DNA from: an uncultured Candidatus Saccharibacteria bacterium
GTDB lineage: Bacteria; Patescibacteriota; Minisyncoccia; Phycocordibacterales; UBA2100
Direction of reading: 5' to 3'
DNA: 64,000 bases
NCBI GenBank assembly: GCA_964437185.1
Contig: CAYTFU010000001.1
Location: 101,022-165,021, forward strand
In this document: one piece after another, positions 1-64,000 of the stretch
How positions within the stretch are numbered: position 1 is the first letter of the stretch
Layout of the letters: the number at the start of each line of letters is the position of its first letter
Notes under the pieces: generated by a model
Databases searched by the model: none
Told to the model about the DNA's origin: nothing
The model's input: the letters and a program-made list of their open reading frames with translations, nothing else
Position numbers and translations under genes: made by a program

Positions 1-1082
1 TGCTGTGCAAACACCTCCTCTTCCTTCGCGGATTTTGAAATTCCCTCCGAAAAAAATACATTGTCTATAGCTAGGACCCGATCCTCGCGGGGCTTATTCG
101 TATAACTTCCGGTCTCCCTCTGCTTCTTATCCCACTCGCTTTCATCAAAAAAATGAGCCCGCACTTCGTGCTGTAACCGAAAGTAGTGCCGCATTTCTGG
201 CGTGTAATCCTGCCATAAATCAATCGCCTCATACGGCCAATCGCCCATATCTCGACCTCTAAATTCCGCAAGGTATTCAGCCCGCCCTGTCGCAGCTTTC
301 TCATATGCAGGCCCGGCTTCGTTCAATTCCTCAAAAAGTTTATCGAGCTGCTGTGATTCACTCGCGGGGGCAACGATGCATACTGACCGGTCATGAACAG
401 TCGTAACAATGGCGTATTGCCGATTATTGATTCGAAACGGCATCATATTATCTTGGATTGCTGAACTCTTGAACCACGCGTCAGGGGCCGAACGTATCCT
501 CTCTTCCCAAGTTTTCGTGGCCAGATGGAGGAAATAGTTATCCGTGGGTTGATGGAAAGATTCGAGAAAGTTGATTGCAGTATCCGCAATCTGAGAACGT
601 TCTTGGGGGCTGATTCTATCGAACCAATCCCAATTGTGTACGTAGCCATTCACCACGGCCTGAGTGAGGCGTAATGCGTCGGAGAAAAAAGCCGGGTCAG
701 CAGATATTTCTCCCTTTATGAGCGCTGCGAGCGACTCGCGGAGCTCTCGCCCACTCTCCCCCAAGGCAAAACGTTGGAATTCAGTTTCCCATGCCTTGCA
801 TTGGTCATGATCACCCCAAGCAGCACGATGCTCATCGGTACCTACTCCAGTTTCCGATAGCCGCTTCTCGGTATCGTGGAGGTGATGAATCCATGATAGA
901 GAGTCTTTGGCTGCGACCGCTGGATTTAAATTAGGAAGTTGGCTTCGAAGAGAGTCCATGGCCTTCGTAAAATCACGCGGAAGTGATCGCCACGGATCTC
1001 GATCCTCTTTTGATTCAGCGGGTATTTTCTCGATCGTGGGTCCATCTTTTTTACGAGAGGGTGGCCGGGGCGATTGTCGCAT
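1..1082 (-). CDS. hypothetical protein, 5'-partial in window; the ORF continues past position 1
   Basis: Continuous minus-strand reading frame from ATG at 1080-1082 to the window edge (MRQSPRPPSRKKDGPTIEKIP...EEEVFAQ...), translated manually. Absent from the ORF track because it has no stop inside the window. No recognisable family. A second in-frame ATG lies at 957-959. Confidence 0.4.
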   Translation of the reverse strand, partial: MRQSPRPPSRKKDGPTIEKIPAESKEDRDPWRSLPRDFTKAMDSLRSQLPNLNPAVAAKDSLSWIHHLHDTEKRLSETGVGTDEHRAAWGDHDQCKAWETEFQRFALGESGRELRESLAALIKGEISADPAFFSDALRLTQAVVNGYVHNWDWFDRISPQERSQIADTAINFLESFHQPTDNYFLHLATKTWEERIRSAPDAWFKSSAIQDNMMPFRINNRQYAIVTTVHDRSVCIVAPASESQQLDKLFEELNEAGPAYEKAATGRAEYLAEFRGRDMGDWPYEAIDLWQDYTPEMRHYFRLQHEVRAHFFDESEWDKKQRETGSYTNKPREDRVLAIDNVFFSEGISKSAKEEEVFAQ

Positions 1083-1120
1083 CCCGCCAGCATATCATTC
1101 GGGCCCAAGTGCTCGCCATG

Positions 1121-1155
1121 ATAAGGTAAGAAAGCTATGGGGAATCCGTCTGAGC
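1121..1155. repeat. 35-bp perfect direct repeat, copy 1 (taaggtaagaaagctatggggaatccgtctgagca); the same sequence recurs at 1725-1759
   Basis: Exact 35/35 match to 1725-1759. Copy 2 carries the RBS and first 7 codons (MGNPSEQ) of the ECF sigma gene. Copy 1 opens a 22-codon ORF and sits upstream of hicB. Confidence 0.9.
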
Positions 1156-1217
1156 AGTTGAAAGCTCACCCTTCGTTGTATCGTTGTAATAAAGAGGCGT
1201 CGTGATATATTTTTCTT

Positions 1218-1466
1218 ATGAAGCAGACTTCGTATACATATAGTATTGTACTCACCCCTGCTGAAGAAGGTGGTTTTACGGTGACCGTACCGTCGCTTCC
1301 GGGCTGCATCACAGAAGGCGATTCCTTTGAAGAAGCAACGGCAAACGCGCGCGAGGCGATAGAACTAACTCTCGAATGTCTAAAGGAGCAAGGAGACCCC
1401 ATCCCACACGAACTCTCCCCGTCGATCACGAGCGCGGTAACCGTTGTGCACGCGCAGTATGCGTAA
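1218..1466 (+). CDS. hicB: HicB-family antitoxin (type II TA)
   Basis: 82 aa. Typical HicB N-terminal domain: YSIVLTPAEEGGFTVTVPSLPGCITEGDSFEEATANAREAIEL. It overlaps the start of the downstream hicA. Confidence 0.8.
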   Translation: MKQTSYTYSIVLTPAEEGGFTVTVPSLPGCITEGDSFEEATANAREAIELTLECLKEQGDPIPHELSPSITSAVTVVHAQYA

Positions 1467-1662
1467 GACGATTCGAGCGAAGGAACTGATAAAAATCTTG
1501 GAGGAGAAAGGATTCGTGTTTAAACGCCAATCGGGGAGCCATGCGCATTATCGACACCAGGACGGCCGATGGACGACGGTTCCGATGCACACCAAAGAAC
1601 TCAAACGTGCTACGTTGCACTCAATCCTCAGAGAAGTTGGGCTTACACTCGACGATCTCTAA
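1459..1662 (+). CDS. hicA: HicA-family mRNA interferase toxin (type II TA)
   Basis: The sequence MRKTIRAKELIKILEEKGFVFKRQSGSHAHYRHQDGRWTTVPMHTKELKRATLHSILREVGL matches the YcfA/HicA fold signature, including GSH..Y and VP.H...L. The ATG at 1459 overlaps the hicB stop by 8 nt. The track ORF begins at 1444. Confidence 0.8.
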   Translation: MRKTIRAKELIKILEEKGFVFKRQSGSHAHYRHQDGRWTTVPMHTKELKRATLHSILREVGLTLDDL

Positions 1663-1724
1663 CCGCGTTTGTCTTGAAATCAGTCCTCTGAACTCCCTGC
1701 ATGGGTCTAAGTAAGGAGCTGTGG

Positions 1725-1759
1725 TAAGGTAAGAAAGCTATGGGGAATCCGTCTGAGCA
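1725..1759. repeat. 35-bp direct repeat, copy 2; this is the native RBS and start of the sigma gene
   Basis: Identical to 1121-1155. Confidence 0.9.
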
Positions 1760-2273
1760 AAGGGAGGGAGAGCGAGCGTTTTTGGCGGCGTATGATGAAT
1801 TTGGGGATGCGATTTTTCGTTTTTTGACGATGAAGATCGCCGATCGAGAAGTAGCGAGAGACCTCACGCAAGAGACGTTTACACGTGCGTGGGACTTTTG
1901 CGTGGAGGGCGGAGAAATTCGAGAGTGGCGACCATTCTTGTATCGCACCGCCTACAATCTCGTCGTCGATACGTATCGCAAGAAAAAAGCGGTATCGCTC
2001 GATGCGCTTGTGGACGATGAAGGATTCTCGGTGACGGACGATAGCGTAGGTGAGAAGCAAACGGTCCAACACGCCGAGATGACAAGGGTGCGCGCGGCGA
2101 TTGATGAACTCGACGACACGTACCGAGACATTATGATTCTCCGGTACGTCGATGATCTGCCTCCCAAAATGATCGCCGAAGCAACGGGACTTTCCGAAAA
2201 TGTTGTTTCTGTCAGAATCCACCGCGGAGTCGAGAAACTTCGAATACTCCTCGGCCCCAAACAACACGTATGA
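1740..2273 (+). CDS. RNA polymerase sigma-70 factor, ECF subfamily
   Basis: 177 aa. Sigma-70 region 2 (DLTQETFTRAW, FLYRTAYNLVVD) and region 4 (YRDIMILRYVDDLPPKMIAEATGLSENVVSVRIHRGVEKLR). Confidence 0.9.
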   Translation: MGNPSEQREGERAFLAAYDEFGDAIFRFLTMKIADREVARDLTQETFTRAWDFCVEGGEIREWRPFLYRTAYNLVVDTYRKKKAVSLDALVDDEGFSVTDDSVGEKQTVQHAEMTRVRAAIDELDDTYRDIMILRYVDDLPPKMIAEATGLSENVVSVRIHRGVEKLRILLGPKQHV

Positions 2274-3322
2274 AATTCAAAGAATTTTTCAATAGAAGTA
2301 CCGACCGAGATATCGCGGAGCGTATGAAACGCGCGACGAAAATTTCAATGGGCGACGCTGTGCGTGATCGCATGCGTGCGCACCTTTCGGAATACACCAA
2401 AATGCGCCCGATCCGCGAAACGCGCGGCGCTCAGGCGCGAATTAATGGCTCATTCACTGCATTTTTTGCTCACATCCGCCCGATGCCCATCGTGGCCGCT
2501 CTTCTCATCATCTCAATCGGCAGCAGCACGGTGAGCGCCGAATCTTCTCTTCCTGGCGATCTCCTCTATCCAATAAAGGTGCACATAAATGAAGGGATAC
2601 GCTCTGCGATCACGCGGACTCCGGAAGCGCGCATTGAATGGGCCGTCGCGCGCGCGGAGCGCCGTCTCGAAGAGGCCGCTATTCTCGAACTCGTCGGCAA
2701 CCTCAGTGAAGCCACGCGCGCGGAGCTCGAAACCAACCTCGATGCGTACGAACAGTACGCACAGGAATCAGGTCAGGGGTACGCAGGGACAGGTGCACTT
2801 CCAGAGTTGGCGGAGAGCGTCGGAGCGATACGCATCGCGCGCCGCAACATCCTCGGCACGCTTGCCGAGGGGCGCAGAGCTGCCCATGTCACTCAGGCTG
2901 CGCAAGCAGAATCAGTAGGCGACGCGTCTACAGCAAACTTTACGATGGAAGCGCCCGAGGCGAGCATCATGAGCGCAAAGGCAGCTGCACCGATCCCCGA
3001 AGCTGCTCCCGCCCTCATGGCCGAAGCTATGGCGACCGATATCGACGATGAGGAGGGGCCCGAAGTCCGAGCGCGAGGGAATCGCACAGCCGCCAAAGTG
3101 CGTATTGGAGCAGCCGAGCGCTTCCTCGAAAAACAGAAAAATCTTGATGAGGGAACGCGGCAAGAAGCGCGCGAACTCCTCCAAGTCGCCCGCGAAAAGT
3201 TTGAGGAAGCCGACGAGAAGTCATCGCATGGCAAGCGCGAAGATGCAACGCGCGAATTTGAGCAGGCGCTCGAAAGCGCGATGCGAGTCGGTGCTGCCCT
3301 TTCTGAAGTGCGCGGAGAGTAG
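2270..3322 (+). CDS. putative anti-sigma factor or membrane protein cotranscribed with the ECF sigma
   Basis: ATGA overlap with the sigma stop. Single TM helix (PIVAALLIISIGSSTV), then a long coiled-coil/acidic extracytoplasmic region. The location fits a typical sigma/anti-sigma pair. Confidence 0.45.
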   Translation: MKFKEFFNRSTDRDIAERMKRATKISMGDAVRDRMRAHLSEYTKMRPIRETRGAQARINGSFTAFFAHIRPMPIVAALLIISIGSSTVSAESSLPGDLLYPIKVHINEGIRSAITRTPEARIEWAVARAERRLEEAAILELVGNLSEATRAELETNLDAYEQYAQESGQGYAGTGALPELAESVGAIRIARRNILGTLAEGRRAAHVTQAAQAESVGDASTANFTMEAPEASIMSAKAAAPIPEAAPALMAEAMATDIDDEEGPEVRARGNRTAAKVRIGAAERFLEKQKNLDEGTRQEARELLQVAREKFEEADEKSSHGKREDATREFEQALESAMRVGAALSEVRGE

Positions 3323-3328
3323 ACGCGC

Positions 3329-3997
3329 GTGGCGCAAACGAGTACACTGTCGCTCATGAATACAAAATCACACATGCGAACTACTAATGACGTCGGTACT
3401 GGCTCCCTCGGCGCTCGGGCGCAAATGTTGGTTCCCATGGTTATTGAAAAAACCTCCGCCGGCGAGCGCGCGTATGATATTTATTCGCGACTCCTCAAAG
3501 AGCGTATCGTTTTTTTGGGAGGACCGATTGACAGCGATGTTGCCAATCTCGTCGTCGCGCAATTTCTCTTTCTCGCGTCCGAAGACCCGAAAAAAGATAT
3601 CTCCTTCTACATCAACTCCCCTGGCGGTCACGTCTCAGCGGGCCTCGCCATCCTCGATACGATGAACCACATTCAGCCCAACGTCTCAACCGTCTGCGTC
3701 GGCATGGCGGCATCCATGGCCGCGATACTCCTCTCGGCAGGAGAAAAGGGCAAGCGCTTCGTACTCCCCAACGCAGAAGTCATGATCCACCAGCCGAGCG
3801 GAGGCGCCGAAGGCCAAGCGACCGATATCGACATCACGGCGAAGCAGATTCTCAAGCTCCGCGAGCGTCTCAATAGGATCCTTGCCAAAAATACGGGTCA
3901 AAAGCTTGAAAAAATCGCCACCGATGTAGAGCGTGATTTCTTCATGAGCGCCGACGAATCCGTCAAATACGGGGTGGTGGATAAGGTCTTGCACTAA
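3329..3997 (+). CDS. clpP: ATP-dependent Clp protease proteolytic subunit
   Basis: [30 protein letters not shown]...YINSPGG...MIHQPSGG: catalytic Ser/His context. The track ORF starts at GTG 3329. In-frame ATGs at 3356, 3374 and 3425 are alternative starts, with MLVPMVIE at 3425. Confidence 0.9.
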
Positions 3998-4197
3998 GGA
4001 TCAGGTCGCAGGGCTCCAAAACCACGAAAGTGGCCAACGGTACATTTCGTGCTATATTGGCGAAGTACCAATTAGCATGTGTATGAAATTCAATTTCGTT
4101 TTCGGTGAGACGCGTGTGATGCCTCTAGAACTTATTCATGATTTCAGTTTCGAAGTCAGTCTGATGCGCACATAAACTCACGCGGAAACATCCGCGT

Positions 4198-5727
4198 ATG
4201 TCATTAAAAACCATATTATTCCTTCTTGGCCTCGCAGGCCTCGTAGGCATTGCAATCGGATATTACCTCCGACTTATTATTTCGTTGGGAAAGCGCGGCT
4301 CGATGGAGCTCGAGATCCGCAAGATGATGCTCGACGCCGAAGAGCGCGCAAAAAAGATCGCTGAGGATGCTGATCGCGGGGCGAAGACCACGCTCGAACA
4401 CGCGACAGACGGGCTCAAAGAGCGCGAGAGAGATCTGAAGCAAACGGAAGAGCGCCTCGTTCGTAAAGAGGAACTGCTCGACAAGCGACAAACCAATCTC
4501 GACACTGAGCAAGAATCGCTCTCCAAAAAGGGTGAGGAATTGCTTGCTGCCAAGTCAAAAATCGAAGAAACTGCCCGCGCCCAGCAAGAAAAACTCGAGA
4601 AAATAGCCGGACTCACGACGGAAGAAGCCAAATCAGACCTCATAAAATCCGTAGAAAAACAGTACGAAAAAGACATAGAGAGCCGCATGCGCAAGCTTGA
4701 AATTTCCGGCAACGACCAACTCGAACATCGCGCAAAAGAGATACTCACGACGTCGGTTCACCGCCTCGGCAATTCGGTCGTTTCCGACGTTCTTGCGACC
4801 ACGATCTCTCTCCCTAATGAGGAAATTAAGGGCAAAATCATAGGTAAAGAGGGTCGCAACATTCGCGCCTTTGAGCGGGCAACGGGAGTCGACGTGATCG
4901 TTGACGATACGCCTGGCACTATTACGCTCTCCTCTTACGATCCGATTCGCAGGCAGATCGCTCGCATCGCGCTCGAAAATCTCATTCTCGACGGCCGTAT
5001 TCAACCGGCAAAGATCGAGGAGTCTGTTCAGAAAGCGGAGCAGGAGATCAACAACATCATCAAAAAGAAGGGCACCGAGGCTGCCTTTGAGGCGCGGGTC
5101 GCCAACCTCGATCCGAAGCTCCTCATGATCCTCGGCCGACTCTACTTCCGCTCAAGCTACGGCCAAAATGTGCTCGATCACTCCGTGGAAGTCGCGCATC
5201 TCGCGGGCATGCTCGCCGCAGAGCTTGGCGCGAATGAAGCGACCGCTCGCGCAGGCGCCCTCTTCCACGACATCGGCAAAGCCGTAGACCATGAAGTCCC
5301 GGGTACGCACGTGGAGATCGGACGACGCATATTGCAGAAATTCGGCGTCGGCGAAGATGTCGTGAAAGCGATGCAAGCGCACCACGAGGAATACCCTTAC
5401 GAAACCCCTGAGTCGATGATCGTACAGGTCGCCGACGCGATTTCTGGAGCTCGACCGGGCGCTCGTCGCGATTCTGTGGAGAATTACATCAAACGCCTTA
5501 CCGAACTCGAGGCGATTGCAAATGGAAATCCGGGCGTCGAAAAGAGTTATGCAATCGCTGCCGGCCGCGAAGTACGCGTCATCGTGAAGCCTACAGAGAT
5601 CACCGACCTTGAAGCGCGCAAGCTCGCTCGCGACATCGCCGACAAGATCGAAAAGGATATGCAATACCCCGGAGAAATTAAAATCTCTGTCATTCGCGAG
5701 ACTCGCGTCATCGAATACGCCAGATAA
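4198..5727 (+). CDS. rny: ribonuclease Y
   Basis: 509 aa. N-terminal TM anchor, coiled coil, KH domain (KIIGKEGRNIRAFERATGVDVIVDD) and HD domain (LFHDIGKAVDHE...HHEE). Confidence 0.9.
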   Translation: MSLKTILFLLGLAGLVGIAIGYYLRLIISLGKRGSMELEIRKMMLDAEERAKKIAEDADRGAKTTLEHATDGLKERERDLKQTEERLVRKEELLDKRQTNLDTEQESLSKKGEELLAAKSKIEETARAQQEKLEKIAGLTTEEAKSDLIKSVEKQYEKDIESRMRKLEISGNDQLEHRAKEILTTSVHRLGNSVVSDVLATTISLPNEEIKGKIIGKEGRNIRAFERATGVDVIVDDTPGTITLSSYDPIRRQIARIALENLILDGRIQPAKIEESVQKAEQEINNIIKKKGTEAAFEARVANLDPKLLMILGRLYFRSSYGQNVLDHSVEVAHLAGMLAAELGANEATARAGALFHDIGKAVDHEVPGTHVEIGRRILQKFGVGEDVVKAMQAHHEEYPYETPESMIVQVADAISGARPGARRDSVENYIKRLTELEAIANGNPGVEKSYAIAAGREVRVIVKPTEITDLEARKLARDIADKIEKDMQYPGEIKISVIRETRVIEYAR

Positions 5728-5937
5728 TGGCTCTATAGAGCGACATAATAGCGAGTGCTGCTTGTCCCCCGCCATCCACAGAAAACTGTGGATATTAGGG
5801 GTGTGTCAATTGACATCCCCAAAATACGGCTCAAAATGGTCGTAGGGGTGGCTTGCATGACCTGATCATGCGCCGCCAGTCCGAGATACTGTCTCGGACA
5901 AGAGTCGAGTGCGCATTTAATAAATAAGTAAAATCGC

Positions 5938-6213
5938 ATGGCAAATAAAATGGATTTGGTTGAGAAGGTCGCCGCCACAATCGGTTGCACAAAAGCCGAC
6001 GGCGAGCGAGCGGTCGAGGCGATTATCGCCACGATCACAGAGTGCCTCAAGCGAGGCGACGAGGTGTCGGTAGCGGGCTTGGGAATCTTCCAGGCAAAGA
6101 CACGTGCAGGTCGCACGGGTCGAAATCCGCGAACTGGTGCGACGATTCAGATCAAGGCAATGAAGGTGCCGAAGTTCCGCGCCTCCAAGACCTTGAAAGA
6201 CGCGATCAAATAG
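5938..6213 (+). CDS. hup: HU-family DNA-binding protein
   Basis: 91 aa. MNKMDLVEKVA...VAGLGIFQAKTRAGRTGRNPRTGATIQIKAMKVPKFRASKTLKDA. Confidence 0.9.
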   Translation: MANKMDLVEKVAATIGCTKADGERAVEAIIATITECLKRGDEVSVAGLGIFQAKTRAGRTGRNPRTGATIQIKAMKVPKFRASKTLKDAIK

Positions 6214-6229
6214 GATCTCCCCTATTCAC

Positions 6230-6263
6230 AAAAGCCGGCGCTACGCGCCGGCTTTTGTGTTTT
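6230..6263 (+). terminator. rho-independent terminator after hup
   Basis: gccggcgc-tac-gcgccggc: 8-bp GC stem, 3-nt loop, followed by ttttgtgtttt. Confidence 0.75.
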
Positions 6264-6338
6264 ATGTGCGGGATGGGAGAATCGGACTCCCATTTCGAGT
6301 TTGGAAAACTCGCGTGTTACCATTACACCAATCCCGCA

Positions 6339-7016
6339 TTAAGGCGCGCCTAACACTAGGTCTGACCAAGCAAGTATTTTCCGTGCCAAGAACACACCGA
6401 ACCTCTTCTCGCCTAAACCATTGACAGAAAGATGTACTGTCCCGTGTGGGAGTTTGCCCGACTTAAGGGCTTTTTTGTCTTTTCGCCAATCAACGACTGT
6501 CTTTTGAAATTGGCTCATCGGAATGGTAGTCTTTTCCGACCAAAACTGCAAACTTTGTTCCTCGTCACTATCGGGATATATATGTAGTCGTATTTTCAAA
6601 TTATCCTTTCTGAGTCCCACAGCCTTTATAAACCATTTGATCATAAAATTTATTATCGCTGGATTCGAGTTCACAAACCTGATTTGCTGCGTCGACTTCG
6701 CACCCTCCCCTATATACAATCCGAGTCCGAGCATGAAAAGGTCACGGCGAGAAAAGGCACTGATATCCGTTTTTGCTTCTGATCGCGCACGTTGAAACGA
6801 TTCCCTCTTCAGTCTACTCTTTGCCTCACCCGAAGCAGCCCGAGCCTTTCCAATACGCTCGACCGTTTCGTCGTTGGGGGTATACGGGATGTCGGCTAGC
6901 CAAACTGCTAATGTGCCCTTTGATACTCTCGCCACCTTCGCAATGTAATTATACGAATGTCCCGCCTTTCGTAACTCGATTGCACTTATTCGCGCATGCA
7001 CTTTAGTCACCTCCAT
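6339..7016 (-). CDS. putative free-standing LAGLIDADG-like homing endonuclease with N-terminal HTH
   Basis: 225 aa. N-terminal HTH (LRKAGHSYNYIAKVARVSKGTLAVWL). LAGLIDADG-like block LFMLGLGLYIGEGAK followed by ...IINFMIKWF.... Locus GC is about 45 % against about 58 % in the flanks. No homing-endonuclease target rRNA or intron is nearby. Confidence 0.4.
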   Translation of the reverse strand: MEVTKVHARISAIELRKAGHSYNYIAKVARVSKGTLAVWLADIPYTPNDETVERIGKARAASGEAKSRLKRESFQRARSEAKTDISAFSRRDLFMLGLGLYIGEGAKSTQQIRFVNSNPAIINFMIKWFIKAVGLRKDNLKIRLHIYPDSDEEQSLQFWSEKTTIPMSQFQKTVVDWRKDKKALKSGKLPHGTVHLSVNGLGEKRFGVFLARKILAWSDLVLGAP

Positions 7017-7113
7017 ATTATATAGTAGCAGTGCTTACAAACAAAGGTTCGATATCCACACAGTACGTGAGCGAGTCCTTGAGTCCGGGGCAGATGCGCC
7101 GTACATTGACTCG

Positions 7114-8184
7114 ATGCATCCCCTCATTCGCTCCTACTTTGCCGTCCTTGGCGCAGTCGCGATATCTATACTCCTGTTTCTCCTTTTTCCCCAAACGGGC
7201 TTGGCTCCCACACAACCAGCTGAAGATCGCCTGATCATTGGATCTCCGGTGACTCATACGCAGTTAAAAGAATCGCCATCCCCTGCAGCAACGCCCGTAA
7301 GTGAGGCCGTCAGAATCGTCAATCCCTATCCTTTCTCACCTCAGACTACGGATGATCTCACGAATACTGCTCAAGCGTCGCTCGTCAACATTTTCTGCGT
7401 ATCAAACAACCCCGCATTTCGATCGAGCTCGGGATCGGGGGTACTTATCGATCCGCGAGGTGTCATCCTCACCAATGCGCACGTTGCTCAATACGTACTT
7501 CTTTCTTCGCTACCCGACCTGGGGATCGTATGTACGATTCGGACAGGATCTCCTGCAATCGCAAGGTGGGAAGCGCAGGTGCTCTATATCCCACCGATTT
7601 GGGTACGGGGCCACGCGCACGAGATCAACTCGTTCAAACCGGCAAGTAGCGGTGAACACGACTACGCCCTGCTCTTGATTACAAAATCGATCGACGACAC
7701 CCCGCCCACACCCTTTCCGTATCTACCGATCGACACTCGTGAGGCGATTGCCTTTCCCGAAGATGAAGTCGCGACGGCGAGTTATCCAGTGGAATTTGTC
7801 GGCGGGATAAACGCGCCATTTAATCTTCGTCCGGCAAGCTCAGTATCGACGGTGTCCAAGCTATACACATTCACGTCAAAGACGGCCGATATTCTCTCGC
7901 TCGGCGAGGTGCCACTCGCACAAAGCGGATCTTCAGGTGGACTCGTAATTAATACGTGGGGATTTCTCGTAGGCTTACTGACCGCAATGAGCGACGAAAC
8001 AGCCGCATCAGGACGTGATCTTCGGGCCCTCTCGTTGAGCTACATTGATCGCGATTTAAAGGTGCAGGCCGGGTCGTCTCTGTCCCAAATTCTCGCGAGT
8101 GACATGACGGCCAATATGCTCGACTTCAACACGAGCACCGCCCCCGCACTGCTCGCACTTTACACGAATATGGTCGGGTTATAG
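7114..8184 (+). CDS. secreted trypsin-like serine protease (S1 family, no PDZ domain)
   Basis: Signal/TM segment (AVLGAVAISILLFLLF). His motif GSGVLIDPRGVILTNAHV. Ser motif QSGSSGGLV. Confidence 0.7.
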   Translation: MHPLIRSYFAVLGAVAISILLFLLFPQTGLAPTQPAEDRLIIGSPVTHTQLKESPSPAATPVSEAVRIVNPYPFSPQTTDDLTNTAQASLVNIFCVSNNPAFRSSSGSGVLIDPRGVILTNAHVAQYVLLSSLPDLGIVCTIRTGSPAIARWEAQVLYIPPIWVRGHAHEINSFKPASSGEHDYALLLITKSIDDTPPTPFPYLPIDTREAIAFPEDEVATASYPVEFVGGINAPFNLRPASSVSTVSKLYTFTSKTADILSLGEVPLAQSGSSGGLVINTWGFLVGLLTAMSDETAASGRDLRALSLSYIDRDLKVQAGSSLSQILASDMTANMLDFNTSTAPALLALYTNMVGL

Positions 8185-8286
8185 ATTGAAAATCCGACCG
8201 TATCGTACCTCTGCGGAAATTGACAAAAAAAATCGCCCCCCTATAGTTCGTCGGGCTGAACAACTTGCTGGAAAGGAACCTTCCAA

Positions 8287-9135
8287 ATGCTCTTTACATA
8301 TACCGTAATCGTCACAATACTTTTGTCGGTGAGCGTACACGAACTTGGTCACGCCTACGCCATGCGTCAATGTGGGGTACGCATCGCAAAGATCGGATTG
8401 CTCGGAATCCCAGGATTGGGTACATTCCGTCTCCCAATAAGATCTCGCTTCTTTCTCGGGACTCATTGGTACGTGCACCCACTGCTCATCGGCGCATATG
8501 TCGAACCGAACACGGACGACATGGAAAAGTTAGTGCGGAAAGATGCGCTCTACGTCTACGGGATGGGACCATTAGCGAATGTTCTGTTTTCGCTCGTGGT
8601 TATGTTTGCTCTTGGGACGATGACCCTCACATTCGACGTTGCGGTGTTTGCTCCCGAAACCATTCAAAAGTGGGGTGCACCCGGCTTACTCATTGCACTG
8701 GGAATTGTCGTCGCAGCGACATGGTACTTTAGGCGGATACTGTGCCAACTTATGCTGCTACCCGTTGGTTGGCTTCTTGCGATCTTCATCGCATACTTGA
8801 CTTGGAAAAGTGGTCCGCAGATTTCGGGCATTAGCGACATCATTGGCGATATCCATCGCGCCCGGCCTGTAATGATGAAAGCCCTGCCCGCATCGGCACT
8901 CAACGAAATCACAATGGCCGTGAAGCTCGGCGCAGGATTTTCAGTCTTGCTTGGACTGGTAAACCTCCTACCTCTCGTACCACTCGATGGTGGGCACATG
9001 ACACGCCACCTCTTTCCATCGAGATGGCAGAGTGCGTATGAATACGCCTCCACGCCAATCTTCGCACTCCTGATGTTGCTTCAATTTGGCAAAGACGCGC
9101 TCAACTTGGGGCACTGGCTGTGGAGCCTGCTCTAG
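8287..9135 (+). CDS. site-2 protease family (M50) membrane metalloprotease
   Basis: HELGHA zinc motif in TM1. NLLPLVPLDGGHM motif. Multi-TM. Confidence 0.8.
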   Translation: MLFTYTVIVTILLSVSVHELGHAYAMRQCGVRIAKIGLLGIPGLGTFRLPIRSRFFLGTHWYVHPLLIGAYVEPNTDDMEKLVRKDALYVYGMGPLANVLFSLVVMFALGTMTLTFDVAVFAPETIQKWGAPGLLIALGIVVAATWYFRRILCQLMLLPVGWLLAIFIAYLTWKSGPQISGISDIIGDIHRARPVMMKALPASALNEITMAVKLGAGFSVLLGLVNLLPLVPLDGGHMTRHLFPSRWQSAYEYASTPIFALLMLLQFGKDALNLGHWLWSLL

Positions 9136-9210
9136 CCTCCCCCTCAAAAAGTGGTCCGGTATCGTTCCGGGCCACTTTCTTTATATGCACAGCACTCTTC
9201 CTCATTTCAA

Positions 9211-9281
9211 TCGGGGCGCCGAGAATCGAACTCGGTCTACCTGCTCCCAAAGCAGGCGTACTACCGGTATACTACGCCCCG
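9211..9281 (-). tRNA. tRNA-Pro (anticodon TGG)
   Basis: Manual cloverleaf. Acceptor CGGGGCG/CGCCCCG with C1:G72, typical of bacterial Pro. Anticodon stem CCTGC/GCAGG, loop TTTGGGA. T-arm CCGAG-TTCGATT-CTCGG. No encoded CCA. Confidence 0.8.
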
Positions 9282-9390
9282 CACAAATCATCCGACATTA
9301 CTAACAACCATCGTATACTAGCACAACCTGCCCACAAACCCCAATGATGCGAACAATTAAGCCATATTATAAAGGACACGGCGATGTCCT

Positions 9391-9792
9391 TTAGAGATTA
9401 CTCTCTAGAGCCTGCTCGAAAAGCCTGCACCGCGCTTGCTTTGTCGCATGGTTCAGAATTACCCCAACGACGTCGATTTGATACTCGCGATTGTCGTGTG
9501 TAGCCTCCATGTAGAGTGCGGCTGTCCTAGCCACTTTACGGAGCTTCCGCGCATCCACGAGCTCCTCAGGCCGATAGTCGATTTCACGTGAACCATTCTG
9601 TGACATTTCACGTGAAACCGACTTCACCTCAACAAACCTAACTATTCCGGCCTTTTCAGCAATTATGTCGATCTCTCCCCAAGGCTTCCTAAAGTTGCGG
9701 CTGACGATTTTAAAGCCCTTTCCCTCGAGAAACTGGCATGCGATGCCCTCCCCTAGTTTGCCGATGCGCGCACGCTCGGTTTCCTTGCCCAT
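9391..9792 (-). CDS. yraN: YraN/UPF0102-family endonuclease
   Basis: GEGIACQFLEGKGFKIVSRNFRKPWGEIDIIAEKAGIVRFVEVK...EYQIDVVGV is the canonical UPF0102 fold. ATG at 9792. The track ORF starts at 9825. Confidence 0.8.
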   Translation of the reverse strand: MGKETERARIGKLGEGIACQFLEGKGFKIVSRNFRKPWGEIDIIAEKAGIVRFVEVKSVSREMSQNGSREIDYRPEELVDARKLRKVARTAALYMEATHDNREYQIDVVGVILNHATKQARCRLFEQALESNL

Positions 9793-10184
9793 CTGGCTAT
9801 TGTACACCGAATCGACCATCCCCACCTGTCAGGAGTTCGTACAAGACACCGATTCAGACCATGGTTCACGTGTAACCACCCTTTTATGTTACTTAAGTAA
9901 CAAAATTGGAGCTGTTACACGTGCCACCGGGAAACAACGGCGATTTGGGCCGTTCGTTACGGACAGTCCTTTATCCACATATCCACCGACTTGTCCACAG
10001 TTTCGGACATCGTTCTATGGCCTATTTGCTGTAATTTTCTGGACTTCGTTATTTTGTCCGTAAGATTGGTGCGTTTCATGTCCTTGTACATTAGATTTTA
10101 TCGAGGTTATAAGCCATAAAATCGTCTTTTACAACACATCTTTTGCTTGACTCCAAGGCCTTACATAGAATACGTTTTCCCTAT

Positions 10185-11150
10185 ATGAAGCGTCTTGCGA
10201 GCACACATTATCAATTGTTTCTGATTTCAGTTCTTGCTCTCGCTCTTTTTTCCTTGGCCACGCCCGTGCATGCGTCTACCATTGAGGTCTCCGCACAAAC
10301 TACTGCTGTGTTGCCGCCCGCTGCAAGCGGTGCAAGCTGCGCGCCAATCGCGCCAGACATGGTTACGCCGTTTATTTACGATGGAGCACTTCACTCATTT
10401 GAGTTTACAATCTCCGATCCATCGTACGTAGCACTCGTCGGCACGGTAGGGGATACGGCAATACCATTTCAGCTCATCACCAGACGGGTAAACGTTGATG
10501 GTTCTCTCAGAGTACATGTAGACATTGAAACAACGCAGATTCACGGTTCTTTGCCCTTACGAGTGACTTTGCTTTCGGCGCGCGCAGGTCAATCGGCCTG
10601 CCTCGGCGTAGTTTCGATCAACATCGTCAATCCGCCAGCACCCGAAGGCCCGTCACCGCTTTCGCAAAGCACTCCGGCGCTCGATACTCCCGCCATCACG
10701 ACAAAACCGACCGAGACAGACGTACCCACCCTACCGTCTGACGAACAAGTTGAAGAGACCGTACCTGCCGAGAGCGTGTCCGTGATCAATTCAATGCAAA
10801 ACCCGTTGCGCGATATATGCGCTTCGGAAGTGAGCGCGTACCGCACCTGGCTTATCGTGCTCGTGCTATTTACACTCCTCGTGGGCGGAGCGTTGTGGGC
10901 AGAATTTCCGATGTCGCTCCCATGGGCGCGCACGCCTGAGCGGATTGCGACGATAATCCTCACCATGTTGCTCGCCGTGCTCGCATTCTGGTATTTCTCG
11001 GTTTCTTGCCGCGCGGCTCTCTGGATGCCACTGCTTGCCTTCTTTATAGCCGTACTCGGCCTCCTTGCGGCGTTTTGGAACCATCCTCGCGTCACACAAC
11101 TTCTCCTTGTCCAGGACTCAAAGACGATCAAACTTCCGCCAGCAAAATAA
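10185..11150 (+). CDS. hypothetical secreted/membrane protein
   Basis: Signal peptide MKRLASTHYQLFLISVLALALFSLATPVHA. C-terminal TM helices. Confidence 0.5.
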   Translation: MKRLASTHYQLFLISVLALALFSLATPVHASTIEVSAQTTAVLPPAASGASCAPIAPDMVTPFIYDGALHSFEFTISDPSYVALVGTVGDTAIPFQLITRRVNVDGSLRVHVDIETTQIHGSLPLRVTLLSARAGQSACLGVVSINIVNPPAPEGPSPLSQSTPALDTPAITTKPTETDVPTLPSDEQVEETVPAESVSVINSMQNPLRDICASEVSAYRTWLIVLVLFTLLVGGALWAEFPMSLPWARTPERIATIILTMLLAVLAFWYFSVSCRAALWMPLLAFFIAVLGLLAAFWNHPRVTQLLLVQDSKTIKLPPAK

Positions 11151-11221
11151 TCGCACCGTCATTGGCTCGTTCAAGCAAGTGCTGTATAATCGCCGCACTG
11201 CTCACGACGTGAGACGGTAAA

Positions 11222-11292
11222 GCGGGTATGGTTTAGTGGTAGAACGCGTCCTTGCCAAGGACGAGAGCGGAGTTCGATTCTCCGTACCCGCA
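11222..11292 (+). tRNA. tRNA-Gly (anticodon GCC)
   Basis: Acceptor GCGGGTA/TACCCGC. Anticodon stem CGTCC/GGACG, loop TTGCCAA. T-arm CGGAG-TTCGATT-CTCCG. No encoded CCA. Confidence 0.85.
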
Positions 11293-11436
11293 CTACTTCG
11301 CTCTCGAGCGTAACTCGAGAGCTTCGAAGTGCACAGCACGACCCTTTTCCAGCTGTGAACATTGATGTATCGTGGCGAAGTAGCCCTTCGAAGTTCTTAT
11401 GAGCGTTAGCGAAACAAGAACGAAGTAGGGCATCGC

Positions 11437-11673
11437 ATGCACTACGTATATATTCTTCGGGATTCTGTTGGCCAGCTGTATGTCGGATACTCTGACAACT
11501 TGAAAAAAAGACTGCAGTATCATCTGAGGGGAGATGTTAAGACGACGCAAAAGTATCAGGGTGCAAAACTCATATGGTACTGTGCCTTCGCAAACAAAAA
11601 GAAAGCTCTCTATTTTGAAAGATACTTAAAAGCAGGTTCCGGACATGCCTTTGCGAGAAAACACCTTGTATAA
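11437..11673 (+). CDS. GIY-YIG nuclease family protein (UPF0213/YhbQ-like)
   Basis: 78 aa. VYILRDSVGQLYVGYSDNLKKRLQYH is the GIY-YIG core. Confidence 0.8.
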   Translation: MHYVYILRDSVGQLYVGYSDNLKKRLQYHLRGDVKTTQKYQGAKLIWYCAFANKKKALYFERYLKAGSGHAFARKHLV

Positions 11674-11724
11674 AGCCTTATCGTATCAGGACCTATCCAC
11701 AGGGAGAACCGCTTGACCTTAACC

Positions 11725-11749
11725 ATGTGCTCCCGCCAGGATTCGAACC
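11725..11749. repeat. 25-bp direct repeat of the tRNA-Arg 3' half (T-arm plus acceptor); att-like
   Basis: tgtgctcccgccaggattcgaacct is identical at 11725-11749 and 11876-11900, the latter inside the tRNA-Arg gene. Confidence 0.85.
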
Positions 11750-11877
11750 TTACAGGTTCAGTACACCTTTGCGGTTTTCTCACAGCTCCGCCGCTCGCAA
11801 ACATCGCAAAGGTCTTCGAATCACTGGTCGCACGCAAAGCAGTTTGCGTGCTCGGGAGCACACATGCTTCGCTTGTG

Positions 11878-11949
11878 TGCTCCCGCCAGGATTCGAACCT
11901 GGAACGACAGTTCCGAAGACTGTTGTGATATCCGTTTCACCACGGGAGC
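11878..11949 (-). tRNA. tRNA-Arg (anticodon TCG)
   Basis: Acceptor GCTCCCG/CGGGAGC. D-arm GTGA-AACGGATA-TCAC. Anticodon stem ACAGT/ACTGT, loop CTTCGGA. T-arm CCAGG-TTCGAAT-CCTGG. 72 nt, no CCA. Confidence 0.8.
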
Positions 11950-11971
11950 GTAGGGCATATAATGCACTAAA

Positions 11972-13447
11972 ATGGCCGATATGGAAACACGATTAAACAT
12001 TCCGGAAGAAGCAGGCAATCTTTGCAAGGCACTCAAAGATGCGGGGTTCGAGGCGTATTTAGTGGGCGGCTGCGTGCGCGATTCGCTCCTCAATCGAGAG
12101 CCGAAAGATTGGGACATCACAACCAACGCCACACCAGAAGAAATTCAAAAGCTTTTCTCCGACACTTTTTACGAAAACGATTACGGTACGGTCGGCGTGG
12201 TTACGCAATCTGAAAACCCGCGACTCAAGGTGATTGAGATTACCCCGTACCGCACCGAGGGGAAGTACACGAACGCACGTCACCCTGATTCTGTGGCTTT
12301 TAGCGACACTCTTTCTGAGGATCTGAAGAGGCGCGACTTCACCATCAATGCGATTGCGTACGACCCGATTACGCACACCCTTGTTGATGAACACGGGGGA
12401 AGGGAAGATCTGCTCTCTCGACGCATTAAGACAGTCGGGAACCCCTCAGAGAGATTCGGCGAGGACGCGCTACGTATGCTTCGTGCAGTGCGCCTCTCTG
12501 CAGAGCTCGATTTCGTGATAGATGCAGAAACTGCACAGGGAATCGTGACAAAAGCTGATCAACTCCAAAAAATATCACGCGAACGCGTGCGCGACGAGCT
12601 TATCCGCGTTCTTGAGAGTGACCGCCCGATGCAGGCCCTCTACGTTGCCCAAAAACTCGGCCTCGTGAAACACATCATCCCCGAGCTCGAGGAGGGGATC
12701 GGATGCGCGCAAAACCAGGCGCACTCCTTCGATGTATTTGAGCACCTCATGCGCGCGCTTCAATATGCGGCAGATCAGAAATGGTCACTCGACGTGCGTC
12801 TTGCTGCGCTCCTCCACGACGTAGGCAAGCCAGCGACCCGCCTGTGGTCGGATGAGAAAAAAGACTGGACATTCCATGGACACGACGTCGTGAGCGCAAA
12901 GATGGCCAAACGAATTCTCACTGATTTGCGTTTTCCCAAAGAAACGATCGAAAAAGTTTCCAAGCTCGTGAGGCTTCACATGTTTTTCTCCGACCCCGAC
13001 CAAATCACCCTCTCCGCAGTCCGTCGCGTGATATCAAAGGTTGGTACGGAACATATTACCGATCTCCTCAATCTCCGCGTATGCGATCGCATCGGAACCG
13101 GCCGTCCAAAAGCGCATCCCTTCCGCCTACGAAAGTATATGTCGATGATCGACGAAGCTATGCGAGACCCCGTGTCGGTGGCAATGCTCAAAATAGACGG
13201 CTCAAAATTGATAGAAATTGGGGAAAAGCCGAGCCCCCGCATCGGATGGATATTGCACGCACTCCTCGAAGAAGTGCTCGATGAGCCTGCAAAAAACACC
13301 GAAGAATACTTGCGCGAACGGACCGAACAGCTTATGAAATTGACTGAGGAAGAGTTACGCGCCTTGGGAGAAGCGGGAAAGGATCGTAAGGAGGGAGAGG
13401 ACGAGGCGGCGGTGCAGGAACTGCGGAAAAAACACCGCGTGAGCTAA
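11972..13447 (+). CDS. cca: CCA-adding enzyme (tRNA nucleotidyltransferase) with HD domain
   Basis: Pol-beta NTase head GGCVRDSLL...DWDITT. HD domain LLHDVGKP. This fits the absence of encoded CCA on all three tRNAs. Confidence 0.9.
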   Translation: MADMETRLNIPEEAGNLCKALKDAGFEAYLVGGCVRDSLLNREPKDWDITTNATPEEIQKLFSDTFYENDYGTVGVVTQSENPRLKVIEITPYRTEGKYTNARHPDSVAFSDTLSEDLKRRDFTINAIAYDPITHTLVDEHGGREDLLSRRIKTVGNPSERFGEDALRMLRAVRLSAELDFVIDAETAQGIVTKADQLQKISRERVRDELIRVLESDRPMQALYVAQKLGLVKHIIPELEEGIGCAQNQAHSFDVFEHLMRALQYAADQKWSLDVRLAALLHDVGKPATRLWSDEKKDWTFHGHDVVSAKMAKRILTDLRFPKETIEKVSKLVRLHMFFSDPDQITLSAVRRVISKVGTEHITDLLNLRVCDRIGTGRPKAHPFRLRKYMSMIDEAMRDPVSVAMLKIDGSKLIEIGEKPSPRIGWILHALLEEVLDEPAKNTEEYLRERTEQLMKLTEEELRALGEAGKDRKEGEDEAAVQELRKKHRVS

Positions 13448-13570
13448 CCCTGCTTCGCTGCAAACCCCATTAGAGAATGGGGCCTTGCGACAAATAGCAT
13501 GATTCATGAAAGACGATCTACAAACGCGGAGTAAAATGTTCTCTCGGATTCTCTAACGGGGCAAGAGAAA

Positions 13571-13640
13571 ATGCCGCCTCACCTGGCGACCCTTTTTCTA
13601 TTTTAGGTCGCCGCCGTGAAGCGGCATTTGTGTTTGTCTC
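13571..13640. terminator. long imperfect hairpin plus T-tract between the convergent cca and xth
   Basis: atgccgcctcacctggcgacc...ggtcgccgccgtgaagcggcat followed by ttgtgtttgtctc. A T-rich tract also lies on the opposite side. Confidence 0.5.
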
Positions 13641-13907
13641 CGTGCTTCTAAAAGCTACTTGAGATAATGATTTTCGGTACGTTTGCATTCAATCGATCGC
13701 AGAGGCGACCGTTATATTTTTATGCGAGAGTACCTAGTATCGTTATTTACTCGTTTACTTTTTGCGCAACGAGAGACGGAAAGAACATTCAGGAACTCTA
13801 TTGAGTTCCTACAAGCAATAATATCCTCATATCGGACAGTGTAAAGGACATCCATGTGGATAACCTTTGTCCTTTATATCGGACATCCTGACACGTCCAA
13901 TATGTGG

Positions 13908-14705
13908 CTACAAATCAATATCGAGCAAGATGGGGCAGTGATCCGAGCCAAGTACTTGAGGGTATATTCGGGCGGCCTTCACCTGAGATTTGAGCGCTTC
14001 ACTGACAAAAAAATAGTCGATACGCCATCCGACATTGCGCTCGCGCGCATTGCCGAAGTTACTCCACCACGTATAGTGCCCGTTGCCTTGCGTGAAAATT
14101 CTGAACGTATCAACAAAACCCTCCTCGACAATTACATCAATTCCGCCACGCTCTTCCTTTGTAAATCCATGATCGCCTTCATTCTCCTTCGGCTTGGCCA
14201 AGTCATCGGGAGTATGGGCGACATTGAGGTCCCCGCAGAAAATCACGGGTTTCCGCTTTTCGAGCTGTTTCACAAATGCAAAAAATGCAGGGTCCCAGTG
14301 CTTGTGGCGGAGTGTAAGGCGGCTAAGATCGGGTTTCGCGTTGGGAGTGTAGACATTGACCACAAAAACGGATTCATATTCCGCCGTAACGACCCGCCCC
14401 TCCTCATTGGGGTCGCCATACCCATCCTTGAGTTTGTATTTAGTGAGAATATCCTCCGGAAAACCGAAAATAAGGCTCAGAGGCTTGGTTTTTGAGAAAA
14501 TCGCGGTGCCCGCATACCCTCTCCGGCCCTTAGAAGAGTTCCAATATTCATCATACTCGGGCAAATCAACCTCCGACTGATGCTCCTCTGCCTTCGTCTC
14601 TTGGAAGCAGGCAATATCTGGCCTGACCTTTTCGAGAAAGGGGACAAGAGCATTTTTCCGATGGATACTGCGAATGCCGTTTACATTCCACGACACGAGT
14701 TTCAT
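13908..14705 (-). CDS. xth: exodeoxyribonuclease III (AP endonuclease)
   Basis: MKLVSWNVNGIRS...CFQETK...GDLNVAHTPDD...SDHCP are the EEP-family motifs. Confidence 0.9.
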   Translation of the reverse strand: MKLVSWNVNGIRSIHRKNALVPFLEKVRPDIACFQETKAEEHQSEVDLPEYDEYWNSSKGRRGYAGTAIFSKTKPLSLIFGFPEDILTKYKLKDGYGDPNEEGRVVTAEYESVFVVNVYTPNAKPDLSRLTLRHKHWDPAFFAFVKQLEKRKPVIFCGDLNVAHTPDDLAKPKENEGDHGFTKEERGGIDVIVEEGFVDTFRIFTQGNGHYTWWSNFGNARERNVGWRIDYFFVSEALKSQVKAARIYPQVLGSDHCPILLDIDL

Positions 14706-14723
14706 GCGAGCATCCTAGCACGA

Positions 14724-15659
14724 CTACTTCCTTCGTTTCCCGTGGAACGCCTGATGTACCGACCGAAGGTGCTTGTCGGTGACGTGCGTGTAGACTTGCG
14801 TTGTCGCAATGTTGGCGTGACCCAAGAGCGCCTGCACACTTCGAAGATCCGCGCCATTTTCCAGAAGGTCGGTCGCGAAGCTGTGACGAATTACATGGGG
14901 AGTCACCTTGCGGGTGATGCCAGCCTTGATTGCATACTGTTTCACAAGCCGCTCGACTGATCGAGGTGTAATCCGGTGCAGATCTTGATTGCCACCTTTC
15001 TTGCCCTGCGAAGCTTTGGCGAAGGAGGGGCCGTACGACACAAAGAGCGCGTCGCTCATGTCGCCGCGTTTCTTAATATACGCCGCGACGGCAGCCTTCG
15101 CAGAAGGGGAGAGGAAGACGACACGCACCTTCTCACCCTTACCCCGGACAGAAAACTCATCTCGCGATAGGTCTAAGTCGTGATTCAGACCGCACAGCTC
15201 AGAGACACGGAGGCCCGTGGAGAAGAAAAGCTCAAGAATTGCGCGATCACGCAGGGCTGGGAGCTCCTCACCCTGCGGCGCCTTCAGTATCCTGTTTAAC
15301 TCATCGGCAGTAATGAGGTCGAGATCTCGTCCTCCTACTTTGGCGAGCTCTATGCGCTCAGGGTTCAAAGACTCTATGTCTCGCTTGCGCAAGAATTTGA
15401 GAAACGCGCGCAATGCGATGAGGTGGTAATTCTGCGTATTTTTCTTCATTGTGCCCGACACACCGCCCGATCTATTGAGCGTAATGCGAAACTCCCGGAC
15501 CTTCTGCTCGGTAATCTGAGTAGGGGAGCTCACCTTTGCAAAGTTCAAAAATCGCATGAGGTACCGATCGTAATTCTCAACCGTCTTCACCCCGCGCCCT
15601 TTCTCAATCTCAATGTATTCCAAAAATTGCGTCTTGAGCGACTTCAAATCTGCAGCCAT
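14724..15659 (-). CDS. tyrosine site-specific recombinase, XerC/XerD family
   Basis: N-terminal SAM-like domain. C-terminal catalytic R...HVIRHSFAT...LLGH...TQVYTHV. Confidence 0.85.
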   Translation of the reverse strand: MAADLKSLKTQFLEYIEIEKGRGVKTVENYDRYLMRFLNFAKVSSPTQITEQKVREFRITLNRSGGVSGTMKKNTQNYHLIALRAFLKFLRKRDIESLNPERIELAKVGGRDLDLITADELNRILKAPQGEELPALRDRAILELFFSTGLRVSELCGLNHDLDLSRDEFSVRGKGEKVRVVFLSPSAKAAVAAYIKKRGDMSDALFVSYGPSFAKASQGKKGGNQDLHRITPRSVERLVKQYAIKAGITRKVTPHVIRHSFATDLLENGADLRSVQALLGHANIATTQVYTHVTDKHLRSVHQAFHGKRRK

Positions 15660-15777
15660 GCCCCCATTCTACCAACAAACATTGTGCGACGAATTCGTTT
15701 GCGCTGCCACAAAGTTTATGGTTTCATATTGCACAACACAAGGTCGCTGCGATTTTGTGTAGAATAGGGAGCTCAAG

Positions 15778-16023
15778 ATGGCCGACCCGATCGACATCTA
15801 CGAGGGGCTTAGCGTGCAAAAAGGCAACATGCCGACTCGCCCCAACGACTACTACGGATGCGTGCTGCCGAGTCTCTACAGAAAAGGTGACGACCCCAAA
15901 AGGAGTGCGGCCTTCAGGGATCGAGCCCTTGCCTACTTCGGCCCTGGAGGATTCCTCGAAAAACAAGGGGTCATGATTGATCGACGCGATCCGACCGTAT
16001 CCGACGATACATTCGCCCGATAA
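15778..16023 (+). CDS. hypothetical small protein
   Basis: 81 aa. AGGGAG-like RBS. Followed immediately by a strong terminator, which supports a real transcription unit. Confidence 0.45.
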   Translation: MADPIDIYEGLSVQKGNMPTRPNDYYGCVLPSLYRKGDDPKRSAAFRDRALAYFGPGGFLEKQGVMIDRRDPTVSDDTFAR

Positions 16024-16049
16024 CTACGCAGCTCCAGCTGCGCCACCTC

Positions 16050-16083
16050 GAAGACGGCAAACTCAGCCGTCTTCATTTTTTCA
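16050..16083 (+). terminator. rho-independent terminator
   Basis: gaagacggc-aaactca-gccgtcttc followed by atttttttc. Confidence 0.75.
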
Positions 16084-17304
16084 TGTGTCCTTTAAATACT
16101 TTTTCTTTTTTATCTTTTCTGGAAGAAACGATTCTGTGTCGCTTGTCCCGAGTTTATTCGAGGGATACATTTCATACCCTTTTCCATAGTCCAACCCTTT
16201 CATTAGTTTCGTCGGGGCGTTGCGGAGTTTGAGGGGAATGGGGAGGTTGCCGAATTTTTTGACGTCGTCGAGTGCAGCAAAGATTGCGTCGTAGGCGCGA
16301 CGATCTTTCTTACATTGCGCGAGGTAGGCTGCCCCGTGCGCGAGATTGATGGTCGCTTCGGGATAGCCGATTTTGCTCACTGCATCAAACACTGCGTTTG
16401 CGACCACGAGCGCGGTCGGCTGTGCGAGGCCTATGTCTTCGCTCGCAAAAATAACCATACGCCGCGCGATAAATTTGGGATCCTCACCCGCTTCCACCAT
16501 GCGCGCCAAGTAGTAGAGCGCGGCGTCGGGCTGCGAAGCGCGCAAAGATTTAATAAACGCGCTCACGGTGTTGTAGTGCTCCTCGCCCTTCTTGTCATAC
16601 CGAATGTGTCGCGATTGGGCCACCTCTTTCAGATTCTCGAGGGTGATCTTTCCGTAGAGACTCTGCGTAGTCTCGAGTGTTGTGATCGCCTGGCGCGCAT
16701 CTCCGCCAGCCATGCGAAAAATCCAATCACGTGCCGTCTTCGGCAATTTTATTTTCGTCCGCGCCAAAATTTTTTCCATCTCCGTCTCTGTGTGTTCGTT
16801 GAGCACAAACACGCGACACCGAGAGAGGAGCGGAGCGATGATCTCAAAACTCGGGTTCTCCGTGGTCGCTCCAATGAATGTAATGTCGCCGCGCTCGACA
16901 AATGGTAGGAGAAAATCTTGTTGTGCTTTATTAAAACGGTGAATCTCGTCGACGAAAAGTATTTTCGGCTTTCGCGTGAGGAGCGTTCCGCGAGTTCCGA
17001 CGACCTTCTTGATATCCTCCTTTCCTGAATCCACGGCGGATAATTCGTAAAACTCCGCGCCGATAGCATTCGCGTAAATTCGCGCGAGCGTCGTCTTCCC
17101 CGAACCGGGAGGCCCCCACAGGATGAAGGAGAAGAGCTCGTTCTTTTCTATCGCGACACGGAGTGGTTTCCCCGGACCCGTCAAATGCTCCTGCCCCACG
17201 AATTCGTCGAGCTTCTTCGGCCTTATCCTTGAGGCGAGAGGCTCTCGGTTTCCATCACGAACGTGCGAGGGATAGGAAACCGCAGTGCCTTTGAGGTGTT
17301 CCAT
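16081..17304 (-). CDS. rarA: replication-associated recombination protein A (AAA+ ATPase)
   Basis: Walker A GPPGSGKTTLAR. Walker B ILFVDEIHRFNKAQQD. MgsA C-terminal helical domain. Confidence 0.9.
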   Translation of the reverse strand: MEHLKGTAVSYPSHVRDGNREPLASRIRPKKLDEFVGQEHLTGPGKPLRVAIEKNELFSFILWGPPGSGKTTLARIYANAIGAEFYELSAVDSGKEDIKKVVGTRGTLLTRKPKILFVDEIHRFNKAQQDFLLPFVERGDITFIGATTENPSFEIIAPLLSRCRVFVLNEHTETEMEKILARTKIKLPKTARDWIFRMAGGDARQAITTLETTQSLYGKITLENLKEVAQSRHIRYDKKGEEHYNTVSAFIKSLRASQPDAALYYLARMVEAGEDPKFIARRMVIFASEDIGLAQPTALVVANAVFDAVSKIGYPEATINLAHGAAYLAQCKKDRRAYDAIFAALDDVKKFGNLPIPLKLRNAPTKLMKGLDYGKGYEMYPSNKLGTSDTESFLPEKIKKKKYLKDT

Positions 17305-17386
17305 ACGCCCATTCTACGCCCAACCGTACTTTATACACACACCCCTCATCTTGCGCATCTGTTTTTTTGCGATATCGTGTCGATAT

Positions 17387-17914
17387 ATGAATATACAAAC
17401 TATCATTATTGGTATCGTCGTTATTATTGTTATCGCTGTTGGTGGGTACGGAATTTATAGTTCTAAGTCTGCTCCTGCCGCTCCGGCAGATGCCCCCACG
17501 GACCAAGCAGCTAATACCCAGCCCGCAGCGGGCGGCGCAGATCAGGTACAAGGTCAGGATGTGAAGGTCGGTACGGGCCGAGAAGCAAAGCCGGGTGACA
17601 CCGTTTCGGTGCTCTACGTCGGTAAATTCTCCGATGGCACCGTTTTCGACAGCTCAGCAGCACATGGCGGCGAGCCGCTCACGTTTGTCTTGGGTTCAAA
17701 TGGCCTCATCCCTGGCTTCCAGGTAGGCATCAACACCATGAAGGAAGGCGGTCAGAGACTGCTCTCGATCCCACCGTCTCTCGGATATGGAGCTGAGGAC
17801 GTCAAAGATCCCTCCGGTAAGGTGATCATACCTGCAAATTCGACCCTTATTTTCGAAATCGAGCTTGTGAAGGTCGCCGACACTCCGGCAGCACCCGCCT
17901 CAGAGACACCGTAA
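17387..17914 (+). CDS. FKBP-type peptidyl-prolyl cis-trans isomerase with N-terminal membrane anchor
   Basis: ATG at 17387 (MNIQTIIIGIVV...). FKBP domain VSVLYVGKFSDGTVFDSS...LTFVLGSNGLIPGFQVGINTMKEGG...IPPSLGYG...IPANSTLIFEIELV. Confidence 0.85.
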   Translation: MNIQTIIIGIVVIIVIAVGGYGIYSSKSAPAAPADAPTDQAANTQPAAGGADQVQGQDVKVGTGREAKPGDTVSVLYVGKFSDGTVFDSSAAHGGEPLTFVLGSNGLIPGFQVGINTMKEGGQRLLSIPPSLGYGAEDVKDPSGKVIIPANSTLIFEIELVKVADTPAAPASETP

Positions 17915-17936
17915 TCCGTCGCTCTAAACATGGGCC

Positions 17937-17985
17937 CCAAAGGGTGGCAAACCGCCCTTGGGGCCCTTTGTATTTGCATAATCGG
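17937..17985 (+). terminator. hairpin terminator after the FKBP gene
   Basis: gggcccca...tggggccc stem followed by tttgtatttg. Confidence 0.6.
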
Positions 17986-18008
17986 CTCAAATGTGATACT
18001 GTTGTTCA

Positions 18009-18275
18009 ATGCTTACGAAGCGAAAGAAGGCCAATGAGATCACTAAGTCGCGCCGCCACGACACCGATACGGGGTCTCCGGAGGTACAGGTGACGCTCCT
18101 GACGCGCCGAATTGAGGAGCTTTCTGCTCATTTGGACAAGAATCGCAAGGACAAACACGGCCGACGAGGTCTTTTGGGGCTCGTTGCCGACCGCCGCAAG
18201 CATTTGAAGTACTTGGAAGCCAACAATAAGCGCTCGTACGGTACTTTGATCAAAAAGCTGGGTCTCAAGAAGTAA
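18009..18275 (+). CDS. rpsO: 30S ribosomal protein S15
   Basis: 88 aa. GSPEVQVTLLTRRIEELSAHL...HGRRGLLGLVADRRKHLKYL. Confidence 0.95.
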   Translation: MLTKRKKANEITKSRRHDTDTGSPEVQVTLLTRRIEELSAHLDKNRKDKHGRRGLLGLVADRRKHLKYLEANNKRSYGTLIKKLGLKK

Positions 18276-18400
18276 TACTCGGGCGATCCGCTCGGTTTGT
18301 GGTTATTTCTTCCAAGTGAGTGTGGTATATTCTGTGTAGAGAATATTTTTATATGATTTTCACTAGCGGCTACACCCCCTAGTGACTAAGAACTTATTGT

Positions 18401-19036
18401 ATGGCTATCATCAAGCATCAAGAACAGCGTGTCGGCGTATTCGTCGACACACAAAATCTTTACCATAGCGCGAAAAACCTCTATCATGCGCGCGTCAATT
18501 TCGGCAACGTCCTTAAGGATTCCGTCGGCGATCGACGCCTCATTCGCGCGCGCGCATACCTCGTAACCACCGAGACAGGTGAGGAAAAAGCTTTTCTCGA
18601 AGCGCTCACGAAAATGGGCATCGAACCAAAGACCAAAGATCTCCAGATATTTTACGGGGGAGCGAAGAAGGCCGACTGGGATGTCGGCATGGCGGTCGAC
18701 GCGATTACCGCCTCTACCAAGCTCGATACGGTCATTCTCTTTACGGGAGACGGCGACTTCGTGCCCCTTGTCGAATACTTAAAGATTCACGCAGGCTGCC
18801 AAGTGGAAGTGGTCTCGTTTGGACGCTCCACTTCGGGCAAATTGCGCGAGGCGACCGATCACTTCCTCGACCTCGACGAAGATCCGCGCCGCTACCTCAT
18901 CAACTACCGAGGCCCCACGCGGCCCCGAGGTCGCGCACCACGCGGAAGCGCCGATATTCGAGTCTCCGCACCCGACGATTCAATCGCGCCCGACGACGAA
19001 GCAGGAGAGGTGGGCCGCATCACCGGCGTAGAGTAA
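18401..19036 (+). CDS. NYN-domain (LabA-like PIN) protein with Arg/Gly-rich tail
   Basis: VGVFVDTQNLYHSAKN...DWDVGMAVDAI...VILFTGDGDFVPLVEYL. Confidence 0.65.
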   Translation: MAIIKHQEQRVGVFVDTQNLYHSAKNLYHARVNFGNVLKDSVGDRRLIRARAYLVTTETGEEKAFLEALTKMGIEPKTKDLQIFYGGAKKADWDVGMAVDAITASTKLDTVILFTGDGDFVPLVEYLKIHAGCQVEVVSFGRSTSGKLREATDHFLDLDEDPRRYLINYRGPTRPRGRAPRGSADIRVSAPDDSIAPDDEAGEVGRITGVE

Positions 19037-19045
19037 CGCGGGAGG

Positions 19046-19267
19046 CTACCGCGCGTTCCTCAACACAAATGCGAGTACCGCCATCAGCGCGGCCGCGAGA
19101 AACGCGCACGCCACAAGACCGAAACCGCCAAGAAATGTGAATTCTTTGTTCACGCTCCACCGTACGTACGCTTCCGCAAACGTAAGTGCAAAAAAAGCGA
19201 TGATGGAAAAGGCAGACGAGCCTGCGGCCAGCCAAAAGACGAACGCTTCACGGTACTCTTTTTTCAT
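19046..19267 (-). CDS. small hypothetical membrane protein
   Basis: Two hydrophobic helices. Start at MKKEYREAFVFW. The track ORF extends to 19339. Confidence 0.35.
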   Translation of the reverse strand: MKKEYREAFVFWLAAGSSAFSIIAFFALTFAEAYVRWSVNKEFTFLGGFGLVACAFLAAALMAVLAFVLRNAR

Positions 19268-19283
19268 AGATAACGATACTGTA

Positions 19284-20282
19284 TCACGCCGCGGCACCCT
19301 CAGGCGCGCGCATTTTGCGGCGTGAGGAAAAATAGGCAAACGTAATAAATACGAGACCGATAAGCCCCGTGATCACCTCCGGCACGTGGATGAAAATCCC
19401 CACGAGCATCGCGAGTGCGAGCCCAAGAATGGCCCAATGTGCACCGTGTTCGAGGTAGGGGAGCGCGTCGAGCGTCTTTGCGCGAACGAGATAGACGGTA
19501 AAGGCTCGCACGAAAAGCGCGCCGATCCCCAAGCCGGCGATAATGACCGGCAGCGCGGAAGTAACCGCGAAGGCGCCGACAACGCCATCGAGCGAGAACG
19601 CTGAGTCGAGCACGTTGAGATAGATAAAGAGGGCCGCCCCAGCACTCGCCGCGTGTTCGCCAGCCTGCACCTCAAACGATTGGGCAATACCCTCGATCAC
19701 GATGAAGAGCACGACACCGATAAGGCCGGCGATGAGGAGAGTTGCCGCTTCGTGCGGCACGGCAAATGCGCACCCAAGGAGAATGACGAGCACGAGAGCG
19801 ATTTCGATTGCCTCGATGCCGCCCCACCGTGAGAGGTAGCGCTCCACAATATCGATCCAGTGCACTGTCTTTTTTTCATTAAAGAAATATTTGAGCGATA
19901 CGAGCAGCAAGAACGCGCTACCAAACGCGCCGATTGCAACGTGCGCATCTGCAAGCCGGTGGCCATACTCGGCAGCGTCAAAGAAGGCAAGCTGAGTTAC
20001 GAAGATAGGGGAAAGGCCGGCCGCGGCCGCGACGATAAAGATGGGAAGAACGAAACGCGTGCCAAACACCGCGACTGGGATGCCCCACACGAGGAAGCGC
20101 TTCTGCCAGAGCGGGTCCATGCGCTGGAGCACCTTCGCATTTACAACGGCGTTGTCGAAAGAGAGGGTGGTTTCCAAAATCGCCAGTAGCACTACCAGAA
20201 GCAGCGCCGTAAGCCCTCCCCAGGAGAACGCCCCCGCAAACGCGACGATGGATACGATGGCCGGAAAAATGAATACGCGCAT
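19284..20282 (-). CDS. TerC/DUF475-family integral membrane protein
   Basis: LSFDNAVVNA and FSLDGVVGAFAVT motifs. Multi-TM. Confidence 0.8.
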   Translation of the reverse strand: MRVFIFPAIVSIVAFAGAFSWGGLTALLLVVLLAILETTLSFDNAVVNAKVLQRMDPLWQKRFLVWGIPVAVFGTRFVLPIFIVAAAAGLSPIFVTQLAFFDAAEYGHRLADAHVAIGAFGSAFLLLVSLKYFFNEKKTVHWIDIVERYLSRWGGIEAIEIALVLVILLGCAFAVPHEAATLLIAGLIGVVLFIVIEGIAQSFEVQAGEHAASAGAALFIYLNVLDSAFSLDGVVGAFAVTSALPVIIAGLGIGALFVRAFTVYLVRAKTLDALPYLEHGAHWAILGLALAMLVGIFIHVPEVITGLIGLVFITFAYFSSRRKMRAPEGAAA

Positions 20283-20305
20283 AACAATGCGGGTATCCTA
20301 CCACA
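20228..20305. repeat. 78-bp direct repeat, copy 1: the native start and upstream region of the TerC-family gene
   Basis: About 92 % identical to 21536-21613. Includes the minus-strand ATG of the TerC gene at 20280-20282 and its first 18 codons. Confidence 0.9.
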
Positions 20306-20416
20306 ATTTGGTTTATGAGTGCCCAAATGAGATACGCCTAGATTGGCGGGCACCGAGGGACCGGGACCGAGCGGAGACAGACTCCATGCCTGCCATTGAA
20401 AGAGGCGAAGAAAATC

Positions 20417-21469
20417 CTATTCAACTAGGGTGATACTTCTAACAAACTGATTCGCAGCTTGTTTTTGAGAATCAGTCATGTAGGACATATCAATCATCAC
20501 ATCTGACTCGCTGTCACCGTTAGAGTCAATAAATAACACTGCGAACGGCCTGCCATTTAATTTCTCCCAGTTTCCATACCCGTCTCCCTCATTCCAGTCG
20601 TATGTGTCGTATATTCTTAAAACCCTAGCCTGGCCAGCAATTTCCACAGCCGAGGAAGAAATCTCAGCAATGGGAACTCCCGCATTCCATTCCCCAAAAT
20701 AAGCATCTGCGGATATATCGATGGTACCGTCACCATAGAAGATTTGTATATGCTCTGGTTCAAATGTTGATCGTGGCGGGTGGGGCCAGTCAAGTATCTT
20801 TACAATACTCACAGCATTCTCAGGTGGAATAAAACTTATACCTGCTTTTTCAAAAATAAACTTTTGATTTTTTGAAAAACGCTGAATGCTCTCTTTGTTT
20901 GCATCCTCAAAAGCAAAAGCGTCACTTATACCTAAAATCTCAGATGTGTTATTCTTTTCCCTTACTTTGGCAACAAAGAAGTATTTACTCTTTGTATCTA
21001 ACTCACATTCAAGTGCGGGCACGACGTACTTAACTTCCTCGAAAGCCACAACATTTGAAGCGACCTTACACTCAGAATCCTCGCTATTTAAATAAAGGTC
21101 AAAGACGCTGATGTTCGTATCCCTGCTTAGTGACCATCTAACAGGGAATGCAAGGTTCCGACTGAGGCGAGTATCTCCGTTCGGGTCGATAAAAACCAGA
21201 GGAGATACTGCTTTCTTTTCATTTTCCGGTGTTGGTGTATCAAGTGCTGCAAAGCCTTCCGTTCTTGCGTCAGATTCAACTTTAACTACTGAAATTCTCT
21301 CCACCCTAACAAAATTCTCAGGGGCAAATGAATACCAAACCCACCCACCAATAAGCGACAAAGTCACAAAAAGCGCCATCGCTAAATACTTTGGAGGCGG
21401 AGTTGCGGTGCCTCCAACACTTGCTGGTCTCTCGAGTGAGACTGACTCTCGAGCTTGCTCAGGCTCCAT
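20417..21469 (-). CDS. hypothetical secreted/membrane-anchored protein in a low-GC insert
   Basis: ATG at 21469 (MEPEQARES...). The track ORF starts at TTG 21490. Signal-anchor ALFVTLSLIGGWVWYSF. About 42 % GC against about 58 % in the flanks. No family recognised. Confidence 0.55.
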   Translation of the reverse strand: MEPEQARESVSLERPASVGGTATPPPKYLAMALFVTLSLIGGWVWYSFAPENFVRVERISVVKVESDARTEGFAALDTPTPENEKKAVSPLVFIDPNGDTRLSRNLAFPVRWSLSRDTNISVFDLYLNSEDSECKVASNVVAFEEVKYVVPALECELDTKSKYFFVAKVREKNNTSEILGISDAFAFEDANKESIQRFSKNQKFIFEKAGISFIPPENAVSIVKILDWPHPPRSTFEPEHIQIFYGDGTIDISADAYFGEWNAGVPIAEISSSAVEIAGQARVLRIYDTYDWNEGDGYGNWEKLNGRPFAVLFIDSNGDSESDVMIDMSYMTDSQKQAANQFVRSITLVE

Positions 21470-21535
21470 CGAATTTATGATACCACGCAAAGTTGAAGTT
21501 CGAAGGCGCTGTAGTCAGACCCCGCGGACCAAAGC

Positions 21536-21613
21536 ACGCCCCCGCAAACGCGACGATGGATACAATGGTCGGAAAAATAAATACCGGCATAACAATGCGG
21601 GTATCCTACCACA
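21536..21613. repeat. 78-bp direct repeat, copy 2, upstream of the inserted low-GC gene
   Basis: Carries a duplicated TerC start (MPVFIFPTIVSIVAFAGA...) that opens a roughly 43-codon leader ORF. Its TGA lies 8 nt past the ATG of the insert gene. Confidence 0.9.
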
Positions 21614-21682
21614 CCAAGGTGATCCCTTGACGCGCCACGAGCCTTTGTTATAATCTCGTTATAACATAACCGATCTACCTGT

Positions 21683-21925
21683 ATGTCACAAAAAGTGATC
21701 CGAATAGGTTCTTCAGCCGGGCTTACGATTTCTCCAGATATATTGGAGGCTCTCGGCATCCAGATAGGGGACGCTGTTGAGGTCTCGGCACACAGATCTG
21801 CACGAACACTCACGGTGAGACCCAAAGAAGAAACTGGAGAACAGGTGAATCCCGATGTAGTCGTGTGGACGAATGCATTCATCGACAAAAACCGAAAGCT
21901 TCTGATGCGACTTGCTGACAAGTAG
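21683..21925 (+). CDS. AbrB/MazE/SpoVT-fold antitoxin (Phd-like partner of Doc)
   Basis: 80 aa. Swapped-hairpin signature IRIGSSAGLTISPDILEALGIQIGDAVEV. Immediately upstream of the doc gene. Confidence 0.7.
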   Translation: MSQKVIRIGSSAGLTISPDILEALGIQIGDAVEVSAHRSARTLTVRPKEETGEQVNPDVVVWTNAFIDKNRKLLMRLADK

Positions 21926-21926
21926 C

Positions 21927-22325
21927 ATGAATTATCTTTCGGCAGCTGACATACTTGCTATCCACGACCGCGTTATCGAGGAGACGGGCGGCATGTTGGG
22001 TGTGCGCGAAGAAAACCTATTGCAATCTATCGCGCAACGCCCCAAGACCTCATTAGGGGGCATTGAACAATTTCCAGATATTTTCACGAAAGCAGCAGTG
22101 TACCTCGAATCCATCGCGACCTATCATGTCTTTCTCGACGGCAATAAACGCACCGCACTTTCCGCGGCGGCCGTGTTTCTGCGTCTAAATGAATATGAGA
22201 TGACACTTCCAATCACAGCGACGGAAGAATTCATGGTGGCAGCAGCGCAGAGGAAGTATTCACTCGAGCAAATCGCCGCCTGGCTCAAAACCCACTCAAA
22301 GCGAATTGCGAAAGGTAAATCCTGA
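21927..22325 (+). CDS. doc: death-on-curing (Doc/Fic-family) toxin
   Basis: Fic motif HVFLDGNKRTALSAA. ATG 1 nt after the antitoxin stop. The track ORF starts at TTG 21912. Confidence 0.85.
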   Translation: MNYLSAADILAIHDRVIEETGGMLGVREENLLQSIAQRPKTSLGGIEQFPDIFTKAAVYLESIATYHVFLDGNKRTALSAAAVFLRLNEYEMTLPITATEEFMVAAAQRKYSLEQIAAWLKTHSKRIAKGKS

Positions 22326-22353
22326 CGCAAGAACATTGCGACACACTTTTCCC

Positions 22354-22376
22354 ATTCCCGTGGGGTCAGACCCCAT
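22354..22376. repeat. palindromic 23-mer attcccgTGGGGTCaGACCCCAt, copy 1, with an extra GACCCCATGTC half-site repeat downstream
   Basis: Perfect 7-bp inverted arms around a single nt. The second copy is at 23371-23393. cagaccccatgtc is directly repeated at 22367-22379 and 22388-22400. Confidence 0.85.
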
Positions 22377-22678
22377 GTCCACATGTCCAGACCCCATGTC
22401 TCTCAACCAACGAATAAAACAGGACGCCATCTCTCTTGTTGAGCCGTCATTGCACAGTCCGCTGAAGGTAGAGGGGTTCTTTCGACACAAAATATTCCCC
22501 GACCTAGTCTTCCATACAAAGGCACACCCCTAACTTCACGCCATCGGCTAAAGTTAGTGGTGCATGTTTCTTGCGACCTCATCTCCCGTGGGATTTTACC
22601 CCGTGATCGTGCCATATTGACACACGATTCAATTGGGTGTTTATTCCTCGGAGAGCAACTTTTGAGGAGGACTTTGAC

Positions 22679-23218
22679 ATGCCTACGAACTGGACAATCG
22701 CTGACACTGCGAAGCTGAATGGATTTGATGCGGCCGCGTTCTGGGAGTGGCTGCGGACGGGATTGCGTGATTGGGACATCGACGAGTTACGGTGGCAAGC
22801 TTTTGCGCCCGTTGTGTACCGATTCGATCCATTCGACGATCCCGAAGATAGCATTGCAAGAATGTTTGAGGCACTTTCAGAAGACCGGCAAAGTGTCTTT
22901 TGTGAGGCACTTGCGTTCGGATTTTCTGCAGCAAACATCACCCCGGAAGCATTCGACTTTTTGCAGAACATTCTGGTTCTGCTGAAAAGGTCGGAGCCCG
23001 TGGAGGCAATGGTCGCCCGTCTGTGCGAATCCAACTACCTCGACGCAACTTCACATGAGGTTGCCGATCAATTGTTTGCAAGAGTATTCGCCGTGGAGGC
23101 GCTCTACACGCATCCGCGGTGGGAAGCGCTCTATGCTCGCCTTAAGGCGTCATCATACTTCAGGGAGACATACCGACCACGAATCGAAGAACGGATCGCA
23201 GCGGCTCAGCAGCGATGA
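22679..23218 (+). CDS. hypothetical protein (orphan)
   Basis: Strong SD GAGGAGG 8 nt upstream of the ATG at 22679. Acidic, Trp-rich, no known motif. Confidence 0.5.
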   Translation: MPTNWTIADTAKLNGFDAAAFWEWLRTGLRDWDIDELRWQAFAPVVYRFDPFDDPEDSIARMFEALSEDRQSVFCEALAFGFSAANITPEAFDFLQNILVLLKRSEPVEAMVARLCESNYLDATSHEVADQLFARVFAVEALYTHPRWEALYARLKASSYFRETYRPRIEERIAAAQQR

Positions 23219-23273
23219 TTCTGGCTACCCGCGGCATGAAATGTGCCGCGGGACATCTACTTCATTTCGATGG

Positions 23274-23340
23274 AAAAGATAGCGCAGCAATGCAATCGTG
23301 GTATTGTGCCCACATTAAAGGCGGCCCGAGGATAGGTAGT
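23274..23340. repeat. degenerate tandem repeat A upstream of pnp, containing an extended -10-like CGTGGTATTGTGC
   Basis: Shares aagatagcg, aatcgtggtat(t/a)gtgcc, catta and ggatagg(t/c)agt with repeat B at 23432-23507. Confidence 0.6.
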
Positions 23341-23370
23341 TCTCAAACTCGGTTTGAGACCTAAAATCCG

Positions 23371-23393
23371 ATTCCCGTGGGGTCTGACCCCAT
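23371..23393. repeat. palindromic 23-mer attcccgTGGGGTCtGACCCCAt, copy 2
   Basis: 22/23 identical to copy 1. Preceded by the hairpin tctcaaac-tcg-gtttgaga at 23339-23360. Confidence 0.85.
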
Positions 23394-23431
23394 TGACCCG
23401 ATCCGGAAGGGTAGCCCTTACCTTCGGACGC

Positions 23432-23507
23432 GAGAAAGATAGCGTGTGCTAGAAATCGTGGTATAGTGCCTGCATTAGTAAATAGTTGTGGCGGGCGGAT
23501 AGGCAGT
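23432..23507. promoter_or_regulatory. repeat B: likely pnp promoter/leader with extended -10 CGTGGTATAGTGC
   Basis: TGgTATAGT matches the extended -10 consensus TGnTATAAT. It lies about 90 bp upstream of the pnp start. Confidence 0.5.
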
Positions 23508-23555
23508 GTTGACCATATGGCTCACTACTGAAATCCGAACGTCACCCAAAGAAAA

Positions 23556-25733
23556 ATGGAAAAGAAAGTATATTCTCTCGAAATCGGGGGAAAGACGATG
23601 TCCGCTGAGTTCAACGATTGGGCGGATCAGACAAACGGATCGGTGTTGGTGCGCTACGGCAACAGCGCGGTACTCGCGACTGCCGTGATGGGCAAGGAAT
23701 CCGACAAAGATTATTTCCCACTCTCAGTGGAATACGAGGAGAAGTTTTATGCAGCGGGCGCAATTCTCGGCAGCCGCTTTATGCGCAGGGAAGGCCGGCC
23801 TTCGGATGAAGCCATCCTCTCAGGACGTATCGTGGATAGAACCATTCGCCCACTCTTTCCGAAAGGAATGAAGCGCGAAGTGCAAGTCATCATCACCGTC
23901 CTTTCTATTGAAGAGTACGACACCGACATTTTGGCGGTCAACGCGGCATCACTCGCGCTCGCCACATCCGACATTCCATGGAATGGTCCGGTTTCATCGG
24001 TGCGCATCGGAGTCGAAGAAGATAACGACGCCCTCATCGTCAACCCTACCTACAAGCAGCGTGAAGAAGAATTGCCACCGAAGGCGGTTCTCGACCTCAC
24101 AGCCTGTGGCAAAGACGGACTCATCAACATGATCGAGGTCGGCGCACGAGAGGTATCCGAAGCGATGCTCGAAAAGTCGCTCGCGCGTGCAAGTGAGGAA
24201 ATCGAGAAGATTCAGAAATGGCAAAAGATGATCGTCGCTGAGCGAGGGAAAACGAAGTGGGATTTCAAATCGCCTGAAGCGACAGCTGAAATGAAAGCGG
24301 CTTTTGCCGAAATTGTTGAGCCAAAGCTGAAGGCATCGGGAGGCAAATTGCCCAAACAGGAACTCGGCCCGATGAAATCCGAGTGGATGACATTCGCTAC
24401 CGAGAAACTCCCGGAGACCCCAAAGGGTCAGCTTGACGCATATTACGAAGAGCGTCTCGACGCATTCGTACACGACCTCGCGATCAATGAAGACAAACGC
24501 GTTGATGGCCGCGCGCTCGATCAAATCCGCCCACTCTTTGCGCAGGCTGGCGGCGTTTCTCCCGTTATTCACGGCACCGGCATCTTCTATCGCGGCGAAA
24601 CGCACGTACTCGCGGCGCTCACGCTCGGCGGCCCAGGCGACGCGCAACTCATCGACACCATCGAATTCCAGGACACGAAAAAGACCTTCATGCTCCACTA
24701 CAACTTCCCACCGTTCTCAGTAGGGGAGACAGGGCGCGTCGGAGGATTCAACCGACGTATGACAGGTCACGGTGCGCTCGCCGAAAAAGCATTGCGCGTC
24801 ATGATGCCGTCTAAGGACGTATTTCCGTACACGGTGCGTATCGTTTCCGAGTGTCTCGCATCCAACGGCTCTACCTCTATGGCCACGGTATGCGCAGGCA
24901 CGATTGCGCTCATGGACGCGGGAGTGCCGATTCAGCGCCCCGTCGCCGGAATCGCAATGGGCATGATGAGCGATTCGAAAGCGGGGAAGTACAAGGTGCT
25001 CACCGACATTCAGGGACCCGAAGATCACCACGGCGACATGGACTTTAAGGTCGCGGGCACGTCAGAGGGCGTGACCGCCGTACAAATGGACGTGAAAGTA
25101 GAAGGCGTACCGCTCAAAGTACTCACCGAGGCATTCGCGCAAGCAAAGAAAGCCCGCATGCAAATTCTCGACGTCATCACAAAAGAGATCGCATCACCAC
25201 GCGCGAGCATTTCTGAGCGCGCTCCGAAAATCCTCACGCTCGTCGTGAAGAAAGATCAAATCGGACTCGTGATTGGTCCCGGAGGAAAAATGATCAACGG
25301 CATCCGTGAGCGCACAGGCGTCGATGACATTACGATTGAGGAAGACGGCACCGTCTTCATCACCGGAAAGAATGGCTCGGCCGAAGAAGCATTTAAAGAG
25401 ATCAGTGATCTTACTCGCGAATATATGGTGGGCGATCGATTCGAAGGTGAAGTGGTGCGGATTATGGATTTCGGTGCGTTCGTGAAGATAGGTCCCAACA
25501 ACGACGGCCTCGTCCACGTCTCAGAAGTAGCGCCGTTCCGCATTGCGAAAATTACCGATGCCGTTCAGCTCGGCGACGTCGTACCCGTCGTCCTCAAAGA
25601 AATCGACGAGAAAGGACGGTATAATCTGTCCATCAAAGCCGCTGATCCCGAATGGGCCGCTCGCAAGGGTCTGAAGCCGGATCAAGGTGGCGGAGATTCA
25701 CATGGCGGAAGTCGACCACGGAGACATTTCTAA
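23556..25733 (+). CDS. pnp: polynucleotide phosphorylase
   Basis: 725 aa. Two RNase PH domains, KH (IGPGGKMINGIRERTG) and S1 (GDRFEGEVVRIMDFGAFV). Confidence 0.95.
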   Translation: MEKKVYSLEIGGKTMSAEFNDWADQTNGSVLVRYGNSAVLATAVMGKESDKDYFPLSVEYEEKFYAAGAILGSRFMRREGRPSDEAILSGRIVDRTIRPLFPKGMKREVQVIITVLSIEEYDTDILAVNAASLALATSDIPWNGPVSSVRIGVEEDNDALIVNPTYKQREEELPPKAVLDLTACGKDGLINMIEVGAREVSEAMLEKSLARASEEIEKIQKWQKMIVAERGKTKWDFKSPEATAEMKAAFAEIVEPKLKASGGKLPKQELGPMKSEWMTFATEKLPETPKGQLDAYYEERLDAFVHDLAINEDKRVDGRALDQIRPLFAQAGGVSPVIHGTGIFYRGETHVLAALTLGGPGDAQLIDTIEFQDTKKTFMLHYNFPPFSVGETGRVGGFNRRMTGHGALAEKALRVMMPSKDVFPYTVRIVSECLASNGSTSMATVCAGTIALMDAGVPIQRPVAGIAMGMMSDSKAGKYKVLTDIQGPEDHHGDMDFKVAGTSEGVTAVQMDVKVEGVPLKVLTEAFAQAKKARMQILDVITKEIASPRASISERAPKILTLVVKKDQIGLVIGPGGKMINGIRERTGVDDITIEEDGTVFITGKNGSAEEAFKEISDLTREYMVGDRFEGEVVRIMDFGAFVKIGPNNDGLVHVSEVAPFRIAKITDAVQLGDVVPVVLKEIDEKGRYNLSIKAADPEWAARKGLKPDQGGGDSHGGSRPRRHF

Positions 25734-27150
25734 GGGTGGTACAACGCCCTCTTCGCCCACACCTGCGCCGGTGCGCGCACACTCAGAAATTGATGAAGCC
25801 GTTATTCTTGAGGAAGAGGTGACGCCTCGAAAACATGCGGAGCAATCTCTCTCCGGCGAGACGGCAGAAAAAAAAGAGAGTGCCGCGGCACCAGCGCTGA
25901 AATCAGTTGTAAAAATGCCGGCGTCTGAGCTCGCCGAGTCTTCGCCGACGCCAGCTACGATGTCGGCCTCGCCCCATACTCCGCTTCCACCACAACCATC
26001 GACATCGCTCGACATTCCACTGCCCGAGCCGCCGCATGATTCGCCCATACCGGAGGCTGCACCCGCGCGACCCATTATTCAGCCGCAAAATCCGGCGGCG
26101 GTGAGCGCGAGCATGCCAGGAATACTGAAGTCGGTAAAACTTCCGGAGCGATACGAGCAGAAGGGGGCGGCCGATAAAAAAATCGCCCCGGTGACAATCA
26201 CCGAAGAACCCGCGCACGAAAAAGTTGTTACGGAAATAATCACACCCAAAAATGCGCGACCGAATGCTCATACACCCGTCACCCCCGTGCACACGCTCAA
26301 GCAAGATTTGCAGGACCTTTCGCGGGAACAAAAAGTTTCTCTCGTACGTGCCGTCGCACTCGAAGAAGATCGCCGTGCGCACGATTCGAAAGAGCTAGAG
26401 ACACCCGCGGTACAGCAACGATCAAAGCGGACGTTTGCAATCCTTTTTGCCACCCTCCTTTTCCTCACCATAGGCGGCGGAATTTTGTTTGTCGCGCTGA
26501 GCGCAATGCGTGCACCGACGAATCTCCCGCCCTCACTCAATGTCCCCTCGCTGCTCTTTGCCGAAGATATCGTTCCGCTTCCGCTTACCGGCAACTCTTC
26601 CACCAACCTGCGTGCAACGCTTGAGGCGGCTCGATCGAACAGCACTCAGCCGCTTGGCGCAATGACTCGTATCGTGCCGATCACATCGGTTCGCGGCGAA
26701 GACGGGGTGCAGCGCGAAGCGGTGGCGACTTTTGCAGAATTTATGAAGAGCCTCAACGCAAACATTCCATCGGATCTGCTGCGCGCGCTGAGTGATGATT
26801 TCTTCTTGGGACTACACTCAATAGATGAAAACGCCCCGCTCCTCGTGATTCCCGTTACCGCCTACGACCGAGCGTTTGCCGGTATGCTCACGTGGGAGAA
26901 ATCGCTCAATGCCGACCTCGGCCAACCTTTTACCATCCTGCCACCCCTCATGCTCACGAACGGAATCGTTGAAACACGTGCGTTTCAGGATCTCATCATT
27001 CGCAACCACGATGTACGCGCCCTCAAGGACGATCGGGGAGAAATCCAACTGTACTATGCGTTTCCGAACCAAGATGTATTAGTAATTGCCGAAAGTCCGT
27101 ACTCGTTTGTCGAAATTCTGAGCCGCTTGCAGGCAGGGCGCAATCTCTAG
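25687..27150 (+). CDS. hypothetical Pro-rich membrane protein
   Basis: Pro/Ala-rich N-terminal region, one TM helix (FAILFATLLFLTIGGGILFVALSA), C-terminal globular domain. The 47-nt overlap with pnp suggests the true start lies further downstream. Confidence 0.45.
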   Translation: MAEIHMAEVDHGDISKGGTTPSSPTPAPVRAHSEIDEAVILEEEVTPRKHAEQSLSGETAEKKESAAAPALKSVVKMPASELAESSPTPATMSASPHTPLPPQPSTSLDIPLPEPPHDSPIPEAAPARPIIQPQNPAAVSASMPGILKSVKLPERYEQKGAADKKIAPVTITEEPAHEKVVTEIITPKNARPNAHTPVTPVHTLKQDLQDLSREQKVSLVRAVALEEDRRAHDSKELETPAVQQRSKRTFAILFATLLFLTIGGGILFVALSAMRAPTNLPPSLNVPSLLFAEDIVPLPLTGNSSTNLRATLEAARSNSTQPLGAMTRIVPITSVRGEDGVQREAVATFAEFMKSLNANIPSDLLRALSDDFFLGLHSIDENAPLLVIPVTAYDRAFAGMLTWEKSLNADLGQPFTILPPLMLTNGIVETRAFQDLIIRNHDVRALKDDRGEIQLYYAFPNQDVLVIAESPYSFVEILSRLQAGRNL

Positions 27151-27191
27151 GGGCTTGGAAATTTTCTAATCTGCACGGTATACTTGCCCCC

Positions 27192-27551
27192 ATGGAAACA
27201 CACACTGCGGAGGAGATAGAGGAGTTGCGAGCGATGCTCGAAGCCGAGCGCGATTCACTCGAAGAAGAGCTCGCGAGTTATGGCCGCGTGCAGGGCGAGG
27301 GCGGCGATTGGCAGGGAAGCTCGGGCGGCGGTATGGAAGCGGATCCGACAGATGCTGCCGATCAAATTGAAGAACTCGTTACCAACGTCCCCCTTGTAGA
27401 AGAATTGGAAAAACGGCACAAAGAAGTCCTCGTCGCGATTGAAAAGATAGATGGGGAAGGGTACGGGCTGTGCGAGACCTGCGGCACGCTCATTCCATTA
27501 GACCGACTCGAAGCGAATCCTGCTGCGAGCATGTGCATGAAGCACGCATAG
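27192..27551 (+). CDS. DksA/TraR-family zinc-finger protein
   Basis: Coiled-coil N-terminus, then C4-type finger CETCGTLIPLDRLEANPAASMC. Confidence 0.65.
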   Translation: METHTAEEIEELRAMLEAERDSLEEELASYGRVQGEGGDWQGSSGGGMEADPTDAADQIEELVTNVPLVEELEKRHKEVLVAIEKIDGEGYGLCETCGTLIPLDRLEANPAASMCMKHA

Positions 27552-27680
27552 GGGCCGTTCACAAATAACATACTTGTTATTTGTGATTACGACCCCTTGT
27601 GCCGCGTTCATAATTTATGAAGCTTGTTTATGAACGCGGCCGTGGCGCTTCTTCGGCCCTTCGTTTGATACAATCACGGG

Positions 27681-29246
27681 GTGGGTAAACAAAAAATCGC
27701 CTCGGGCTTTGCGCGCGTCTTTGGAGCGCAGCCGATGTTACCGAAAGGAGCAATCGTTTCTGTTGAGTGCGATATCGTAAAAGGACTTCATGCATTTGCG
27801 ATTGTCGGCCTCCCCGATAAATCTGTCGAAGAGGCGAAAGATCGCATCGCCGCCGCTATCAAAAATACATCTCGTCAATCAGAATCGGGAGGTGAAGATT
27901 TTGAATCTCCAAAACGAAGCAACAAAAAAATCGTCCTCTCACTCGCGCCCGCGGCGCTGAAAAAAGAAGGCGCGGTTTTCGACGTACCCCTTGCGCTTTC
28001 TTTCTTACTTGCGTCGGAACAAATACGATTCGACCCCGCTCGCAAAATGTTTGCGGGGGAACTCTCACTCGATGGCACCGTCTCCCCGATACTCGGATGC
28101 TTGTCGATCGCAGCGGCCGCTCGCGATGGAGGGTTCACCGACATTTACGTTCCAGCCGCAAATGCCGACGAAGCGGCCCTCATATCGGGCCTCCATGTCC
28201 ACCCAATCACATCGCTCGAAGACACGATTATGCAGCTCGCGAGCACTGCGCGCACTCGACCTGCAAACCGCACTCCAGAGCGCGCACAAGACGAGAGCGT
28301 TGCGTTTGATGAAATACGTGGGCAAGAAAGTGCGAAGCGCGGGCTCGTCATTGCGGCAGCTGGGGCTCACAATATCGCCCTATACGGGCCGCCCGGAACC
28401 GGCAAAACACTGCTCGCACGCGCCACCGTCTCGATTCTGCCCGATCTGAGCGAAGAGGAAATGATTGAGGTCACCACCATCCACTCGCTTTCAGGCACAT
28501 TAAGCGGGCATGGGATTTTCCGGCCGCCTTTTCGCTCTCCGCACCACACGTCGTCGTACGCCGCACTCATCGGGGGAGGGTCGAATGGTATACGCCCAGG
28601 CGAAGCGACGCTCGCGCATCGCGGCGTCCTCTTTGCCGACGAGTTTCCAGAATTTCACCGCGATGTCATCAATGCACTGCGTGAGCCGCTCGAAGATCGC
28701 GTCATATCTATAGCGCGCGCAAAAGGCTCTGCCATCTTTCCTGCGAATTTCATGCTCATCGCAGCTCTTAATCCATGCCCGTGCGGCTTTTGGGGGACCC
28801 AGCGATGCCGTTGCATGCCGCACCTCGTAGAAAAATATCGGAGAAAAATTTCTGGCCCCGTCGCGGATCGCATCGACATGTGGGTCTCGGTGGGGGAGAT
28901 ATCGCCCGAAACACTTTCGACCCAAAAGAAAAGCGTATCGGGAGAGACAGCACGTGCACGCGCAAGCGTCGCGGAGGCACGAAAGCGCCAACGAGAGCGA
29001 TTCAAGAACGCAAAGAACGTCGCGACCAATGCCGACATGGGGCCGAAAGAAATAGAATCGCTTGCCGAGCTTACGCCCGAAGGAGAAAAGACACTCGTCG
29101 GTGCCGCGCGCGCGATGAAACTCTCTCCGCGCGGCTACCACCGCACGATCAAACTCGCACGCACCATCGCCGACCTTGCCAACTCAAAAACAATCGAACC
29201 CTCACATATGTTGGAGGCGCTGCAATACCGCGCGCGGGAGCTGTAG
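27681..29246 (+). CDS. comM: YifB/ComM-family Mg-chelatase-like AAA+ ATPase
   Basis: Lon-like N-domain. Walker A GPPGTGKTLLA. FADEFPEF. C-terminal ChlI domain. The start may instead be the ATG at 27735. Confidence 0.9.
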   Translation: MGKQKIASGFARVFGAQPMLPKGAIVSVECDIVKGLHAFAIVGLPDKSVEEAKDRIAAAIKNTSRQSESGGEDFESPKRSNKKIVLSLAPAALKKEGAVFDVPLALSFLLASEQIRFDPARKMFAGELSLDGTVSPILGCLSIAAAARDGGFTDIYVPAANADEAALISGLHVHPITSLEDTIMQLASTARTRPANRTPERAQDESVAFDEIRGQESAKRGLVIAAAGAHNIALYGPPGTGKTLLARATVSILPDLSEEEMIEVTTIHSLSGTLSGHGIFRPPFRSPHHTSSYAALIGGGSNGIRPGEATLAHRGVLFADEFPEFHRDVINALREPLEDRVISIARAKGSAIFPANFMLIAALNPCPCGFWGTQRCRCMPHLVEKYRRKISGPVADRIDMWVSVGEISPETLSTQKKSVSGETARARASVAEARKRQRERFKNAKNVATNADMGPKEIESLAELTPEGEKTLVGAARAMKLSPRGYHRTIKLARTIADLANSKTIEPSHMLEALQYRAREL

Positions 29247-29426
29247 CAAATTCTCACGTTCCGCAGGTACTCCGCCATTCTCTCATTCGCCGAAACACTC
29301 CGTGATGTGTTTCATACGGGGAGGGAACATTTTCGCTGATACTCAACGTCCGCACCGTACTAAATCGAAGCGCCGACGATTCATACTGCGGATGAACCCG
29401 GGAATGTACGTGCCGAAAGCTCCAGT

Positions 29427-29957
29427 CTAACGACTGATGAAAATTTGAGACCATGCGTGGTGGAACCTGCCTTTGTCATATTGACCACATCCGTTCAACA
29501 ATATGGCCAGCAAAAGAAAGGCTGCACCAACATATAGAAGTAAATAACTTGTGTTGAAAAACTTTCCTCCACCATTTATATTTCCAGCACTTTCCCATTT
29601 TGGGGGATAGACGGAATCGGCCTCACCATCAAAAATACCCGGAGTGAAGAGGCCAAGTGTTTTTTCCAATCGGACGGCAACTCGCTGTTGTGCCTGAAAC
29701 CCAGTACAGAGGTCATCGAGGTACTTAAATCGCAATACCGCTATTGCGACCACTACGCCTATTAGATAAAGCAATTTCTGTCCGGATGTAAGGACAATAT
29801 CACTCTGAATGAACCACCCTCCTGCGGTAAGCAGAAGTCCCAATGCCCATACGCCGACACTTTGGACGCGGTCGCGGATTGTCCGCATGACTGTGTACCG
29901 TTCCTCAAGTGCCGATAGAAGCACTGTTGTTTTTTGTTCTGTGTTTAGCGGATGCAT
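29427..29957 (-). CDS. small multi-TM protein, putative SLATT-like membrane effector partnered with the upstream NTase
   Basis: 176 aa. Amphipathic N-helix then 2-3 TM helices (VGVWALGLLLTAGGWFI; LLYLIGVVVAIAVLRF; YLLLYVGAAFLLLAILL). ATG 1 nt after the NTase stop. Low GC. Confidence 0.4.
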   Translation of the reverse strand: MHPLNTEQKTTVLLSALEERYTVMRTIRDRVQSVGVWALGLLLTAGGWFIQSDIVLTSGQKLLYLIGVVVAIAVLRFKYLDDLCTGFQAQQRVAVRLEKTLGLFTPGIFDGEADSVYPPKWESAGNINGGGKFFNTSYLLLYVGAAFLLLAILLNGCGQYDKGRFHHAWSQIFISR

Positions 29958-29958
29958 A

Positions 29959-30891
29959 TTACGGTTCGAGATAGTTCCATGCCCTATGCATGAACAATTC
30001 GGCCTGAGCGGGGGTGCGATGCGCTTCCCGCAGGAGCCACTTCAACTCGCTTACTTCTTTGTAGTTCTGTGCCGTTGCGAGTACCCTCATATCATTCCAC
30101 ACTGCGGCCGCAACCGCACGGGCATCTTCACGGTATGTTGCACTGGTAAAGTGATGATTTCCTGCGTTCCATACTAGGGACTCCAGAAAAAAGGACGGCA
30201 TACTATCTTTAACGATAATGCCTTTGTCAGTCATTTCGTTGCGAGTATTTTTAAGTACTCGCACTGCCGCCTTGAAAGCTGTACTCGTGGCTTCGTTCTT
30301 ACTCACGCCACTATCGTAGTGCTGTTCGGGGAAACTGTGCGTCAGCTTCTTGTCGTTGTCGGTAATAAAACCGATACCCCTATGAGCGACAACCCCAAGC
30401 GCACTGTAGCGGTTGGAGCGGAACGCTGGCACCACATCGGCATTTATACGGGTACTGTTTCCAGCGACACGTATGCATTTATTTTTGCGGCTGACCCCTA
30501 GCAGACCGAATTTCTTTACCAAAGCATCGTGCGTATCCTTTTTGAACTGCTCAAAGCTATAGGTTGCTGGTACCAACGCATTCCAGTAATGCGTCTGGTG
30601 GTCTGCGGGAAGCCACTCCACGTCCGAAAAATACGAATCCTCATACACAACCGCTATATCCACATCGCTGTCGGCACGGACATTCGTCCGGTTAGCGTGG
30701 GAACCTTGGTGGATGATTTTTACGCTATTACCAAAACGCTCCCGCATGACATCGGTAATCTGACGTATGGCACTTTGGCATTTTTCTTCCTCCGTATCGC
30801 CTATTGGCTTTGCCCAGAGGTTAATTCTTTCATCGCTGACATTCATAACTTGTCCATAAAATATACGCTTCTCCGAGGAGTGGGGCAACAA
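29959..30891 (-). CDS. SMODS/CD-NTase-like nucleotidyltransferase (pol-beta fold)
   Basis: KIIHQGSHANRTNVRADSDVDIAVV matches the GS-x10-DxD motif of cGAS/OAS/SMODS-type NTases. A later acidic residue lies in RINADVVPAF. About 300 aa with a helical C-domain. Locus GC about 47 %. A probable alternative ATG start is at 30846. Confidence 0.55.
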   Translation of the reverse strand: MLPHSSEKRIFYGQVMNVSDERINLWAKPIGDTEEEKCQSAIRQITDVMRERFGNSVKIIHQGSHANRTNVRADSDVDIAVVYEDSYFSDVEWLPADHQTHYWNALVPATYSFEQFKKDTHDALVKKFGLLGVSRKNKCIRVAGNSTRINADVVPAFRSNRYSALGVVAHRGIGFITDNDKKLTHSFPEQHYDSGVSKNEATSTAFKAAVRVLKNTRNEMTDKGIIVKDSMPSFFLESLVWNAGNHHFTSATYREDARAVAAAVWNDMRVLATAQNYKEVSELKWLLREAHRTPAQAELFMHRAWNYLEP

Positions 30892-31016
30892 TGTATATAT
30901 TTTTGCGGCTTTTTCCTAGTTTTTGTAAATCAACCGACCTGATCAATGTCTCATAAAAAGTCGGGGCCCGGGGAAGCGGTGGCGTGTGCCAGCACTTCAC
31001 CCGGGACCTTTCGTCT

Positions 31017-31412
31017 TCACGGGAGTACTTTCGCCTCCCGAAGTGCGGCCGTGAGATCGACGGCACCAAACGCCCCCCTCTCCACAAGCGCGGAAACCCC
31101 TGCCTCCTTCATCTTATTGCGAAACGATTTACTTACGTCCCACGTGCACACGATGATTGGGGGCGGGGAGAAGACGCTGCACTCGCGAAGACGCGCGAGA
31201 TACCCCTGGATGTCCTTCTTGAAGACCCCGAGAATCACGACATGAAGATTCGCGACGCTGTAGACACCAACGGCCTCTGACATATTTCTCGCGAGAAACA
31301 AACAGAGGTTTGCGTTCAAAGCATCCAACTGCCCGCTCACAGTCGAAAGTAATGCACGATCTCCCACCAGGAGAATATCGGTCGTGCCGGCGATTTCGAA
31401 TTCGTCTGACAT
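31017..31412 (-). CDS. stand-alone degenerate receiver (REC-like) domain protein
   Basis: REC-like secondary-structure pattern (ILLVGDRALL; HVVILGVF; PPPIIVCTW; GVSALVERGAFG), but the phospho-acceptor Asp positions are substituted. GGATAGG RBS before the ATG at 31412. Confidence 0.4.
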   Translation of the reverse strand: MSDEFEIAGTTDILLVGDRALLSTVSGQLDALNANLCLFLARNMSEAVGVYSVANLHVVILGVFKKDIQGYLARLRECSVFSPPPIIVCTWDVSKSFRNKMKEAGVSALVERGAFGAVDLTAALREAKVLP

Positions 31413-31603
31413 TGGTCCTATCCCTTTTGCTTGGACGTCTCTGTATCGCAACATCCGGTTCAATCCAGCCACGAGTATTGAAAAAATGAGATGCCTTGTC
31501 AAATGCCGGGCAAGTCTGATGGACATTTCATTTCCTCACAACCAATTAGAAAAATCGCCCCCTTCGGAGCGATTTTTCAATCAACGTCGCCCATCATAAT
31601 CAA

Positions 31604-32275
31604 CTACCGAGCTGTGACAAACACCGTCGGCCATGAGTACGTGACGTTACCGTTTACGTCCTCAGACTTCAGCGCGTAGAAGTACGATGTGTTCGGCGCT
31701 AGCCCAGCAACATTGATATTGTGAGTTAGCCCAAACGAAACTTCGCTGATGGGCTGTCCGCCCATGACTGCAGGACCCGTTGGAGAACCTTCCAACATTG
31801 GAAGCGGCGAGGGGCTGTAATGCACGGTCCCGCGCGCCAACTCATTGGAGGTCCACATGATCGTCGCGCTTCCCGTCGTCGTAGAGATTACCGGACGACT
31901 CATGATCGGAGCCGAGCTATCGCTCACGCTACCTCCCGTGATCGCCGCATTGAGCGCAGCAAGCGTTCGCGGACCAACGCGACCATACCCCGTCGACTCT
32001 GGCGTGCCCGCGCAGACGATGTTTTGCCTGCACTGAAAACGCTCCACTGCCGACTCGGTAAGAGAGCCAAAGTACCCCGTGACGAGACCTTCCGGATAGA
32101 TTGTGGAATCCATCGCAAGATACTGCTGAAGCGAGGTCACATTGGCACCGCGATCTCCGAAATCGAGCGTCGAGGTTATCGTGGTTGCAGCCATTGCAGT
32201 TCCCGTAAACACGAGAGCCACGATGCCCAACACTACTCCGACAAAGCTCATACGCGCTATGACATACTTGTTCAT
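31604..32275 (-). CDS. secreted peptidoglycan-binding domain protein
   Basis: Signal peptide. PG_binding_1 signature LQQYLAMDSTIYPEGLVTGYFGSLTESAVERFQ. C-terminal FN3 or PAP-N-like beta domain. Confidence 0.6.
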   Translation of the reverse strand: MNKYVIARMSFVGVVLGIVALVFTGTAMAATTITSTLDFGDRGANVTSLQQYLAMDSTIYPEGLVTGYFGSLTESAVERFQCRQNIVCAGTPESTGYGRVGPRTLAALNAAITGGSVSDSSAPIMSRPVISTTTGSATIMWTSNELARGTVHYSPSPLPMLEGSPTGPAVMGGQPISEVSFGLTHNINVAGLAPNTSYFYALKSEDVNGNVTYSWPTVFVTAR

Positions 32276-32482
32276 ACGTGTGTGATGTGTGGTTTTATTA
32301 ATGCTTCGAGGAAATCGACCTGCGCTTCCTCTTATATGAATGAAGACGTCGTGCCTTTATCACTCTTACTCCGCGAATAATAAAACTTCATGAAACCTTC
32401 ATCTCCTGCCCCTTATACTCGGGACAGCGTGTAAGGATGCGCGCCATTCGTCCGTCTCATATTAATGAAGGAGATTGATGGT

Positions 32483-33154
32483 ATGAAAATACTTCTTGTT
32501 GAAGATGAAGAAAAGCTCGCCGATGTTCTTCGGCGCGGACTCACCCTTGAGGGGCATACCGTGGACACAATCTCAGACGGACAAAAAGCACTCACGCGGA
32601 TGTCGCTCCATCGAGACGACTACGATGCCGTGATTCTTGACTTGATGCTTCCATCAATGGGCGGAGATGAGGTGTGCGCCGAATCGCGCGCACGCGGAGT
32701 GACGACTCCAATATTGATCTTAACCGCCCGATCTGAAACCGACACGAAAGTTCGCGTGCTGCTCGCAGGCGCCGACGACTATGTGGTCAAACCATTCTCC
32801 TTTGCCGAGCTATCAGCACGGCTCAAGGCCCTCAATCGTCGACCATACGAGACCGTTGTCGAAAAACTCCACATCGGCGACATCGTCCTCGATCCAAATA
32901 TGCGGAGTGTGACTCTCGGCGGGGACGATGTACAGCTCACGCTCAAAGAATTTTCCTTGCTCGAGTACTTTATGCGCCACCCGAATACGGTCGTTAATCG
33001 GGAGGATTTACTTAGTCACCTATGGGATTTTAATTATGCAGGCTTTAGCAACGTGGTTGACGTACATGTCAAAAACCTTCGCAAAAAACTCGGCGATGAT
33101 GGTGGGCGGGTACTCGAAACAGTTCGCGGGGTTGGTTACCGGCTACGCGCATAA
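32483..33154 (+). CDS. OmpR-family response regulator
   Basis: GAAGGAG SD. REC domain MKILLVEDEE...DAVILDLMLP...ILILTA...GADDYVVKPF. Winged-helix domain LTLKEFSLLEY...VRGVGYRL. Confidence 0.9.
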   Translation: MKILLVEDEEKLADVLRRGLTLEGHTVDTISDGQKALTRMSLHRDDYDAVILDLMLPSMGGDEVCAESRARGVTTPILILTARSETDTKVRVLLAGADDYVVKPFSFAELSARLKALNRRPYETVVEKLHIGDIVLDPNMRSVTLGGDDVQLTLKEFSLLEYFMRHPNTVVNREDLLSHLWDFNYAGFSNVVDVHVKNLRKKLGDDGGRVLETVRGVGYRLRA

Positions 33155-34235
33155 GTATCGGTTTGATCCATTTTTTCGCACGCAGGTGAACGTTGTGGCG
33201 CTTCAGCTGACGTTCGCCGGTTTTCTCCTTCTCGTGGTGGGCGTTATCGCGTCGACCCTGTATCACGACGCATCGACAGCAGTGTCCGAAGGCATTAGCA
33301 AGTCGCTTTCACCCAACGCAAGCTTCACTTCTATCGGCAGTACCGTCGTCTCCGATTTGAGCGTCATGCGTTCTCGAACGGTGATAATTTCAGCAGTGAC
33401 CATCCTGTGCACCACGGTGGTCTTTACGTACATCATCATGTACGTGGCCCTGACTCCGACACGGAAGGCGCTCGAATCCCAGAAACAATTTATCGGCAAT
33501 GTTGCTCACGAGCTTCGAACGCCGCTCTCGATCAGCAAAACCAACATTGAGGTCGCCCTCATGGAACCGTCTATCGAGGCATCCTTACAGGAATCCCTCA
33601 TTTCCACCGTGGACGAACTTGATCGTATTTCGGAGATTATCAATAATCTATTAACGCTTTCAAGCTCTGTGCGTCCAGAACGAATGGAGTTTCGGGATGT
33701 AGATCTCGGCGAGATCGTAAACACGGTCGTCCAAAAGCTTAGGACATTGGCGGAGCCCAAGCACCTGACCATCGAGACTAAAATGGGAGAGCGCAGAGTG
33801 GTACTCGGAAATTCAACGGCATTAGAACAGGTGTTAATGAACGTCTTAAAAAATGCCATAGCGTACACTCCCTCCGAAGGAAACATACTCATAAGCGTGG
33901 AGCCAATATATCCGAACTTTATGGAACTTACTGTGAGAGATTCTGGACGGGGCATTGCACGTAAAAATCTTTTTAGGATATTTGAGCCATACTACCGTGC
34001 AGACCCATCGCGCACGCGCGCGGATGGAGGGAGCGGTCTCGGACTGACGATTGTTTCAGAGTTAGTCAAACTACACCACGGGAAGATCGCGGTCCGGAGC
34101 GCCGAGGGTCGCGGGACAACAATCACAATACTTCTACCGGCAGGTCGACCAGATACGGATAAGAAAGGGCGTGCAGATGTTGCAAGCGAAGTATCGGTCG
34201 ACTTTACGCGGGGCACTCGGACCACCCACAAATAG
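33096..34235 (+). CDS. sensor histidine kinase
   Basis: TM segment. H-box FIGNVAHELRTPLS. HATPase N/G boxes VLMNVLKNAIAYT, DSGRGI and GSGLGL. The start is uncertain: ATG 33096/33099 overlaps the response regulator, and a GTG at 33186 is an alternative. Confidence 0.85.
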   Translation: MMVGGYSKQFAGLVTGYAHKYRFDPFFRTQVNVVALQLTFAGFLLLVVGVIASTLYHDASTAVSEGISKSLSPNASFTSIGSTVVSDLSVMRSRTVIISAVTILCTTVVFTYIIMYVALTPTRKALESQKQFIGNVAHELRTPLSISKTNIEVALMEPSIEASLQESLISTVDELDRISEIINNLLTLSSSVRPERMEFRDVDLGEIVNTVVQKLRTLAEPKHLTIETKMGERRVVLGNSTALEQVLMNVLKNAIAYTPSEGNILISVEPIYPNFMELTVRDSGRGIARKNLFRIFEPYYRADPSRTRADGGSGLGLTIVSELVKLHHGKIAVRSAEGRGTTITILLPAGRPDTDKKGRADVASEVSVDFTRGTRTTHK

Positions 34236-34505
34236 ACTTGATCCTCGTTCATCAAATACTCATCCCATATCGATACGATAAGCGAAGATGTTCTATAAGC
34301 CATGTTCTTTCTTTAATCGCTTAGGTATCAACGTCAATGAGTCACATGCACACAAAACATTTCGACTCTTATGATGTTCTGCATCACGGGAGATTCGTTC
34401 GATGAGCCGGGGGCCGCGCAGTACGACACCGTACGTGCGGCCCCCGGCGTATATACGACAAACAGTAGTTCGTCGTCACTAGAACGTCTCCCCAGTCCAT
34501 AACAC

Positions 34506-35432
34506 GTGGAAACCTTGGCTGCTCCAACATGTATTAGAATGCGGTGGAGCGCAACGTACATGGACCTACACGCAGATCGCAAACAAAAGCATCCCGGCTA
34601 CGCACAGTGGCATTCAAACCCGCAGCGCAACAGGCATCACTTTGCGGCGTTTCTTCTTGTCGCATGTGGAGTCACGTTTGGCATCATCACGACCATTGCA
34701 CAAGACATGCCGATCTACGCGTACACCCCGCCAAACGTAACGCCGCCGCCTTCCGTCCGTTCGCTTACCAACGAAATGCTCACGGCCATCCAAGCGTATG
34801 AAGCGACGCCCGCGCACGTACGCGCCGAACTTTTGGTTCTCGTAGAGCCGATCATCGAACGTCGCAATAGCGCACTCGCGCGACTGCACGCGAAAGATGC
34901 TGATCGCGCCGCGCTCGAAACGCTTCCCCCAGAATTCATTGCGCAACTCTCTCCAGAAATCGCGGCGTGGTTTACTAGCGAAACATTTGCGCCTGAGGGC
35001 GACGAGATCAGTCTTGTCGCCGCAGCGGGCGCGAGCATAGAATCAGCAGTATCAGCCGTTACGGAGAGCGGGGGAGAAGACGGGAGAGAGTGCGTGCGCG
35101 GAACAACGACTGCCGTCATCACACCCCGATCCGCCGTGGCGTATGGACCGCACGACACACTCTCATACACACTTACAATTACCAACGCCGATAGCGGAGG
35201 GTGCACGCCGAGCGTTTACACAATATCGACGATGCTTCCGAGCGGCTGGATGGGATCTATATCTCCGTCTGAGATTACGATAGATCCCGCCTCGTCGGAT
35301 TCAATTCAGCTTACTGCCACAGCGCCCGCAAGCGCGGCGACGGGCATGTACACACTTTCCGCGCGCGCCGCGGGAGACACAGCCGATCACAGCGCCGAAA
35401 TCGCCGCGACACAGATTATCTTTCCTCGTTAG
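34506..35432 (+). CDS. hypothetical membrane-anchored protein
   Basis: TM helix FAAFLLVACGVTFGIITTIA, then an Ala/Ser/Thr-rich extracytoplasmic region. No recognisable motif. Confidence 0.4.
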   Translation: METLAAPTCIRMRWSATYMDLHADRKQKHPGYAQWHSNPQRNRHHFAAFLLVACGVTFGIITTIAQDMPIYAYTPPNVTPPPSVRSLTNEMLTAIQAYEATPAHVRAELLVLVEPIIERRNSALARLHAKDADRAALETLPPEFIAQLSPEIAAWFTSETFAPEGDEISLVAAAGASIESAVSAVTESGGEDGRECVRGTTTAVITPRSAVAYGPHDTLSYTLTITNADSGGCTPSVYTISTMLPSGWMGSISPSEITIDPASSDSIQLTATAPASAATGMYTLSARAAGDTADHSAEIAATQIIFPR

Positions 35433-35439
35433 GAGTACC

Positions 35440-36447
35440 TTAGATCGTCTCCTTACTGTCTGAGAAAAATACTTTGCTTTTTGCAATTCCAAACGATTTG
35501 AGTCGCTTGAGGACAAAGGCTTGCATCGCTTTTTCGCCCGAGAATGCTACGACCGTATCGTGATCAATCACCGCCCATGCGCCTACGGCACGCAATACAT
35601 CCGTCTTGCTGAATACTATGTGCGTGACGCCGTTCATGCGGACGGCGCGCTCAAGCGTCTGCATGTTCATCCAGTTAGTTTGCCGGCGGCGGCCCGTCGT
35701 CGCGCCAAATTCCTCACCCACGTCACCAATCGTATTAAACACATCACCATCCGGCTGAAATTTCTTGCTCCCGACGTACGTCTCGTAAATTTTTGCAACT
35801 CCCCACACGTCTTTTACTGATTTTGAGGGGAGGCCGTTGAGCAAAGCTCCTGCGGTCGTGCAGTGGCTGGAGGTGACAAACGGGTAGTCGCCCCAATCAA
35901 TGTCGAGCCCGAAGCCTTGCGCCCCTTCGGCGAGAATGTACGGATCTTTCTTTGCATCAAACCATTCGTGGTAGAGATCAATTAAGTACGGCTGCAGCCT
36001 CGGCACGTCGGCTGCGCGGAGTCCCGTGCGACCGTACTTGTCGCGATATGCGGGGCCGTTGCCGCGGCCCGTCGTCCCGATCTTCGCCCCCACCTGCTTA
36101 TCTTCGTTCTTGTGATTGTCGGTAATGACGTGCGTGTTGGTGGCCACAAAGATCTTGCCCTTGGTTTTTACGCCCCCTTCTTCGAGCATCGCGATCTCGC
36201 TGAAGAATTGTTCCGGGTCGAGTACGCATCCCGAACCGATTATGGACTTCACGCCAAAAAAAACGCCCGCCGGAATGTGGTGGGTTACAAATTTCTTTCC
36301 CTTATGAAAAATCGTGTGGCCCGCATTGCATCCGCCATTGTAGCGAAGCACGTGCGTGTAGGGGTTTTTATGGCTCAAATAGTGGGCAACTTTGCCTTTC
36401 CCGCAATCTCCATATTGGAGATCGACTATGACATCCATTTTCAACAC
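35440..36447 (-). CDS. purA: adenylosuccinate synthetase (short form)
   Basis: QYGDCGKGK P-loop. RYNGGCNAGHT. GTTGRGNGPAY. GAQGFGLDIDWGDYPFVTSS. Confidence 0.85.
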   Translation of the reverse strand: MLKMDVIVDLQYGDCGKGKVAHYLSHKNPYTHVLRYNGGCNAGHTIFHKGKKFVTHHIPAGVFFGVKSIIGSGCVLDPEQFFSEIAMLEEGGVKTKGKIFVATNTHVITDNHKNEDKQVGAKIGTTGRGNGPAYRDKYGRTGLRAADVPRLQPYLIDLYHEWFDAKKDPYILAEGAQGFGLDIDWGDYPFVTSSHCTTAGALLNGLPSKSVKDVWGVAKIYETYVGSKKFQPDGDVFNTIGDVGEEFGATTGRRRQTNWMNMQTLERAVRMNGVTHIVFSKTDVLRAVGAWAVIDHDTVVAFSGEKAMQAFVLKRLKSFGIAKSKVFFSDSKETI

Positions 36448-36572
36448 AACTGACCTAATCTACCATTTCTGAGACGGAGTACAAGCGCTCTGCGACGCTG
36501 AGCAATCGACGCACTATCGAAACGCGCGGAAGAGGAGTGCGAGGTGTTGGATGAGATCGCTCATGGTGCTCC

Positions 36573-37583
36573 TTAGAACGGATTGCGGATGCCGTTGCGA
36601 ATTTCGAAGTGCACGTGGGGGCCCGTCGACTTGCCCGTCGTTCCTACCGTACCAATCACCTGTCCGCGCGCCACCTGCTGGCCGACTGAGACCGAGACAG
36701 ACGCTGCGTGTGAGTAAAGCGTCTGACTACCATTTGAATGCTGAATCACGATATAGTCGCCGTACCCACCGTTCCATCCTGTGTGCTTTGCGATGATGAC
36801 CTCGCCATCCGCCGAAGCGAGGATTGGCGTACCCATAGGGGCCGCGAGATCTACTCCGTTGTACCCGTGAACTCCCTGTGTCCTCGTGTAGCGGGCGAGC
36901 GGTGAGGCATAGTATCCAATCTGTGCTGCTGTCCCGCCCCTTACCGCGATCCCGCCCGACTTTTTGGGCTTTGGAGCTGGGGCCGCGCGGATCTCGCCGT
37001 CCGGAATAATGATCTCCGATCCAACAGACAATTTTCCATCCTCTATTCCGTTGTAGCTCGCGATCTCCACCGCATCAGCAGAAAACTGCTTGGCTACAGA
37101 CGCCAACGTATCCCCTTTCTTGACCGCGTACTTAACGCCGGGAACGGGAAGGATGGTGAGCACCTGGCCAGCACGAAGCTTCGACGCGCTTGAGAGATCG
37201 TTTGCCCAAAGAATGGTGTTGGGGGTTACGTCAAACAATTTCGCGATCCCCGAGAGAGTATCCCCGGGCCGTACGGTATAGGTGCTAATGACATCCTTGG
37301 GCTTTTCGATATCGGCGATAGTTCCCGATGGCCCCTCCTCAGGCATGAGCGCGGTGTCATCGACAATCTTGATGTCACCCCCGCCCCTCCCGGCCATAGG
37401 GTCGGCGTTCATCGCCGGCTTTGGCAGCGGCATCGTTTGCACGCTGCTACCGGTAGATTCGAGCGGTATATCTTTTTCGGATGAACCCATGACCGATGCG
37501 ACGATGTCTCCAATGATGCTCGCACGGGACTCGACAGGTAGGAGGACCCCCACCACGAGCAAGAGTGATATGAGCGTCGCCAC
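36573..37583 (-). CDS. LysM-domain M23-family peptidoglycan endopeptidase
   Basis: Two LysM repeats (YTVRPGDTLSGIAKLF; YAVKKGDTLASVAKQF). M23 motifs HGYNGVDLAAPMGTPI and YSHAASVSVSVGQQV...HVHFEI. Confidence 0.85.
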   Translation of the reverse strand: MATLISLLLVVGVLLPVESRASIIGDIVASVMGSSEKDIPLESTGSSVQTMPLPKPAMNADPMAGRGGGDIKIVDDTALMPEEGPSGTIADIEKPKDVISTYTVRPGDTLSGIAKLFDVTPNTILWANDLSSASKLRAGQVLTILPVPGVKYAVKKGDTLASVAKQFSADAVEIASYNGIEDGKLSVGSEIIIPDGEIRAAPAPKPKKSGGIAVRGGTAAQIGYYASPLARYTRTQGVHGYNGVDLAAPMGTPILASADGEVIIAKHTGWNGGYGDYIVIQHSNGSQTLYSHAASVSVSVGQQVARGQVIGTVGTTGKSTGPHVHFEIRNGIRNPF

Positions 37584-37929
37584 CCGTTTCGAGGTGACTT
37601 TTTTATACTTTGGCTCATGCCGGCTCCTAAAAGCCGGCTGAGAATAGGGTTTTTTTATTTCTATAAGCCTTTTGGAGGCGTTCGCGTCCGCTCAATTAAT
37701 GGTACAGAGATATTGCACAATCTCTTGTATGCCAGCATCAAGCGAACAAAGAGGCCTCGTAATAACGGCAGCACACGGGAATCTCAGATATTTGGCTTTA
37801 AATCTCGATATTATCGGGATCAGCCTGCGGTACGGGCAGCCATGCTTCCGTCCTCTTCACTGTACTTACACACACTTTGGCGTCAACCACCCGCGTATTG
37901 CATAAGGGGATAGTGGATGTGTCAAATAT

Positions 37930-39870
37930 TTGAAACGTGCGTGGTATAGTGCGCACGTGGAATACTTACAGGGTCTAAATGAGGCTCAAAAGCAGGCTGT
38001 TTTGCATACCGAGGGGCCGCTCCTCATCGTCGCGGGGGCGGGAGCGGGGAAAACCAAAACCATCACGCACCGCATCGCCCACCTAGTGGAGAACGGTATA
38101 GCGCCTTCGTCAATACTTGCGGTCACCTTTACCAACAAGGCCGCGGGGGAGATGCGTGATCGAGTGCACAAGCTTCTCAAAGGGAAGCGCGCGGGGCAAC
38201 CTTTTGTTTCCACCTTCCATTCGCTCGGCGTGAGACTCCTGCGAGAGTTTCACGAAATCGCCGGCCTCGCCCGTGGATTCAGCATTTGGGATCGCGATGA
38301 CAGTCTCCGCACCGTAAAGGCCGAGCTCAAGCGCCTCGATACCGAAGAGTGGACTCCCCGCCAGATCCTCTCCGCCATCTCACGCGAGAAGGGGGGAGGA
38401 AAAACCCTGGCTGAGTACCGCGAGCACGCCTCGACGCGGCGGGAGCAGGTCACCGCATTGGTGTGGGAGCGCTACGAGCAGGCGCTTCGCGAAGAAGACA
38501 GTCTCGATTTCGATGATCTTCTTGTGAGAACACTAAGGCTCTTGCAGGAGTCTCCCGAAACCCTTGCGCTCCTCCAGAACCGCTGGCAGTACCTCATCGT
38601 CGACGAGTACCAGGATACGAGTAACGTGCAGTACGAACTCATGCGCCTCCTCAGCGGCAATCGACACAATATATGTGTAGTGGGCGACTTGGACCAATGC
38701 ATTTACACATGGAGACAAGCGGAAATTGAAAATCTCCTCTCGTTCGAGCGGCTCTTTCCCAACGTCACGACCGTGCGCCTTGAGCAAAACTACCGATCAA
38801 CACGCACGATCATTTCCGCCGCAAATGCGATCATTGAGAAAAACGTCAATCGTGTACCAAAAACTCTCTTCAGCGAAAACGAAACGGGCGATCCTATTGT
38901 GCTTTATGCCGCGCTCGACGAGCGGTACGAAGCATGGTTTGTGGCAGAACAAGCCGCCGCTCTCATCGGGCGCGAGGTACCCGCGCATCAAATCGCCATC
39001 CTCTATCGGGAAAATGCGCAATCGCGAGTACTTGAAGAAGCGCTTCTGCATGCAGGGTTGCCCTACCGAGTACTCGGCACGCGCTTTTTCGAACGCAAAG
39101 AAGTAAAAGACGTCCTTTCATACTTACGCGCCTCACTTAACCCAAAGAGCAAAGGCGATATCGCGCGCGTTGTGAGCGTCCCTCCGCGGGGGATCGGAAA
39201 AGTGACGCTTGAAAAAATGTTTTCGGGTCAGCCTCTCGGCGCGGCGGCGGCAAAAGTACTCGCGTTTCAAGATACGATCAAAAAGATTCGCCATGCGGTG
39301 CAGACACTTCCCACATCGGAGGCGGTGCGTTTTTGCATTGAAGAGAGTGGGATACAAAAGATGTACGAAGGTAAGACTGAAGAAGATGCGGAGCGCCTCG
39401 GCAACGTGCGTGAGCTTGCGAACCTCGCAGTAAAATACGAAAACGACGAACCGCCGATGGGAATCGAACGATTGCTTGAAGAAGCAGCGCTGCAGAGTGA
39501 ACAAGATCAGCTTGATATAGACAAAGACAAGGGGGGAATTTCGCTCATGACCGTGCATGCCGCGAAGGGACTCGAATTTGATGCGGTGTTTGTGGTCGGA
39601 CTCGAACAGGGACTTTTCCCTTCAATTCGGAGCGATGACTCTTCGGGAGGACGCGACCCTGAAGAGGAGCGTCGCCTTTTTTACGTCGCGCTCACCCGCG
39701 CACGCAAAAACCTTTTCCTTAGCTACGCGCACGAGCGCACGAAGTACGGCACGCGCGAGCACGCACTCCCTTCCGAATTCCTCTCTGATATAGATGAGCG
39801 TCTCTATGCAGACCCTTCAATGCCCGCATTCAAAAAGCGCGGGCTCCTTGATGATTATGAAATCCGTTAA
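37930..39870 (+). CDS. pcrA: ATP-dependent DNA helicase PcrA/UvrD family
   Basis: LNEAQKQAV...LLIVAGAGAGKT. DEYQDT. Helicase motifs IV-VI (VHAAKGLEFD, LFYVALTRAR). The TTG at 37930 may be too far upstream. An extended -10-like TGGTATAGT sits at 37940-37952 and a GTG at 37960 is an alternative start. Confidence 0.9.
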   Translation: MKRAWYSAHVEYLQGLNEAQKQAVLHTEGPLLIVAGAGAGKTKTITHRIAHLVENGIAPSSILAVTFTNKAAGEMRDRVHKLLKGKRAGQPFVSTFHSLGVRLLREFHEIAGLARGFSIWDRDDSLRTVKAELKRLDTEEWTPRQILSAISREKGGGKTLAEYREHASTRREQVTALVWERYEQALREEDSLDFDDLLVRTLRLLQESPETLALLQNRWQYLIVDEYQDTSNVQYELMRLLSGNRHNICVVGDLDQCIYTWRQAEIENLLSFERLFPNVTTVRLEQNYRSTRTIISAANAIIEKNVNRVPKTLFSENETGDPIVLYAALDERYEAWFVAEQAAALIGREVPAHQIAILYRENAQSRVLEEALLHAGLPYRVLGTRFFERKEVKDVLSYLRASLNPKSKGDIARVVSVPPRGIGKVTLEKMFSGQPLGAAAAKVLAFQDTIKKIRHAVQTLPTSEAVRFCIEESGIQKMYEGKTEEDAERLGNVRELANLAVKYENDEPPMGIERLLEEAALQSEQDQLDIDKDKGGISLMTVHAAKGLEFDAVFVVGLEQGLFPSIRSDDSSGGRDPEEERRLFYVALTRARKNLFLSYAHERTKYGTREHALPSEFLSDIDERLYADPSMPAFKKRGLLDDYEIR

Positions 39871-40663
39871 GAAAAAACGCGGTGCGCGGCTCGGACAACA
39901 CTTTCTCACGGGCGAGTGGGCAGCGCGCGCCCTTGCCGAGGCCGTGCAGATCAGGGCCGGAGAGACCGTGCTCGAAATCGGCCCCGGCAAGGGCGCGCTC
40001 ACCAAGCATCTTCTCGAAACGGGCGGCAACGTAATTGCGATTGAAAAAGATGAAAAACTCGCAAAAGATCTTGAGGTAATTTTTCCGCACGAGATAGCCT
40101 CGGGCCGCCTCATCGTTCTTGCCGATGACGTGCGCAACTTCGACGCCCAAAGACTAAACCTCGGGGCAGGGAAGTATGTGCTCGCCGCGAATATTCCGTA
40201 CTACATTACAGGCGAAATCATCCGGCAGTTTCTTTCGATCGCCGCTCAGCCGCGCGCGATGGCGCTCCTCATCCAAAAGGAAGTCGCGGATCGCATTATC
40301 GCGCGCAACCACAAAGAAAGCATTCTTTCACTTTCAGTAAAAATATTCGGTACACCGCGAATCATCGCCAAAGTCTCAAAGGGAAATTTCTCACCACCTC
40401 CATCGGTCGACTCTGCGATCCTGTTGGTGAATGATATTTCCAAAAGCGCATTCGCCGATGTGAGCGAGCGCGACTTTTTCAGAGTCGTGAAAGCTGGATT
40501 TTCATCCAAAAGAAAATTCCTTGCAAATAATCTCGCCAACGAATTTTCAAAAGAAACAGTGGCACATGCCTTTGCGCAGTCCGAGTTGGCGCTCAACATC
40601 CGCGCTGAGGACGTTACCATTGCGCAGTGGCTTACGATCACCGAAAGACTTTCATCAACGTGA
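39851..40663 (+). CDS. rsmA: 16S rRNA (adenine1518/1519-N6)-dimethyltransferase
   Basis: LGQHFL...VLEIGPGKGALT...NIPYYIT. The ATG at 39851 overlaps pcrA by 20 nt. Confidence 0.9.
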   Translation: MIMKSVKKKRGARLGQHFLTGEWAARALAEAVQIRAGETVLEIGPGKGALTKHLLETGGNVIAIEKDEKLAKDLEVIFPHEIASGRLIVLADDVRNFDAQRLNLGAGKYVLAANIPYYITGEIIRQFLSIAAQPRAMALLIQKEVADRIIARNHKESILSLSVKIFGTPRIIAKVSKGNFSPPPSVDSAILLVNDISKSAFADVSERDFFRVVKAGFSSKRKFLANNLANEFSKETVAHAFAQSELALNIRAEDVTIAQWLTITERLSST

Positions 40664-40975
40664 TGACCCCATCATCATGATGGATATTCCAGGTGCGACG
40701 AGGAGGGGGGCGACGGAGTACAAGCAATAGTAGGGGACGCCGGAGAGTCCAAGGAGCCATTGCCCCGAGTGCACCGGCGGGCCAAACTGGTAGGTCTTTG
40801 TAGCGAGCGTCCAGATGTAGGGGCCTCCGATTGGAGGGCCGAGCACCGCATATATCGCCTGGTTGAAGCAAAAGTGCACGAGGCTCGCCTGACCGCCAAA
40901 TGGAAATGCATGCGAAACTGATGGGGTGAGGAAAAGGAGGGCGACGAGTAGTGATGCGATCCGCGATCGGAACAT
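40655..40975 (-). CDS. possible small secreted two-helix protein (pilin-like); could be a spurious ORF
   Basis: Signal peptide MFRSRIASLLVALLFLTPSVSHA plus two hydrophobic segments. Three overlapping minus ORFs in a GC-rich gap. No RBS. Confidence 0.25.
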   Translation of the reverse strand: MFRSRIASLLVALLFLTPSVSHAFPFGGQASLVHFCFNQAIYAVLGPPIGGPYIWTLATKTYQFGPPVHSGQWLLGLSGVPYYCLYSVAPLLVAPGISIMMMGSSR

Positions 40976-41044
40976 GCCGTAATCGTATCATGGAGAATCG
41001 CACTCAGTATCCTTGTTGCAGCGGCATCCATGCCTGATACTTAG

Positions 41045-42016
41045 ATGGTCATGCCGCACGACTTTCCGAATTTTAAAAACGAAGGCTTTGGGAATTTCAA
41101 ACCGCACCAGCCACCGCACGGCGTCGAATGGATGCGCGAACACCCCTACGCATTTCTGACATACGGTATCATCATTGCACTTCTCATCGGCGTCGTCTTT
41201 TTCATCCGACGCGACACCGCGCCACAGACGCACATCACCGCGTGGAGCGGCGTGCCGGCGACACCGGATGCGGGGGACTACAATCCGCCCGCGCCACCGC
41301 CGCCGCCACCCGCAACGACGACACCAACGATTCTTGAAGACCTCTCACGCAACGACAAACCATTCGATATTCCATACGCCGCGCCAGAAGCCCCGCTCGC
41401 CCCCTCAACAGGTTTCGATCTCAATGAATTCATACAGCGGCTGCGCCCGAATACAAGCAGCGCGGGGACGAGCACAGATTCCACGTCCGCAATCGACCTC
41501 ATAAAAGAAGCGTACTCATATATTCCGAGCGGCCTCATCAACACCGTATCGGCACCGACGATGACCACGCTACAGAAAGAGATTTTCAATTACGGCAACG
41601 AAATCGGCGCGCGCATTCTTTCGTTTGAAGATCGCTACCCCAATGCAATCGCGATCCTAAAAGATCAGGCGACGGACCGCGGCAACGCGCAAAAAGCAGC
41701 CGCCCTCACACTCTATGCAGAAGGTATGTCGGGCGTCGGCTATCAAATGCTCGCACTCAACGATGTGCCCAAAGAGGTAGCACCATCGAACCAGTCGCTC
41801 GCAAAGAGCTACATCAAAATCGGCGAAAACCTCGCGCTCGTCGCAAAGAGCATATCAGAAGCCGATTTTCTGCACGCAATCGAGGTGTACAACAAATCGG
41901 TTGAGGCACATACCAACGAGTTCGTGGCGATGGCGACGCTCTTTGGTGCTTACGACGTACATTTTGGCAACGCCGACAGCGGCCGCGTCTTCACCTTTAC
42001 GCAAGCAACTTTTTAG
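41045..42016 (+). CDS. membrane-anchored hypothetical protein with Pro-rich linker
   Basis: TM helix AFLTYGIIIALLIGVVFFI. PPAPPPPPPATT linker. Helical C-domain. Confidence 0.5.
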   Translation: MVMPHDFPNFKNEGFGNFKPHQPPHGVEWMREHPYAFLTYGIIIALLIGVVFFIRRDTAPQTHITAWSGVPATPDAGDYNPPAPPPPPPATTTPTILEDLSRNDKPFDIPYAAPEAPLAPSTGFDLNEFIQRLRPNTSSAGTSTDSTSAIDLIKEAYSYIPSGLINTVSAPTMTTLQKEIFNYGNEIGARILSFEDRYPNAIAILKDQATDRGNAQKAAALTLYAEGMSGVGYQMLALNDVPKEVAPSNQSLAKSYIKIGENLALVAKSISEADFLHAIEVYNKSVEAHTNEFVAMATLFGAYDVHFGNADSGRVFTFTQATF

Positions 42017-42125
42017 GGGCCGCTCACTAATGTCGTGACTATTATTAGTGTTACGGCCCCTTAGTCATCGTCCGACGGTAGCAACTTATTAATGGACGAG
42101 GATTTAATGCGCAGATTTCCCCTAA

Positions 42126-42953
42126 ATGCTCATTCTTAGAGCCTACTATCTGTCTGCGGGGGGTTATACTAACCACGTGGAAACGCGACGCTTACACACT
42201 AGCGGTTTTTCGGCTATTCGTGTCGCGGCGGTACTCTCAGTTGTGGTTCTCATGGGAGCGGTGGGGTGGCGAGGGTATGAATACTTGGGAGGCGCAACAC
42301 TTTCTGCGACGAACACAGGGGTCGCCACAAGTACGAGTAGCGCGACAGATAATCAAATCCCGATCACACAAACAGTCGGAAGCACGGCGATCGGAGCCGC
42401 AGTACTCGATGACTTGGTGTCGCGATACAACTCGCTGCAGGAGCGGGGGATATATACGCCCGAAATCGGACAAAAAGTCGCCGAAGAAATGGCAAGCACT
42501 CTCATACCTGAAGTGCCTTTTACTCGTCATACCGCAGCAGAGGTGGTTACCGACCCGACCATGTCTTCCGACCGCGCGCTTACGTATCGTCGTGATTTGC
42601 AAGAATCACTGAAGCCTTTGCTCGAAAATAAACAGGCGGGATTTGAAATTTTCGCCCTCTATACTGACACGCGCGATCCCAAATATTTGACGGAGCTACG
42701 GCAAGCTGCCGAAAATTACCGAAAGGCCGTTCACGCAAGCATGCAAGTGATCGTGCCGAAAGATGCCGTCGATGAGCACGTGGCGATTCTCAATGCGCTC
42801 GAACAGTTTGCGGCAACGCTCGACGCGCAGGCGATGAATGCGAATGACCCGCTCGCCTCCGTCGCGCTTCTGCGCACATACAATGAATCAGAGGCCGGCG
42901 TGCTCTCATCCTTCAACGCGCTCGCCACGTACTTCCGGGAAAAAACATCATGA
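42126..42953 (+). CDS. membrane-anchored hypothetical protein with architecture similar to the upstream gene
   Basis: TM helix AAVLSVVVLMGAVGW. Helical C-domain. Confidence 0.5.
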   Translation: MLILRAYYLSAGGYTNHVETRRLHTSGFSAIRVAAVLSVVVLMGAVGWRGYEYLGGATLSATNTGVATSTSSATDNQIPITQTVGSTAIGAAVLDDLVSRYNSLQERGIYTPEIGQKVAEEMASTLIPEVPFTRHTAAEVVTDPTMSSDRALTYRRDLQESLKPLLENKQAGFEIFALYTDTRDPKYLTELRQAAENYRKAVHASMQVIVPKDAVDEHVAILNALEQFAATLDAQAMNANDPLASVALLRTYNESEAGVLSSFNALATYFREKTS

Positions 42954-44644
42954 ACATTCGCACTTTCGTTCTTATATCCTTCTCACTCACCGGACTTGCT
43001 CCATCCCTTGCATTTGCCCAACCAGTAACAATAACTACGTCTGGACCCCAAATCTGCGAGGTAGTGAACGGCCAGCAGGTGTGCGCCCCCGTTCCACAAA
43101 ATCCACCTCTCCCCACCGATCCTCCGAGGCCACCGTTAACAACTACGCAGGGAATTTTCGGATGCAATCGAAACGGCGCGTACGCGATGGACGTCGGCTC
43201 GCTCTCGGCGCAGGGGGGAGTGTATGTGCCCGTCTCGGATGCGGCAGTCACGCTCAACACCGGCATCATCGTCTACAAAGAGTGCGTGTTACGCAATCAG
43301 ATTGTCCGCATGCGCGAGGCCGCGTCGGTCGGTCTTGCAAAGACCGCGAGCCGAGCAATAGAGACAGGTCGCGGTGGAGAGGCGCAGTACATGCGAAGTC
43401 CGGAGGAGCTTGTTACGGAAGCAAGCGATCCGGCGTTTATCAATTTCATGCAAACGGTCCCGCAAAATGCAAATGCTGCATTCCGCGAAGAGATTACGCG
43501 CGCGCTCGCAGTGACGTACGATCGCGAGACGCGAGGCAAAGAAACTGCGCTCAATTGTCCTTACGAGGGCGACGTGAGGCAAGCCATTACCAACCCTTAC
43601 ACGAATTTTAGCTGGGAGGGGTTTGGTCAGCTTTCGGATCCCGCCTGCAGCCCACTGACCGCATACTACATTCTTGACGATATGGCCGATGCGGCAACAG
43701 CACGCTGCATGGAGTACATGCAAGAGCAGTTGAGCTACGGCCGCGGATACTATCCAATGTTTGATGATCCGAACAACCCGTGCAGCGGACAAATCGTTAC
43801 TCCGGCGGTAAACGTGCAAGAAAATTTCCAAGCAATCCTCAACAGCCCGATCCATCAGCTTGAGAGCGCCAACGACATCGGCCAGATGATCGGCGCGCTC
43901 TACTCAGGCATGTCGACACAGATGATTTCTGATAATCGCGGACTTGCAGGCATGACGCAGGGGATAGGGGGCCAGCCATCATTTATGGATCAGCTCGTCT
44001 CCGAATCCTCGGCGGGCGTGCGCAACTCCACACTCAACACAGCTCTCACCATCCTCAATTCCGCAAAACAGGTCGAGACTGCCTACCTCAGTGCCGTCAC
44101 ATCGATCCTCAGCGTGCTCACGCAGACCAGCACCGCACTCCGCAACGCGGAGAATCAATGCTGGAATCTCATCATTCCAAAAGTGTGCTCTACCACGCTC
44201 AATGCACAGAATGAATGCACCGACGGCAGCGGCATCACCTACAAAGTCGCGACGTCGACGGCCGGCTACGCGCAGGGCGTCATCACAGCACGCGTGACAC
44301 CGCTCGTCGGCCCCACGACACAGAAAGTCACCACCTCTCAAAACGCGCTCCGCGCTATCGACCAGCTCCTCATTGCGGTCTCGGGCACCGCTTCTCTCGC
44401 CGCGCAACGACTCGCCATTCAACAACTCGACACCCTCATCGCGCAAAAGGTGCTCCACATACCGCCCGATGTCGATGGCCCTACAGGAGTCGTAAAGCAA
44501 CTCTCGGATGTACGCTCGCTCACCAACACCCTCATTCAAGACACGGTGCGCGCGTGGGCCGACGACCCATCACCGACGGTCGGCTGGTGCAACGTCAACA
44601 ATCCCGCAGTAATCGACGCGTGGAAATCACGCTGGAGAAAATAG
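42950..44644 (+). CDS. secreted Cys-containing surface protein, first gene of the T4SS-like block
   Basis: Signal peptide MNIRTFVLISFSLTGLAPSLAFAQP. ATGA overlap with the upstream gene. 564 aa. Confidence 0.5.
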   Translation: MNIRTFVLISFSLTGLAPSLAFAQPVTITTSGPQICEVVNGQQVCAPVPQNPPLPTDPPRPPLTTTQGIFGCNRNGAYAMDVGSLSAQGGVYVPVSDAAVTLNTGIIVYKECVLRNQIVRMREAASVGLAKTASRAIETGRGGEAQYMRSPEELVTEASDPAFINFMQTVPQNANAAFREEITRALAVTYDRETRGKETALNCPYEGDVRQAITNPYTNFSWEGFGQLSDPACSPLTAYYILDDMADAATARCMEYMQEQLSYGRGYYPMFDDPNNPCSGQIVTPAVNVQENFQAILNSPIHQLESANDIGQMIGALYSGMSTQMISDNRGLAGMTQGIGGQPSFMDQLVSESSAGVRNSTLNTALTILNSAKQVETAYLSAVTSILSVLTQTSTALRNAENQCWNLIIPKVCSTTLNAQNECTDGSGITYKVATSTAGYAQGVITARVTPLVGPTTQKVTTSQNALRAIDQLLIAVSGTASLAAQRLAIQQLDTLIAQKVLHIPPDVDGPTGVVKQLSDVRSLTNTLIQDTVRAWADDPSPTVGWCNVNNPAVIDAWKSRWRK

Positions 44645-44645
44645 T

Positions 44646-47600
44646 ATGGGAAACAAGAAAATCTTTGCCATTTTGCTCGGTTCCGTCGCGATTATATCGT
44701 TCGCTCCGGTTTCCTCAGTCCACCTCACACCAGGATTAAATACCGCCCTTGCTCAAACAACGCAATCTTGTAGCGGAATGGGAAGTCTCTCAAATCCGTC
44801 TGGCCGCATTACCGATCTCTCGACCCTCCCTCCGAACGTGGCACCGCAAAGGGCGGCATACTATTGTACTGGCACAGGTTTCGTGGGAACCCAGTACATC
44901 TTTTTCGACTCTAACGATAGGGAAATCGCCAACATAGCTAGTCCAGCCCCTGGAACCTTTGTGAGCACCGGGTTAGGCGGAGCGACTGGCGGAAGGGCTA
45001 AAACTCTGACCCTCGGCCCCCAGGACTGTAACTTCGAGAAAAGCTGGGCTCCATTCTTTAAGCCCGGCTGTTGGGGAAGGCTACTTGGAGCTCTGGTAGC
45101 CAGTATTTTTGTCTCGATAGGCGCATCACTCCTCGAATTGGCTGGTTGGTTTTTCAATCACGTGCTCCAAAATACGATCGTTGACTTCAAAGGGGCAATA
45201 TTCGGAAAAATCGAGGGTGCGATAAATATTGGCTGGACCGTATTTCGAGACCTCGCCAACATCACGATCATCGGCGTATTTACCTTCATCGCGCTCTCAA
45301 TCATCTTTGGCCTCAAATCCTACGGGCAAAAAAAACTTGTCGCCAACGTACTCATCGTCGCGGTACTCATCAATTTCAGCCTGCTCTTTACGAAGATAAT
45401 TATCGATGCGTCAAATTTTACGGCAACTCAATTTTACAGGGCAGCAATCGCCGACGCGGCTGCGAGTAAAGGAAGCGTCAGTGCGGCAACCTCAATATCG
45501 CCTACGGGAAGCACGTCTTCCGAATCATCGCCCACTCACACTACGAAGGGAATTTCTGGCTCATTCATGGAAACGATCGGCATTACCGGATTTGCGGATT
45601 CATACAAATACGTTCGCAGTATCCAGGAAGAGAAAGATAGCGGGATCGCGGGATTTCTTTTCGGGCTCATGTCGTTTATTTTTCTCCTGGGTGCCGCAAT
45701 TGTCCTTTTTTACGGCAGCTTCCTGCTCATTACTCGTGCCGTACTTCTCATATTTCTAATGCTGACGTCTGCGGCGGCGTTTGCGACCTACCTCATCCCA
45801 AACATTGAAAAGGCATCGTATGGGTGGAAAACGTGGATTGAATCTTTGGCGCAAGTTGCCGTGTTTGCCCCGCTACTCCTACTCTTCTTGTGGATCACCC
45901 TCACGATTGCAAAGGCCCTCAAACCAATTACCACCATGTCAACTACCACATCAACATTGGGCCAGGCAGGCAGTTCGCCCGGAGGCGCCGTCGCCGCCAT
46001 GTTTGGGTACTTCCTAATACTAGGAATGCTCTTCCTCTCATTCAAACTATCGAGCAAACTCTCGGGCAAGATCGCTGGTTTCAGTACCGCGGCGATGGTG
46101 CCGGGAGCGGCACTCGGATTGGGGCTCCGAGGGGTCGGCGCTCTTGGTACGGGGTTAGGATGGGGAGCCTCTGCACTGAGAGGAAAGATGCTGAACAATG
46201 GCTGGACAGACGCTGACGTTAACAAGGGAGTACGTGGATTTTTGATGAGGGGCGCAACTGTAGCCGCAAACAAGGCTGCGACGACCAATTTCAATGCATT
46301 GCAAAACAAGACTTTTGGTAAATTTACTAAGGCCCTCGGTATACCAAAAGCACTATCTGGCGGAATTGATACAAAAGGTGGGTTTGATGGCCTCATGACG
46401 CGAAGGGCGCAAGCGGGAGTCGCGAAGGGTAAAGCACTCGCGCCGACTGCAAGCTACCTTGCGGCCAAAGGCAAGGCAGCGGCTGAGACTGCCGCCCAAG
46501 CCGTGAGGGAGGAGATCAACGGACTGAAGGGCGAAAGGGCCGCACTCGACGGACAAAAGCAGACGCTGTCGGAAATCGCACGTGCTGAAATCGATCACGA
46601 GAAAAAGATTGGAATCTCCCGAGCGCAAGCAGCAGCCGAAGCGGGGCTATCAGGTGCACTTACCAACTCGAGTGCGCTTGCAAGGGTCGCGATGGAGCGT
46701 GCGGCGGCGAATCAACCCGATTCGCCAGAGGCGCGGGAGGGGATTGCGCTCGCACAAAGTGCGCAGGCCGCAACGGACAAAGCCAACATGCTCGCCGAAT
46801 CCGCAGAGTCTCAGCGGAAAATCGCCGAAGAGGCACACGCCAACGCAGAAACGCTCAAAGCGGACGCAGCGGCCAACCCCAGTGATCCCGAAAAAGCTGG
46901 GGCGGCAGATGGGGCAAGTAAGGCGATGCTCGAAGCCACAAACGAAGCGGAGCGGCTCGCAAAAGACGCGAGTGCCGCGCGCGTACAGGAAGAACAAGCG
47001 CATCAAGCAGCACTTAACAAGATGGTCGAAGCTACGAGCAAGCTCGAGAAAACGGCTGCTGCTCCCGCGCCTGCCGCCGCATCGGGTGGATCGGCGGCAC
47101 CAGGCGCCGCGAGTTCGGGTGGCAGCGGCTCGGCGGCGCAGGGAGGTGACCGCGCAACAGCCGAAAAAATCAACGAGGTTACAGAGGCGGTCAAAGAAGT
47201 GGGCAAGGAGCAGAGGCAACAGCACGAAGAGGGTCTCCGTGTGAGCATACCCAAAGCGCTCTCCGAGGCGGCGCAACAAATCCTCGACGCACAAGCAGAG
47301 CTTCGCCACGCACAGGAAGAAAAGCAGAACGTACATCTCACCGCCGAGGCGCGAGCAAAAAGGATGATTGAAACAAGCCCAGTCATAAAAGACATCACCG
47401 ACCAAATATCTGCACGAGACAAAAAACTTGTGGAGATCAGAATTAAAAACGGCGTGAAGGGGGAAGACGTGTACTCTGGACGAGGGGATGACAAGATGAT
47501 CAGAGACATCGCAGAAAAAGTCTCCAAAGAAACAATCGGAAGAACACAGATAACAGTGGCAAAATCGTTCATCAGGGATCCGCGAGCCCGCACCAAGGTC

Positions 47601-47741
47601 GAAGGAATGTTACGCGAGCGCCAAAAGACAGACCGAATCAAAGACCTCGCCGCAGCGTTCACCGAAACCGGGGCGATCGAAACGCCGCCTGCACCCGCGC
47701 CTGCGCCGTCTCCGACACCTCCCACCGGAGGAACCGTATAA
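44646..47741 (+). CDS. VirB6/TrbL-like polytopic membrane protein with about 550-aa Ala/Glu/Lys-rich coiled-coil C-terminal extension
   Basis: Signal peptide, at least 6 TM helices between residues about 130-480, then a long low-complexity helical tail ending in a Pro-rich segment. Position is 5' of the PrgI/VirB4 genes. Confidence 0.55.
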   Translation: MGNKKIFAILLGSVAIISFAPVSSVHLTPGLNTALAQTTQSCSGMGSLSNPSGRITDLSTLPPNVAPQRAAYYCTGTGFVGTQYIFFDSNDREIANIASPAPGTFVSTGLGGATGGRAKTLTLGPQDCNFEKSWAPFFKPGCWGRLLGALVASIFVSIGASLLELAGWFFNHVLQNTIVDFKGAIFGKIEGAINIGWTVFRDLANITIIGVFTFIALSIIFGLKSYGQKKLVANVLIVAVLINFSLLFTKIIIDASNFTATQFYRAAIADAAASKGSVSAATSISPTGSTSSESSPTHTTKGISGSFMETIGITGFADSYKYVRSIQEEKDSGIAGFLFGLMSFIFLLGAAIVLFYGSFLLITRAVLLIFLMLTSAAAFATYLIPNIEKASYGWKTWIESLAQVAVFAPLLLLFLWITLTIAKALKPITTMSTTTSTLGQAGSSPGGAVAAMFGYFLILGMLFLSFKLSSKLSGKIAGFSTAAMVPGAALGLGLRGVGALGTGLGWGASALRGKMLNNGWTDADVNKGVRGFLMRGATVAANKAATTNFNALQNKTFGKFTKALGIPKALSGGIDTKGGFDGLMTRRAQAGVAKGKALAPTASYLAAKGKAAAETAAQAVREEINGLKGERAALDGQKQTLSEIARAEIDHEKKIGISRAQAAAEAGLSGALTNSSALARVAMERAAANQPDSPEAREGIALAQSAQAATDKANMLAESAESQRKIAEEAHANAETLKADAAANPSDPEKAGAADGASKAMLEATNEAERLAKDASAARVQEEQAHQAALNKMVEATSKLEKTAAAPAPAAASGGSAAPGAASSGGSGSAAQGGDRATAEKINEVTEAVKEVGKEQRQQHEEGLRVSIPKALSEAAQQILDAQAELRHAQEEKQNVHLTAEARAKRMIETSPVIKDITDQISARDKKLVEIRIKNGVKGEDVYSGRGDDKMIRDIAEKVSKETIGRTQITVAKSFIRDPRARTKVEGMLRERQKTDRIKDLAAAFTETGAIETPPAPAPAPSPTPPTGGTV

Positions 47742-47744
47742 TCT

Positions 47745-48284
47745 ATGGACCAAGAGATTGATTTGCGAGAAGCATTGAAAGAGCGTTTTTTTGAACTCCC
47801 CAAAGTCGTACAAGACGCCATCACCTCGACTGACATACAAAAACTCCTTCAAGGTCTTGCGGAGACAAGTAAGCTACATGTCGATCAGTGGCAAATACTT
47901 GAAAATGAAGTGATTATGGCCCTCTATGGAGTCACTGAGGTCACAGATTTACAAACCAATATCCAGAAACATGTCAATGTTCCCGCCGAAATGGCCGCAC
48001 TTCTTGCGACGAACATCTCAAAAATGGTATTTGAGCCAATTCGCGGAGAGATTGAGAGCTCTCTGCGTCACCCCGATGCGCAGGCCGCTGTGGCAAGCGG
48101 CGTCGACACGGTTCGATCCCAGATACTCGCAAACAATGCCCAGCCCAGCCCCGCGACGCCTCCACCTCCCTCGCCGACGCAGAAAGTGGCGCGCGCGCCG
48201 ATTTCTGCGGCATACCACGCTGGCGAACCGTCGAGCGCGCGCGCCTCTGTCGACGACGATCCGTACCGAGAGTCACCGACCTGA
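47745..48284 (+). CDS. hypothetical T4SS-associated protein
   Basis: 179 aa. Tight spacing within the cluster. Pro-rich C-terminus. Confidence 0.4.
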   Translation: MDQEIDLREALKERFFELPKVVQDAITSTDIQKLLQGLAETSKLHVDQWQILENEVIMALYGVTEVTDLQTNIQKHVNVPAEMAALLATNISKMVFEPIRGEIESSLRHPDAQAAVASGVDTVRSQILANNAQPSPATPPPPSPTQKVARAPISAAYHAGEPSSARASVDDDPYRESPT

Positions 48285-48349
48285 GGCGAGTTATCAAGAA
48301 GTCTTTTTGAATTGCGATTCGACGCTTTCTGCGCTGATATAATGCGTGC

Positions 48350-48865
48350 ATGCAGTTTCAAGTGCCTCAATTCATCGAGGTAGAGGATAAGATCTTTGGT
48401 CCGCTGACCTTCAAGCAATTTATCTACGTGGGCGGCGGAGCAGGAGCGTGCTACATAATCTGGCGCATGCTGCCCATCTATGCGAGCGCACCCCTTATTG
48501 CCGCAGTAGCGGGCCTTGCTGTGAGTCTTGCGTTTTTTCAATTCAACGGCCGGCCATTTATCACGAGCCTTGAAAATGGCTTCTACTTCCTCATCCGAGG
48601 CAAGCTGTACCTCTGGAGCAACGCCCCAAAGAAAAGCACCATCGCGATAAAGGGAAAACCGCTGCGCGGCGACCTTTCCAACATATACATACCGAAGCTC
48701 TCCGAGAGCAAACTTCACGAACTCTCGTGGAGCCTCGATATCAAAGAAAGGATAGCGCAGGGAATAGCAAGTGACGTTGAGCGTGAGGGAGAACATCCGG
48801 GCGCACCCTCACTCATGAGAAGTCCCCAGCAAGTGCGCGACTCGATATTGAGCCAATCTGCGTAA
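48350..48865 (+). CDS. PrgI/VirB3-like small membrane protein
   Basis: MQFQVPQFIEVEDKIFGPLTFKQFIYVGGGAGACYIIW followed by two TM helices. Confidence 0.55.
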   Translation: MQFQVPQFIEVEDKIFGPLTFKQFIYVGGGAGACYIIWRMLPIYASAPLIAAVAGLAVSLAFFQFNGRPFITSLENGFYFLIRGKLYLWSNAPKKSTIAIKGKPLRGDLSNIYIPKLSESKLHELSWSLDIKERIAQGIASDVEREGEHPGAPSLMRSPQQVRDSILSQSA

Positions 48866-48868
48866 TAT

Positions 48869-49534
48869 ATGCCTACCAAATCCGAAAACCCTCGCGCGAG
48901 CGCTCGATCAACACAGGAATTTTTGCCCGTTTCCGAGGTGCGTGATGGCGTCGTGGTACTAAAAGACGGAAGTCTCCGAGCAATACTCCTCGCATCATCG
49001 ATCAACTTCGCGCTCAAATCCGAAGACGAGCAGACTGCCTTCATTATCCAGTTTCAAAACTTCCTCAATTCCCTCGACTTTTCTGTGCAGATTTTCGTGC
49101 AATCGCGCACGCTCGACATCCGCCCCTATATTGCCACTCTTGAGGTGGCATACAAAGAGCAGCTCGACGATCTCATGCGCATCCAGATTCGGGAGTACAT
49201 TCAATTCATCAAAAGCTTTACCGAAGCAGCGAATATCATGTCCAAAAACTTTTTCGTCTCCGTACCCTATAGCCCGGCAATTCAACTGAGCAAGAGCGGC
49301 ATCGCGTCGATGCTCCCGTTTGGAAAATCTAAAACGAGCTCTGAGGAGTCGAACAAAACGTTTGAAGAAAGCGTCTCTCAGCTGGAGCAGCGGGTCTCTA
49401 TTGTGCAGCAAGGCCTCGTCCGCACGGGCGTGCGCACCGTACAGCTCGGCACCGAAGAGGCGATCGAGCTTCTCTACAAAATGTTTAATCCCGGCGAAGA
49501 AGGCAAGCCGATGCCGCTGAACAGTCAACAGTAA
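48869..49534 (+). CDS. VirB4-family N-terminal domain protein; possibly a detached part of VirB4
   Basis: FLPVSEVRDGVVVLKDGSLRAILLASSINFALKSEDEQ...FQNFLNSLDFSVQIF resembles the VirB4/TrbE N-terminus. 3-nt gap after the PrgI-like gene. This assignment rests on motif memory rather than a database search. Confidence 0.5.
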   Translation: MPTKSENPRASARSTQEFLPVSEVRDGVVVLKDGSLRAILLASSINFALKSEDEQTAFIIQFQNFLNSLDFSVQIFVQSRTLDIRPYIATLEVAYKEQLDDLMRIQIREYIQFIKSFTEAANIMSKNFFVSVPYSPAIQLSKSGIASMLPFGKSKTSSEESNKTFEESVSQLEQRVSIVQQGLVRTGVRTVQLGTEEAIELLYKMFNPGEEGKPMPLNSQQ

Positions 49535-49609
49535 ATAGTACGTAGAATCTAAAAAATACCGCTACAATCCACCTAACGACTACTGACTATTTTCTACTGA
49601 CTACCTACT

Positions 49610-51538
49610 ATGGCTCTTCTCGACTTTCTCACAAAAAAGCAGGCGGACTCTCCAGACGTTTTGCCCATACTTCCGGAAGAAATCTATAAGATGGGCATCC
49701 TCGACCTGCAAGATGTGATCGCGCCGCACGCGCTCCACATCTCGCCGCGCGAACTCGACCTCGGCGAGAAGATCGCGCGCACATTCTTTGTCATCTCGTA
49801 TCCGCGCTTTCTCACGACGGGCTGGTTTGCTCCGATCATCAACATGGACAAAGTCCTCGACATTTCGATCTTCATACACCCGCTCGATACCAATGAGATG
49901 CTGCGTAAATTTCAGAAGAAGGTTGCCGAGGTGCAAAGCCAGATCTCGACGCGCGAGGCGAAGGGGATGGTCCGCGACCCGATGCTCGACACCGCGTACT
50001 CCGATCTCGAACAACTCCGCGATTCCTTGCAGCAGGCGCAGGAGCGCATGTTTGACGTGGGGCTCTACATTACGATTTATGGAAACACGCGAGAGGAGAT
50101 CGACAAGGTGGAAACTGATGTGCGCTCGGTGCTCGAATCTCGACTCGTCTACATTCGCCCCGCGCTCTTTCAGCAAGAGCAGGGATTCCGCTCCGTGCTC
50201 CCGATCGCGACCGACGAGCTCGACGTCCATACGAAGCTCAACTCCGCACCTCTCTCGTCCATATTTCCGTTCATTTCGTTCGACCTGACGTCGGATAGGG
50301 GAATACTCTACGGAATCAACCGGCACAATTCGTCGCTCGTACTCTTCGATCGGTTCTCTCTCGAAAACTACAACTCCGTCACCTTTGCAAAATCGGGAGC
50401 CGGAAAATCGTACACAACGAAGCTCGAGATTTTGAGAAGTCTTATGTTCGACACCGAAGTTATCGTCATCGACCCCGAGCGAGAGTATGAATACTTGGCA
50501 GTCACGGTGGGTGGGCGATACTTCAATATCTCGCTCTCGTCGGAACACCACATCAACCCGTTTGATCTCCCGATTCCACGCGGCGACGAAAGCCCTTCGG
50601 ATGTCTTGCGCAACAACATCATCACGCTCGTGGGGCTTTTTCGCATCATGCTCGGCGGCTTGACGCCGGAAGAAGACGCGATCATCGATAGAGCGATTAC
50701 CGAGACGTACGCGCTCAAAGACATCACCGCGGACGCAAACTTCGCCCAAATCGAACCGCCACTGCTTTCAGACTTCGAGCTCGTGCTCTCCGGCATGGAA
50801 GGCTCAGAATCGCTCGTCTCGCGGCTATCGAAATATACGAAAGGCACGTGGTCGGGCTTTATGAACCGCCCAACCAACGTAGACATGAACAAGAAATTGA
50901 CGGTCTTTTCGGTGCGCGACATGGAGGATGATTTGAAACCGGTCGCTATGTACATCATCACGCACCACATCTGGAACACGGTGCGCAAGGAGCTCCGCAA
51001 GCGTCTCCTCATCATCGACGAAGCGTGGTGGATGATGAAATCGCAGGATACCGCCTCGTTCCTCTTCGGAATCGCGAAACGCGGCCGCAAATACTACCTC
51101 GGCCTTTCAACGATCACCCAAGACGTCAACGACTTCCTCACATCGCCCTACGGGACGGCCATGATCACCAACTCTTCGATTCAATTATTACTACGACAGT
51201 CGCCGACCTCCGTCGATCTCGTACAACAAACCTTCAAGCTCTCCGACGAGGAAAAATATCTGCTCCTTGAATCAGACGTGGGGGAGGGGATCTTCTTTGC
51301 GGGCCTCAAGCACGTGGCGATGAAAGTAATCGCCTCATACACCGAAGATCAGATCATTACCTCGGATCCGTCTCAGATACTCGCGATCAAAAAGGCCAAA
51401 CAAGAGCTCGAAGCGGCGAATGATGCGGGGCAGACGGTGAGCACGCCCGACACGACGTCAACCCACGCCGGACAAATTAAAGAGGCGCCAGTAAATCTCG
51501 GCGCTGCGCCGGCGAGCGCGCCAATAACCCCGCAATGA
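49610..51538 (+). CDS. virB4: VirB4/TrbE/CagE-family T4SS ATPase
   Basis: Walker A KSGAGKSYTTK. Walker B LLIIDEAWWMM. The DEAW motif is diagnostic. Also DVIAP...FFVISYP. Confidence 0.85.
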   Translation: MALLDFLTKKQADSPDVLPILPEEIYKMGILDLQDVIAPHALHISPRELDLGEKIARTFFVISYPRFLTTGWFAPIINMDKVLDISIFIHPLDTNEMLRKFQKKVAEVQSQISTREAKGMVRDPMLDTAYSDLEQLRDSLQQAQERMFDVGLYITIYGNTREEIDKVETDVRSVLESRLVYIRPALFQQEQGFRSVLPIATDELDVHTKLNSAPLSSIFPFISFDLTSDRGILYGINRHNSSLVLFDRFSLENYNSVTFAKSGAGKSYTTKLEILRSLMFDTEVIVIDPEREYEYLAVTVGGRYFNISLSSEHHINPFDLPIPRGDESPSDVLRNNIITLVGLFRIMLGGLTPEEDAIIDRAITETYALKDITADANFAQIEPPLLSDFELVLSGMEGSESLVSRLSKYTKGTWSGFMNRPTNVDMNKKLTVFSVRDMEDDLKPVAMYIITHHIWNTVRKELRKRLLIIDEAWWMMKSQDTASFLFGIAKRGRKYYLGLSTITQDVNDFLTSPYGTAMITNSSIQLLLRQSPTSVDLVQQTFKLSDEEKYLLLESDVGEGIFFAGLKHVAMKVIASYTEDQIITSDPSQILAIKKAKQELEAANDAGQTVSTPDTTSTHAGQIKEAPVNLGAAPASAPITPQ

Positions 51539-52596
51539 AAACACGATCATTGACCACATCGCGGAGACATCTCGTGTTCACGGCGCTTATACTTTGTGCG
51601 GCGCTGCTCGCGACATCACGCGCTCACGCACAGAGCGGCCTTCTCGGATTTGAGCGTTCGCTCGTCATACAGATGAACCCGCAGTATCCGAGGCCGGGAG
51701 ACATCGTATCGCTCAAGGTAACGAGCCCCATTCAAGATATTTCGGAGGGAGAAATAGCATGGACTACAAACGGCAAGCCACTCTCATCGGGGACGGGGGA
51801 GCTCACTGCGCAAATCGAACTCGGTCCACTCGGGAGCAGGACCGTGATCGGCGTGAACGTCATCACAGACAACGGAGAGGCATTCGGAGAAATGACCATC
51901 ATCCCCACAGAGATCGATCTCCTCGTCGACACCGACGCGTACGTGCCGCCTTTCTACCGCGGGAGAGCCCTCCCATCGGTTGGAACGACCGTGTACCTTG
52001 AAGCGAAACCTCGTTTCCTTCTGCCGAGCGGCGCGAGCGTGCCCACGAGCGACATCTTTTTCACATGGAAGAAAAACAACGACACGTTGACTGCTCTGAG
52101 CGGTAAAGGAAAATCCGTCGCGCGCATACCCTTACAAAATCTTTTCGGCACGTATGTGGTGTCGGTCGAAGCATACACGAGCGACCGCAGTCTTTCGGGT
52201 CGCGCTACCCACACACTCACTCACACGCCGCCAGCCGTTTTACTCTACCAAGACCACCCCCTCTACGGCATCATGTACCACCGCGCCCTCACAAGCCCAG
52301 CGACATTTTCTGAAAACGAAATCACGTTTGCACTCGTGCCATTTTTTGCACAGGCAACAAGCCCCAACGACCCTGGGCTCACGTTTGCATGGAGCGTAAA
52401 TGGACAAAGTATCCCCGCAGACGCAAACAATCCGAGCCGAATCACCATCAATGCCGATAATTCATCGGGCGAAGCACTCTTGAAGCTCGGCCTGTCGCAC
52501 AAAACCAACTATTTCTTTTCTTCTGACACGACGTGGAATATGACGCTCTCTTCAAGAGAACCTTCATCGGCGACGTTTAGCCCTTTCACTGAGTAG
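51535..52596 (+). CDS. secreted protein with Ig-like beta repeats (T4SS-associated)
   Basis: Signal peptide ALILCAALLATSRAHA. ATGA overlap with virB4. Confidence 0.5.
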   Translation: MKTRSLTTSRRHLVFTALILCAALLATSRAHAQSGLLGFERSLVIQMNPQYPRPGDIVSLKVTSPIQDISEGEIAWTTNGKPLSSGTGELTAQIELGPLGSRTVIGVNVITDNGEAFGEMTIIPTEIDLLVDTDAYVPPFYRGRALPSVGTTVYLEAKPRFLLPSGASVPTSDIFFTWKKNNDTLTALSGKGKSVARIPLQNLFGTYVVSVEAYTSDRSLSGRATHTLTHTPPAVLLYQDHPLYGIMYHRALTSPATFSENEITFALVPFFAQATSPNDPGLTFAWSVNGQSIPADANNPSRITINADNSSGEALLKLGLSHKTNYFFSSDTTWNMTLSSREPSSATFSPFTE

Positions 52597-52597
52597 T

Positions 52598-53956
52598 ATG
52601 ACGAGAACCATCATCGAATATACACTCGCGGCAGTTGTTGTCGTCATCCTCGGCGCTTTAGTAGGGTGGTATTTCTTCCTCGAAAAAAAATCCGATGGAG
52701 CAGTGCCCCCGAGCGCCGCACGGGAATACGAAGTGCCGATCGCAGAACAGTCCGATCATCCTGCAAGCGCCCCGAGCCCGTCGTTCCTTTCGAAACTGCG
52801 CGAGAGCATCTTCGGGTCGGGGGATGGGGTATCTGAGACACCGAGCGCGGCGTTCGGCGAAAGCACTGTTACAACGCCCGCAGGGCCCGCAGCCATCGTC
52901 GAGCAGGTGGTAAAGCGGCCTCCGCAGCTCTCACAGGTACACGCAAAACCAATCGCGGGCATGTCTTTTATAGCAACGCCCGAAGGCGAGCGCCTCCGAT
53001 TTGTCGAGCGCGCAACGGGGTACGTCTACGATGCTAACCTAGAGACTGGGGCCGTGGCACGCATCAGCAACACACTGTCTCCAAAAGTGTACGAGGTGAT
53101 TATTTCAAAAAGCGGCCGTGTCATCGAGCGTACCCTCGACGCTGATGGCCGCATATCGACCACGGCACATCTTTTCGCAGCATCAAGCACCGCAAGTGCA
53201 ACGACCTCCGCCGCAACCTCAACGCGTTTACTTCCAAAAGACATCGAGCGCATCGCCGTAGACCCCAAAACCGAAAATCTTTTTTATCTCATCCGCAGCG
53301 CATCGGGCGTCGAGGGCCATCAATCAGAATGGGGCGGAACAAAAGCGACGCGAGTGTTTTCTTCCGGCGTACTCCATTGGATCCCCCTGTGGCTTTCCGA
53401 CGGTCGCGTCATTCTCACGCAGAATGCCGCAAGCGGCGTCCCGGGATTCGCATATGAAATCGTGAGAGGGGAGACGCGTCCGCTCCTTCGGAACATCGCG
53501 GGACTCACGCTCCTGCCGCGCGCGTCGGGTTCGGTGATTTTTGGCGAGGCGACGAGCGGCTCGTTCAATCTTTTCGCTCAGGCAGGCCCTACGAGCACTG
53601 CGATGCGACTCTCAATCAAAACCGCGGCGGACAAATGCGCTTGGACACCGGACCTATTAACACAGAGCACGAGTACCGGAAAGATTGTCACGAAGGTAAC
53701 GCGCACCTACACGGCGCTCTGCGGAGTCCCGGAAGAATCGCCTGCGCCTGGTTTTCTCGAAAATTGGTACCGCGGCGTCACGCACACATCGGACACCTTG
53801 TGGTGGGTGGATGCAGGCTCCGGCAACGCAACACTCGTATATAATCCAAACGTATCGGTGGATGTGGATCGCCCACAATTTAATGGCACAGGAGGATACC
53901 TCGCATTCATAAACAAAACTGATTTGTCTCTGTGGATATTCCGCGTAGAAAAATAA
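52598..53956 (+). CDS. membrane-anchored extracytoplasmic protein (T4SS-associated)
   Basis: N-terminal TM helix AAVVVVILGALVGWYFFL. 452 aa. Confidence 0.5.
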   Translation: MTRTIIEYTLAAVVVVILGALVGWYFFLEKKSDGAVPPSAAREYEVPIAEQSDHPASAPSPSFLSKLRESIFGSGDGVSETPSAAFGESTVTTPAGPAAIVEQVVKRPPQLSQVHAKPIAGMSFIATPEGERLRFVERATGYVYDANLETGAVARISNTLSPKVYEVIISKSGRVIERTLDADGRISTTAHLFAASSTASATTSAATSTRLLPKDIERIAVDPKTENLFYLIRSASGVEGHQSEWGGTKATRVFSSGVLHWIPLWLSDGRVILTQNAASGVPGFAYEIVRGETRPLLRNIAGLTLLPRASGSVIFGEATSGSFNLFAQAGPTSTAMRLSIKTAADKCAWTPDLLTQSTSTGKIVTKVTRTYTALCGVPEESPAPGFLENWYRGVTHTSDTLWWVDAGSGNATLVYNPNVSVDVDRPQFNGTGGYLAFINKTDLSLWIFRVEK

Positions 53957-53958
53957 CT

Positions 53959-54399
53959 ATGATAAAAAAGCTCTTTCATGCCATTCGAACACGCGCTCGG
54001 AATGTTCTTTTCCAGGGAGCTGCGTTTGCGCCGCTTGCGAAGTATTCCGGGACCCCTCTCGAGGGCATATATTCCAGTACCGCGGTGTGGGATCTCGGCG
54101 ACTTTTTGGGTGGATTTTTCAAATTCGCGATTGCGGTCGGTGCGATCGCCGCCATACTTCGCATCGCATACGCGGGATACCTCTATATGGGCTCAGACAT
54201 TACAAACAACAAGGGGAGGGCCAAAACCATTCTTACTGATGTCGTAATTGGCCTGCTTCTCCTCCTTTCGATCTGGATCATCCTGTATCAGATCAATCCG
54301 AATATTCTGAAAATCGATCTCCTGAAAACCCTAAACGAATCGGAACAAAAACTGCAGCAGCAGCGCGAAGCCAACAGGGCTGGATCTGCTGGGGAATGA
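53959..54399 (+). CDS. VirB2/TrbC-like pilin candidate (two-TM small protein)
   Basis: ATG 2 nt after the upstream stop. Two hydrophobic helices (FAIAVGAIAAILRIAYAGYLYM; VVIGLLLLLSIWIILYQI). Confidence 0.4.
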   Translation: MIKKLFHAIRTRARNVLFQGAAFAPLAKYSGTPLEGIYSSTAVWDLGDFLGGFFKFAIAVGAIAAILRIAYAGYLYMGSDITNNKGRAKTILTDVVIGLLLLLSIWIILYQINPNILKIDLLKTLNESEQKLQQQREANRAGSAGE

Positions 54400-54411
54400 T
54401 AGGGCCACGCA

Positions 54412-54909
54412 CTACGCCGCGTACTTAATGACGACGCGGCGATTTCGCCCTTCTCCGTGCGATTCTGTCTTTACGTTTGGAGCACCCTGCAGTGCCGTAT
54501 GCACGATAAGGCGTTCGTATGAACTCATAGGGGAGAGCTCGACATCGTACTGAAACGAGCGAGCGCGCTCTGCCATCATGAGGGCTTTCGTCTCAAGATC
54601 TTTGAGCTGCCGCGTGCGGTAGCCATTCACGTCGATAAGCGGCATCGGGGTGCGCGGAGATCCTTCGGCCTCTGCCGCCTCTCCCTCAGGCTGCGCGAGC
54701 CGCGCATCAAGACTCTTCTCGTAAATTTTCTTAACCAAAAAATCAATTGCATAGAGCGTATCCCCATGGACGCCGATGAGCGAGCGCGCATCTCCCTCGG
54801 TGCGAATGGAGTAGATTTCCTGCCCCGCAACGGTGCTGTGCTCTATCGCAGTATACGGAACGCCGAGTTTGGTGAGTACTTCGGTGAGAATCGTTTCAAC
54901 AGATTTCAT
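54412..54909 (-). CDS. jag: Jag/KhpB RNA-binding protein (Jag_N, KH and R3H domains)
   Basis: MKSVETILTEVLTKLGV... start. C-terminal R3H domain (LSPMSSYERLIVHTAL). Downstream of yidC. Confidence 0.75.
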   Translation of the reverse strand: MKSVETILTEVLTKLGVPYTAIEHSTVAGQEIYSIRTEGDARSLIGVHGDTLYAIDFLVKKIYEKSLDARLAQPEGEAAEAEGSPRTPMPLIDVNGYRTRQLKDLETKALMMAERARSFQYDVELSPMSSYERLIVHTALQGAPNVKTESHGEGRNRRVVIKYAA

Positions 54910-54995
54910 ACGGGGCACTATACCCCGCAGTACAAATCTCAGCAAATAAAGGGTATTCATACCGCGGGGTATTCGACCTGTGTTGCGTCTTCGCT

Positions 54996-55025
54996 CGGAG
55001 AAAATGAGAGCGCTCTCTCATTTTC
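54996..55025 (-). terminator. hairpin plus T-run between yidC and jag on the minus strand
   Basis: Near-perfect palindrome aaaatgagag-cgct-ctctcatttt, followed by tttctcc on the minus strand. Confidence 0.45.
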
Positions 55026-55093
55026 CATCCTCGCTAGCCGCAATAAACCTCAACTCCTCATTGTTATGTACGACCGGGGGCAGGCTCCACTAA

Positions 55094-55816
55094 TCAACCA
55101 TTCCACTTTCTACCCGCGGCAAATTCCTGCGCAATCATGAAGAGGTTACTCGTTATGAGGTAGAGGGGAACCGCCGCAATGAGCCAGTACCCAACGACTC
55201 CCATAATCACGGGGAGTACGTACCGAGCCTGCAAATCAAAACTGCGCGCCATGTCGTTTGAAAATGTGGCCTCCACAGCGGTCTGCGACCCGCGCGGCCC
55301 CATGGAGAGCCGGCTGTAGATCAGCTGTGTTACTCCTGCGAATACTGCGAGTACAATACTGTGACTTTGCATGCCGATGAGGCCGAAGAATTCCATGTTG
55401 ACCATTTCTGGAATCGGCACAAACGAGTACAATATCGTCGCGTCAACTTCTGGCAATCCGCCACCGCTGAATACCCAGTAGAGCCCGATGAGGACGGGGA
55501 ACTGCGCGAGGAGGAGTCCGAGGCCCGCAAGCGGATGCACTCCCCGCTCACGGTAGAGCGCGAATATGGCCTTCGCCTGCTCTTGTTTGTCATCTTTGTA
55601 CTTTTCCTTAAGAACCTCCACCTCGGGGGCAATCTTCTTCATCGCAATCTGCGTCTCTACAGCACGGCGAGAGAGGGGATAGATAACGACGCGCGCGACA
55701 ATCGTGAGCAGAATGACCGCCACACCCATGTCGTGGGTGGGGATGATGTCGACCAAAAAAACGAGCCCATTGTAGAGCGGGGCGTAAATCGCAATATGAA
55801 AGAATTCTGAAATCAT
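55094..55816 (-). CDS. yidC: membrane protein insertase YidC (short Gram-positive-type form)
   Basis: LLTIVARVVIYPLS...KYKDDKQEQAKAIFALYRERGVHP. 5 TM helices. Confidence 0.9.
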   Translation of the reverse strand: MISEFFHIAIYAPLYNGLVFLVDIIPTHDMGVAVILLTIVARVVIYPLSRRAVETQIAMKKIAPEVEVLKEKYKDDKQEQAKAIFALYRERGVHPLAGLGLLLAQFPVLIGLYWVFSGGGLPEVDATILYSFVPIPEMVNMEFFGLIGMQSHSIVLAVFAGVTQLIYSRLSMGPRGSQTAVEATFSNDMARSFDLQARYVLPVIMGVVGYWLIAAVPLYLITSNLFMIAQEFAAGRKWNG

Positions 55817-55835
55817 TGGAGGATTGTATCTCGTA

Positions 55836-56177
55836 TCAGGATATCAAGCGAGCCCGCTTCAAGAGCCGCTCGACGTCGCGCCCGAGTTCAACATTCGCCG
55901 CATGCGCGGCAGCCGCTTTTGCACGAAACACGAGAGCGAGAGGTTCTGACATGGCGCGCATGTGCGACTGGAGCGTTTCGCGGCACTGCCGCTCAATCCT
56001 ATTTCGGTCGACCGCTCGTGCCGACACTTTTTTGGACACTACGCTCGCCATCTTCGGGCCATCACTCTGCGGCAGAGGAGCGATGGAGAGCGAAAAAAAA
56101 TCCCCATGCACGCGCTCGTGCTTTGATTTCTCTAGCCGCACAAAATCGGCACGAGAGAGCCGAAATTTCTTGGGCAT
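55836..56177 (-). CDS. rnpA: ribonuclease P protein component
   Basis: MPKKFRLSRADF...ASVVSKKVSARAVDRNRIERQ. Located between rpmH and yidC. The track ORF extends to 56270. Confidence 0.8.
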   Translation of the reverse strand: MPKKFRLSRADFVRLEKSKHERVHGDFFSLSIAPLPQSDGPKMASVVSKKVSARAVDRNRIERQCRETLQSHMRAMSEPLALVFRAKAAAAHAANVELGRDVERLLKRARLIS

Positions 56178-56219
56178 AGCGCTGGGTTGGCGTTGGGCTG
56201 GAAAAAATTTTGCAAAGCG

Positions 56220-56354
56220 ACTACACAGAAAGCTTCGCGCGACCCTTTCGGCGACGGCGGCGCAACACATTGAGGCCGGAAGTGCTCGCGCTGCGCGCTC
56301 GGTACCCGTGCGTCTTCGCTCGCTTACGCTTCTTTGGCTGCCATGTTCGTTTCA
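56220..56354 (-). CDS. rpmH: 50S ribosomal protein L34
   Basis: Manual translation [44 protein letters not shown], 44 aa. Below the ORF-track length cutoff. Coordinates +/-1. Confidence 0.85.
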
Positions 56355-56645
56355 TGCGGACACTATACGCATTTTTTTCATTCTCACAACCCCCGGGAAC
56401 ATTGGCCCGTGGCCTTCTGAGAACCTCGCGCAGCGATTATTCAATGGACCGCAACATCGCGCAGTGGTGATAGGGGATAAACTTGGCACGAACGACGAGT
56501 TCGAAGACGCGCCACAGGCCAATGTTCCTCGTCCCCACACTATCCACACCTTATGCCCACCCCTTCGCGATGCCACACTCCTTTCATTGCGGAGCGCCGC
56601 GCGTATAATGTCCAAGCTCTCGCATTCTTCATGACCACCTACACA
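56355..56645. promoter_or_regulatory. rpmH-dnaA divergent intergenic region with DnaA-box-like sites and the dnaA promoter
   Basis: cactatccacacc matches TATCCACA. ggggataaac. TATAAT at about 56606. Confidence 0.5.
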
Positions 56646-57995
56646 ATGAGTAATAGAGAATTGTGGCAAAACGCACTTGTTCAGATTGAGCTTGGCACAT
56701 CGGAGGCGTCCTTCAGGACGTGGTTTAAAAATACCGATATCGCGAGCCGCGATGGGGGGACCGTTCATGTGGCCGTTCCGTCCAAGATAGTCAAGGAATG
56801 GCTCATGGAAAAACATCATAAGCTCATCCTTAAGGCTTTACGCGGCCTTGACCCGACGATCCGCACCATTGAATTTACCGTACATCGCTCGGCGACCACG
56901 CCGACTGAAAGGAAGCCCCAACGACCACAAGCGCCCGAGAACACATCGCTCGATCTCGCGAGCCTCTATATCGACAAGCGCGACAACCTGAACCCCCGCT
57001 ACACCTTCGAGACCTTTGTCGTCGGTCCATTCAACGAACTCGCGCACGCTGCGGCAAAAGCCATACTCGATCGCCCGGGCCTCGCGTACAACCCCCTCTT
57101 TATCTACGGCTCCACCGGCCACGGAAAGACCCACCTTATTCAAGCGGTTGGAAATTACTTCAAGAAACTTCACAGCAATAAGAAAGTGCTGTACGTGACG
57201 TCCGAGAGATTTTCTATCGACTACATCAATGCCGTGAGGTCGGGGCACGCCAACAACTTCAAAGATCAGTACCGACAATATGATGTTCTTATCATGGACG
57301 ACGTCCAGTTCATCGCGAACACGGAAAAAACCCAGGAGGAGCTTTTTCACCTCTTCAATGCGATGCGCGATAATAACAAACAGATCGTCTTTTCCTCCGA
57401 CAAACACCCGGCGCTTCTCCCAGGCCTTGAAGATCGCCTGAAGGGGCGCTTTGGCGCCGGCATGATCGCAGAAATACCGGAGCCTGATGTCGAGTCGCGC
57501 ATCGCAATCATCCGCGCAAAAATTGAGCAGCACGGATTCTCCATTCCCGAAGACATCATTCAGTACATTGCGGAGAGTTTGCGCGGAAATATACGAGAGC
57601 TTGAAGGGGTACTCAATATGATTGTGTGTAAGTCCCAACTCAAAGGGAAGGTTATCTCTCAAACCGACGTGCGCGCGCTCATAAAGCACAACGTGAAGCC
57701 GAATCGAGGGGTATCGGTTGATGAAGTTGTCCGTCGTATCGCGCAGTACTATGATATTGCGGAGAAGAGTATTTACGAGAAGACGCGCAAAAAAGAGGTG
57801 GTAAAACCGCGCCAAATCATCATGTACATGCTTCGAGAAGAATTCAGTGTCTCATATCCCTCGATAGGTGAAAAACTAGGAGGACGCGATCACACGACCG
57901 TCATCCACTCATGCGAAAAGATAAAAGAAGAAATGAAATCCAATCTCTCGCTCGAGCAAGAGCTTGATCACATCCGAACACTCATACACGCATAA
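56646..57995 (+). CDS. dnaA: chromosomal replication initiator protein
   Basis: NPLFIYGSTGHGKTHL. LIMDDVQF. Sensor/box VII. C-terminal DNA-binding domain. ATG at 56646. Confidence 0.95.
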   Translation: MSNRELWQNALVQIELGTSEASFRTWFKNTDIASRDGGTVHVAVPSKIVKEWLMEKHHKLILKALRGLDPTIRTIEFTVHRSATTPTERKPQRPQAPENTSLDLASLYIDKRDNLNPRYTFETFVVGPFNELAHAAAKAILDRPGLAYNPLFIYGSTGHGKTHLIQAVGNYFKKLHSNKKVLYVTSERFSIDYINAVRSGHANNFKDQYRQYDVLIMDDVQFIANTEKTQEELFHLFNAMRDNNKQIVFSSDKHPALLPGLEDRLKGRFGAGMIAEIPEPDVESRIAIIRAKIEQHGFSIPEDIIQYIAESLRGNIRELEGVLNMIVCKSQLKGKVISQTDVRALIKHNVKPNRGVSVDEVVRRIAQYYDIAEKSIYEKTRKKEVVKPRQIIMYMLREEFSVSYPSIGEKLGGRDHTTVIHSCEKIKEEMKSNLSLEQELDHIRTLIHA

Positions 57996-58207
57996 CTATG
58001 TGGATAGCACCTGCTAATGTAATGAATAAACCTATACTATCCACACTCAACATTCCAAAATTCCACTAACTACCAAGATATCAAATCCAAACCTTTAACT
58101 TCTCAACACCCTCCACTCCCAAAAAATCAATAATCTAAAACATATTTCCAACTTCTCCACACCATCCACACCACTAATAGTAGTAATAGTATTAATAAAG
58201 TATCTCT
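57996..58207. other. candidate oriC: DnaA boxes plus an AT-rich unwinding element between dnaA and dnaN
   Basis: tatgtggata (reverse TATCCACA), ctatccacac and atccacacc boxes. AT-rich tract aatagtagtaatagtattaataaag immediately before dnaN. Confidence 0.6.
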
Positions 58208-59302
58208 ATGAAAATCTCAACAACAAAAGAATCATTTCTAAACGCGGTGTTGTTGGGAGAAAAAATAGTAGGGAAGAAAGAATCACTCCCGGTACTTTCT
58301 TGTGTGCTTATTGATGTAGGAAGTCAGTGTGTGATTCGGGCCACCAATCTCGAGGCGGGAATAGAGATCGTGCTACCGTGTGATATTCAAGAAGTGGGAA
58401 TTGTCGCAGTCCGTGCAAATATCCTCACGCAGACACTCCGCGCTATTTCCGGGGATAAGGTAGTAATCTCACTTGAGGATGGAAACCTTATTGTCGAATC
58501 TCGGGGGACAAGAACTCTTATTAAGGCGGTTCCACACGAGGAGTTTCCTAAACTCAACGCTGCTCAAGGGGGAGATGTGATGGTTTCAAGGGCCGATTTT
58601 TTGAGAAGTATGCATTCTGTTTCGTACGCGGCATCCCCATCAATGATTCGTCCAGAATTGGGCAGTGTGTATATTTCCGTGTCACAGGGCTCAGTCACGG
58701 CGGTAGCGACAGATTCTTTTCGGTTGGCAGAAAAGGTGGTGCCCACAACGCGGAATAAGGGAGATGTCGATCTCCTTATCCCACTTAAGCATGCTCAGGA
58801 GCTGTCTCATATACTAGAAGCGTCTAGTACAGACGAACTTCACCTCACAACAAACGAATCGCAAATGTCCGTGAGGATTAACGGTATCGTTTATACTTCC
58901 AGGATTATCGAGGGTACGTTTCCGAATTATAAGGAGATAGTTCCCAAGACATTTGAGACAGAAGCAACACTCATAAAAGCAGATTTTGCAGAAATGTTGC
59001 GCAAGGCACGGGTCTTTTCTGGGAGCGACCAACATGTTGGCTTGCACATATACCCAAAAAAGAAAATATTCAGCGCGACCGCGCAGAGTGCAGATGTGGG
59101 GGAGATGTCTGACACCTTGGATGCGGCTCTAAAAGGAGAAGACCTCGATATTAATTTTCATATCGGATATTTATCAGATTGCCTTCCTGTGGTCGAATCG
59201 GATTCCATCACGCTTCATTTTGCGGGACCAGGAAAACCACTGGTGGTGCGCGGGGCTTCGGACACCACGTTTAGATACCTCGTAATGCCGCTCAATAGGT
59301 AG
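58208..59302 (+). CDS. dnaN: DNA polymerase III beta sliding clamp
   Basis: 364 aa. Three-domain clamp. Position directly after dnaA. Confidence 0.9.
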   Translation: MKISTTKESFLNAVLLGEKIVGKKESLPVLSCVLIDVGSQCVIRATNLEAGIEIVLPCDIQEVGIVAVRANILTQTLRAISGDKVVISLEDGNLIVESRGTRTLIKAVPHEEFPKLNAAQGGDVMVSRADFLRSMHSVSYAASPSMIRPELGSVYISVSQGSVTAVATDSFRLAEKVVPTTRNKGDVDLLIPLKHAQELSHILEASSTDELHLTTNESQMSVRINGIVYTSRIIEGTFPNYKEIVPKTFETEATLIKADFAEMLRKARVFSGSDQHVGLHIYPKKKIFSATAQSADVGEMSDTLDAALKGEDLDINFHIGYLSDCLPVVESDSITLHFAGPGKPLVVRGASDTTFRYLVMPLNR

Positions 59303-59309
59303 TGCATCG

Positions 59310-61724
59310 TTACTGTACGGAGATTGAAATGTTGTATTCCTGCGTCGATCCATCGACGAGCGATGCCACTGCTCGTACGATCCCCTGACCGCGTCCATTG
59401 GGCGAGAAAATGACCGTAAAGGGCGCTTCGCCGGATGATCCAACGAGAGCACCGTTTACAAAATATGAAACACGCAGGACGGGCGCGGGACCTTGGAATG
59501 CAGAAGTGAACGTAATCGGTGTTCCTTGTTGAAACGATGCGCCTTGTTGTGGTGAGGTGATACGAAACATCGCGAGCGGCACGGTACCTCCCGGAGTATC
59601 TGGGTTTGGGGCGGGCGTCCAATTTTGTCCCGCCCACAGGGAAACTGGGTAATCCCAGTATGCGAACTGTGAATCCGCAGCGGGGTTTGCGGGGCGACCG
59701 CTGCGCGGATTGTTTTTATCTACCCAATATAAAATTTCATGAATACCATGTGACGCATCCGTGTTCCAGTTTCCTGTAAGTGCCGGTGGAATGGAGTCAA
59801 CCTCTGAATCAGGCGCAGGAGGAGGGAAGGAATCGGAAGGTGAAGAATATTTCTGCAGCGCCTCGAGCATAAACTCGTGCCACATGGGCGCGATGATGAA
59901 TGCAGCGATCCTCTTTGCCATTTCAGAATTGTCATTGTTGCCTGCCCACGCGCCGACCGCGATGCCGGGCGTGTAGCCCAAAATCCACACATCGCGGAAA
60001 TCGTTGGTCGTTCCCGTTTTATCGGCGACATCGTACTCGGGGAAATAGAGTGGTGAGTTTGCGCCAAACTCCGGAGTTCGTGCCACATTGTCTGAGAGGA
60101 TGTCGTTGATCTGTCGTGCTACTTGCGGTTCGAGCACTTGCGCGCTCTCAGCCGTGTATTCCTCAAGCACCTTTCCCGACTTATCTTCCACGCGGAGAAT
60201 TCCCGTCGGCGCATTGCGCGTCCCGTCGTTTGCAAACACACCATACGCCCCTGTCAGTTCAAGAAGGCTCACCTCGCCGCCGCCGAGTACGAGCGTGAGT
60301 CCATACTGATTCGCACTGCCGAGCGTCGTGATGCCGAGCGCGCGCGCCATCGAGAGTGCCTCAGTGAGGCCTGTGAGGTAGAGCGTTTTAATTGCGGGGA
60401 TGTTGGTCGACTGCGCGAGCGCATCGCGCAGTTTCATAGGGCCCTTGAAGAGACCATCGTAATTTTCGGGCGAGTAACAGGGCGGCTCACTATTAAGCAC
60501 GTCTTCGGGCTTGCAGTGCGTTGAGAACTGCGTTTTGAGATCGAAGACAACCGTATCGGGCGTGTAGCCTTTTTGAAACGCTGCGGCGTACACGATCGGT
60601 TTGAATGAGGAGCCTGGCTGACGGTGCGCGAGCGCGACGTTCACCTTTCCATCGATTGTGTCGTCAAAATATCCTTTTGAACCGATCATCGTGAGAATTT
60701 GCCCTGTCTTTGGATCTATTGCCACGATCGATTGATTGGACGCATTAAAATCCCGCAGCATGCCTGGCGCGTGCTTTGCGACGATGTCCTCCGCCTTTTT
60801 CTGGAGGTCGTAGTCGAGGGTTGTAATGACGCGCAGGCCCTCTTTTACTATGGCATCCGGGCCGTATTTCGCTTCAAGGTACTCGCGGACATAAAAGACG
60901 AAGTGCGGCGCCTTGATGCCCGCCTCCGCGGTGTTGCGAAACTCCACCGTTTCACCAATCGCGGCGGTAAACTCCTCTTCCGTAATGAAGTTGTGTTCGC
61001 GCATCTTTGAGAGGACGAGCTTGGCGCGGCCATCGAGTTCGTCGCGGTGGTTGCCATAGGGAGAATAGTACGTCGGCGCCTGGGGGAGCGCGGCGAGGTA
61101 CGCCGCTTGCGAGAGCGTCACGTCTTTTGCATCCACGCCAAAAAAGTATTGACTTGCTTCCTGTACGCCGTACACCGTTCCGCCGTAGGGATTTTCGTTG
61201 AGGTACGTGGAAAGAATTTGGTCCTTAGTAAAAACGCGCTCGAGTTTGATGGCGAGAATAATTTCTTTGATCTTGCGTAGGATGGTTTTGTCTTGGGTGA
61301 GGAGCGCGTTTTTCACGACCTGTTGCGTGATCGTAGATCCTCCCTGCCCAGAATATCCCTCGCGGAGGCCAAGCTGCACGAGCGTTGCGCGCAAAAGCGC
61401 CAGTGGGCGGACGCCACGGTGTGTGTAAAAGGTGGCATCCTCAATCGCGACCGACGCTTTTTGAATGTAGGAAGAAATTTCCTCAAGCGGCACCGCGGTG
61501 CGTCGCATCGTGCCGTGTACATCGTAGAGGACGACATTGCCCGTGCGATCATAAATCTTGGTCGATTCCGAAACGCGCCTATTTTCAAATCCGTTGATCG
61601 AGGGGATCGCCACAAACGCCGCCCAAATGAGAAGGGCGCCCACGGCGCAGAGCCCCGCAATTCCGCCAACGAGGATAGTTACTTCCATCCACGCTGGCAA
61701 CCATCGTCCTTTTCGAGCTGACAT
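59310..61724 (-). CDS. class A penicillin-binding protein (glycosyltransferase plus transpeptidase)
   Basis: N-terminal TM. GT51 motifs (EDATFYTHRG, GGSTITQQ). TP motifs SSFKP, SxN and KTG. C-terminal beta domain. Confidence 0.9.
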   Translation of the reverse strand: MSARKGRWLPAWMEVTILVGGIAGLCAVGALLIWAAFVAIPSINGFENRRVSESTKIYDRTGNVVLYDVHGTMRRTAVPLEEISSYIQKASVAIEDATFYTHRGVRPLALLRATLVQLGLREGYSGQGGSTITQQVVKNALLTQDKTILRKIKEIILAIKLERVFTKDQILSTYLNENPYGGTVYGVQEASQYFFGVDAKDVTLSQAAYLAALPQAPTYYSPYGNHRDELDGRAKLVLSKMREHNFITEEEFTAAIGETVEFRNTAEAGIKAPHFVFYVREYLEAKYGPDAIVKEGLRVITTLDYDLQKKAEDIVAKHAPGMLRDFNASNQSIVAIDPKTGQILTMIGSKGYFDDTIDGKVNVALAHRQPGSSFKPIVYAAAFQKGYTPDTVVFDLKTQFSTHCKPEDVLNSEPPCYSPENYDGLFKGPMKLRDALAQSTNIPAIKTLYLTGLTEALSMARALGITTLGSANQYGLTLVLGGGEVSLLELTGAYGVFANDGTRNAPTGILRVEDKSGKVLEEYTAESAQVLEPQVARQINDILSDNVARTPEFGANSPLYFPEYDVADKTGTTNDFRDVWILGYTPGIAVGAWAGNNDNSEMAKRIAAFIIAPMWHEFMLEALQKYSSPSDSFPPPAPDSEVDSIPPALTGNWNTDASHGIHEILYWVDKNNPRSGRPANPAADSQFAYWDYPVSLWAGQNWTPAPNPDTPGGTVPLAMFRITSPQQGASFQQGTPITFTSAFQGPAPVLRVSYFVNGALVGSSGEAPFTVIFSPNGRGQGIVRAVASLVDGSTQEYNISISVQ

Positions 61725-61763
61725 TGCGGAATTGTAGCTTCTTTCCTACCTTTTCTCTACTGT

Positions 61764-62258
61764 TTACCGTGCGCGGGCGAGATGGGTGACGGCGATTGCT
61801 ATAGCATCGTATTCGTCGTCGTGCTCGATTTTTTTATCAATCTTCACGAGCGCGCGAAGCATTTGCGCCACCGCTTTTTTATCAGCACCACCCCAGCCTG
61901 CCGCAGCACTTTTCACTTCGCCTGGTGTGTATTCAAATACTTTGAGTCCGGCGCTGCTTGCGGCAGAAATAAGCGCGCCGCGGACTTCCGCGACACGCAT
62001 CGCCGTCTTTTGATTCTTCTCAAAAAATAATTTCTCCAGCGCCACGCAATCAGGGGAGTGCTCGCGCATAAGCCGCACACACTCGTCGACGACTGTAGCG
62101 AGGCGCTCGGTAAACTCGCTTTTCGGTGACGTCTCGATGCATGCGGAATATAGAAGAATCTCTTTGTTCGCCCTGAGTCCAGTCGAGGGGTCGATCCCAT
62201 CCTTCTCCACCACCGCCACCCCACACCTCCCATACCCCGGATCAATCCCCAAGACTTT
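61764..62258 (-). CDS. ruvC: crossover junction endodeoxyribonuclease RuvC
   Basis: MKVLGIDPGYGRCGVAVVE... C-terminal acidic/His catalytic residues. Confidence 0.9.
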   Translation of the reverse strand, partial: KVLGIDPGYGRCGVAVVEKDGIDPSTGLRANKEILLYSACIETSPKSEFTERLATVVDECVRLMREHSPDCVALEKLFFEKNQKTAMRVAEVRGALISAASSAGLKVFEYTPGEVKSAAAGWGGADKKAVAQMLRALVKIDKKIEHDDEYDAIAIAVTHLARAR

Positions 62259-62376
62259 CATGTAGGGAGTATAGCTCAAACAGCGTCAGCGACGATTTTG
62301 TTGCAAATGAGCTTGGTGATGGCATGATTGAGGAAGACAACTGTGTCATATCCGCTGCAACCGGGAGTAACGTGCA

Positions 62377-63363
62377 ATGTCTGGGAAGAAAGTCACTTTT
62401 CCACCCGTGCCTAAGCCATTGCATGATCTGCATTGGCCGTCTATACGCTGGTATGCCTGGGTGCACTTGATGGGTGCTTTGGGCGTATGGTACCTCTACA
62501 AGCCGTTCGACGTCGTGCTGCCTGCCGGTAGCATTGCGCATGAATTTTTGAGGACGTATTTTGGCGATACGATAATCATCTCACGATACTCGCATTGGGC
62601 GCTTGCGATTTCAGTAGCGTTGTTCTTTTTGGTCCACCTATCCATCGGGGCGCTTGCGCACCGGTACTACAGCCATCGATCGTACGTCGCTTCCGCAAGG
62701 ATGCAGTACATGCTGCTGCCGTTCTTTGCTGCGGCTGCGCAAGGGCCGATGTTGTACTGGGCCTTGATCCATGTTGATCACCACGCCGACACGGACGGTC
62801 CCGGTGACCGGCATTCTCCGTATCGAAGCGGGAACGGGTTTGTCGGCAGGATCGCCGGTTTCTTCTACTCGCAAATGGGATGGCCATGTACAAACCATGG
62901 AAAACGGGAGCCGCGAATGGAGGTCTTGAAGGCTTTCATGAGGAATAAGGACGCGTACGTTCCCGCTAAGTGGGAGAAGGATAACCACAAGAAGCTAGCC
63001 TTTAGGATTGGGTTTGTTCTACCCATCGCACTGTGTAGCCTTGTCGGGGACCCTGTTACTGGTATGACTGTGGGGTGGGGGCTTCGTCTTGTGTGCAATT
63101 ATCACGGGACGTGGATAGTGAACTCGATCGCTCACACGATCGGTAAGGTCACGAAGCCGGGCCAGACTGCACGCAATGCTTGGTGGTGGCTCCAAATACC
63201 GCTGGGAATTGCGTCAATCGGCGAGGCGAACAATCATGCCGAGCACCACGACGACACAAACCGTTGGATACTCGGGTGGTTTGACCCGGCCGGATGGTTC
63301 ATCTGGTGCTGGATGCAGATTCGCTTGGCATCAGAGAACGAACCGAAGACTGCAACTGCCTAA
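62377..63363 (+). CDS. membrane fatty-acid desaturase (Delta9 acyl-lipid/CoA desaturase-like)
   Basis: Three His boxes HRYYSH, HVDHH and HAEHH with the typical spacing. 4 TM helices. Confidence 0.8.
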   Translation: MSGKKVTFPPVPKPLHDLHWPSIRWYAWVHLMGALGVWYLYKPFDVVLPAGSIAHEFLRTYFGDTIIISRYSHWALAISVALFFLVHLSIGALAHRYYSHRSYVASARMQYMLLPFFAAAAQGPMLYWALIHVDHHADTDGPGDRHSPYRSGNGFVGRIAGFFYSQMGWPCTNHGKREPRMEVLKAFMRNKDAYVPAKWEKDNHKKLAFRIGFVLPIALCSLVGDPVTGMTVGWGLRLVCNYHGTWIVNSIAHTIGKVTKPGQTARNAWWWLQIPLGIASIGEANNHAEHHDDTNRWILGWFDPAGWFIWCWMQIRLASENEPKTATA

Positions 63364-63445
63364 GCATGTCCTAGGCGAAGGGCGGGTCCGTGTGATCCGC
63401 CTTTTTCTTTTGGGTAAGAGTGTCGGTGAGTGATAGGATGTGTGA

Positions 63446-63937
63446 ATGAGTGTTTTTGATAAGAACGATGCGGTGCATTTGCGGAATCTGGTGTTTGGTG
63501 TGGAAGATGGGATCGTCTCGACTGTTGGATTGCTCTCGGGCATCGCGATTGCAGGTGTGCCCCGCGCGACGATTTTACTTACAGGTGTCGTGCTCATCTT
63601 TGTGGAAGCAATATCGATGGCGGCAGGGAGTTTTCTTTCAGAAGCATCTGTCGATGATTTGTCCGAGGAGTCTGCGCCCAAGGCCTCGATCTCCGCAGGA
63701 GTGATTATGTTTTCCTCGTACTTTGCGGCTGGCTTCGTGCCGCTCATGCCGTATCTCTTTTTGGATGTCGGGCAAGCATTTGTTGCGTCTATCTTTGTCT
63801 CGCTCGCCTCGCTTTTCGTGCTCGGCTATTGGAGCGGTAATGGCTCGCGGAAGCCGATGAAGAAGGCGCTCCGCATGATGCTCGTAGGCGGCGCAGCGAT
63901 ATTGGTAGGTGTCCTCGCTGGAAGTTTGCTCGCCTAA
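63446..63937 (+). CDS. VIT1/CCC1-family Fe/Mn transporter (short form)
   Basis: VEDGIVSTVGLLSGIA motif. 4-5 TM helices. Confidence 0.65.
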   Translation: MSVFDKNDAVHLRNLVFGVEDGIVSTVGLLSGIAIAGVPRATILLTGVVLIFVEAISMAAGSFLSEASVDDLSEESAPKASISAGVIMFSSYFAAGFVPLMPYLFLDVGQAFVASIFVSLASLFVLGYWSGNGSRKPMKKALRMMLVGGAAILVGVLAGSLLA

Positions 63938-64000
63938 CCGTCACTCCGCGTTGGTGTATACCTCCTCGACATCGTCGTGCGAATCTATCTTTTCCAAAAT

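Follow-up and report, generated by a model that had tools for sequence, protein, structure and literature searches.

Insertion with long target duplication has been described for gene units of restriction–modification (R–M) systems (Nobusato et al. 2000, Gene 259:99; Furuta, Abe & Kobayashi 2010, NAR 38:2428, PMC2853133). In the sections of the 2010 paper that define such units, the criteria are a repeat of more than 30 bp that is not multi-copy, a single-copy empty site that aligns on both sides, and an insert of less than 20 kb without transposase, integrase or phage genes; the same sections propose a life cycle in which the R–M unit spreads by means of its repeats (PMC2853133). A 2013 review from the same group attributes this mode of insertion to R–M systems only. 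Direct repeats around a toxin–antitoxin (TA) module were the subject of one single-case report in our literature search: in Microcystis aeruginosa, a ParE/ParD-like module lies beside MaOC1 between identical 152-bp direct repeats (PMC7935541). The search returned no description of gene-end duplications flanking TA cassettes, nor of such structures in Patescibacteria.

Here we describe a hicBA module (568 bp) inserted at the start of an ECF sigma/anti-sigma operon of an uncultured Candidatus Kaiserbacteria bacterium, within a 64-kb stretch of DNA that was analysed as a whole (the window). Type II TA modules are among the most laterally mobile prokaryotic genes and encode no mobility enzyme. To our knowledge, there is little to explain their arrival at ordinary chromosomal positions, and we know little of the mobile elements of candidate-phyla-radiation genomes. 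The locus is a clean example with filled and empty sites, in which an essential-looking regulatory gene is preserved by its duplicated start. The same architecture recurs for hicBA in unrelated bacteria, at 5′ or 3′ gene ends, and at least one case has an apparently foreign copy of the gene end. These observations extend insertion with long target duplication from R–M units to classical TA modules and candidate-phyla-radiation genomes, and replace a vague idea of TA hitch-hiking with a specific, testable mechanism for movement without a transposase.

A duplicated sigma-factor start flanks hicBA

The perfect 35-mer TAAGGTAAGAAAGCTATGGGGAATCCGTCTGAGCA occurs just twice in the 64-kb window, on either side of hicBA, as the original prediction had it, although copy 1 begins one position later than was claimed there (1122–1156, not 1121–1155). 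The count stays at two when three mismatches are allowed, and none of 100 dinucleotide-preserving shuffles contained a match. If one mismatch is accepted (A/G, 1121/1724), the repeat extends to 38 nt (1119–1156 and 1722–1759). Beyond it, the flanks of the two copies have no significant similarity on either side; a longer, diverged repeat was rejected on that ground, and a weak GGGyC..AAGT resemblance was dropped. The features of the locus are as follows.

1–1082, minus strand: left neighbour, a lineage-specific ORFan (480 aa from 958 or 521 aa from 1082) that runs past the window edge
1083–1121, plus strand: resident sequence to the left of the target site, with homology to the empty-site flank of the relative L027
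1122–1156, plus strand: repeat copy 1, an orphan copy of sigma −15 to +20 (38 nt from 1119 with one mismatch)
1157–1724, plus strand: inserted segment of 568 bp, absent at the empty site
1137–1205, plus strand: 22-codon ORF, the duplicated sigma start (MGNPSEQ) plus 15 new residues
1184–1211, plus strand: cassette-borne promoter-like site, TTGTAA-16-TATATT with an upstream TG (motif match)
1218–1466, plus strand: hicB, predicted antitoxin of 82 aa (PF15919, E 8.6e-14, profile positions 1–57 of 123)
1459–1662, plus strand: hicA, predicted toxin of 67 aa (PF07927, E 1.7e-20, full-length profile match)
1663–1724, plus strand: right spacer, between hicA and repeat copy 2, homologous to its counterpart in the relative L028 (0/1000 shuffles)
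1725–1759, plus strand: repeat copy 2 (repeat match), the functional translation-initiation region and first codons of sigma
1740–2273, plus strand: ECF-type sigma factor of 177 aa (Sigma70_r2 and r4_2; TIGR02937, 72.3 bits against a cut-off of 42.9)
2270–3322, plus strand: putative anti-sigma factor (DUF5667), whose gene overlaps the stop codon of sigma
3329–3997: ClpP, followed by RNase Y (4198–5727), a conserved order after anti-sigma

The repeat covers six sigma codons and two bases of the seventh (ATG at 1740), and both copies encode MGNPSEQ. Copy 2 leaves the sigma gene intact, and its GTAAGA at −11 to −6 is invariant among the aligned relatives; copy 1 is an orphan. An ‘extended −10’ reading of the left edge of the repeat (TGnTAAGGT) is true of only some relatives and is a hint only. 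The target has the layout of an ECF group IV sigma factor, with regions 2 and 4 only and an adjoining anti-sigma gene. The order of sigma and anti-sigma is conserved in 17 relatives, in ten of which ClpP comes next within the fetched sequence.

DNA transposons, insertion sequences (IS) and MITEs are marked by terminal inverted repeats, short target duplications (2–15 bp) and a transposase in cis or multiple copies. The insert carries hicB and hicA as its only genes, with no terminal inverted repeats and no mobility gene, and the called genes that surround it, over about 4 kb on the upstream side and 6 kb on the downstream side (the ORFan, GNAT, TrmB, sigma, anti-sigma and ClpP among its neighbours), include no transposase, integrase, phage or other mobility gene. 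Together with a duplication of 35 bp and a single copy in the window, this led us to reject a transposon, IS or MITE. Base composition is silent on the origin of the insert, as its GC content of 50.2% is within the usual range for the window (53.1 ± 3.6%), and a foreign composition was rejected. Folding at the boundaries was no better than in shuffled sequence (z = 0.81 and 1.39), giving no sign of attC or structured RNA there, and Rfam matched tRNAs only. The left-neighbour ORFan has no Pfam domain and, among 5.8 billion proteins at E ≤ 1e-10, no homologue other than itself or the same organism, and therefore provides no further left junctions.

Cassette genes and expression signals

HicAB type II TA systems were reportedly described by Makarova, Grishin and Koonin in 2006 and by Jorgensen et al. 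in 2009. HicA toxin domains have a conserved Gly-Ser-His motif, of which the His is functionally relevant. By its domains and gene layout, the pair in the window is a predicted member of these systems: it has a HicA domain, with GSH at residues 25–27 of the translation, an N-terminal HicB domain, and small, co-oriented genes that overlap by 8 nt (ATGCGTAA). Its gene order differs from that of E. coli hicAB. The antitoxin gene comes first, as it does in 49 of the 51 paired loci of our hicB(A) survey. Compared with canonical HicAB systems, HicB is also short, consisting of the N-terminal HicB-like domain without the C-terminal DNA-binding domain, which makes autoregulation by HicB doubtful; homologues of similar short length were common in the protein search. 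In viral contigs, only distant HicB relatives were found.

The promoter-like site ends 6 nt ahead of the hicB ATG, a spacing that suggests a leaderless or near-leaderless hicB mRNA. Its TGnTATATT-TTTCTTATG block is also present in L028 and in L029, and the region is partly conserved. As predicted at the outset, copy 1 heads a 22-codon ORF; it has no family match and stops 12 nt ahead of the hicB ATG. The further claim that hicBA would have come under the sigma promoter describes a possible arrangement, but the insert has its own promoter-like site before hicB. We found no terminator-like site in the right spacer. A candidate ECF-type promoter there (GAAC-N16-GTC) was rejected, having the wrong spacing and a motif that is not kept in L028. 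The insertion puts a TA pair into the leader of an ECF stress operon, and we speculate that expression of the toxin could in this way be tied to envelope stress.

Assembly evidence

The source is a metagenome assembly and the repeat length is within the range of small k, so that a de Bruijn graph loop or a chimeric join at a shared k-mer could in principle mimic such a structure. However, four MEGAHIT k141 assemblies from different samples span both copies with unique sequence on either side and have an identical structure; one of them represents a 99.57%-identical strain that differs by 23 substitutions over 5.4 kb. The junction between hicA and sigma is also present, independently, in L028. 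In a fifth sample, a k = 31 Logan contig (L123) stops exactly 30 nt into copy 1, at 1151, which is the position at which a k = 31 graph is forced to end if the repeat is 31 nt or longer. Given five independent assemblies and the position of this break, we rejected an assembly artefact, to which we attach almost no probability.

Empty site and probable lateral spread of the cassette

A single-copy empty site in a close relative was expected under the original prediction, and L027 provides one. Its sigma factor is 88% identical to that of the window in amino acids (81% in DNA), and a homologous left flank is followed by one copy of the 35-mer and then by sigma. None of 1,000 shuffles reached the flank score; in anchored alignments of 25–40 nt, the left flanks score 13–17 against shuffle means of −6 to −8, with 0–1 of 1,000 shuffles reaching the observed values. 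The left flank on the L027 contig is just 138 nt long. Nine species-level relatives have sigma and anti-sigma (seven of them also ClpP) with no hicBA upstream of sigma.

L028 carries the same cassette ahead of sigma, with a homologous right junction (HicB 89% and sigma 78% identical in amino acids). By sigma identity, the empty L027 is thus nearer to the window than is the occupied L028, and the association is either old or laterally spread. This counts against the earlier description of a recent insertion, and the two copies may be perfectly identical because of the mechanism, with a crossover inside the repeat, and not because the insertion is young. The left junction of L028 lies outside its contig. 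Its k = 31 Logan contig passes through the repeat without a break, and the L028 genome may therefore lack a second identical copy.

Silent sites also differ between cassette and target. Between the window and L028, third positions are identical at 96 of 149 sites in hicBA and 77 of 176 in sigma (Fisher p = 2e-4), and four-fold sites at 44 of 68 and 32 of 69 (p = 0.04), a contrast between short genes to which different codon constraints could contribute. Lower silent-site divergence in hicBA than in sigma supports lateral spread of the cassette to the same site. Along sigma, there was no gradient of silent-site identity between the window and L028 of the kind that would mark a recombination tract.

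One explanation for the structure, along the lines proposed for R–M units (PMC2853133), is that hicBA inserted de novo in the window lineage and truly duplicated a long target: two nicks or breaks 35–38 bp apart at the sigma start would have been filled in with a hicBA fragment captured between them, and both copies would descend from one resident sequence. It would account for copies that are identical at 35 of 35 positions (37 of 38 with the extension), for mutually unrelated flanks outside the repeat, for a single-copy empty site and for the lack of mobility genes, and the repeat length, the L027 empty site and the insert, by its size and its lack of mobility genes, all have the structure set out by Furuta et al. 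2010. It is at odds with the presence of the same cassette and right junction in the more distant L028 and their absence from the closer L027. In addition, hicBA is younger than sigma at silent sites, and an independent de novo event at the same place is improbable. We regard a de novo duplication as unlikely, though worth serious consideration.

Alternatively, the occupied state could be ancestral and the insertion in the window lineage old, the empty site of L027 then being the product of a secondary precise deletion between the repeats (R × R), and the copies being kept identical by gene conversion. Such a deletion would yield exactly the L027 state, and the cassette in the more distant L028 agrees with early occupancy, as does an orphan gene-end copy that has outlasted its cassette at another site (L011; see below). 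Yet the nine other species without the cassette would require many independent losses, the lower silent-site divergence of hicBA than of sigma does not fit, and an old orphan copy should have drifted, given that the orthologous 35-mers of the window and L028 differ at 7 of 35 positions. We consider ancestral occupancy decidedly unlikely.

Parallel cases and survey

The window contains a second structure of the same form, in which two copies of the start of a membrane-protein gene, 93% identical and spaced 1,308 nt from start to start, flank another inserted gene.

20225–20305, minus strand: functional copy of 81 nt, −23 to +58 of a TerC/YkoY-type membrane protein gene (19284–20282)
20417–21490, minus strand: inserted 357-aa ORF between the 81-nt copies, with no family match and a low GC content (43.1%; GC3 38.8%)
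21533–21613, minus strand: orphan copy

In two other Kaiserbacteria (L007 and L010), hicBA follows rny and is flanked by 90-nt copies of the rny 3′ end; the junction between rny and HU in the window is the empty site for the L007 cassette. The two copies in L010 have 15 differences, 14 of them at third positions and all synonymous, and share a perfect 32-nt core. The orphan copy in L007 begins at the same codon as that in L010; here, 17 of the 24 differences are at third positions and the longest identical run is 11 nt. Differences that are mostly at third positions, and in L010 never change an amino acid, imply that, in each pair, one copy diverged while it still formed the end of a functional gene in a different lineage, and we infer that one copy of the L010 pair is foreign. 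In L011, an orphan gene-end copy is present at the rny site with no cassette.

Among metagenomic hicB(A) loci, 10 of the 55 that were testable are bracketed by repeats, compared with 1.3% of random segments; flanking repeats are absent from about 80% of the hicBA loci in the survey. L029, L111 and L112/113 (HicB 63–73% identical), in which the genes lie at other loci, have none either, so the repeats are not obligatory. In the simple cases that we checked (L045, L065 and L110), the repeat is the 3′ end of the neighbouring gene. Across cases, the duplicated targets are the sigma 5′ end, the 5′ end of the TerC-type gene, the rny 3′ end and the 3′ ends of pdxT-like and crotonase genes, with repeats of 30 to 210 nt. 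Hairpin-type repeats were seen in L057, L005 and L115–117, and units sometimes occur in arrays (L045, L005 and L115–117).

The rny pairs, with their synonymous-only differences and fixed boundary, could not have come from a staggered cut, and so speak against a de novo target duplication. The original prediction had offered a second reading, that the cassette carried the 5′ end of its target with it, and this fits the wider evidence better than a simple duplication by a staggered cut.

These pairs also bear on site-specific recombination, by which the 35-mer would hold an att core and the 603-bp unit would be a miniature integrative element, mobilized in trans by a tyrosine or serine recombinase from another locus, by analogy with cis-mobilizable or Xer-dependent elements. 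Consistent with this are the reuse of the same site in different lineages, the 90-nt boundary common to L007 and L010 despite low copy identity (the 11-nt run in L007), and the replacement of a gene end by an element-borne copy, which is typical of integrases. Nevertheless, no integrase was called in the insert or over about 4 kb of upstream and 6 kb of downstream sequence, the 35-mer has no dyad symmetry, one enzyme with one site could not serve all of these unrelated targets, and the repeats vary in length. We therefore judge a recombinase acting in trans to be very unlikely.

A proposed route of movement

We prefer an explanation in which insertion is guided by homology, the repeat serving as a portable homology arm and addiction opposing deletion; from the sequence comparisons, we give it about an even chance of being correct. 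The cassette would propagate by homology-dependent recombination rather than by a staggered cut of the transposase type. A repeat–cassette–repeat structure would first arise by some illegitimate event, after which the orphan repeat could act as the homology arm. Two routes are envisaged. A circle excised by recombination between the repeats could integrate into a naive genome through one crossover in its repeat, or linear DNA from a relative could recombine through one crossover in the repeat and another in an adjacent conserved gene. Either would regenerate the repeat–cassette–repeat structure at the same site. As the crossover would demand a stretch of perfect identity, a perfect 35-nt block would be expected whatever the age of the insertion.

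The geometry allows excision between the repeats, as the original prediction described. Although R × R deletion would be geometrically easy, HicA toxicity after the loss of HicB (post-segregational killing) would probably select against it, so that repeat–cassette–repeat structures would persist.

Against homology-guided insertion is the identity of the window copies: a recent de novo duplication fits these 35 nt equally well, and identical copies make the test for a foreign copy used in L010 inapplicable at this site. We saw neither a circular nor an excised form. At 35 nt, the repeat is about as short as recombination of the RecA type will tolerate, and the 11-nt run in L007 is easier to reconcile with a site-specific enzyme, or with great age of the event, than with a homologous crossover. 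The origin of the first repeat–cassette–repeat structure is outside the account that homology-guided insertion gives.

More tentatively, and with doubt outweighing belief, we suggest that this could be a general recombinase-free mode of mobility for TA cassettes and some other accessory genes, with a gene-end copy as the RecA homology arm and addiction blocking deletion. If so, a cassette taken up from a relative would insert into any genome that has the gene in question, whatever lies beyond it. The approximately 18% of hicBA loci that are bracketed by repeats across phyla, and orphan ‘scars’ such as that in L011, would then be footprints of the cycle.

Comparison with known systems

The ParE/ParD-like module of Microcystis is likewise a TA pair fenced by direct repeats beside a host gene. 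Its repeats, however, are intergenic and contain inverted repeats, and neither an empty site nor a mechanism was analysed for it (PMC7935541); they are closer to the hairpin-type repeats of L057, L005 and L115–117 than to a gene-end duplication.

Integron cassettes and attC arrays with TA pairs are also small, repeat-bounded units without a recombinase, and the arrays of L045, L005 and L115–117 resemble them in this respect. By contrast, the repeat at the locus described here is formed by the beginning of a coding gene rather than by an attC hairpin; there is no folding signal and no intI in the vicinity, and a promoter-like site belongs to the cassette itself.

Integrative elements with attL and attR at the ends of tRNA or protein genes, including cis-mobilizable elements without an integrase, share with the hicBA insertion the repeats at a gene end and a target that is completed by one copy. 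The apparently foreign gene-end copy of the rny cases is a further likeness. They differ in that the unit here is about 0.6 kb long and has no integrase, the gene ends used are many and unrelated, and the repeat has no dyad-symmetric core.

R–M units with long target duplications match the hicBA insertion in their addiction-type cargo, the absence of a recombinase, repeats of more than 30 bp and a single copy at the related empty site. In the published descriptions of these units, as far as they deal with the repeats, the repeats are likewise unique in the sequence examined and often overlap the end of a neighbouring gene; a foreign, synonymously differing copy such as that of the rny cases is not among the features given there. 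The host here is a candidate-phyla-radiation bacterium, and the cargo is hicBA, a type II TA pair without the DNA-breakage property that has been invoked for R–M systems. The hicBA insertion is the same kind of event as the long target duplication of R–M units, with a different class of addiction module as its cargo.

hicBA cassette and its flanking repeats

The 35-mer TAAGGTAAGAAAGCTATGGGGAATCCGTCTGAGCA has only two copies in the 64-kb window, even with up to three mismatches allowed, at 1122–1156 and 1725–1759, and was matched in none of 100 shuffles. The original prediction placed the second copy correctly, but the first was off by one. Allowing one mismatch extends the repeat to 38 nt, beyond which the flanks of the two copies have no similarity to each other. 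The features at the locus are as follows.

1137–1205, plus strand: 22-codon ORF headed by copy 1, with its stop 12 nt 5′ of the hicB ATG
1218–1466, plus strand: hicB (PF15919)
1459–1662, plus strand: hicA (PF07927)
Start within copy 2 (which covers −15 to +20), plus strand: ECF-type sigma factor gene, 177 aa (TIGR02937, 72.3 bits versus a cut-off of 42.9)

The two cassette genes overlap by 8 nt, and HicB (82 aa) consists of the N-terminal domain alone. Downstream of sigma are an overlapping DUF5667 anti-sigma gene, clpP and the RNase Y gene, rny. The insert is 568 bp long and of unremarkable GC content; we found no terminal inverted repeats or mobility genes in it, and both of its boundaries fold no better than shuffled sequence. 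A promoter-like TTGTAA-16-TATATT with a preceding TG ends 6 nt 5′ of the hicB ATG, which has no Shine–Dalgarno sequence before it. The hicA–sigma interval contains no terminator-like site, so read-through into sigma is possible.

Four independent MEGAHIT k141 assemblies show the same architecture, including one from a strain with 23 base differences in 5,383. In a fifth sample, a k=31 Logan contig stops 30 nt into copy 1, exactly as expected of a real repeat, because a k=31 graph must break at any repeat of at least 31 nt. The repeat–cassette–repeat structure is thus real and not an assembly product.

Empty and filled sites in relatives

Judging by its sigma relatives, the window belongs to Candidatus Kaiserbacteria (Patescibacteria). 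Sigma (61–81% amino acid identity) and anti-sigma are kept in nine species-level relatives, seven of which also have ClpP within the fetched sequence. None of the nine has hicBA upstream of sigma, and the upstream neighbour differs in each. Their DNA can be aligned with that of the window only from roughly the left end of the 35-mer onwards, and the gene on the left in the window is an ORFan (no homologue apart from itself among 5.8 billion proteins); conserved genome thus gives way to variable genome at the sigma 5′ boundary. GTAAGA (1729–1734; −11 to −6 relative to the sigma start) and the ATG itself do not vary among aligned Kaiserbacteria, and DNA further upstream is unalignable; the hexamer fits neither a Shine–Dalgarno sequence nor a good −10 hexamer.

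The empty site that had been proposed as a check was found in a Logan contig, L027, the sigma gene of which is 88% identical to that of the window in amino acids and 81% in DNA. A single repeat copy is fused to sigma; it matches the 35-mer throughout the first 30 nt and departs from it at two of the remaining five. The 25–40 nt on its left side show homology to the copy 1 flank (0–1 of 1,000 shuffles) and none to the copy 2 flank. A filled site occurs in the contig L028, in which hicB (89% amino acid identity) and hicA (82%) lie 5′ of sigma (78%) and the right spacer is homologous to that of the window (0 of 1,000 shuffles); this contig begins 42 nt before hicB and so stops short of the left junction.

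In sigma identity, the filled L028 stands further from the window than the empty L027 does. This distribution could also be read as an ancestral cassette that was lost from L027, which we consider unlikely. Silent sites in hicBA have diverged less between the window and L028 than those in sigma, both at third positions (96/149 versus 77/176 identical; p = 2e-4) and at four-fold sites (44/68 versus 32/69; p = 0.04), with no gradient of silent-site identity along sigma. The orthologous 35-mers differ at 7 positions, whereas the two copies in the window are identical. The simplest reading of these comparisons is that lateral transfer brought the cassette to the same site in different lineages, so the recent insertion first proposed would be only part of the story.

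A TGnTATATT-TTTCTTATG block is common to the window, L028 and L029, a contig in which HicB (73% identical) is encoded at another locus, adjoining rpsB, without flanking repeats. The cassette core thus comprises the promoter-like site, hicB and hicA, and is found at different places in different Kaiserbacteria.

Cassettes at the end of rny

Two other Kaiserbacteria contigs, L007 and L010, carry unrelated hicBA pairs directly after rny. The last 90 nt of rny form a direct repeat around hicBA in both, at 9050–9139 and 9906–9995 in L010 (83% identical) and at 8858–8947 and 9441–9530 in L007 (74% identical). Both orphan copies run from one and the same codon to the stop codon. In L010, none of the 15 differences changes an amino acid: 14 fall at third positions and 1 at a first position, and a perfect 32-nt core is left in the centre. 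Of the 24 differences in L007, 17 fall at third positions. This pattern rules out neutral decay within one genome; one copy in each pair evolved as the working rny end of another lineage. The rny–HU spacer of the window shows homology to the sequence 3′ of the L007 orphan, and the window thus represents an empty site for the L007 cassette.

At about 9042–9123 of contig L011, 42 nt beyond the rny stop and without an intervening cassette, lies an orphan fragment encoding VIRETRVIEYAR and a stop, perhaps a scar left by a lost insertion.

Repeats around other cassettes

A metagenome scan with HicB of the window as the query yielded 80 loci from other, higher-GC bacteria, 55 of which were testable (at least 200 nt on both sides). 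Direct repeats of 30–210 nt at cassette-size spacing bracket 10 of the 55; in 257 kb of control sequence, the figure for random 450-nt segments is 1.3% (p ~ 3e-9, indicative only because the control came from different genomes). Among the cases examined, the simple ones (L065, L045/L040 and L110) have the 3′ end of an adjacent gene as their repeat, and L073 and L072 are more complex. Hairpin-like intergenic repeats separate successive toxin–antitoxin cassettes in L057, L005 and L115–L117, the last four being candidate-phyla-radiation contigs.

L045 and L040 come from the same organism. In L045, the 3′ end of a minus-strand gene is present three times (2843–2908, 3560–3616 and 4422–4476), enclosing a hicBA pair and, after it, another set of small ORFs. 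It looks as if this high-GC bacterium underwent serial insertions at a single gene end; the gene product (298 aa) is, by eye, presumably crotonase-like. In L005, three copies of a non-coding repeat (6657–6727, 8082–8252 and 8948–9112; 76–92% identical; no Rfam match) directly follow an anti-sigma gene and bracket two pairs of small genes, which from their translations we take to be RelB-like with phosphoribosyltransferase-like and VapC/VapB-like; ClpP is missing from its usual place. In L115, a contig from the same sample series, a hairpin-containing repeat (GCGCCACAGTTGGCGCC then AAGGAGG; 1089–1159, 1772–1854 and 2323–2370), seen also in L116 and L117, divides successive small cassettes (hicB, a PIN-domain gene and an 87-aa gene), a layout resembling a recombinase-less cassette array. 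P0001, another Kaiserbacteria sigma homologue (250 aa), has an internal tandem duplication of ~50 residues (EFGDAIFRFL...REWRPF twice), either a real in-gene event or an assembly artefact.

The window itself contains a second structure with the architecture of the hicBA site. An 81-nt direct repeat (20225–20305 and 21533–21613; 93% identical), copying −23 to +58 of a minus-strand TerC/YkoY-type gene, brackets a 357-aa ORF (20417–21490) of low GC content (43%) and no family match. Directly beside the orphan repeat, at 21683–22325, are overlapping ORFs of 80 and 137 aa, which by eye we take to be an AbrB/SpoVT-type antitoxin and a Fic/Doc-type toxin-like protein. The 27-nt GC-rich hairpin-like repeat TCCCATTCCCGTGGGGTCAGACCCCAT (22350–22376 and 23367–23393; 93% identical) brackets a 193-aa ORF (22637–23218), upstream of a 725-aa ORF at 23556. 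A perfect 25-nt direct repeat at 11726–11750 and 11876–11900 may be an att-like tRNA-end duplication: the latter copy overlaps the 3′ end of a minus-strand tRNA-Arg (11877–11949), and the former is 150 nt distant, at a place where no tRNA was called.

Possible mechanism

The cassette was inserted relative to an empty site, with a duplicated target and no recombinase in cis; such structures recur, and the parallel cases contain foreign repeat copies. Action of a recombinase in trans seems to us unlikely. Once a cassette lies between two repeats, the orphan repeat could serve as a homology arm for any genome with the conserved gene. A circle formed by recombination between the repeats would integrate by one crossover, or linear DNA would enter by one crossover in the repeat and one in the adjacent gene; both routes would restore the same structure at the same site. 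HicA/HicB addiction would select against the easy deletion between repeats, which may be why such structures are seen around toxin–antitoxin pairs.

This homology-arm model, to which we give about an even chance, would account for the reuse of one site in different lineages, the fixed orphan boundaries, the synonymous-only copy differences and the perfect 32–35-nt cores, a length near the minimum for RecA-type recombination. Its weaknesses are that no circle form of the cassette was seen, that the L007 copies have no long identical core and that the copies in the window are identical, so that a foreign origin of one would leave no trace there. It also begins from an existing repeat–cassette–repeat structure, with the first event outside its scope. 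A true staggered long target duplication is possible but doubtful.

Comparison with known systems

On the features tested, the locus falls outside transposons, integron cassettes and classical integrative elements. Insertion with long target duplication is the closest in form, but its cargo is a restriction–modification system, whereas here it is a toxin–antitoxin pair; a 2013 review by the group that described this mode ascribes it to restriction–modification systems only. In the literature we found no account of it for toxin–antitoxin cassettes or Patescibacteria, the only similar case being one reported locus in which repeats surround a ParDE-like module.

Follow-up and report, generated by a model that had tools for sequence, protein, structure and literature searches.

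Long duplications of neighbouring gene ends flank small accessory cassettes in a Candidate Phyla Radiation bacterium and its relatives

Insertion with long target duplication is said to have been described by Nobusato et al. in 2000 (Gene 259:99). Its marks are repeats longer than 30 bp, an insert of less than 20 kb, the absence of a transposase or integrase and an empty site in a relative (Furuta, Abe and Kobayashi 2010, PMC2853133). Published cases have been reported mostly in naturally competent species, the authors suspected DNA breakage, and restriction-modification cargo was a screening criterion of that study (PMC2853133). A later paper widens the term to 'other DNAs' (PMC3457768).

Several other systems come close. 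Integrases duplicate attachment sites at gene ends, and the duplicated end keeps the target gene intact. Rhs and CDI orphan modules undergo sequential displacement of toxin tips. In the T6SS arrays of V. cholerae, cassettes arrive beside a conserved gene by recombination and leave fragments of gene ends and of old cassettes (PMC5361080). Homology-facilitated illegitimate recombination, described in Acinetobacter, S. pneumoniae and P. stutzeri, integrates foreign DNA through a homologous anchor on one side and an illegitimate joint on the other, without the enzymes of mobile elements (PMC3240628). Merodiploids generated by transformation carry duplications that arise through alternative pairing (PMC3784515).

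The DNA compared with these systems here is a 64-kb stretch (the window) from a Candidatus Kaiserbacteria genome, a Candidate Phyla Radiation (CPR) bacterium. A first-pass annotation had proposed that accessory genes are inserted at three loci beside core genes, each with a duplicated copy of the neighbour's promoter and 5' coding end. The relative used for comparison is a co-occurring genome, contig k141_767014, with loci L218 and L225. At the first locus, a hicBA pair lies beside an ECF sigma gene:

1119 to 1156, plus strand: upstream copy of the sigma start region; aligns to single-copy sequence in L225 (4981-5021)
1137 to 1205, plus strand: chimeric ORF of 22 codons (MGNPSEQ from the sigma gene, then insert)
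1157 to 1721, plus strand: hicBA insert, 565 bp
1218 to 1466, plus strand: hicB (Pfam HicB_lk_antitox, 8.6e-14)
1459 to 1662, plus strand: hicA (Pfam HicA_toxin, 1.8e-20)
1722 to 1759, plus strand: downstream copy, running into the intact ECF sigma gene (1740-2273)

The direct repeat is 38 nt long and 97% identical, with 35 nt exact; its copies are 603 bp apart with hicB and hicA between them, and the second copy spans the sigma gene ATG (1740). The upstream copy holds an extended -10-like motif (TGATAAGGT), AAGAAAGCT, an ATG and 17 nt of coding sequence. The chimeric ORF that it begins is in frame with hicB and stops 12 nt short of the hicB ATG. The two adjacent cassette genes form a type II HicAB toxin-antitoxin module and overlap by 8 nt. 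A promoter scan places a promoter-like site before hicB at 1184-1211 (TTGTAA, a 16-nt spacer, TATATT, and an upstream TG). L085, L086, L088 and L225 have no such cassette in front of the sigma gene, and in L225 the single segment 4981-5021 aligns to both 1117-1157 and 1722-1762 of the window, which makes it the empty site.

The second locus has an orphan gene beside terC/DUF475, a core gene syntenic with pnp in relatives:

19284 to 20282, minus strand: terC/DUF475 (Pfam DUF475, 4e-95)
20225 to 20305, minus strand: D1, the copy on functional terC (positions -23 to +58); aligns to single-copy R218 6965-7007
20306 to 21532, minus strand: insert of 1,227 bp with the orphan gene
20417 to 21469, minus strand: orphan gene, 350 aa, with one predicted transmembrane helix (residues 27-48)
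21533 to 21613, minus strand: D2, the decaying upstream copy

Here the repeat is 81 nt long and 93% identical, with its copies 1308 bp apart. D1 spans the terC ATG (20282, minus strand) and 23 nt upstream of it; D2 begins a chimeric ORF of 43 codons (21459-21590) that overlaps the orphan gene ATG by 11 nt. The insert is missing from L218, where one segment (R218 6965-7007) aligns to both D1 and D2. With L218 as outgroup, five of the six differences between the copies fall on the D2 branch, and four of those five change an amino acid. The idea that D2 is a functional donor allele is unsupported, its changes being mostly non-synonymous; its residues P2 and C19 are absent from the N-termini of the 15 closest relatives examined (homologues 71-84% identical). 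[quoted passage not shown] The orphan gene has no match in Pfam or PADLOC and no homologue among 5.8 billion proteins, so that the search for a donor came back empty, and the AlphaFold2 model of its product (pLDDT 36) is too poor for a fold search.

At both loci the inserts are accessory, and comparison with the empty sites bears out the proposal that the flanking repeats are duplicated native start regions of the neighbouring gene. In the window, only loci 1 and 2 show local direct repeats that reach 35 nt, and each has two copies only. Chance cannot produce exact matches of this length in 64 kb. ENA and Logan contigs of several samples (L001-L004, L090-L097) show the same layouts at 99.6-100% identity. 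Exact-protein searches with sigma, hicB, the orphan gene and pnp retrieved only contigs that carried the inserts, with no insert-free variant among them; the look-up of terC gave zero records. Clean excision by way of the repeats, also suggested in the annotation, is plausible and would leave an empty allele, of which this population showed none. Contig ends show mosaic haplotypes, and several related strains co-occur in the samples. A test for enrichment of local direct repeats in CPR DNA was negative, the density being about 25 per Mb compared with about 24 per Mb in non-CPR loci in a small and biased sample. Elsewhere in the window, a 25-nt duplicate of the 3' end of tRNA-Arg (11726-11750) resembles an old attachment-site scar.

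Both repeats start at an extended -10-like motif (TGnTAnnnT) that is kept in relatives, and run from this element of the core gene to 20 nt (locus 1) or 58 nt (locus 2) into the coding sequence. A scan with the sigma-70 consensus calls zero promoters inside either repeat. That the repeats bear a promoter is an inference from the motif. Capture of a promoter for expression of the cargo is not needed, since hicB has its own promoter-like site and the orphan gene, by the author's reading, its own extended -10-like motif.

The third locus, in the spacer between terC and pnp, is of a different kind:

21514 to 21523, plus strand: partial third copy of palindrome X, GTCAGACCCC, at the junction of D2 and the orphan-gene insert
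21627 to 22325, plus strand: phd-like/doc module (promoter-like site 21627-21654, antitoxin 21683-21925, Doc 21927-22325)
22342 to 23434, plus strand: segment of 1,093 bp with X1, orphan179, copy A and X2, delimited by empty-site comparison with L218
22679 to 23218, plus strand: orphan179, with remote homologues
23268 to 23372, plus strand: copy A, a foreign truncated pnp promoter-leader (nhmmer and leader comparison)
23425 to 23555, plus strand: copy B, the native pnp promoter and stem-loop leader, running into pnp (23556-25733)

The phd-like/doc module is common to the window and L218, is missing in L005, L006 and L008, and is an older insertion. The 1,093-bp segment stands in place of about 50 nt of the relative's doc-pnp spacer and is absent from the relative. 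Tandem repeats A and B in front of pnp had been put forward as a third instance of the pattern. Two promoter-leader copies do exist (A, 23268-23372; B, 23425-23537), but their identity is just 52% overall (51% in the leader), they enclose no accessory gene, and both stop short of the pnp start codon. Leader A is 73% identical to the leader of L008, compared with 51% to neighbouring B; L218 has a B-type leader only, nearly identical to copy B. Copy A is part of the inserted segment and not a target duplicate. Locus 3 is thus an insertion or replacement with a heterologous pnp promoter-leader and terminal palindromic repeats, and the three loci do not form one signature. A third, degenerate copy of the pnp leader upstream of orphan179 gave a signal in pairwise alignment and was unsupported by nhmmer. 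PADLOC gave zero defence-system matches for orphan179, and Rfam found tRNAs only, with nothing credible in 20200-23700.

The terC-pnp spacer varies among relatives. It is 155-231 bp in L005, L006 and L008, holds a different ORF in L007 and L221-224, and holds phd-doc alone in L218, where the 3' end of the L007-type ORF survives as a remnant. There is evidence that this spacer is a probable hotspot with cassette turnover.

The palindrome GGGGTCWGACCCC has two copies in the 1,093-bp segment, X1 (22350-22376) and X2 (23367-23393). With the partial copy these are the motif's only three sites in the window, all within accessory DNA. X1 and X2 were rejected as a target duplication because the relative's empty site has no X. 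The palindrome is also found on more than 120 unrelated metagenome contigs. A link to a mobility gene was sought by clustering the ORFs within 2 kb of 121 motif sites, and no recurrent family emerged; a literature search for the sequence returned chance matches only.

Long gene-end duplications recur in the lineage. For example, L225 carries a different hicBA (HicB 45% identical) between 92-nt duplicates of the RNase Y 3' end, and the window provides the empty site. These copies are 74% identical, with a longest identical run of about 11 nt; 17 of their 24 differing sites are third codon positions (P = 1.9e-4), and 4 of 30 residues are changed. Because the divergence is biased to synonymous sites, both copies evolved as working gene ends. 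L086, another Kaiserbacteria contig, has two nested toxin-antitoxin cassettes in the order DR1, cassette, DR1-DR2, cassette, DR1''-DR2', and there the duplicated stretch is a convergent intergenic region. These cases show that the pattern concerns gene ends and intergenic DNA and not promoters specifically, and targeting of promoter-proximal regions falls as a general rule. The outer edges of the three gene-end duplications are at position -18, position -23 and the stop codon.

[quoted passage not shown] The duplications are 38 and 81 nt, the inserts 565 and 1,227 bp, empty sites exist, and both repeats fall on sequence that is single-copy, uniqueness being judged within the 64-kb window. Pfam finds HicA and HicB or nothing in the inserts. 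As in the published set, the repeats are locus-specific, transposase and integrase are absent, GC may deviate, overlap with gene ends is frequent and the mechanism is unknown. The published examples are from Proteobacteria, Thermus, cyanobacteria and Actinobacteria, whereas the host here is a CPR bacterium. The cargo (hicBA or the orphan gene at these loci, toxin-antitoxin pairs and orphan genes more widely) differs from that of the published work, which dealt with restriction-modification genes. Two of the present duplications, unlike the published ones, span a promoter-like element and a start codon, and one related case (L225) has diverged copies, implying a donor allele.

The other systems match in part. 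Homology-facilitated illegitimate recombination shares its single homologous anchor and illegitimate joint with the scheme favoured below, although its classical products are insertion-deletions and not short gene-end duplications. Two finds here, the duplicated RNase Y 3' end of L225 and the remnant ORF in the spacer of L218, resemble what displacement of T6SS tips leaves behind; T6SS and toxin-tip systems, however, swap parts of one toxin family, whereas here unrelated cassettes arrive beside housekeeping genes.

The most likely account, to which we give about half of our confidence, is that cassettes were acquired by imprecise recombination from related genomes bearing them next to the same core gene. 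The incoming DNA, probably taken up by the cell, would pair homologously within the core gene at one end and form an illegitimate joint at a non-allelic position with the other, so that the stretch between the join points would be present twice. Selection in a very compact genome may then keep those products in which the flanking genes are intact. At loci 1 and 2 the copy attached to the core gene preserves that gene with its own start signals, and the other decays and opens a short chimeric ORF immediately ahead of the cassette. Locus 3 would be a cassette replacement in the same traffic, bringing along the donor's pnp promoter-leader. The synonymous bias of the RNase Y copies and the resemblance of leader A to L008 rather than to B are indirect sequence evidence for a diverged donor. 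A related donor with the orphan gene beside terC is hypothetical, since this gene has no homologue. Homologous replacement of the downstream flank at a later time could likewise account for the RNase Y result, and no clear microhomology is seen at the junctions. For one-sided homologous recombination to yield a duplication and not a deletion, the ends must be joined unequally, for example across sister duplexes; such joining is documented in transformation-induced merodiploids (PMC3784515) and not for these cassettes.

A lesser but genuine possibility is insertion in one step, in which foreign DNA is captured at a staggered double-strand break with nicks 38-92 nt apart or by a replication template switch, with fill-in duplicating the stretch between the nicks. 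The copies would be identical at birth, and the non-functional one would drift later. For loci 1 and 2, where the duplicates are 93-100% identical (97% and 93% over the full repeats), this is the most parsimonious reading, and it counts against recombinational acquisition in being equally good and simpler. The concentration of amino-acid changes on non-functional D2 is what it predicts, an orphan gene with no donor context suits it, and DNA breakage was the suspicion of the original authors (PMC2853133). It needs a second event for the excess of synonymous differences in the RNase Y copies, leaves the heterologous A and B leaders unexplained, and fails to explain why one edge of each of the three gene-end duplications lies exactly at the outer edge of a gene unit.

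Campbell-type integration, in which a circle with the cassette and one gene-end segment enters by a single homologous crossover in that segment, is unlikely. Its product has exactly the repeat-insert-repeat topology, and the flanking repeats would permit the cassette to leave as a circle and to enter relatives with the same gene end. Homology of just 38-92 nt, however, which in L225 is 74% identical with so short an identical run, makes a poor substrate for homologous recombination; the assemblies contained neither a circular form nor an empty allele, and a first event creating the linkage would still be required.

Far less probable is a site-specific system: an integrase in trans, an integron-like system, or a non-autonomous transposon with long duplications (IS1634/IS1630 type). 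The tRNA-Arg duplicate speaks for it, as do the long, variable duplications made by some Mycoplasma insertion sequences (cited in PMC2853133). Integrase attachment sites come with an integrase and a fixed core site, absent at loci 1-3, and the duplicated sequences at different loci are unrelated native gene ends that vary by locus, unlike the attC sites between cassettes of integron arrays. No transposase or integrase lies in or beside the inserts, the duplications (38-92 nt, variable) are far longer than transposon target-site duplications, and reading of the junction sequences revealed no terminal inverted repeats at the insert ends. The sole tyrosine recombinase in the annotated 1-26 kb is a conserved Xer-like gene (14724-15659), syntenic in relatives. 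Assembly artefact or chance similarity, which a metagenome-assembled genome with co-occurring strains might invite, is scarcely credible, with identical structures in more than eight contigs from different samples and assemblers and with 35 exact nt and 81 nt at 93% far beyond chance.

After 25 years of cataloguing, insertion with long target duplication still lacks a mechanism. Within about 35 kb of shared synteny, two co-occurring uncultured genomes differ by three such events; two more, nested, lie in a third genome. The pattern is thereby extended to a phylum with tiny, gene-dense genomes and to toxin-antitoxin and orphan cargo. Samples that contain both empty and filled sites, together with one diverged duplicate pair, are natural material for telling break-repair from recombination models. 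A doubtful extension is that Kaiserbacteria, and perhaps CPR bacteria generally, have a dedicated, recombinase-free exchange of small cassettes, with a housekeeping gene's duplicated end as a portable homology arm and the GGGGTCWGACCCC palindrome as a hotspot of breakage or recombination. Through such an arm, if this is true, toxin-antitoxin and orphan cassettes would gain access to related genomes, have immediate expression and be able to depart cleanly. The insertions show how tiny, gene-dense genomes can accept new genes without breaking their neighbours.

Two direct repeats in the window (GC fraction 0.531) bracket accessory genes and carry the start of the neighbouring core gene. The window's protein matches, with the locus titles, assign it to Candidatus Kaiserbacteria (Parcubacteria, Candidate Phyla Radiation, CPR). 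Repeat searches of the window detected a 38-nt repeat (1119-1156 and 1722-1759, 97% identity, 35 nt exact) and an 81-nt repeat (20225-20305 and 21533-21613, 93% identity). The genes associated with them are the following.

1218-1466, hicB, between the 38-nt copies
1459-1662, hicA, between the 38-nt copies
1740-2273, ECF sigma gene, its ATG within the downstream 38-nt copy; a DUF5667 gene is next
20417-21469, minus strand, orphan gene, between the 81-nt copies

The 81-nt copy at 20225-20305 consists of the first 58 nt of terC/DUF475 and 23 nt upstream. Both layouts recur, at 99.6-100% identity, in contigs of several samples in ENA and Logan, and are therefore not assembly artefacts. The first-pass annotation had described one duplication pattern at three loci; it holds for these two, where both repeats are matched by empty sites in relatives, and fails at the doc-pnp spacer, which contains an imported donor leader. 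The interpretation built on it is right in part.

Neither insert is present in more distant relatives: terC and pnp are divergent neighbours with only 155-231 bp between them in L005, L006 and L008, and three other comparison loci (L085, L086, L088) have the sigma gene without an upstream hicBA. The key comparator, contig k141_767014, comes from the same series of samples and belongs to a related genome whose TerC is 83% identical. Its locus L218 has the order pnp, doc, phd, a 93-nt spacer and terC, and its locus L225 the order trigger factor, a 69-nt spacer and sigma. A single segment of this relative (R218 6965-7007) aligns to both 81-nt copies, and a single segment of L225 (4981-5021) to both 38-nt copies. 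Because one segment in the relative matches both copies, the arrival of each insert, 1,227 bp with the orphan gene and 565 bp with hicBA, was accompanied by a duplication of the target. The phd-doc pair, common to both genomes, is older.

The terC copies have diverged unequally. Taking L218 as the outgroup places five of the six differences on the non-functional copy, and four of those five alter an amino acid (R2P, A8T, F19C). Residues P2 and C19 occur in none of the N-termini of the 15 closest relatives examined, which are homologues with 71-84% identity to the query. By these comparisons the non-functional copy is decaying, and the hicBA duplication, with one difference, is younger than that of terC.

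At the start of both repeats stands a motif resembling an extended -10 element (TGGTAGGAT at terC, TGGTAAGGT or TGATAAGGT at sigma), and relatives keep it at the same distance to the ATG. L218 matches the window in all 23 nt upstream of terC, L005 to L008 carry TGCTACGAT, and the sigma start in L225 has TGCTAAAGT and then the same nine bases up to the ATG. A consensus promoter scan made no call at the -10-like sites of the repeats, since a -35 match is missing; we infer that the repeats would function as promoters. The upstream 38-nt copy opens a chimeric ORF of 22 codons that ends 12 nt before hicB, and the upstream 81-nt copy one of 43 codons with an 11-nt overlap with the ATG of the orphan gene. 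Each cassette seems to have its own start signals: the promoter scan placed a promoter-like site before hicB (1184-1211), and by our reading TGGTATCAT precedes the orphan gene. The orphan protein (350 aa) has one predicted transmembrane helix, and no homologue of it was found.

The third locus lies upstream of pnp, where the native element is as follows.

23425-23555, native pnp promoter-leader, with counterparts upstream of pnp in L005-L008 and L218

The leader, about 80-180 nt in length, is conserved and forms a long stem-loop in which compensatory changes separate the relatives; a conserved promoter, AAAGATAGCG ... TGGTATAGT, precedes it. No Rfam family matches the leader, which may serve autoregulation of pnp in Kaiserbacteria, the host lineage. 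The window contains exactly two promoter-leader copies. Copy B hardly differs from the one copy that L218 has; copy A is cut off within the basal stem, and its leader is 73% identical to that of L008 and 51% to B. A 1,093-bp segment (22342-23434) carrying copy A, the gene orphan179 (22679-23218) and two 27-nt repeats, X1 and X2, takes the place of some 50 nt in the spacer of the relative. The L218 spacer instead keeps the last codons of an ORF found at this site in L007. Since A is of another type, the segment is a replacement and the relative retains an ORF remnant, this locus is one of cassette turnover with import of a donor's pnp promoter-leader, not of target duplication. About 20 remote homologues of orphan179 were found, most of which make up the N-terminal half of a hypothetical protein some 330 aa long; one is in a three-gene operon in a context that is not CPR-like. 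Neither orphan protein has a match in Pfam or PADLOC.

Within the window a perfect 13-nt palindrome, GGGGTCWGACCCC, occurs at module junctions and nowhere outside the accessory DNA that separates terC from pnp.

21514-21523, partial palindrome site
22350-22376, palindrome site
22584-22605, degenerate copy
23367-23393, palindrome site

Exact matches to a 19-nt form, CCGTGGGGTCWGACCCCAT, are found in >120 JGI metagenome contigs with GC from 40% to 73% and unrelated flanks, where the motif is often a nested palindrome (GGGGTCAGACCCGTGGGGTCTGACCCC) or stands in arrays or inverted pairs. No gene family was associated with it in these contigs and no literature record was found. The element looks REP-like, though it is spread over very different genomes.

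The signature is not limited to the window. L225 has a different hicBA after RNase Y (HicB 45% identical to the window's), flanked on either side by the final 92 nt of RNase Y, in both cases down to the stop codon; for this insert the window provides the empty site. Downstream of the DUF5667 gene in L086 there is a nested arrangement: DR1, RelB and a 305-aa gene, DR1-DR2, PIN-VapB, DR1''-DR2'. It reads as two successive toxin-antitoxin cassette insertions, which duplicated 71 nt and about 140 nt. These two cases make the signature a recurrent one in the lineage, and the idea that it targets promoters is too narrow, since gene 3' ends and intergenic DNA are affected as well. The raw density of local repeats in CPR loci is not above that in other bacteria.

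Other irregularities were observed in the window and its relatives. At 11294-11876, 583 nt separate tRNA-Gly(gcc) and tRNA-Arg(tcg), which in L007 are convergent and 12 nt apart. This interval contains a GIY-YIG nuclease gene (78 aa, 11437-11673, Pfam 1.5e-16) and, at 11726-11750, a 25-nt stretch that repeats the tRNA-Arg 3' end exactly and lies 150 nt away from the genuine end. The L005 counterpart (18311-20488) of a Xer-like tyrosine recombinase (window 14724-15659) is split by an intein-like insertion resembling a homing endonuclease, with an ORF of 725 aa versus 311. The Parcubacteria contig L010 (12086-14140) has a 57-69-nt repeat five times at a spacing of 300-760 bp, which may be a small cassette array. 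In L021 (1424-1719 and 2966-3048) the 5' and 3' parts of a tRNA-Thr sequence, about 225 nt between them, are repeated at a distance of 1.3-1.5 kb on the upstream side of the intact gene; they could be a second copy that holds an intron or is disrupted. A gene of 295 aa (29959-30846; L090 10056-10943) matches the CD_NTase_C domain; it follows a ComM-like gene and has small unannotated genes around it, in what may be a defence-related accessory region.

The RNase Y copies in L225 have 17 of 24 differences at third codon positions (P = 1.9e-4), with 4 of 30 residues changed; this bias and the other lineage type of leader A point to recombination with diverged relatives. Because of these two features, the favoured explanation, held at about even confidence, is that cassettes would be acquired imprecisely from related genomes, with one end homologous and the other illegitimate, and that selection for intact neighbours would follow. 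For the hicBA and orphan-gene loci, a one-step staggered-break or template-switch event is a strong rival, if a less likely one. Ordinary transposition and site-specific integration are excluded, because no transposase or integrase is in or beside the inserts and the duplicated sequences differ between loci and are unrelated to each other.

Clustered third-position SNPs were also detected at contig ends from sister samples. The ends of L090 (window 19904-20055, 6.6% divergence) and L002 (window 5259-5376, about 17%) have dense SNPs, nearly all third-position, and pass directly into window-identical sequence. They reflect either several coexisting, related haplotypes joined as mosaics or chimeric contig ends.

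[quoted passage not shown] The pattern conforms to the published criteria for such insertion, and the phenomenon is a fresh instance of this known, unexplained kind.

Follow-up and report, generated by a model that had tools for sequence, protein, structure and literature searches.

We analysed a 64-kb stretch of DNA (the window), which carries on its minus strand a tRNA-Arg(UCG) gene at 11877-11949, beside the gene of the CCA-adding enzyme (cca, 11972-13447). ARAGORN predicts the tRNA without an encoded CCA, and the Rfam tRNA model matches it at 11878-11949 (64.5 bits, E = 2.3e-13). According to the original prediction, which was made from the letters of the window, a 25-bp direct repeat of the tRNA-Arg 3' end lies downstream of the gene. 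This repeat is real: the exact 25-mer TGTGCTCCCGCCAGGATTCGAACCT occurs twice, at 11876-11900 and 11726-11750, no third copy with up to three mismatches is found in the 64 kb, and none of 100 shuffles gave two matches. The downstream copy had been placed one base off, at 11725-11749. The start-to-start spacing is 150 nt, and the 125 nt in between, predicted as about 125 bp, contain no real ORF, in line with the claim that the interval lacks coding capacity. Copy 1, inside tRNA-Arg and on the minus strand like copy 2, comprises A51 of the T stem, the T loop, the 3' strands of T stem and acceptor, the discriminator and CA. In copy 2, termed the A copy, about 20 nt (C56 to the discriminator plus CA) correspond to the segment that is duplicated throughout the family described below, and the 5' AGGUU is part of the element's own conserved motif AAGGUUCGA. 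As tRNA-Arg happens to have AGGUU in its T arm too, the repeat extends from the usual length of about 20 nt to 25 nt. The motif AAGGTTCGA of copy 2 is also found in type-2 copies (see below) behind tRNAs for Tyr, Gly and Arg-GCG.

The unit formed by everything between the repeat copies plus one copy spans 150 nt (11726-11875), a spacing within the mode of 120-200 nt seen in the family. It lies directly downstream of the tRNA, is co-oriented with it, and both copies (A) and complements (A') the 3' half of the tRNA; all its features are read here on the minus strand, which is the strand of the tRNA. Directly behind tRNA-Arg there is a 9-nt loop (AGCGAAGCA, 11865-11873) of a hairpin in which the tRNA 3' end and trailer face their complement (inverted repeat I3, with 15-nt arms at 11853-11867 and 11871-11885 that are 93% complementary). 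It is followed by X'a (UGUGUGCUCCCG, 11864 to 11853), an exact match to the complement of the acceptor 3' strand, discriminator and trailer that has a homologue at locus L184, by hairpin H1 (GCACGCAAA-CUGC-UUUGCGUGC, 11851 to 11830, inverted repeat I14) and by X'b (CCAGUGAUUC, 11827 to 11818). In the minimum free energy (MFE) folds X'b is the complement, with one bulged U, of GAAUC-CUGG, which is the 3' part of the T loop and the 3' strand of the T stem. Then come the long hairpin P2 (11813 to 11765, inverted repeat I6, also recovered in the folds), which is closed by ACCUUUGCG/CGCAAAGGU, the junction GUACU, hairpin P3 (11764 to 11744) and finally the second copy of the tRNA 3' end. No terminator is found between tRNA-Arg and the element.

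The two hairpins named in the original prediction are both present, one with 9-bp arms at 11830-11838/11843-11851 and one formed by CCTTTGCG/CGCAAAGG at 11765-11778/11800-11813. Features that go beyond it are X'a, X'b and a self-closing fold of 133 nt. This stretch (11860 to 11728) folds closed with an MFE of -65.7 kcal/mol (z = -6.7, 200 shuffles), because X'a and X'b complement the tRNA 3' end and the repeat. Together with 11736-11744, X'b forms helix P1, whose pairs covary among members of the same type. The interior of P2 is variable between family members, and all five base pairs at its foot show compensatory changes among six members. P3 can be drawn as a 5-bp stem (UGAAC/GUUCG) with an invariant 7-nt loop, CUGUAAG, or as 7 bp with a GUA triloop. 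The former is the better reading, since CUGUAAG is invariant and flanked by covarying pairs, and the loop looks like an anticodon loop. The check suggested at the outset, a fold of the interval and an Rfam search, thus yielded a stable closed fold and no Rfam family: Rfam 15 matches only tRNAs and noise, both in the window region (E <= 10) and in nine related loci (E <= 1).

The sequence GUGUACUGAACCUGUAAGGUUCG at 11744-11766 of the minus strand, consisting of the junction GUACU and hairpin P3, identifies the window unit as a member of the rarer of two core types, termed type 2 and marked by GUACUGAACCUGUAAGGUUCGA. Its motif occurs at eight loci behind different tRNAs, with invariant columns in the alignment, and takes the form GUACUGA-NN-CUGUAAG-N'N'-UCGA directly 5' of the copied 3' segment of T loop and T stem. 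The two variable pairs of the P3 stem, NN and N'N', covary. Thus, besides the window there are seven other loci with this 3' motif, six of them behind tRNAs for Tyr (L184), Gly-UCC, Arg-GCG, Arg-CCU, His and Gly-GCC, and a seventh, L127, where no tRNA was detected upstream. The window and the tRNA-Tyr locus L184 share the layout X'a-AG-H1-X'b-GAAGACCUU..AAGGUG-UACUGAACCUGUAAGGUUCGA. A three-way junction of P1, P2 and P3 is present in the MFE structure of four of the six full-length members, including the window; for L127 and L108 the MFE structure prefers an extended P1. In the alignment of the six full members 94% of the cells are paired, 12 of 20 pairs show compensatory changes, and the covariation score is 0.50, compared to 0.165 for shuffled and at most 0.13 for slid controls; the evidence for this type comes from eight copies only.

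The second core, type 1, has a P2 with a GGA/GA internal loop and a P3 of the form GGUCGCG..CGUGACC. We aligned nine such cores over two stems (13 of 25 pairs compensatory) and used the alignment as the basis of a covariance model, R1. In 80 loci around cca homologues from species-representative genomes (L001-L080), R1 finds about 50 matches, nearly all of them 20-75 nt 3' of a co-oriented tRNA for Arg-TCG, Gly-GCC, Gly-TCC or Pro-TGG. From metagenome contigs, a scan by pattern added 120 further loci, and in the 80 of these on which R1 was run there are 88 matches. The 93 distinct type-1 sequences have 95.8% of cells paired and 22 of 25 pairs with compensatory changes, and score 0.597 for covariation against 0.170 for shuffled and at most 0.075 for slid controls, where the P3 base pairs of the metagenome copies are constant by construction, since that sample was picked with part of P3. 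Two pairs are predominantly G.U (in 85 and 50 of the 93 copies), and therefore the type-1 fold is possible only on the tRNA-sense strand. R1 has no match in the window at E <= 10; the 5' junction of the window unit, GAAGACCUUUGCGAUG, agrees by eye with the type-1 consensus at 16 of 21 positions, and there is no other likeness. By-eye inspection of the type-1 core for K-turn, hammerhead, tmRNA-like or SRP-like features gave no fit. At L084, L086 and L104 there are type-1-like cores with no tRNA within 260 nt upstream and with a closing helix CCGGUC/GACCGG; in other lineages, such cores may also form one of the domains of a larger RNA.

It is well supported, then, that positions 11726-11875 of the window are one unit of a multi-copy family of structured elements of about 100-200 nt, which lie directly behind tRNA and tmRNA genes. 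Equally well supported is the range of the family, Kaiserbacteria and related Paceibacteria within the CPR. Neither of its two core types matches Rfam 15, and we did not find the family described: a full-text search of the literature retrieved no description of such tRNA-flank elements, which does not prove that there is none. Across the 200 related loci the hosts comprise about 19 amino-acid specificities (37 anticodons) and tmRNA. The common layout starts with a tRNA ending in A, followed by a loop or terminator-like hairpin, A', a conserved three-way-junction core and a direct copy of A, where A extends from C56 of the T loop through the discriminator plus a few trailer bases, and A' is its exact complement, often split by H1. 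Element matches lie 20-150 nt downstream of co-oriented tRNAs, and throughout the family the strand of the element is that of the tRNA. A canonical terminator precedes 30% of the type-1 units; about 70% of the spacers have none.

Of 94 pairs of tRNA and core, 54 repeat 10 nt or more of the tRNA end directly, 33 of them from T-loop position C56 onward, and 79 contain 8 nt or more of it in inverted form. The duplicated segment measures 3-29 nt, and in a short class only 3-7 nt at the extreme 3' end. When the 371 tRNAs of these loci are considered, the last 17 nt are copied again on the same strand 43-342 nt downstream in 72 cases, mostly at 120-200 nt. At L184 the element reads GCGCCGG, whereas the 5' strand of tRNA-Tyr reads GCGUCGG; A' is therefore a complement of the 3' strand and not a copy of the 5' half of the tRNA. 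It moreover continues into the complement of the tRNA trailer (12/12 positions in the window, 14/14 in L060 and 16/16 in L061). Its fit to the trailer of its own tRNA exceeds that to the flank of the A copy both in the window, where X'a matches the latter at 10/12 positions, and in L060, where A' does so at 10/14.

Some further features of the family were observed. Type-1 elements also lie behind the tmRNA genes of L081, L146 and L191, and their arms complement the tmRNA 3' end (in L081: GTGGAGGTG ... GCGGGAATCGAA). H1-type hairpins (..AACTGCTT..) are found in L010, L030, L090, L108, L117, L118, L129, L184 and others. The CUGC apical loop of H1 is conserved on stems of unrelated sequence (..AACUGCUU.., ..GCCUGCGC..) in the window (11830-11851) and many loci; the hairpin is positioned ahead of A' in the short class and within A' in the long class. 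Finally, the copied T loop of L081, L090, L109, L133 and L184 carries a mini-insert of 12-17 nt in some cases between GA(A/U) and UCC (for example AGCGTACTCGCGG, AAGTGTACTCACGG), which contains a G-UACU motif as in the type-2 junction.

We assign the window to a member of Candidatus Kaiserbacteria (CPR). The Cca homologues with a named source are labelled Candidatus Kaiserbacteria, Parcubacteria or Patescibacteria, and in nearly all 80 genome loci tRNA-Arg(TCG) lies just upstream of cca, in either orientation. The original prediction had held that a repeat present in all relatives with conserved spacing would speak for a structural RNA. The comparison shows a repeat that is neither universal nor fixed in its spacing: a structured element is present behind tRNA-Arg(UCG) at about 25 of 75 orthologous sites. 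All four closest relatives (80-86% Cca identity) lack it, L006 and L010 (79-80% Cca identity) have an element of a different subtype, and the other three tRNAs of the window are followed by plain terminators and no element. We infer that the window unit was gained at tRNA-Arg(UCG) in this lineage specifically. In the orthologous copies that related species carry behind tRNA-Arg, the helices are preserved by compensatory changes. A look-up of the exact proteins for strain-level polymorphism of the window locus returned nothing on record. We considered the unit as a leader of the cca gene: many relatives have it between tRNA-Arg and cca, all on one strand. This was rejected, since the unit points away from cca about as often, as it does in the window, and is also found behind Gly, Pro and many other tRNAs.

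Several observations concern the surroundings of tRNA-Arg. Upstream of cca, tRNA-Arg(TCG) and tRNA-Gly(GCC) occur in all four orientation combinations among L001-L080 (at about 2600-3000; window 11222-11949), with their position otherwise conserved. Single tRNA genes seem to have been inverted in place, and these flips mark the locus as prone to rearrangement. A 20-nt direct repeat, GTAGGGCAT(CGC/ATA)ATGCACTA, with 85% identity brackets the GIY-YIG gene, the element and tRNA-Arg in the window (11425-11444 and 11950-11969); one copy overlaps the GIY-YIG start, and the other is the upstream region of tRNA-Arg, or cca promoter region. The GIY-YIG gene may itself be an insertion, because among 80 relatives it is present at this site only in L008. 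Behind the tRNA-Arg of L011 there are four tandem repeats of about 27 nt (2865-2975), each ending in CCCAGGGAGCA, which resembles the tRNA 3' end CCTGGCGGGAGCA; neither a type-1 nor a type-2 core is present in them. In the window, the region behind tRNA-Gly(GCC) (11294-11400) contains a perfect 9-bp hairpin, GCTCTCGAG-CGTAA-CTCGAGAGC, and then repeated TTCGAAG motifs in inverted orientation (11318-11332/11383-11397), and belongs to neither type.

An empty and a filled site can be compared directly: L019 differs from L018 by a clean insertion of 127 nt immediately behind ..GGGAGCAC, past which the two flanks align again. Tandem arrays of units are frequent. L134 holds three identical tandem units of 134 nt, and L108, L109, L127, L184, L188 and L196 hold mixed arrays of type-1 and type-2 units, in L108 with nested insertions. 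Truncated copies exist as well, and L021, L031 and L055 carry solitary extra A copies. L136 (9021-10300) has an ORF of 271 aa that separates tRNA-Gln from a type-1 module with its A copy; by eye, the predicted product of this ORF looks like a secreted protein. A 183-aa ORF in L125 (3075-4063), judged by eye to be TrpC-like, lies between two identical type-1 units, between the tRNA and the copy of its 3' end. The T stem of tRNA-Arg(CCT) in L108 is mismatched (GTAGG/CCCGC), while CCCGC is found in A' and in both A copies, as one would expect had the element supplied the present 3' end of the tRNA; it is a single case. As general proof of an element-borne 3' end, chimeric tRNAs were rejected: L108 is the one convincing example, and an automated count showed no enrichment and was dominated by register errors. 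Copies within one genome or locus are no more alike than copies across genomes, tandem copies excepted. Since same-genome copies are not especially similar, there is no sign of recent bursts, and recent intragenomic spread was rejected as a candidate, copies of the same locus likewise being no more similar than others apart from tandem ones. A phage origin was rejected too, because pattern scans of viral contigs returned one genuine type-1 copy (L201) and otherwise chance matches in coding DNA.

We found no recombinase, transposase or reverse transcriptase with the elements. Among nearby genes the original prediction had pointed to a XerC/XerD-type gene (14724-15659) and a GIY-YIG gene. The former has a syntenic counterpart in 53 of 80 relatives, whose tRNA may or may not be followed by an element, and the latter lies beside the tRNA in only one other relative; a link of either gene to the element was dropped on these grounds.

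The unit shares features with several known systems. Tyrosine integrases reportedly leave att duplications that fall into sublocation classes, among them one in the T loop of tRNA and tmRNA genes. The direct repeat from T loop to 3' end, the intact gene, the use of tmRNA and tandem site occupancy are common to these duplications and to the family, and the window unit does show such a repeat around an insert. However, the insert contains no integrase gene or remnant (it consists of 125 nt without a real ORF, and the Xer gene lies outside the unit), and the family differs in its 100-200-nt units with no integrase or any other gene, its inverted copy of the att segment, its conserved, covarying interior, its use of one core behind nearly all tRNA specificities with arms matched to each, and its short class with duplications of only 3-7 nt. 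MITEs and REPINs (Correia/NEMIS, RUP, BOX, REP doublets) are likewise small, non-coding, multi-copy and intergenic, with inverted-repeat arms that form a long hairpin, a patchy distribution and some decayed copies. In MITEs, however, the arms are constant within a family and the target duplications short and fixed, whereas here the outer arms are copied from the adjoining tRNA and the site is always a tRNA or tmRNA 3' end in one orientation. The hallmarks of a MITE were not found: the terminal arms are not constant within the family but follow the host tRNA, the target-site duplications are not of one short length but vary from 3 to 29 nt, and no related autonomous IS was seen in the loci examined.

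Integron attC sites and cassette arrays share with the family arrays of units that end in an imperfect palindrome, conservation of structure over sequence, folding of one strand, a special first site that starts the array and an occasional ORF ahead of the site (as in L136). They differ in that here the T arm of the tRNA is the docking site, the core has a strongly conserved sequence and a three-way junction, and most 'cassettes' are empty; R''/R' boxes (GTTRRRY) are absent from the sequences examined, and no IntI was seen with the units. An acceptor-like helix with a discriminator that ends a non-tRNA transcript is a trait shared with mascRNA (MALAT1 3' end), viral tRNA-like structures and the tRNA-like domain of tmRNA, and the helix of the element may be a point of recruitment for RNase P, RNase Z or the CCA enzyme. 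Unlike these modules, the element has no free T loop or elbow, at least in type 1, and its sequence is copied from the adjoining gene. The Rfam mascRNA model matches only the real tRNA, at 24.5 bits and below its threshold of 42.5. ODIRA and quasipalindrome correction, finally, produce the same direct-inverted-direct order with junctions at palindromes and perfectly complementary arms, but as one-off mutations with no conserved structured core and no recurrence at dozens of gene families.

The explanation we favour, with a confidence of about one half, is that the window unit is a non-autonomous structured cassette which inserts or duplicates, by a mechanism that is inferred, at the 3' ends of tRNA-like genes. 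Insertion would duplicate, or replace and displace, the tRNA 3' segment from the T loop onward; it would leave the tRNA intact and a second A copy behind the element, which would be the repeat that is observed. Further rounds, or unequal exchange between A copies, would give rise to tandem arrays. The A' and A arms would be held complementary to the host tRNA, plausibly via intrastrand template switching in quasi-palindromes. The strand-specific fold, with its G.U pairs on the tRNA-sense strand, would be the part under selection; it could work at the RNA level, in read-through from the tRNA promoter, or at the DNA level, as a folded single strand that is recognised by a recombinase in trans. 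The integrase-type signature proposed in the original prediction survives in part: the geometry of insertion at a tRNA 3' end stands (start at C56, tmRNA targets, tandem arrays, clean 127-nt insertion), a bare integrase scar does not. Similarly, of the three options it offered for the interval the non-autonomous mini-element comes closest. A remnant after deletion and a solo att site had to be abandoned, as the interval is a conserved structured module with inverted and direct copies of the tRNA end and is common to loci behind other tRNAs. Some findings argue against a cassette. No enzyme is associated with it, the nearby Xer gene being a syntenic housekeeping gene, and an internal A' arm that matches each host tRNA is not explained by classical integrase or transposase chemistry. 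Not every member can be derived from one crossover point in the T loop, given that the duplications of the short class measure only 3-7 nt. Moreover, helices kept by compensatory change are expected of an RNA that is useful to the host, not of decaying selfish copies. The missing signs of recent bursts within genomes and the low number of type-2 copies (eight) count against it as well.

Such a host-functional RNA is the strongest rival, and we regard it as possible but rather doubtful. The structured RNA would be co-transcribed with the tRNA; its A'/A helix would mimic a tRNA minihelix for RNase P, RNase Z or the CCA enzyme, or its arms would act as antisense and control the 3' maturation or termination of the tRNA, with a core that would serve to bind protein or RNA. 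In the minihelix variant acceptor and T stem would form one continuous helix with the discriminator retained. The strong covariation and conserved unpaired nucleotides, the G.U pairs that restrict the fold to the tRNA-sense strand, the invariable co-orientation with the tRNA, the terminator-free spacer in the window and in about 70% of type-1 units, the orthologous copies that retain their structure through compensatory changes, and the anticodon-like look of the type-2 P3 loop all favour it. However, the element is dispensable, being missing at two thirds of the orthologous tRNA-Arg sites, in the closest relatives and behind three of the four tRNAs of the window. Truncated, nested and identical tandem copies also argue against a host function, as does the canonical terminator ahead of 30% of the units, and no function demands arms equal to the sequence of a neighbour. 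tRNA-processing enzymes use the elbow formed by T loop and D loop, which the extended helix lacks.

A second rival, which we judge improbable, is that template switching during replication at palindromes (the T arm, the terminator hairpin) produced a functionless direct-inverted-direct triplication of the tRNA 3' end. The order A - A' - A is indeed the signature of an inverted triplication, A' fits the tRNA trailer better than the flank of the A copy, and the orientation flips of tRNA-Arg and tRNA-Gly point to a rearrangement-prone locus. Neither the cores shared at 37 anticodons (type 1, type 2 and the H1 CUGC hairpin) nor the covariation can be explained in this way, but template switching may still be behind the generation or homogenisation of the arms.

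Two further readings are essentially excluded. That the repeat is a plain att scar, left by a deleted phage or ICE at tRNA-Arg or remaining as a solo att site, is very improbable: it would account for a repeat from T loop to 3' end, as at integrase targets, and a tyrosine recombinase gene does lie 2.8 kb away, but relatives that lack the repeat have that gene in synteny too, 72 tRNAs show the same 120-200-nt spacing, and the interval is a structured module conserved at seven other loci, six of which directly follow a different tRNA; it also contains the tRNA end in inverted form, a feature that att scars lack. Scarcely credible is a second tRNA gene with an intron, or a decaying tRNA-Arg pseudogene from tandem duplication, which the interval suggests by starting with GCUCCCG, like the 5' acceptor strand of the tRNA, and ending with a T arm and acceptor 3' half in a cloverleaf-like closure: Rfam (E <= 10) and ARAGORN, with intron search, find no tRNA in it and so dispose of this interpretation with or without an intron, D and anticodon arms are absent and no homology to them is seen, the L184 segment is an exact 3'-strand complement instead of a tRNA 5' strand, and the leader complements the trailer instead of copying the tRNA leader.

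A bolder form of the cassette explanation, which we consider unlikely, is that the units are cassettes of an unrecognised, structure-guided recombination system of the CPR. They would dock at the T arm of any tRNA or tmRNA, in an integron-like manner with the tRNA as attI, and re-templating of their arms to the host tRNA would let the folded RNA or single-stranded DNA present the target in sense and antisense. Alternatively, the processed RNA would be a mimic of a tRNA half, with CUGUAAG as an anticodon-like loop, and would serve as a decoy for tRNA-targeting enzymes.

The repeats of tRNA ends that the units create are open to misreading as borders of prophages or islands, and their tandem repeats are able to break CPR genome assemblies. 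If true, the explanation would mean that genomes of a major class of CPR bacteria each contain dozens of small structured elements, which exploit the T arm, the one sequence common to all tRNAs, and leave the gene intact, each element bearing a sense and an antisense copy of the 3' half of its host tRNA. It would add two new conserved folds of RNA, or of single-stranded DNA, with very strong covariation, and would amount to a new way in which safe havens are targeted in genomes of very small size.
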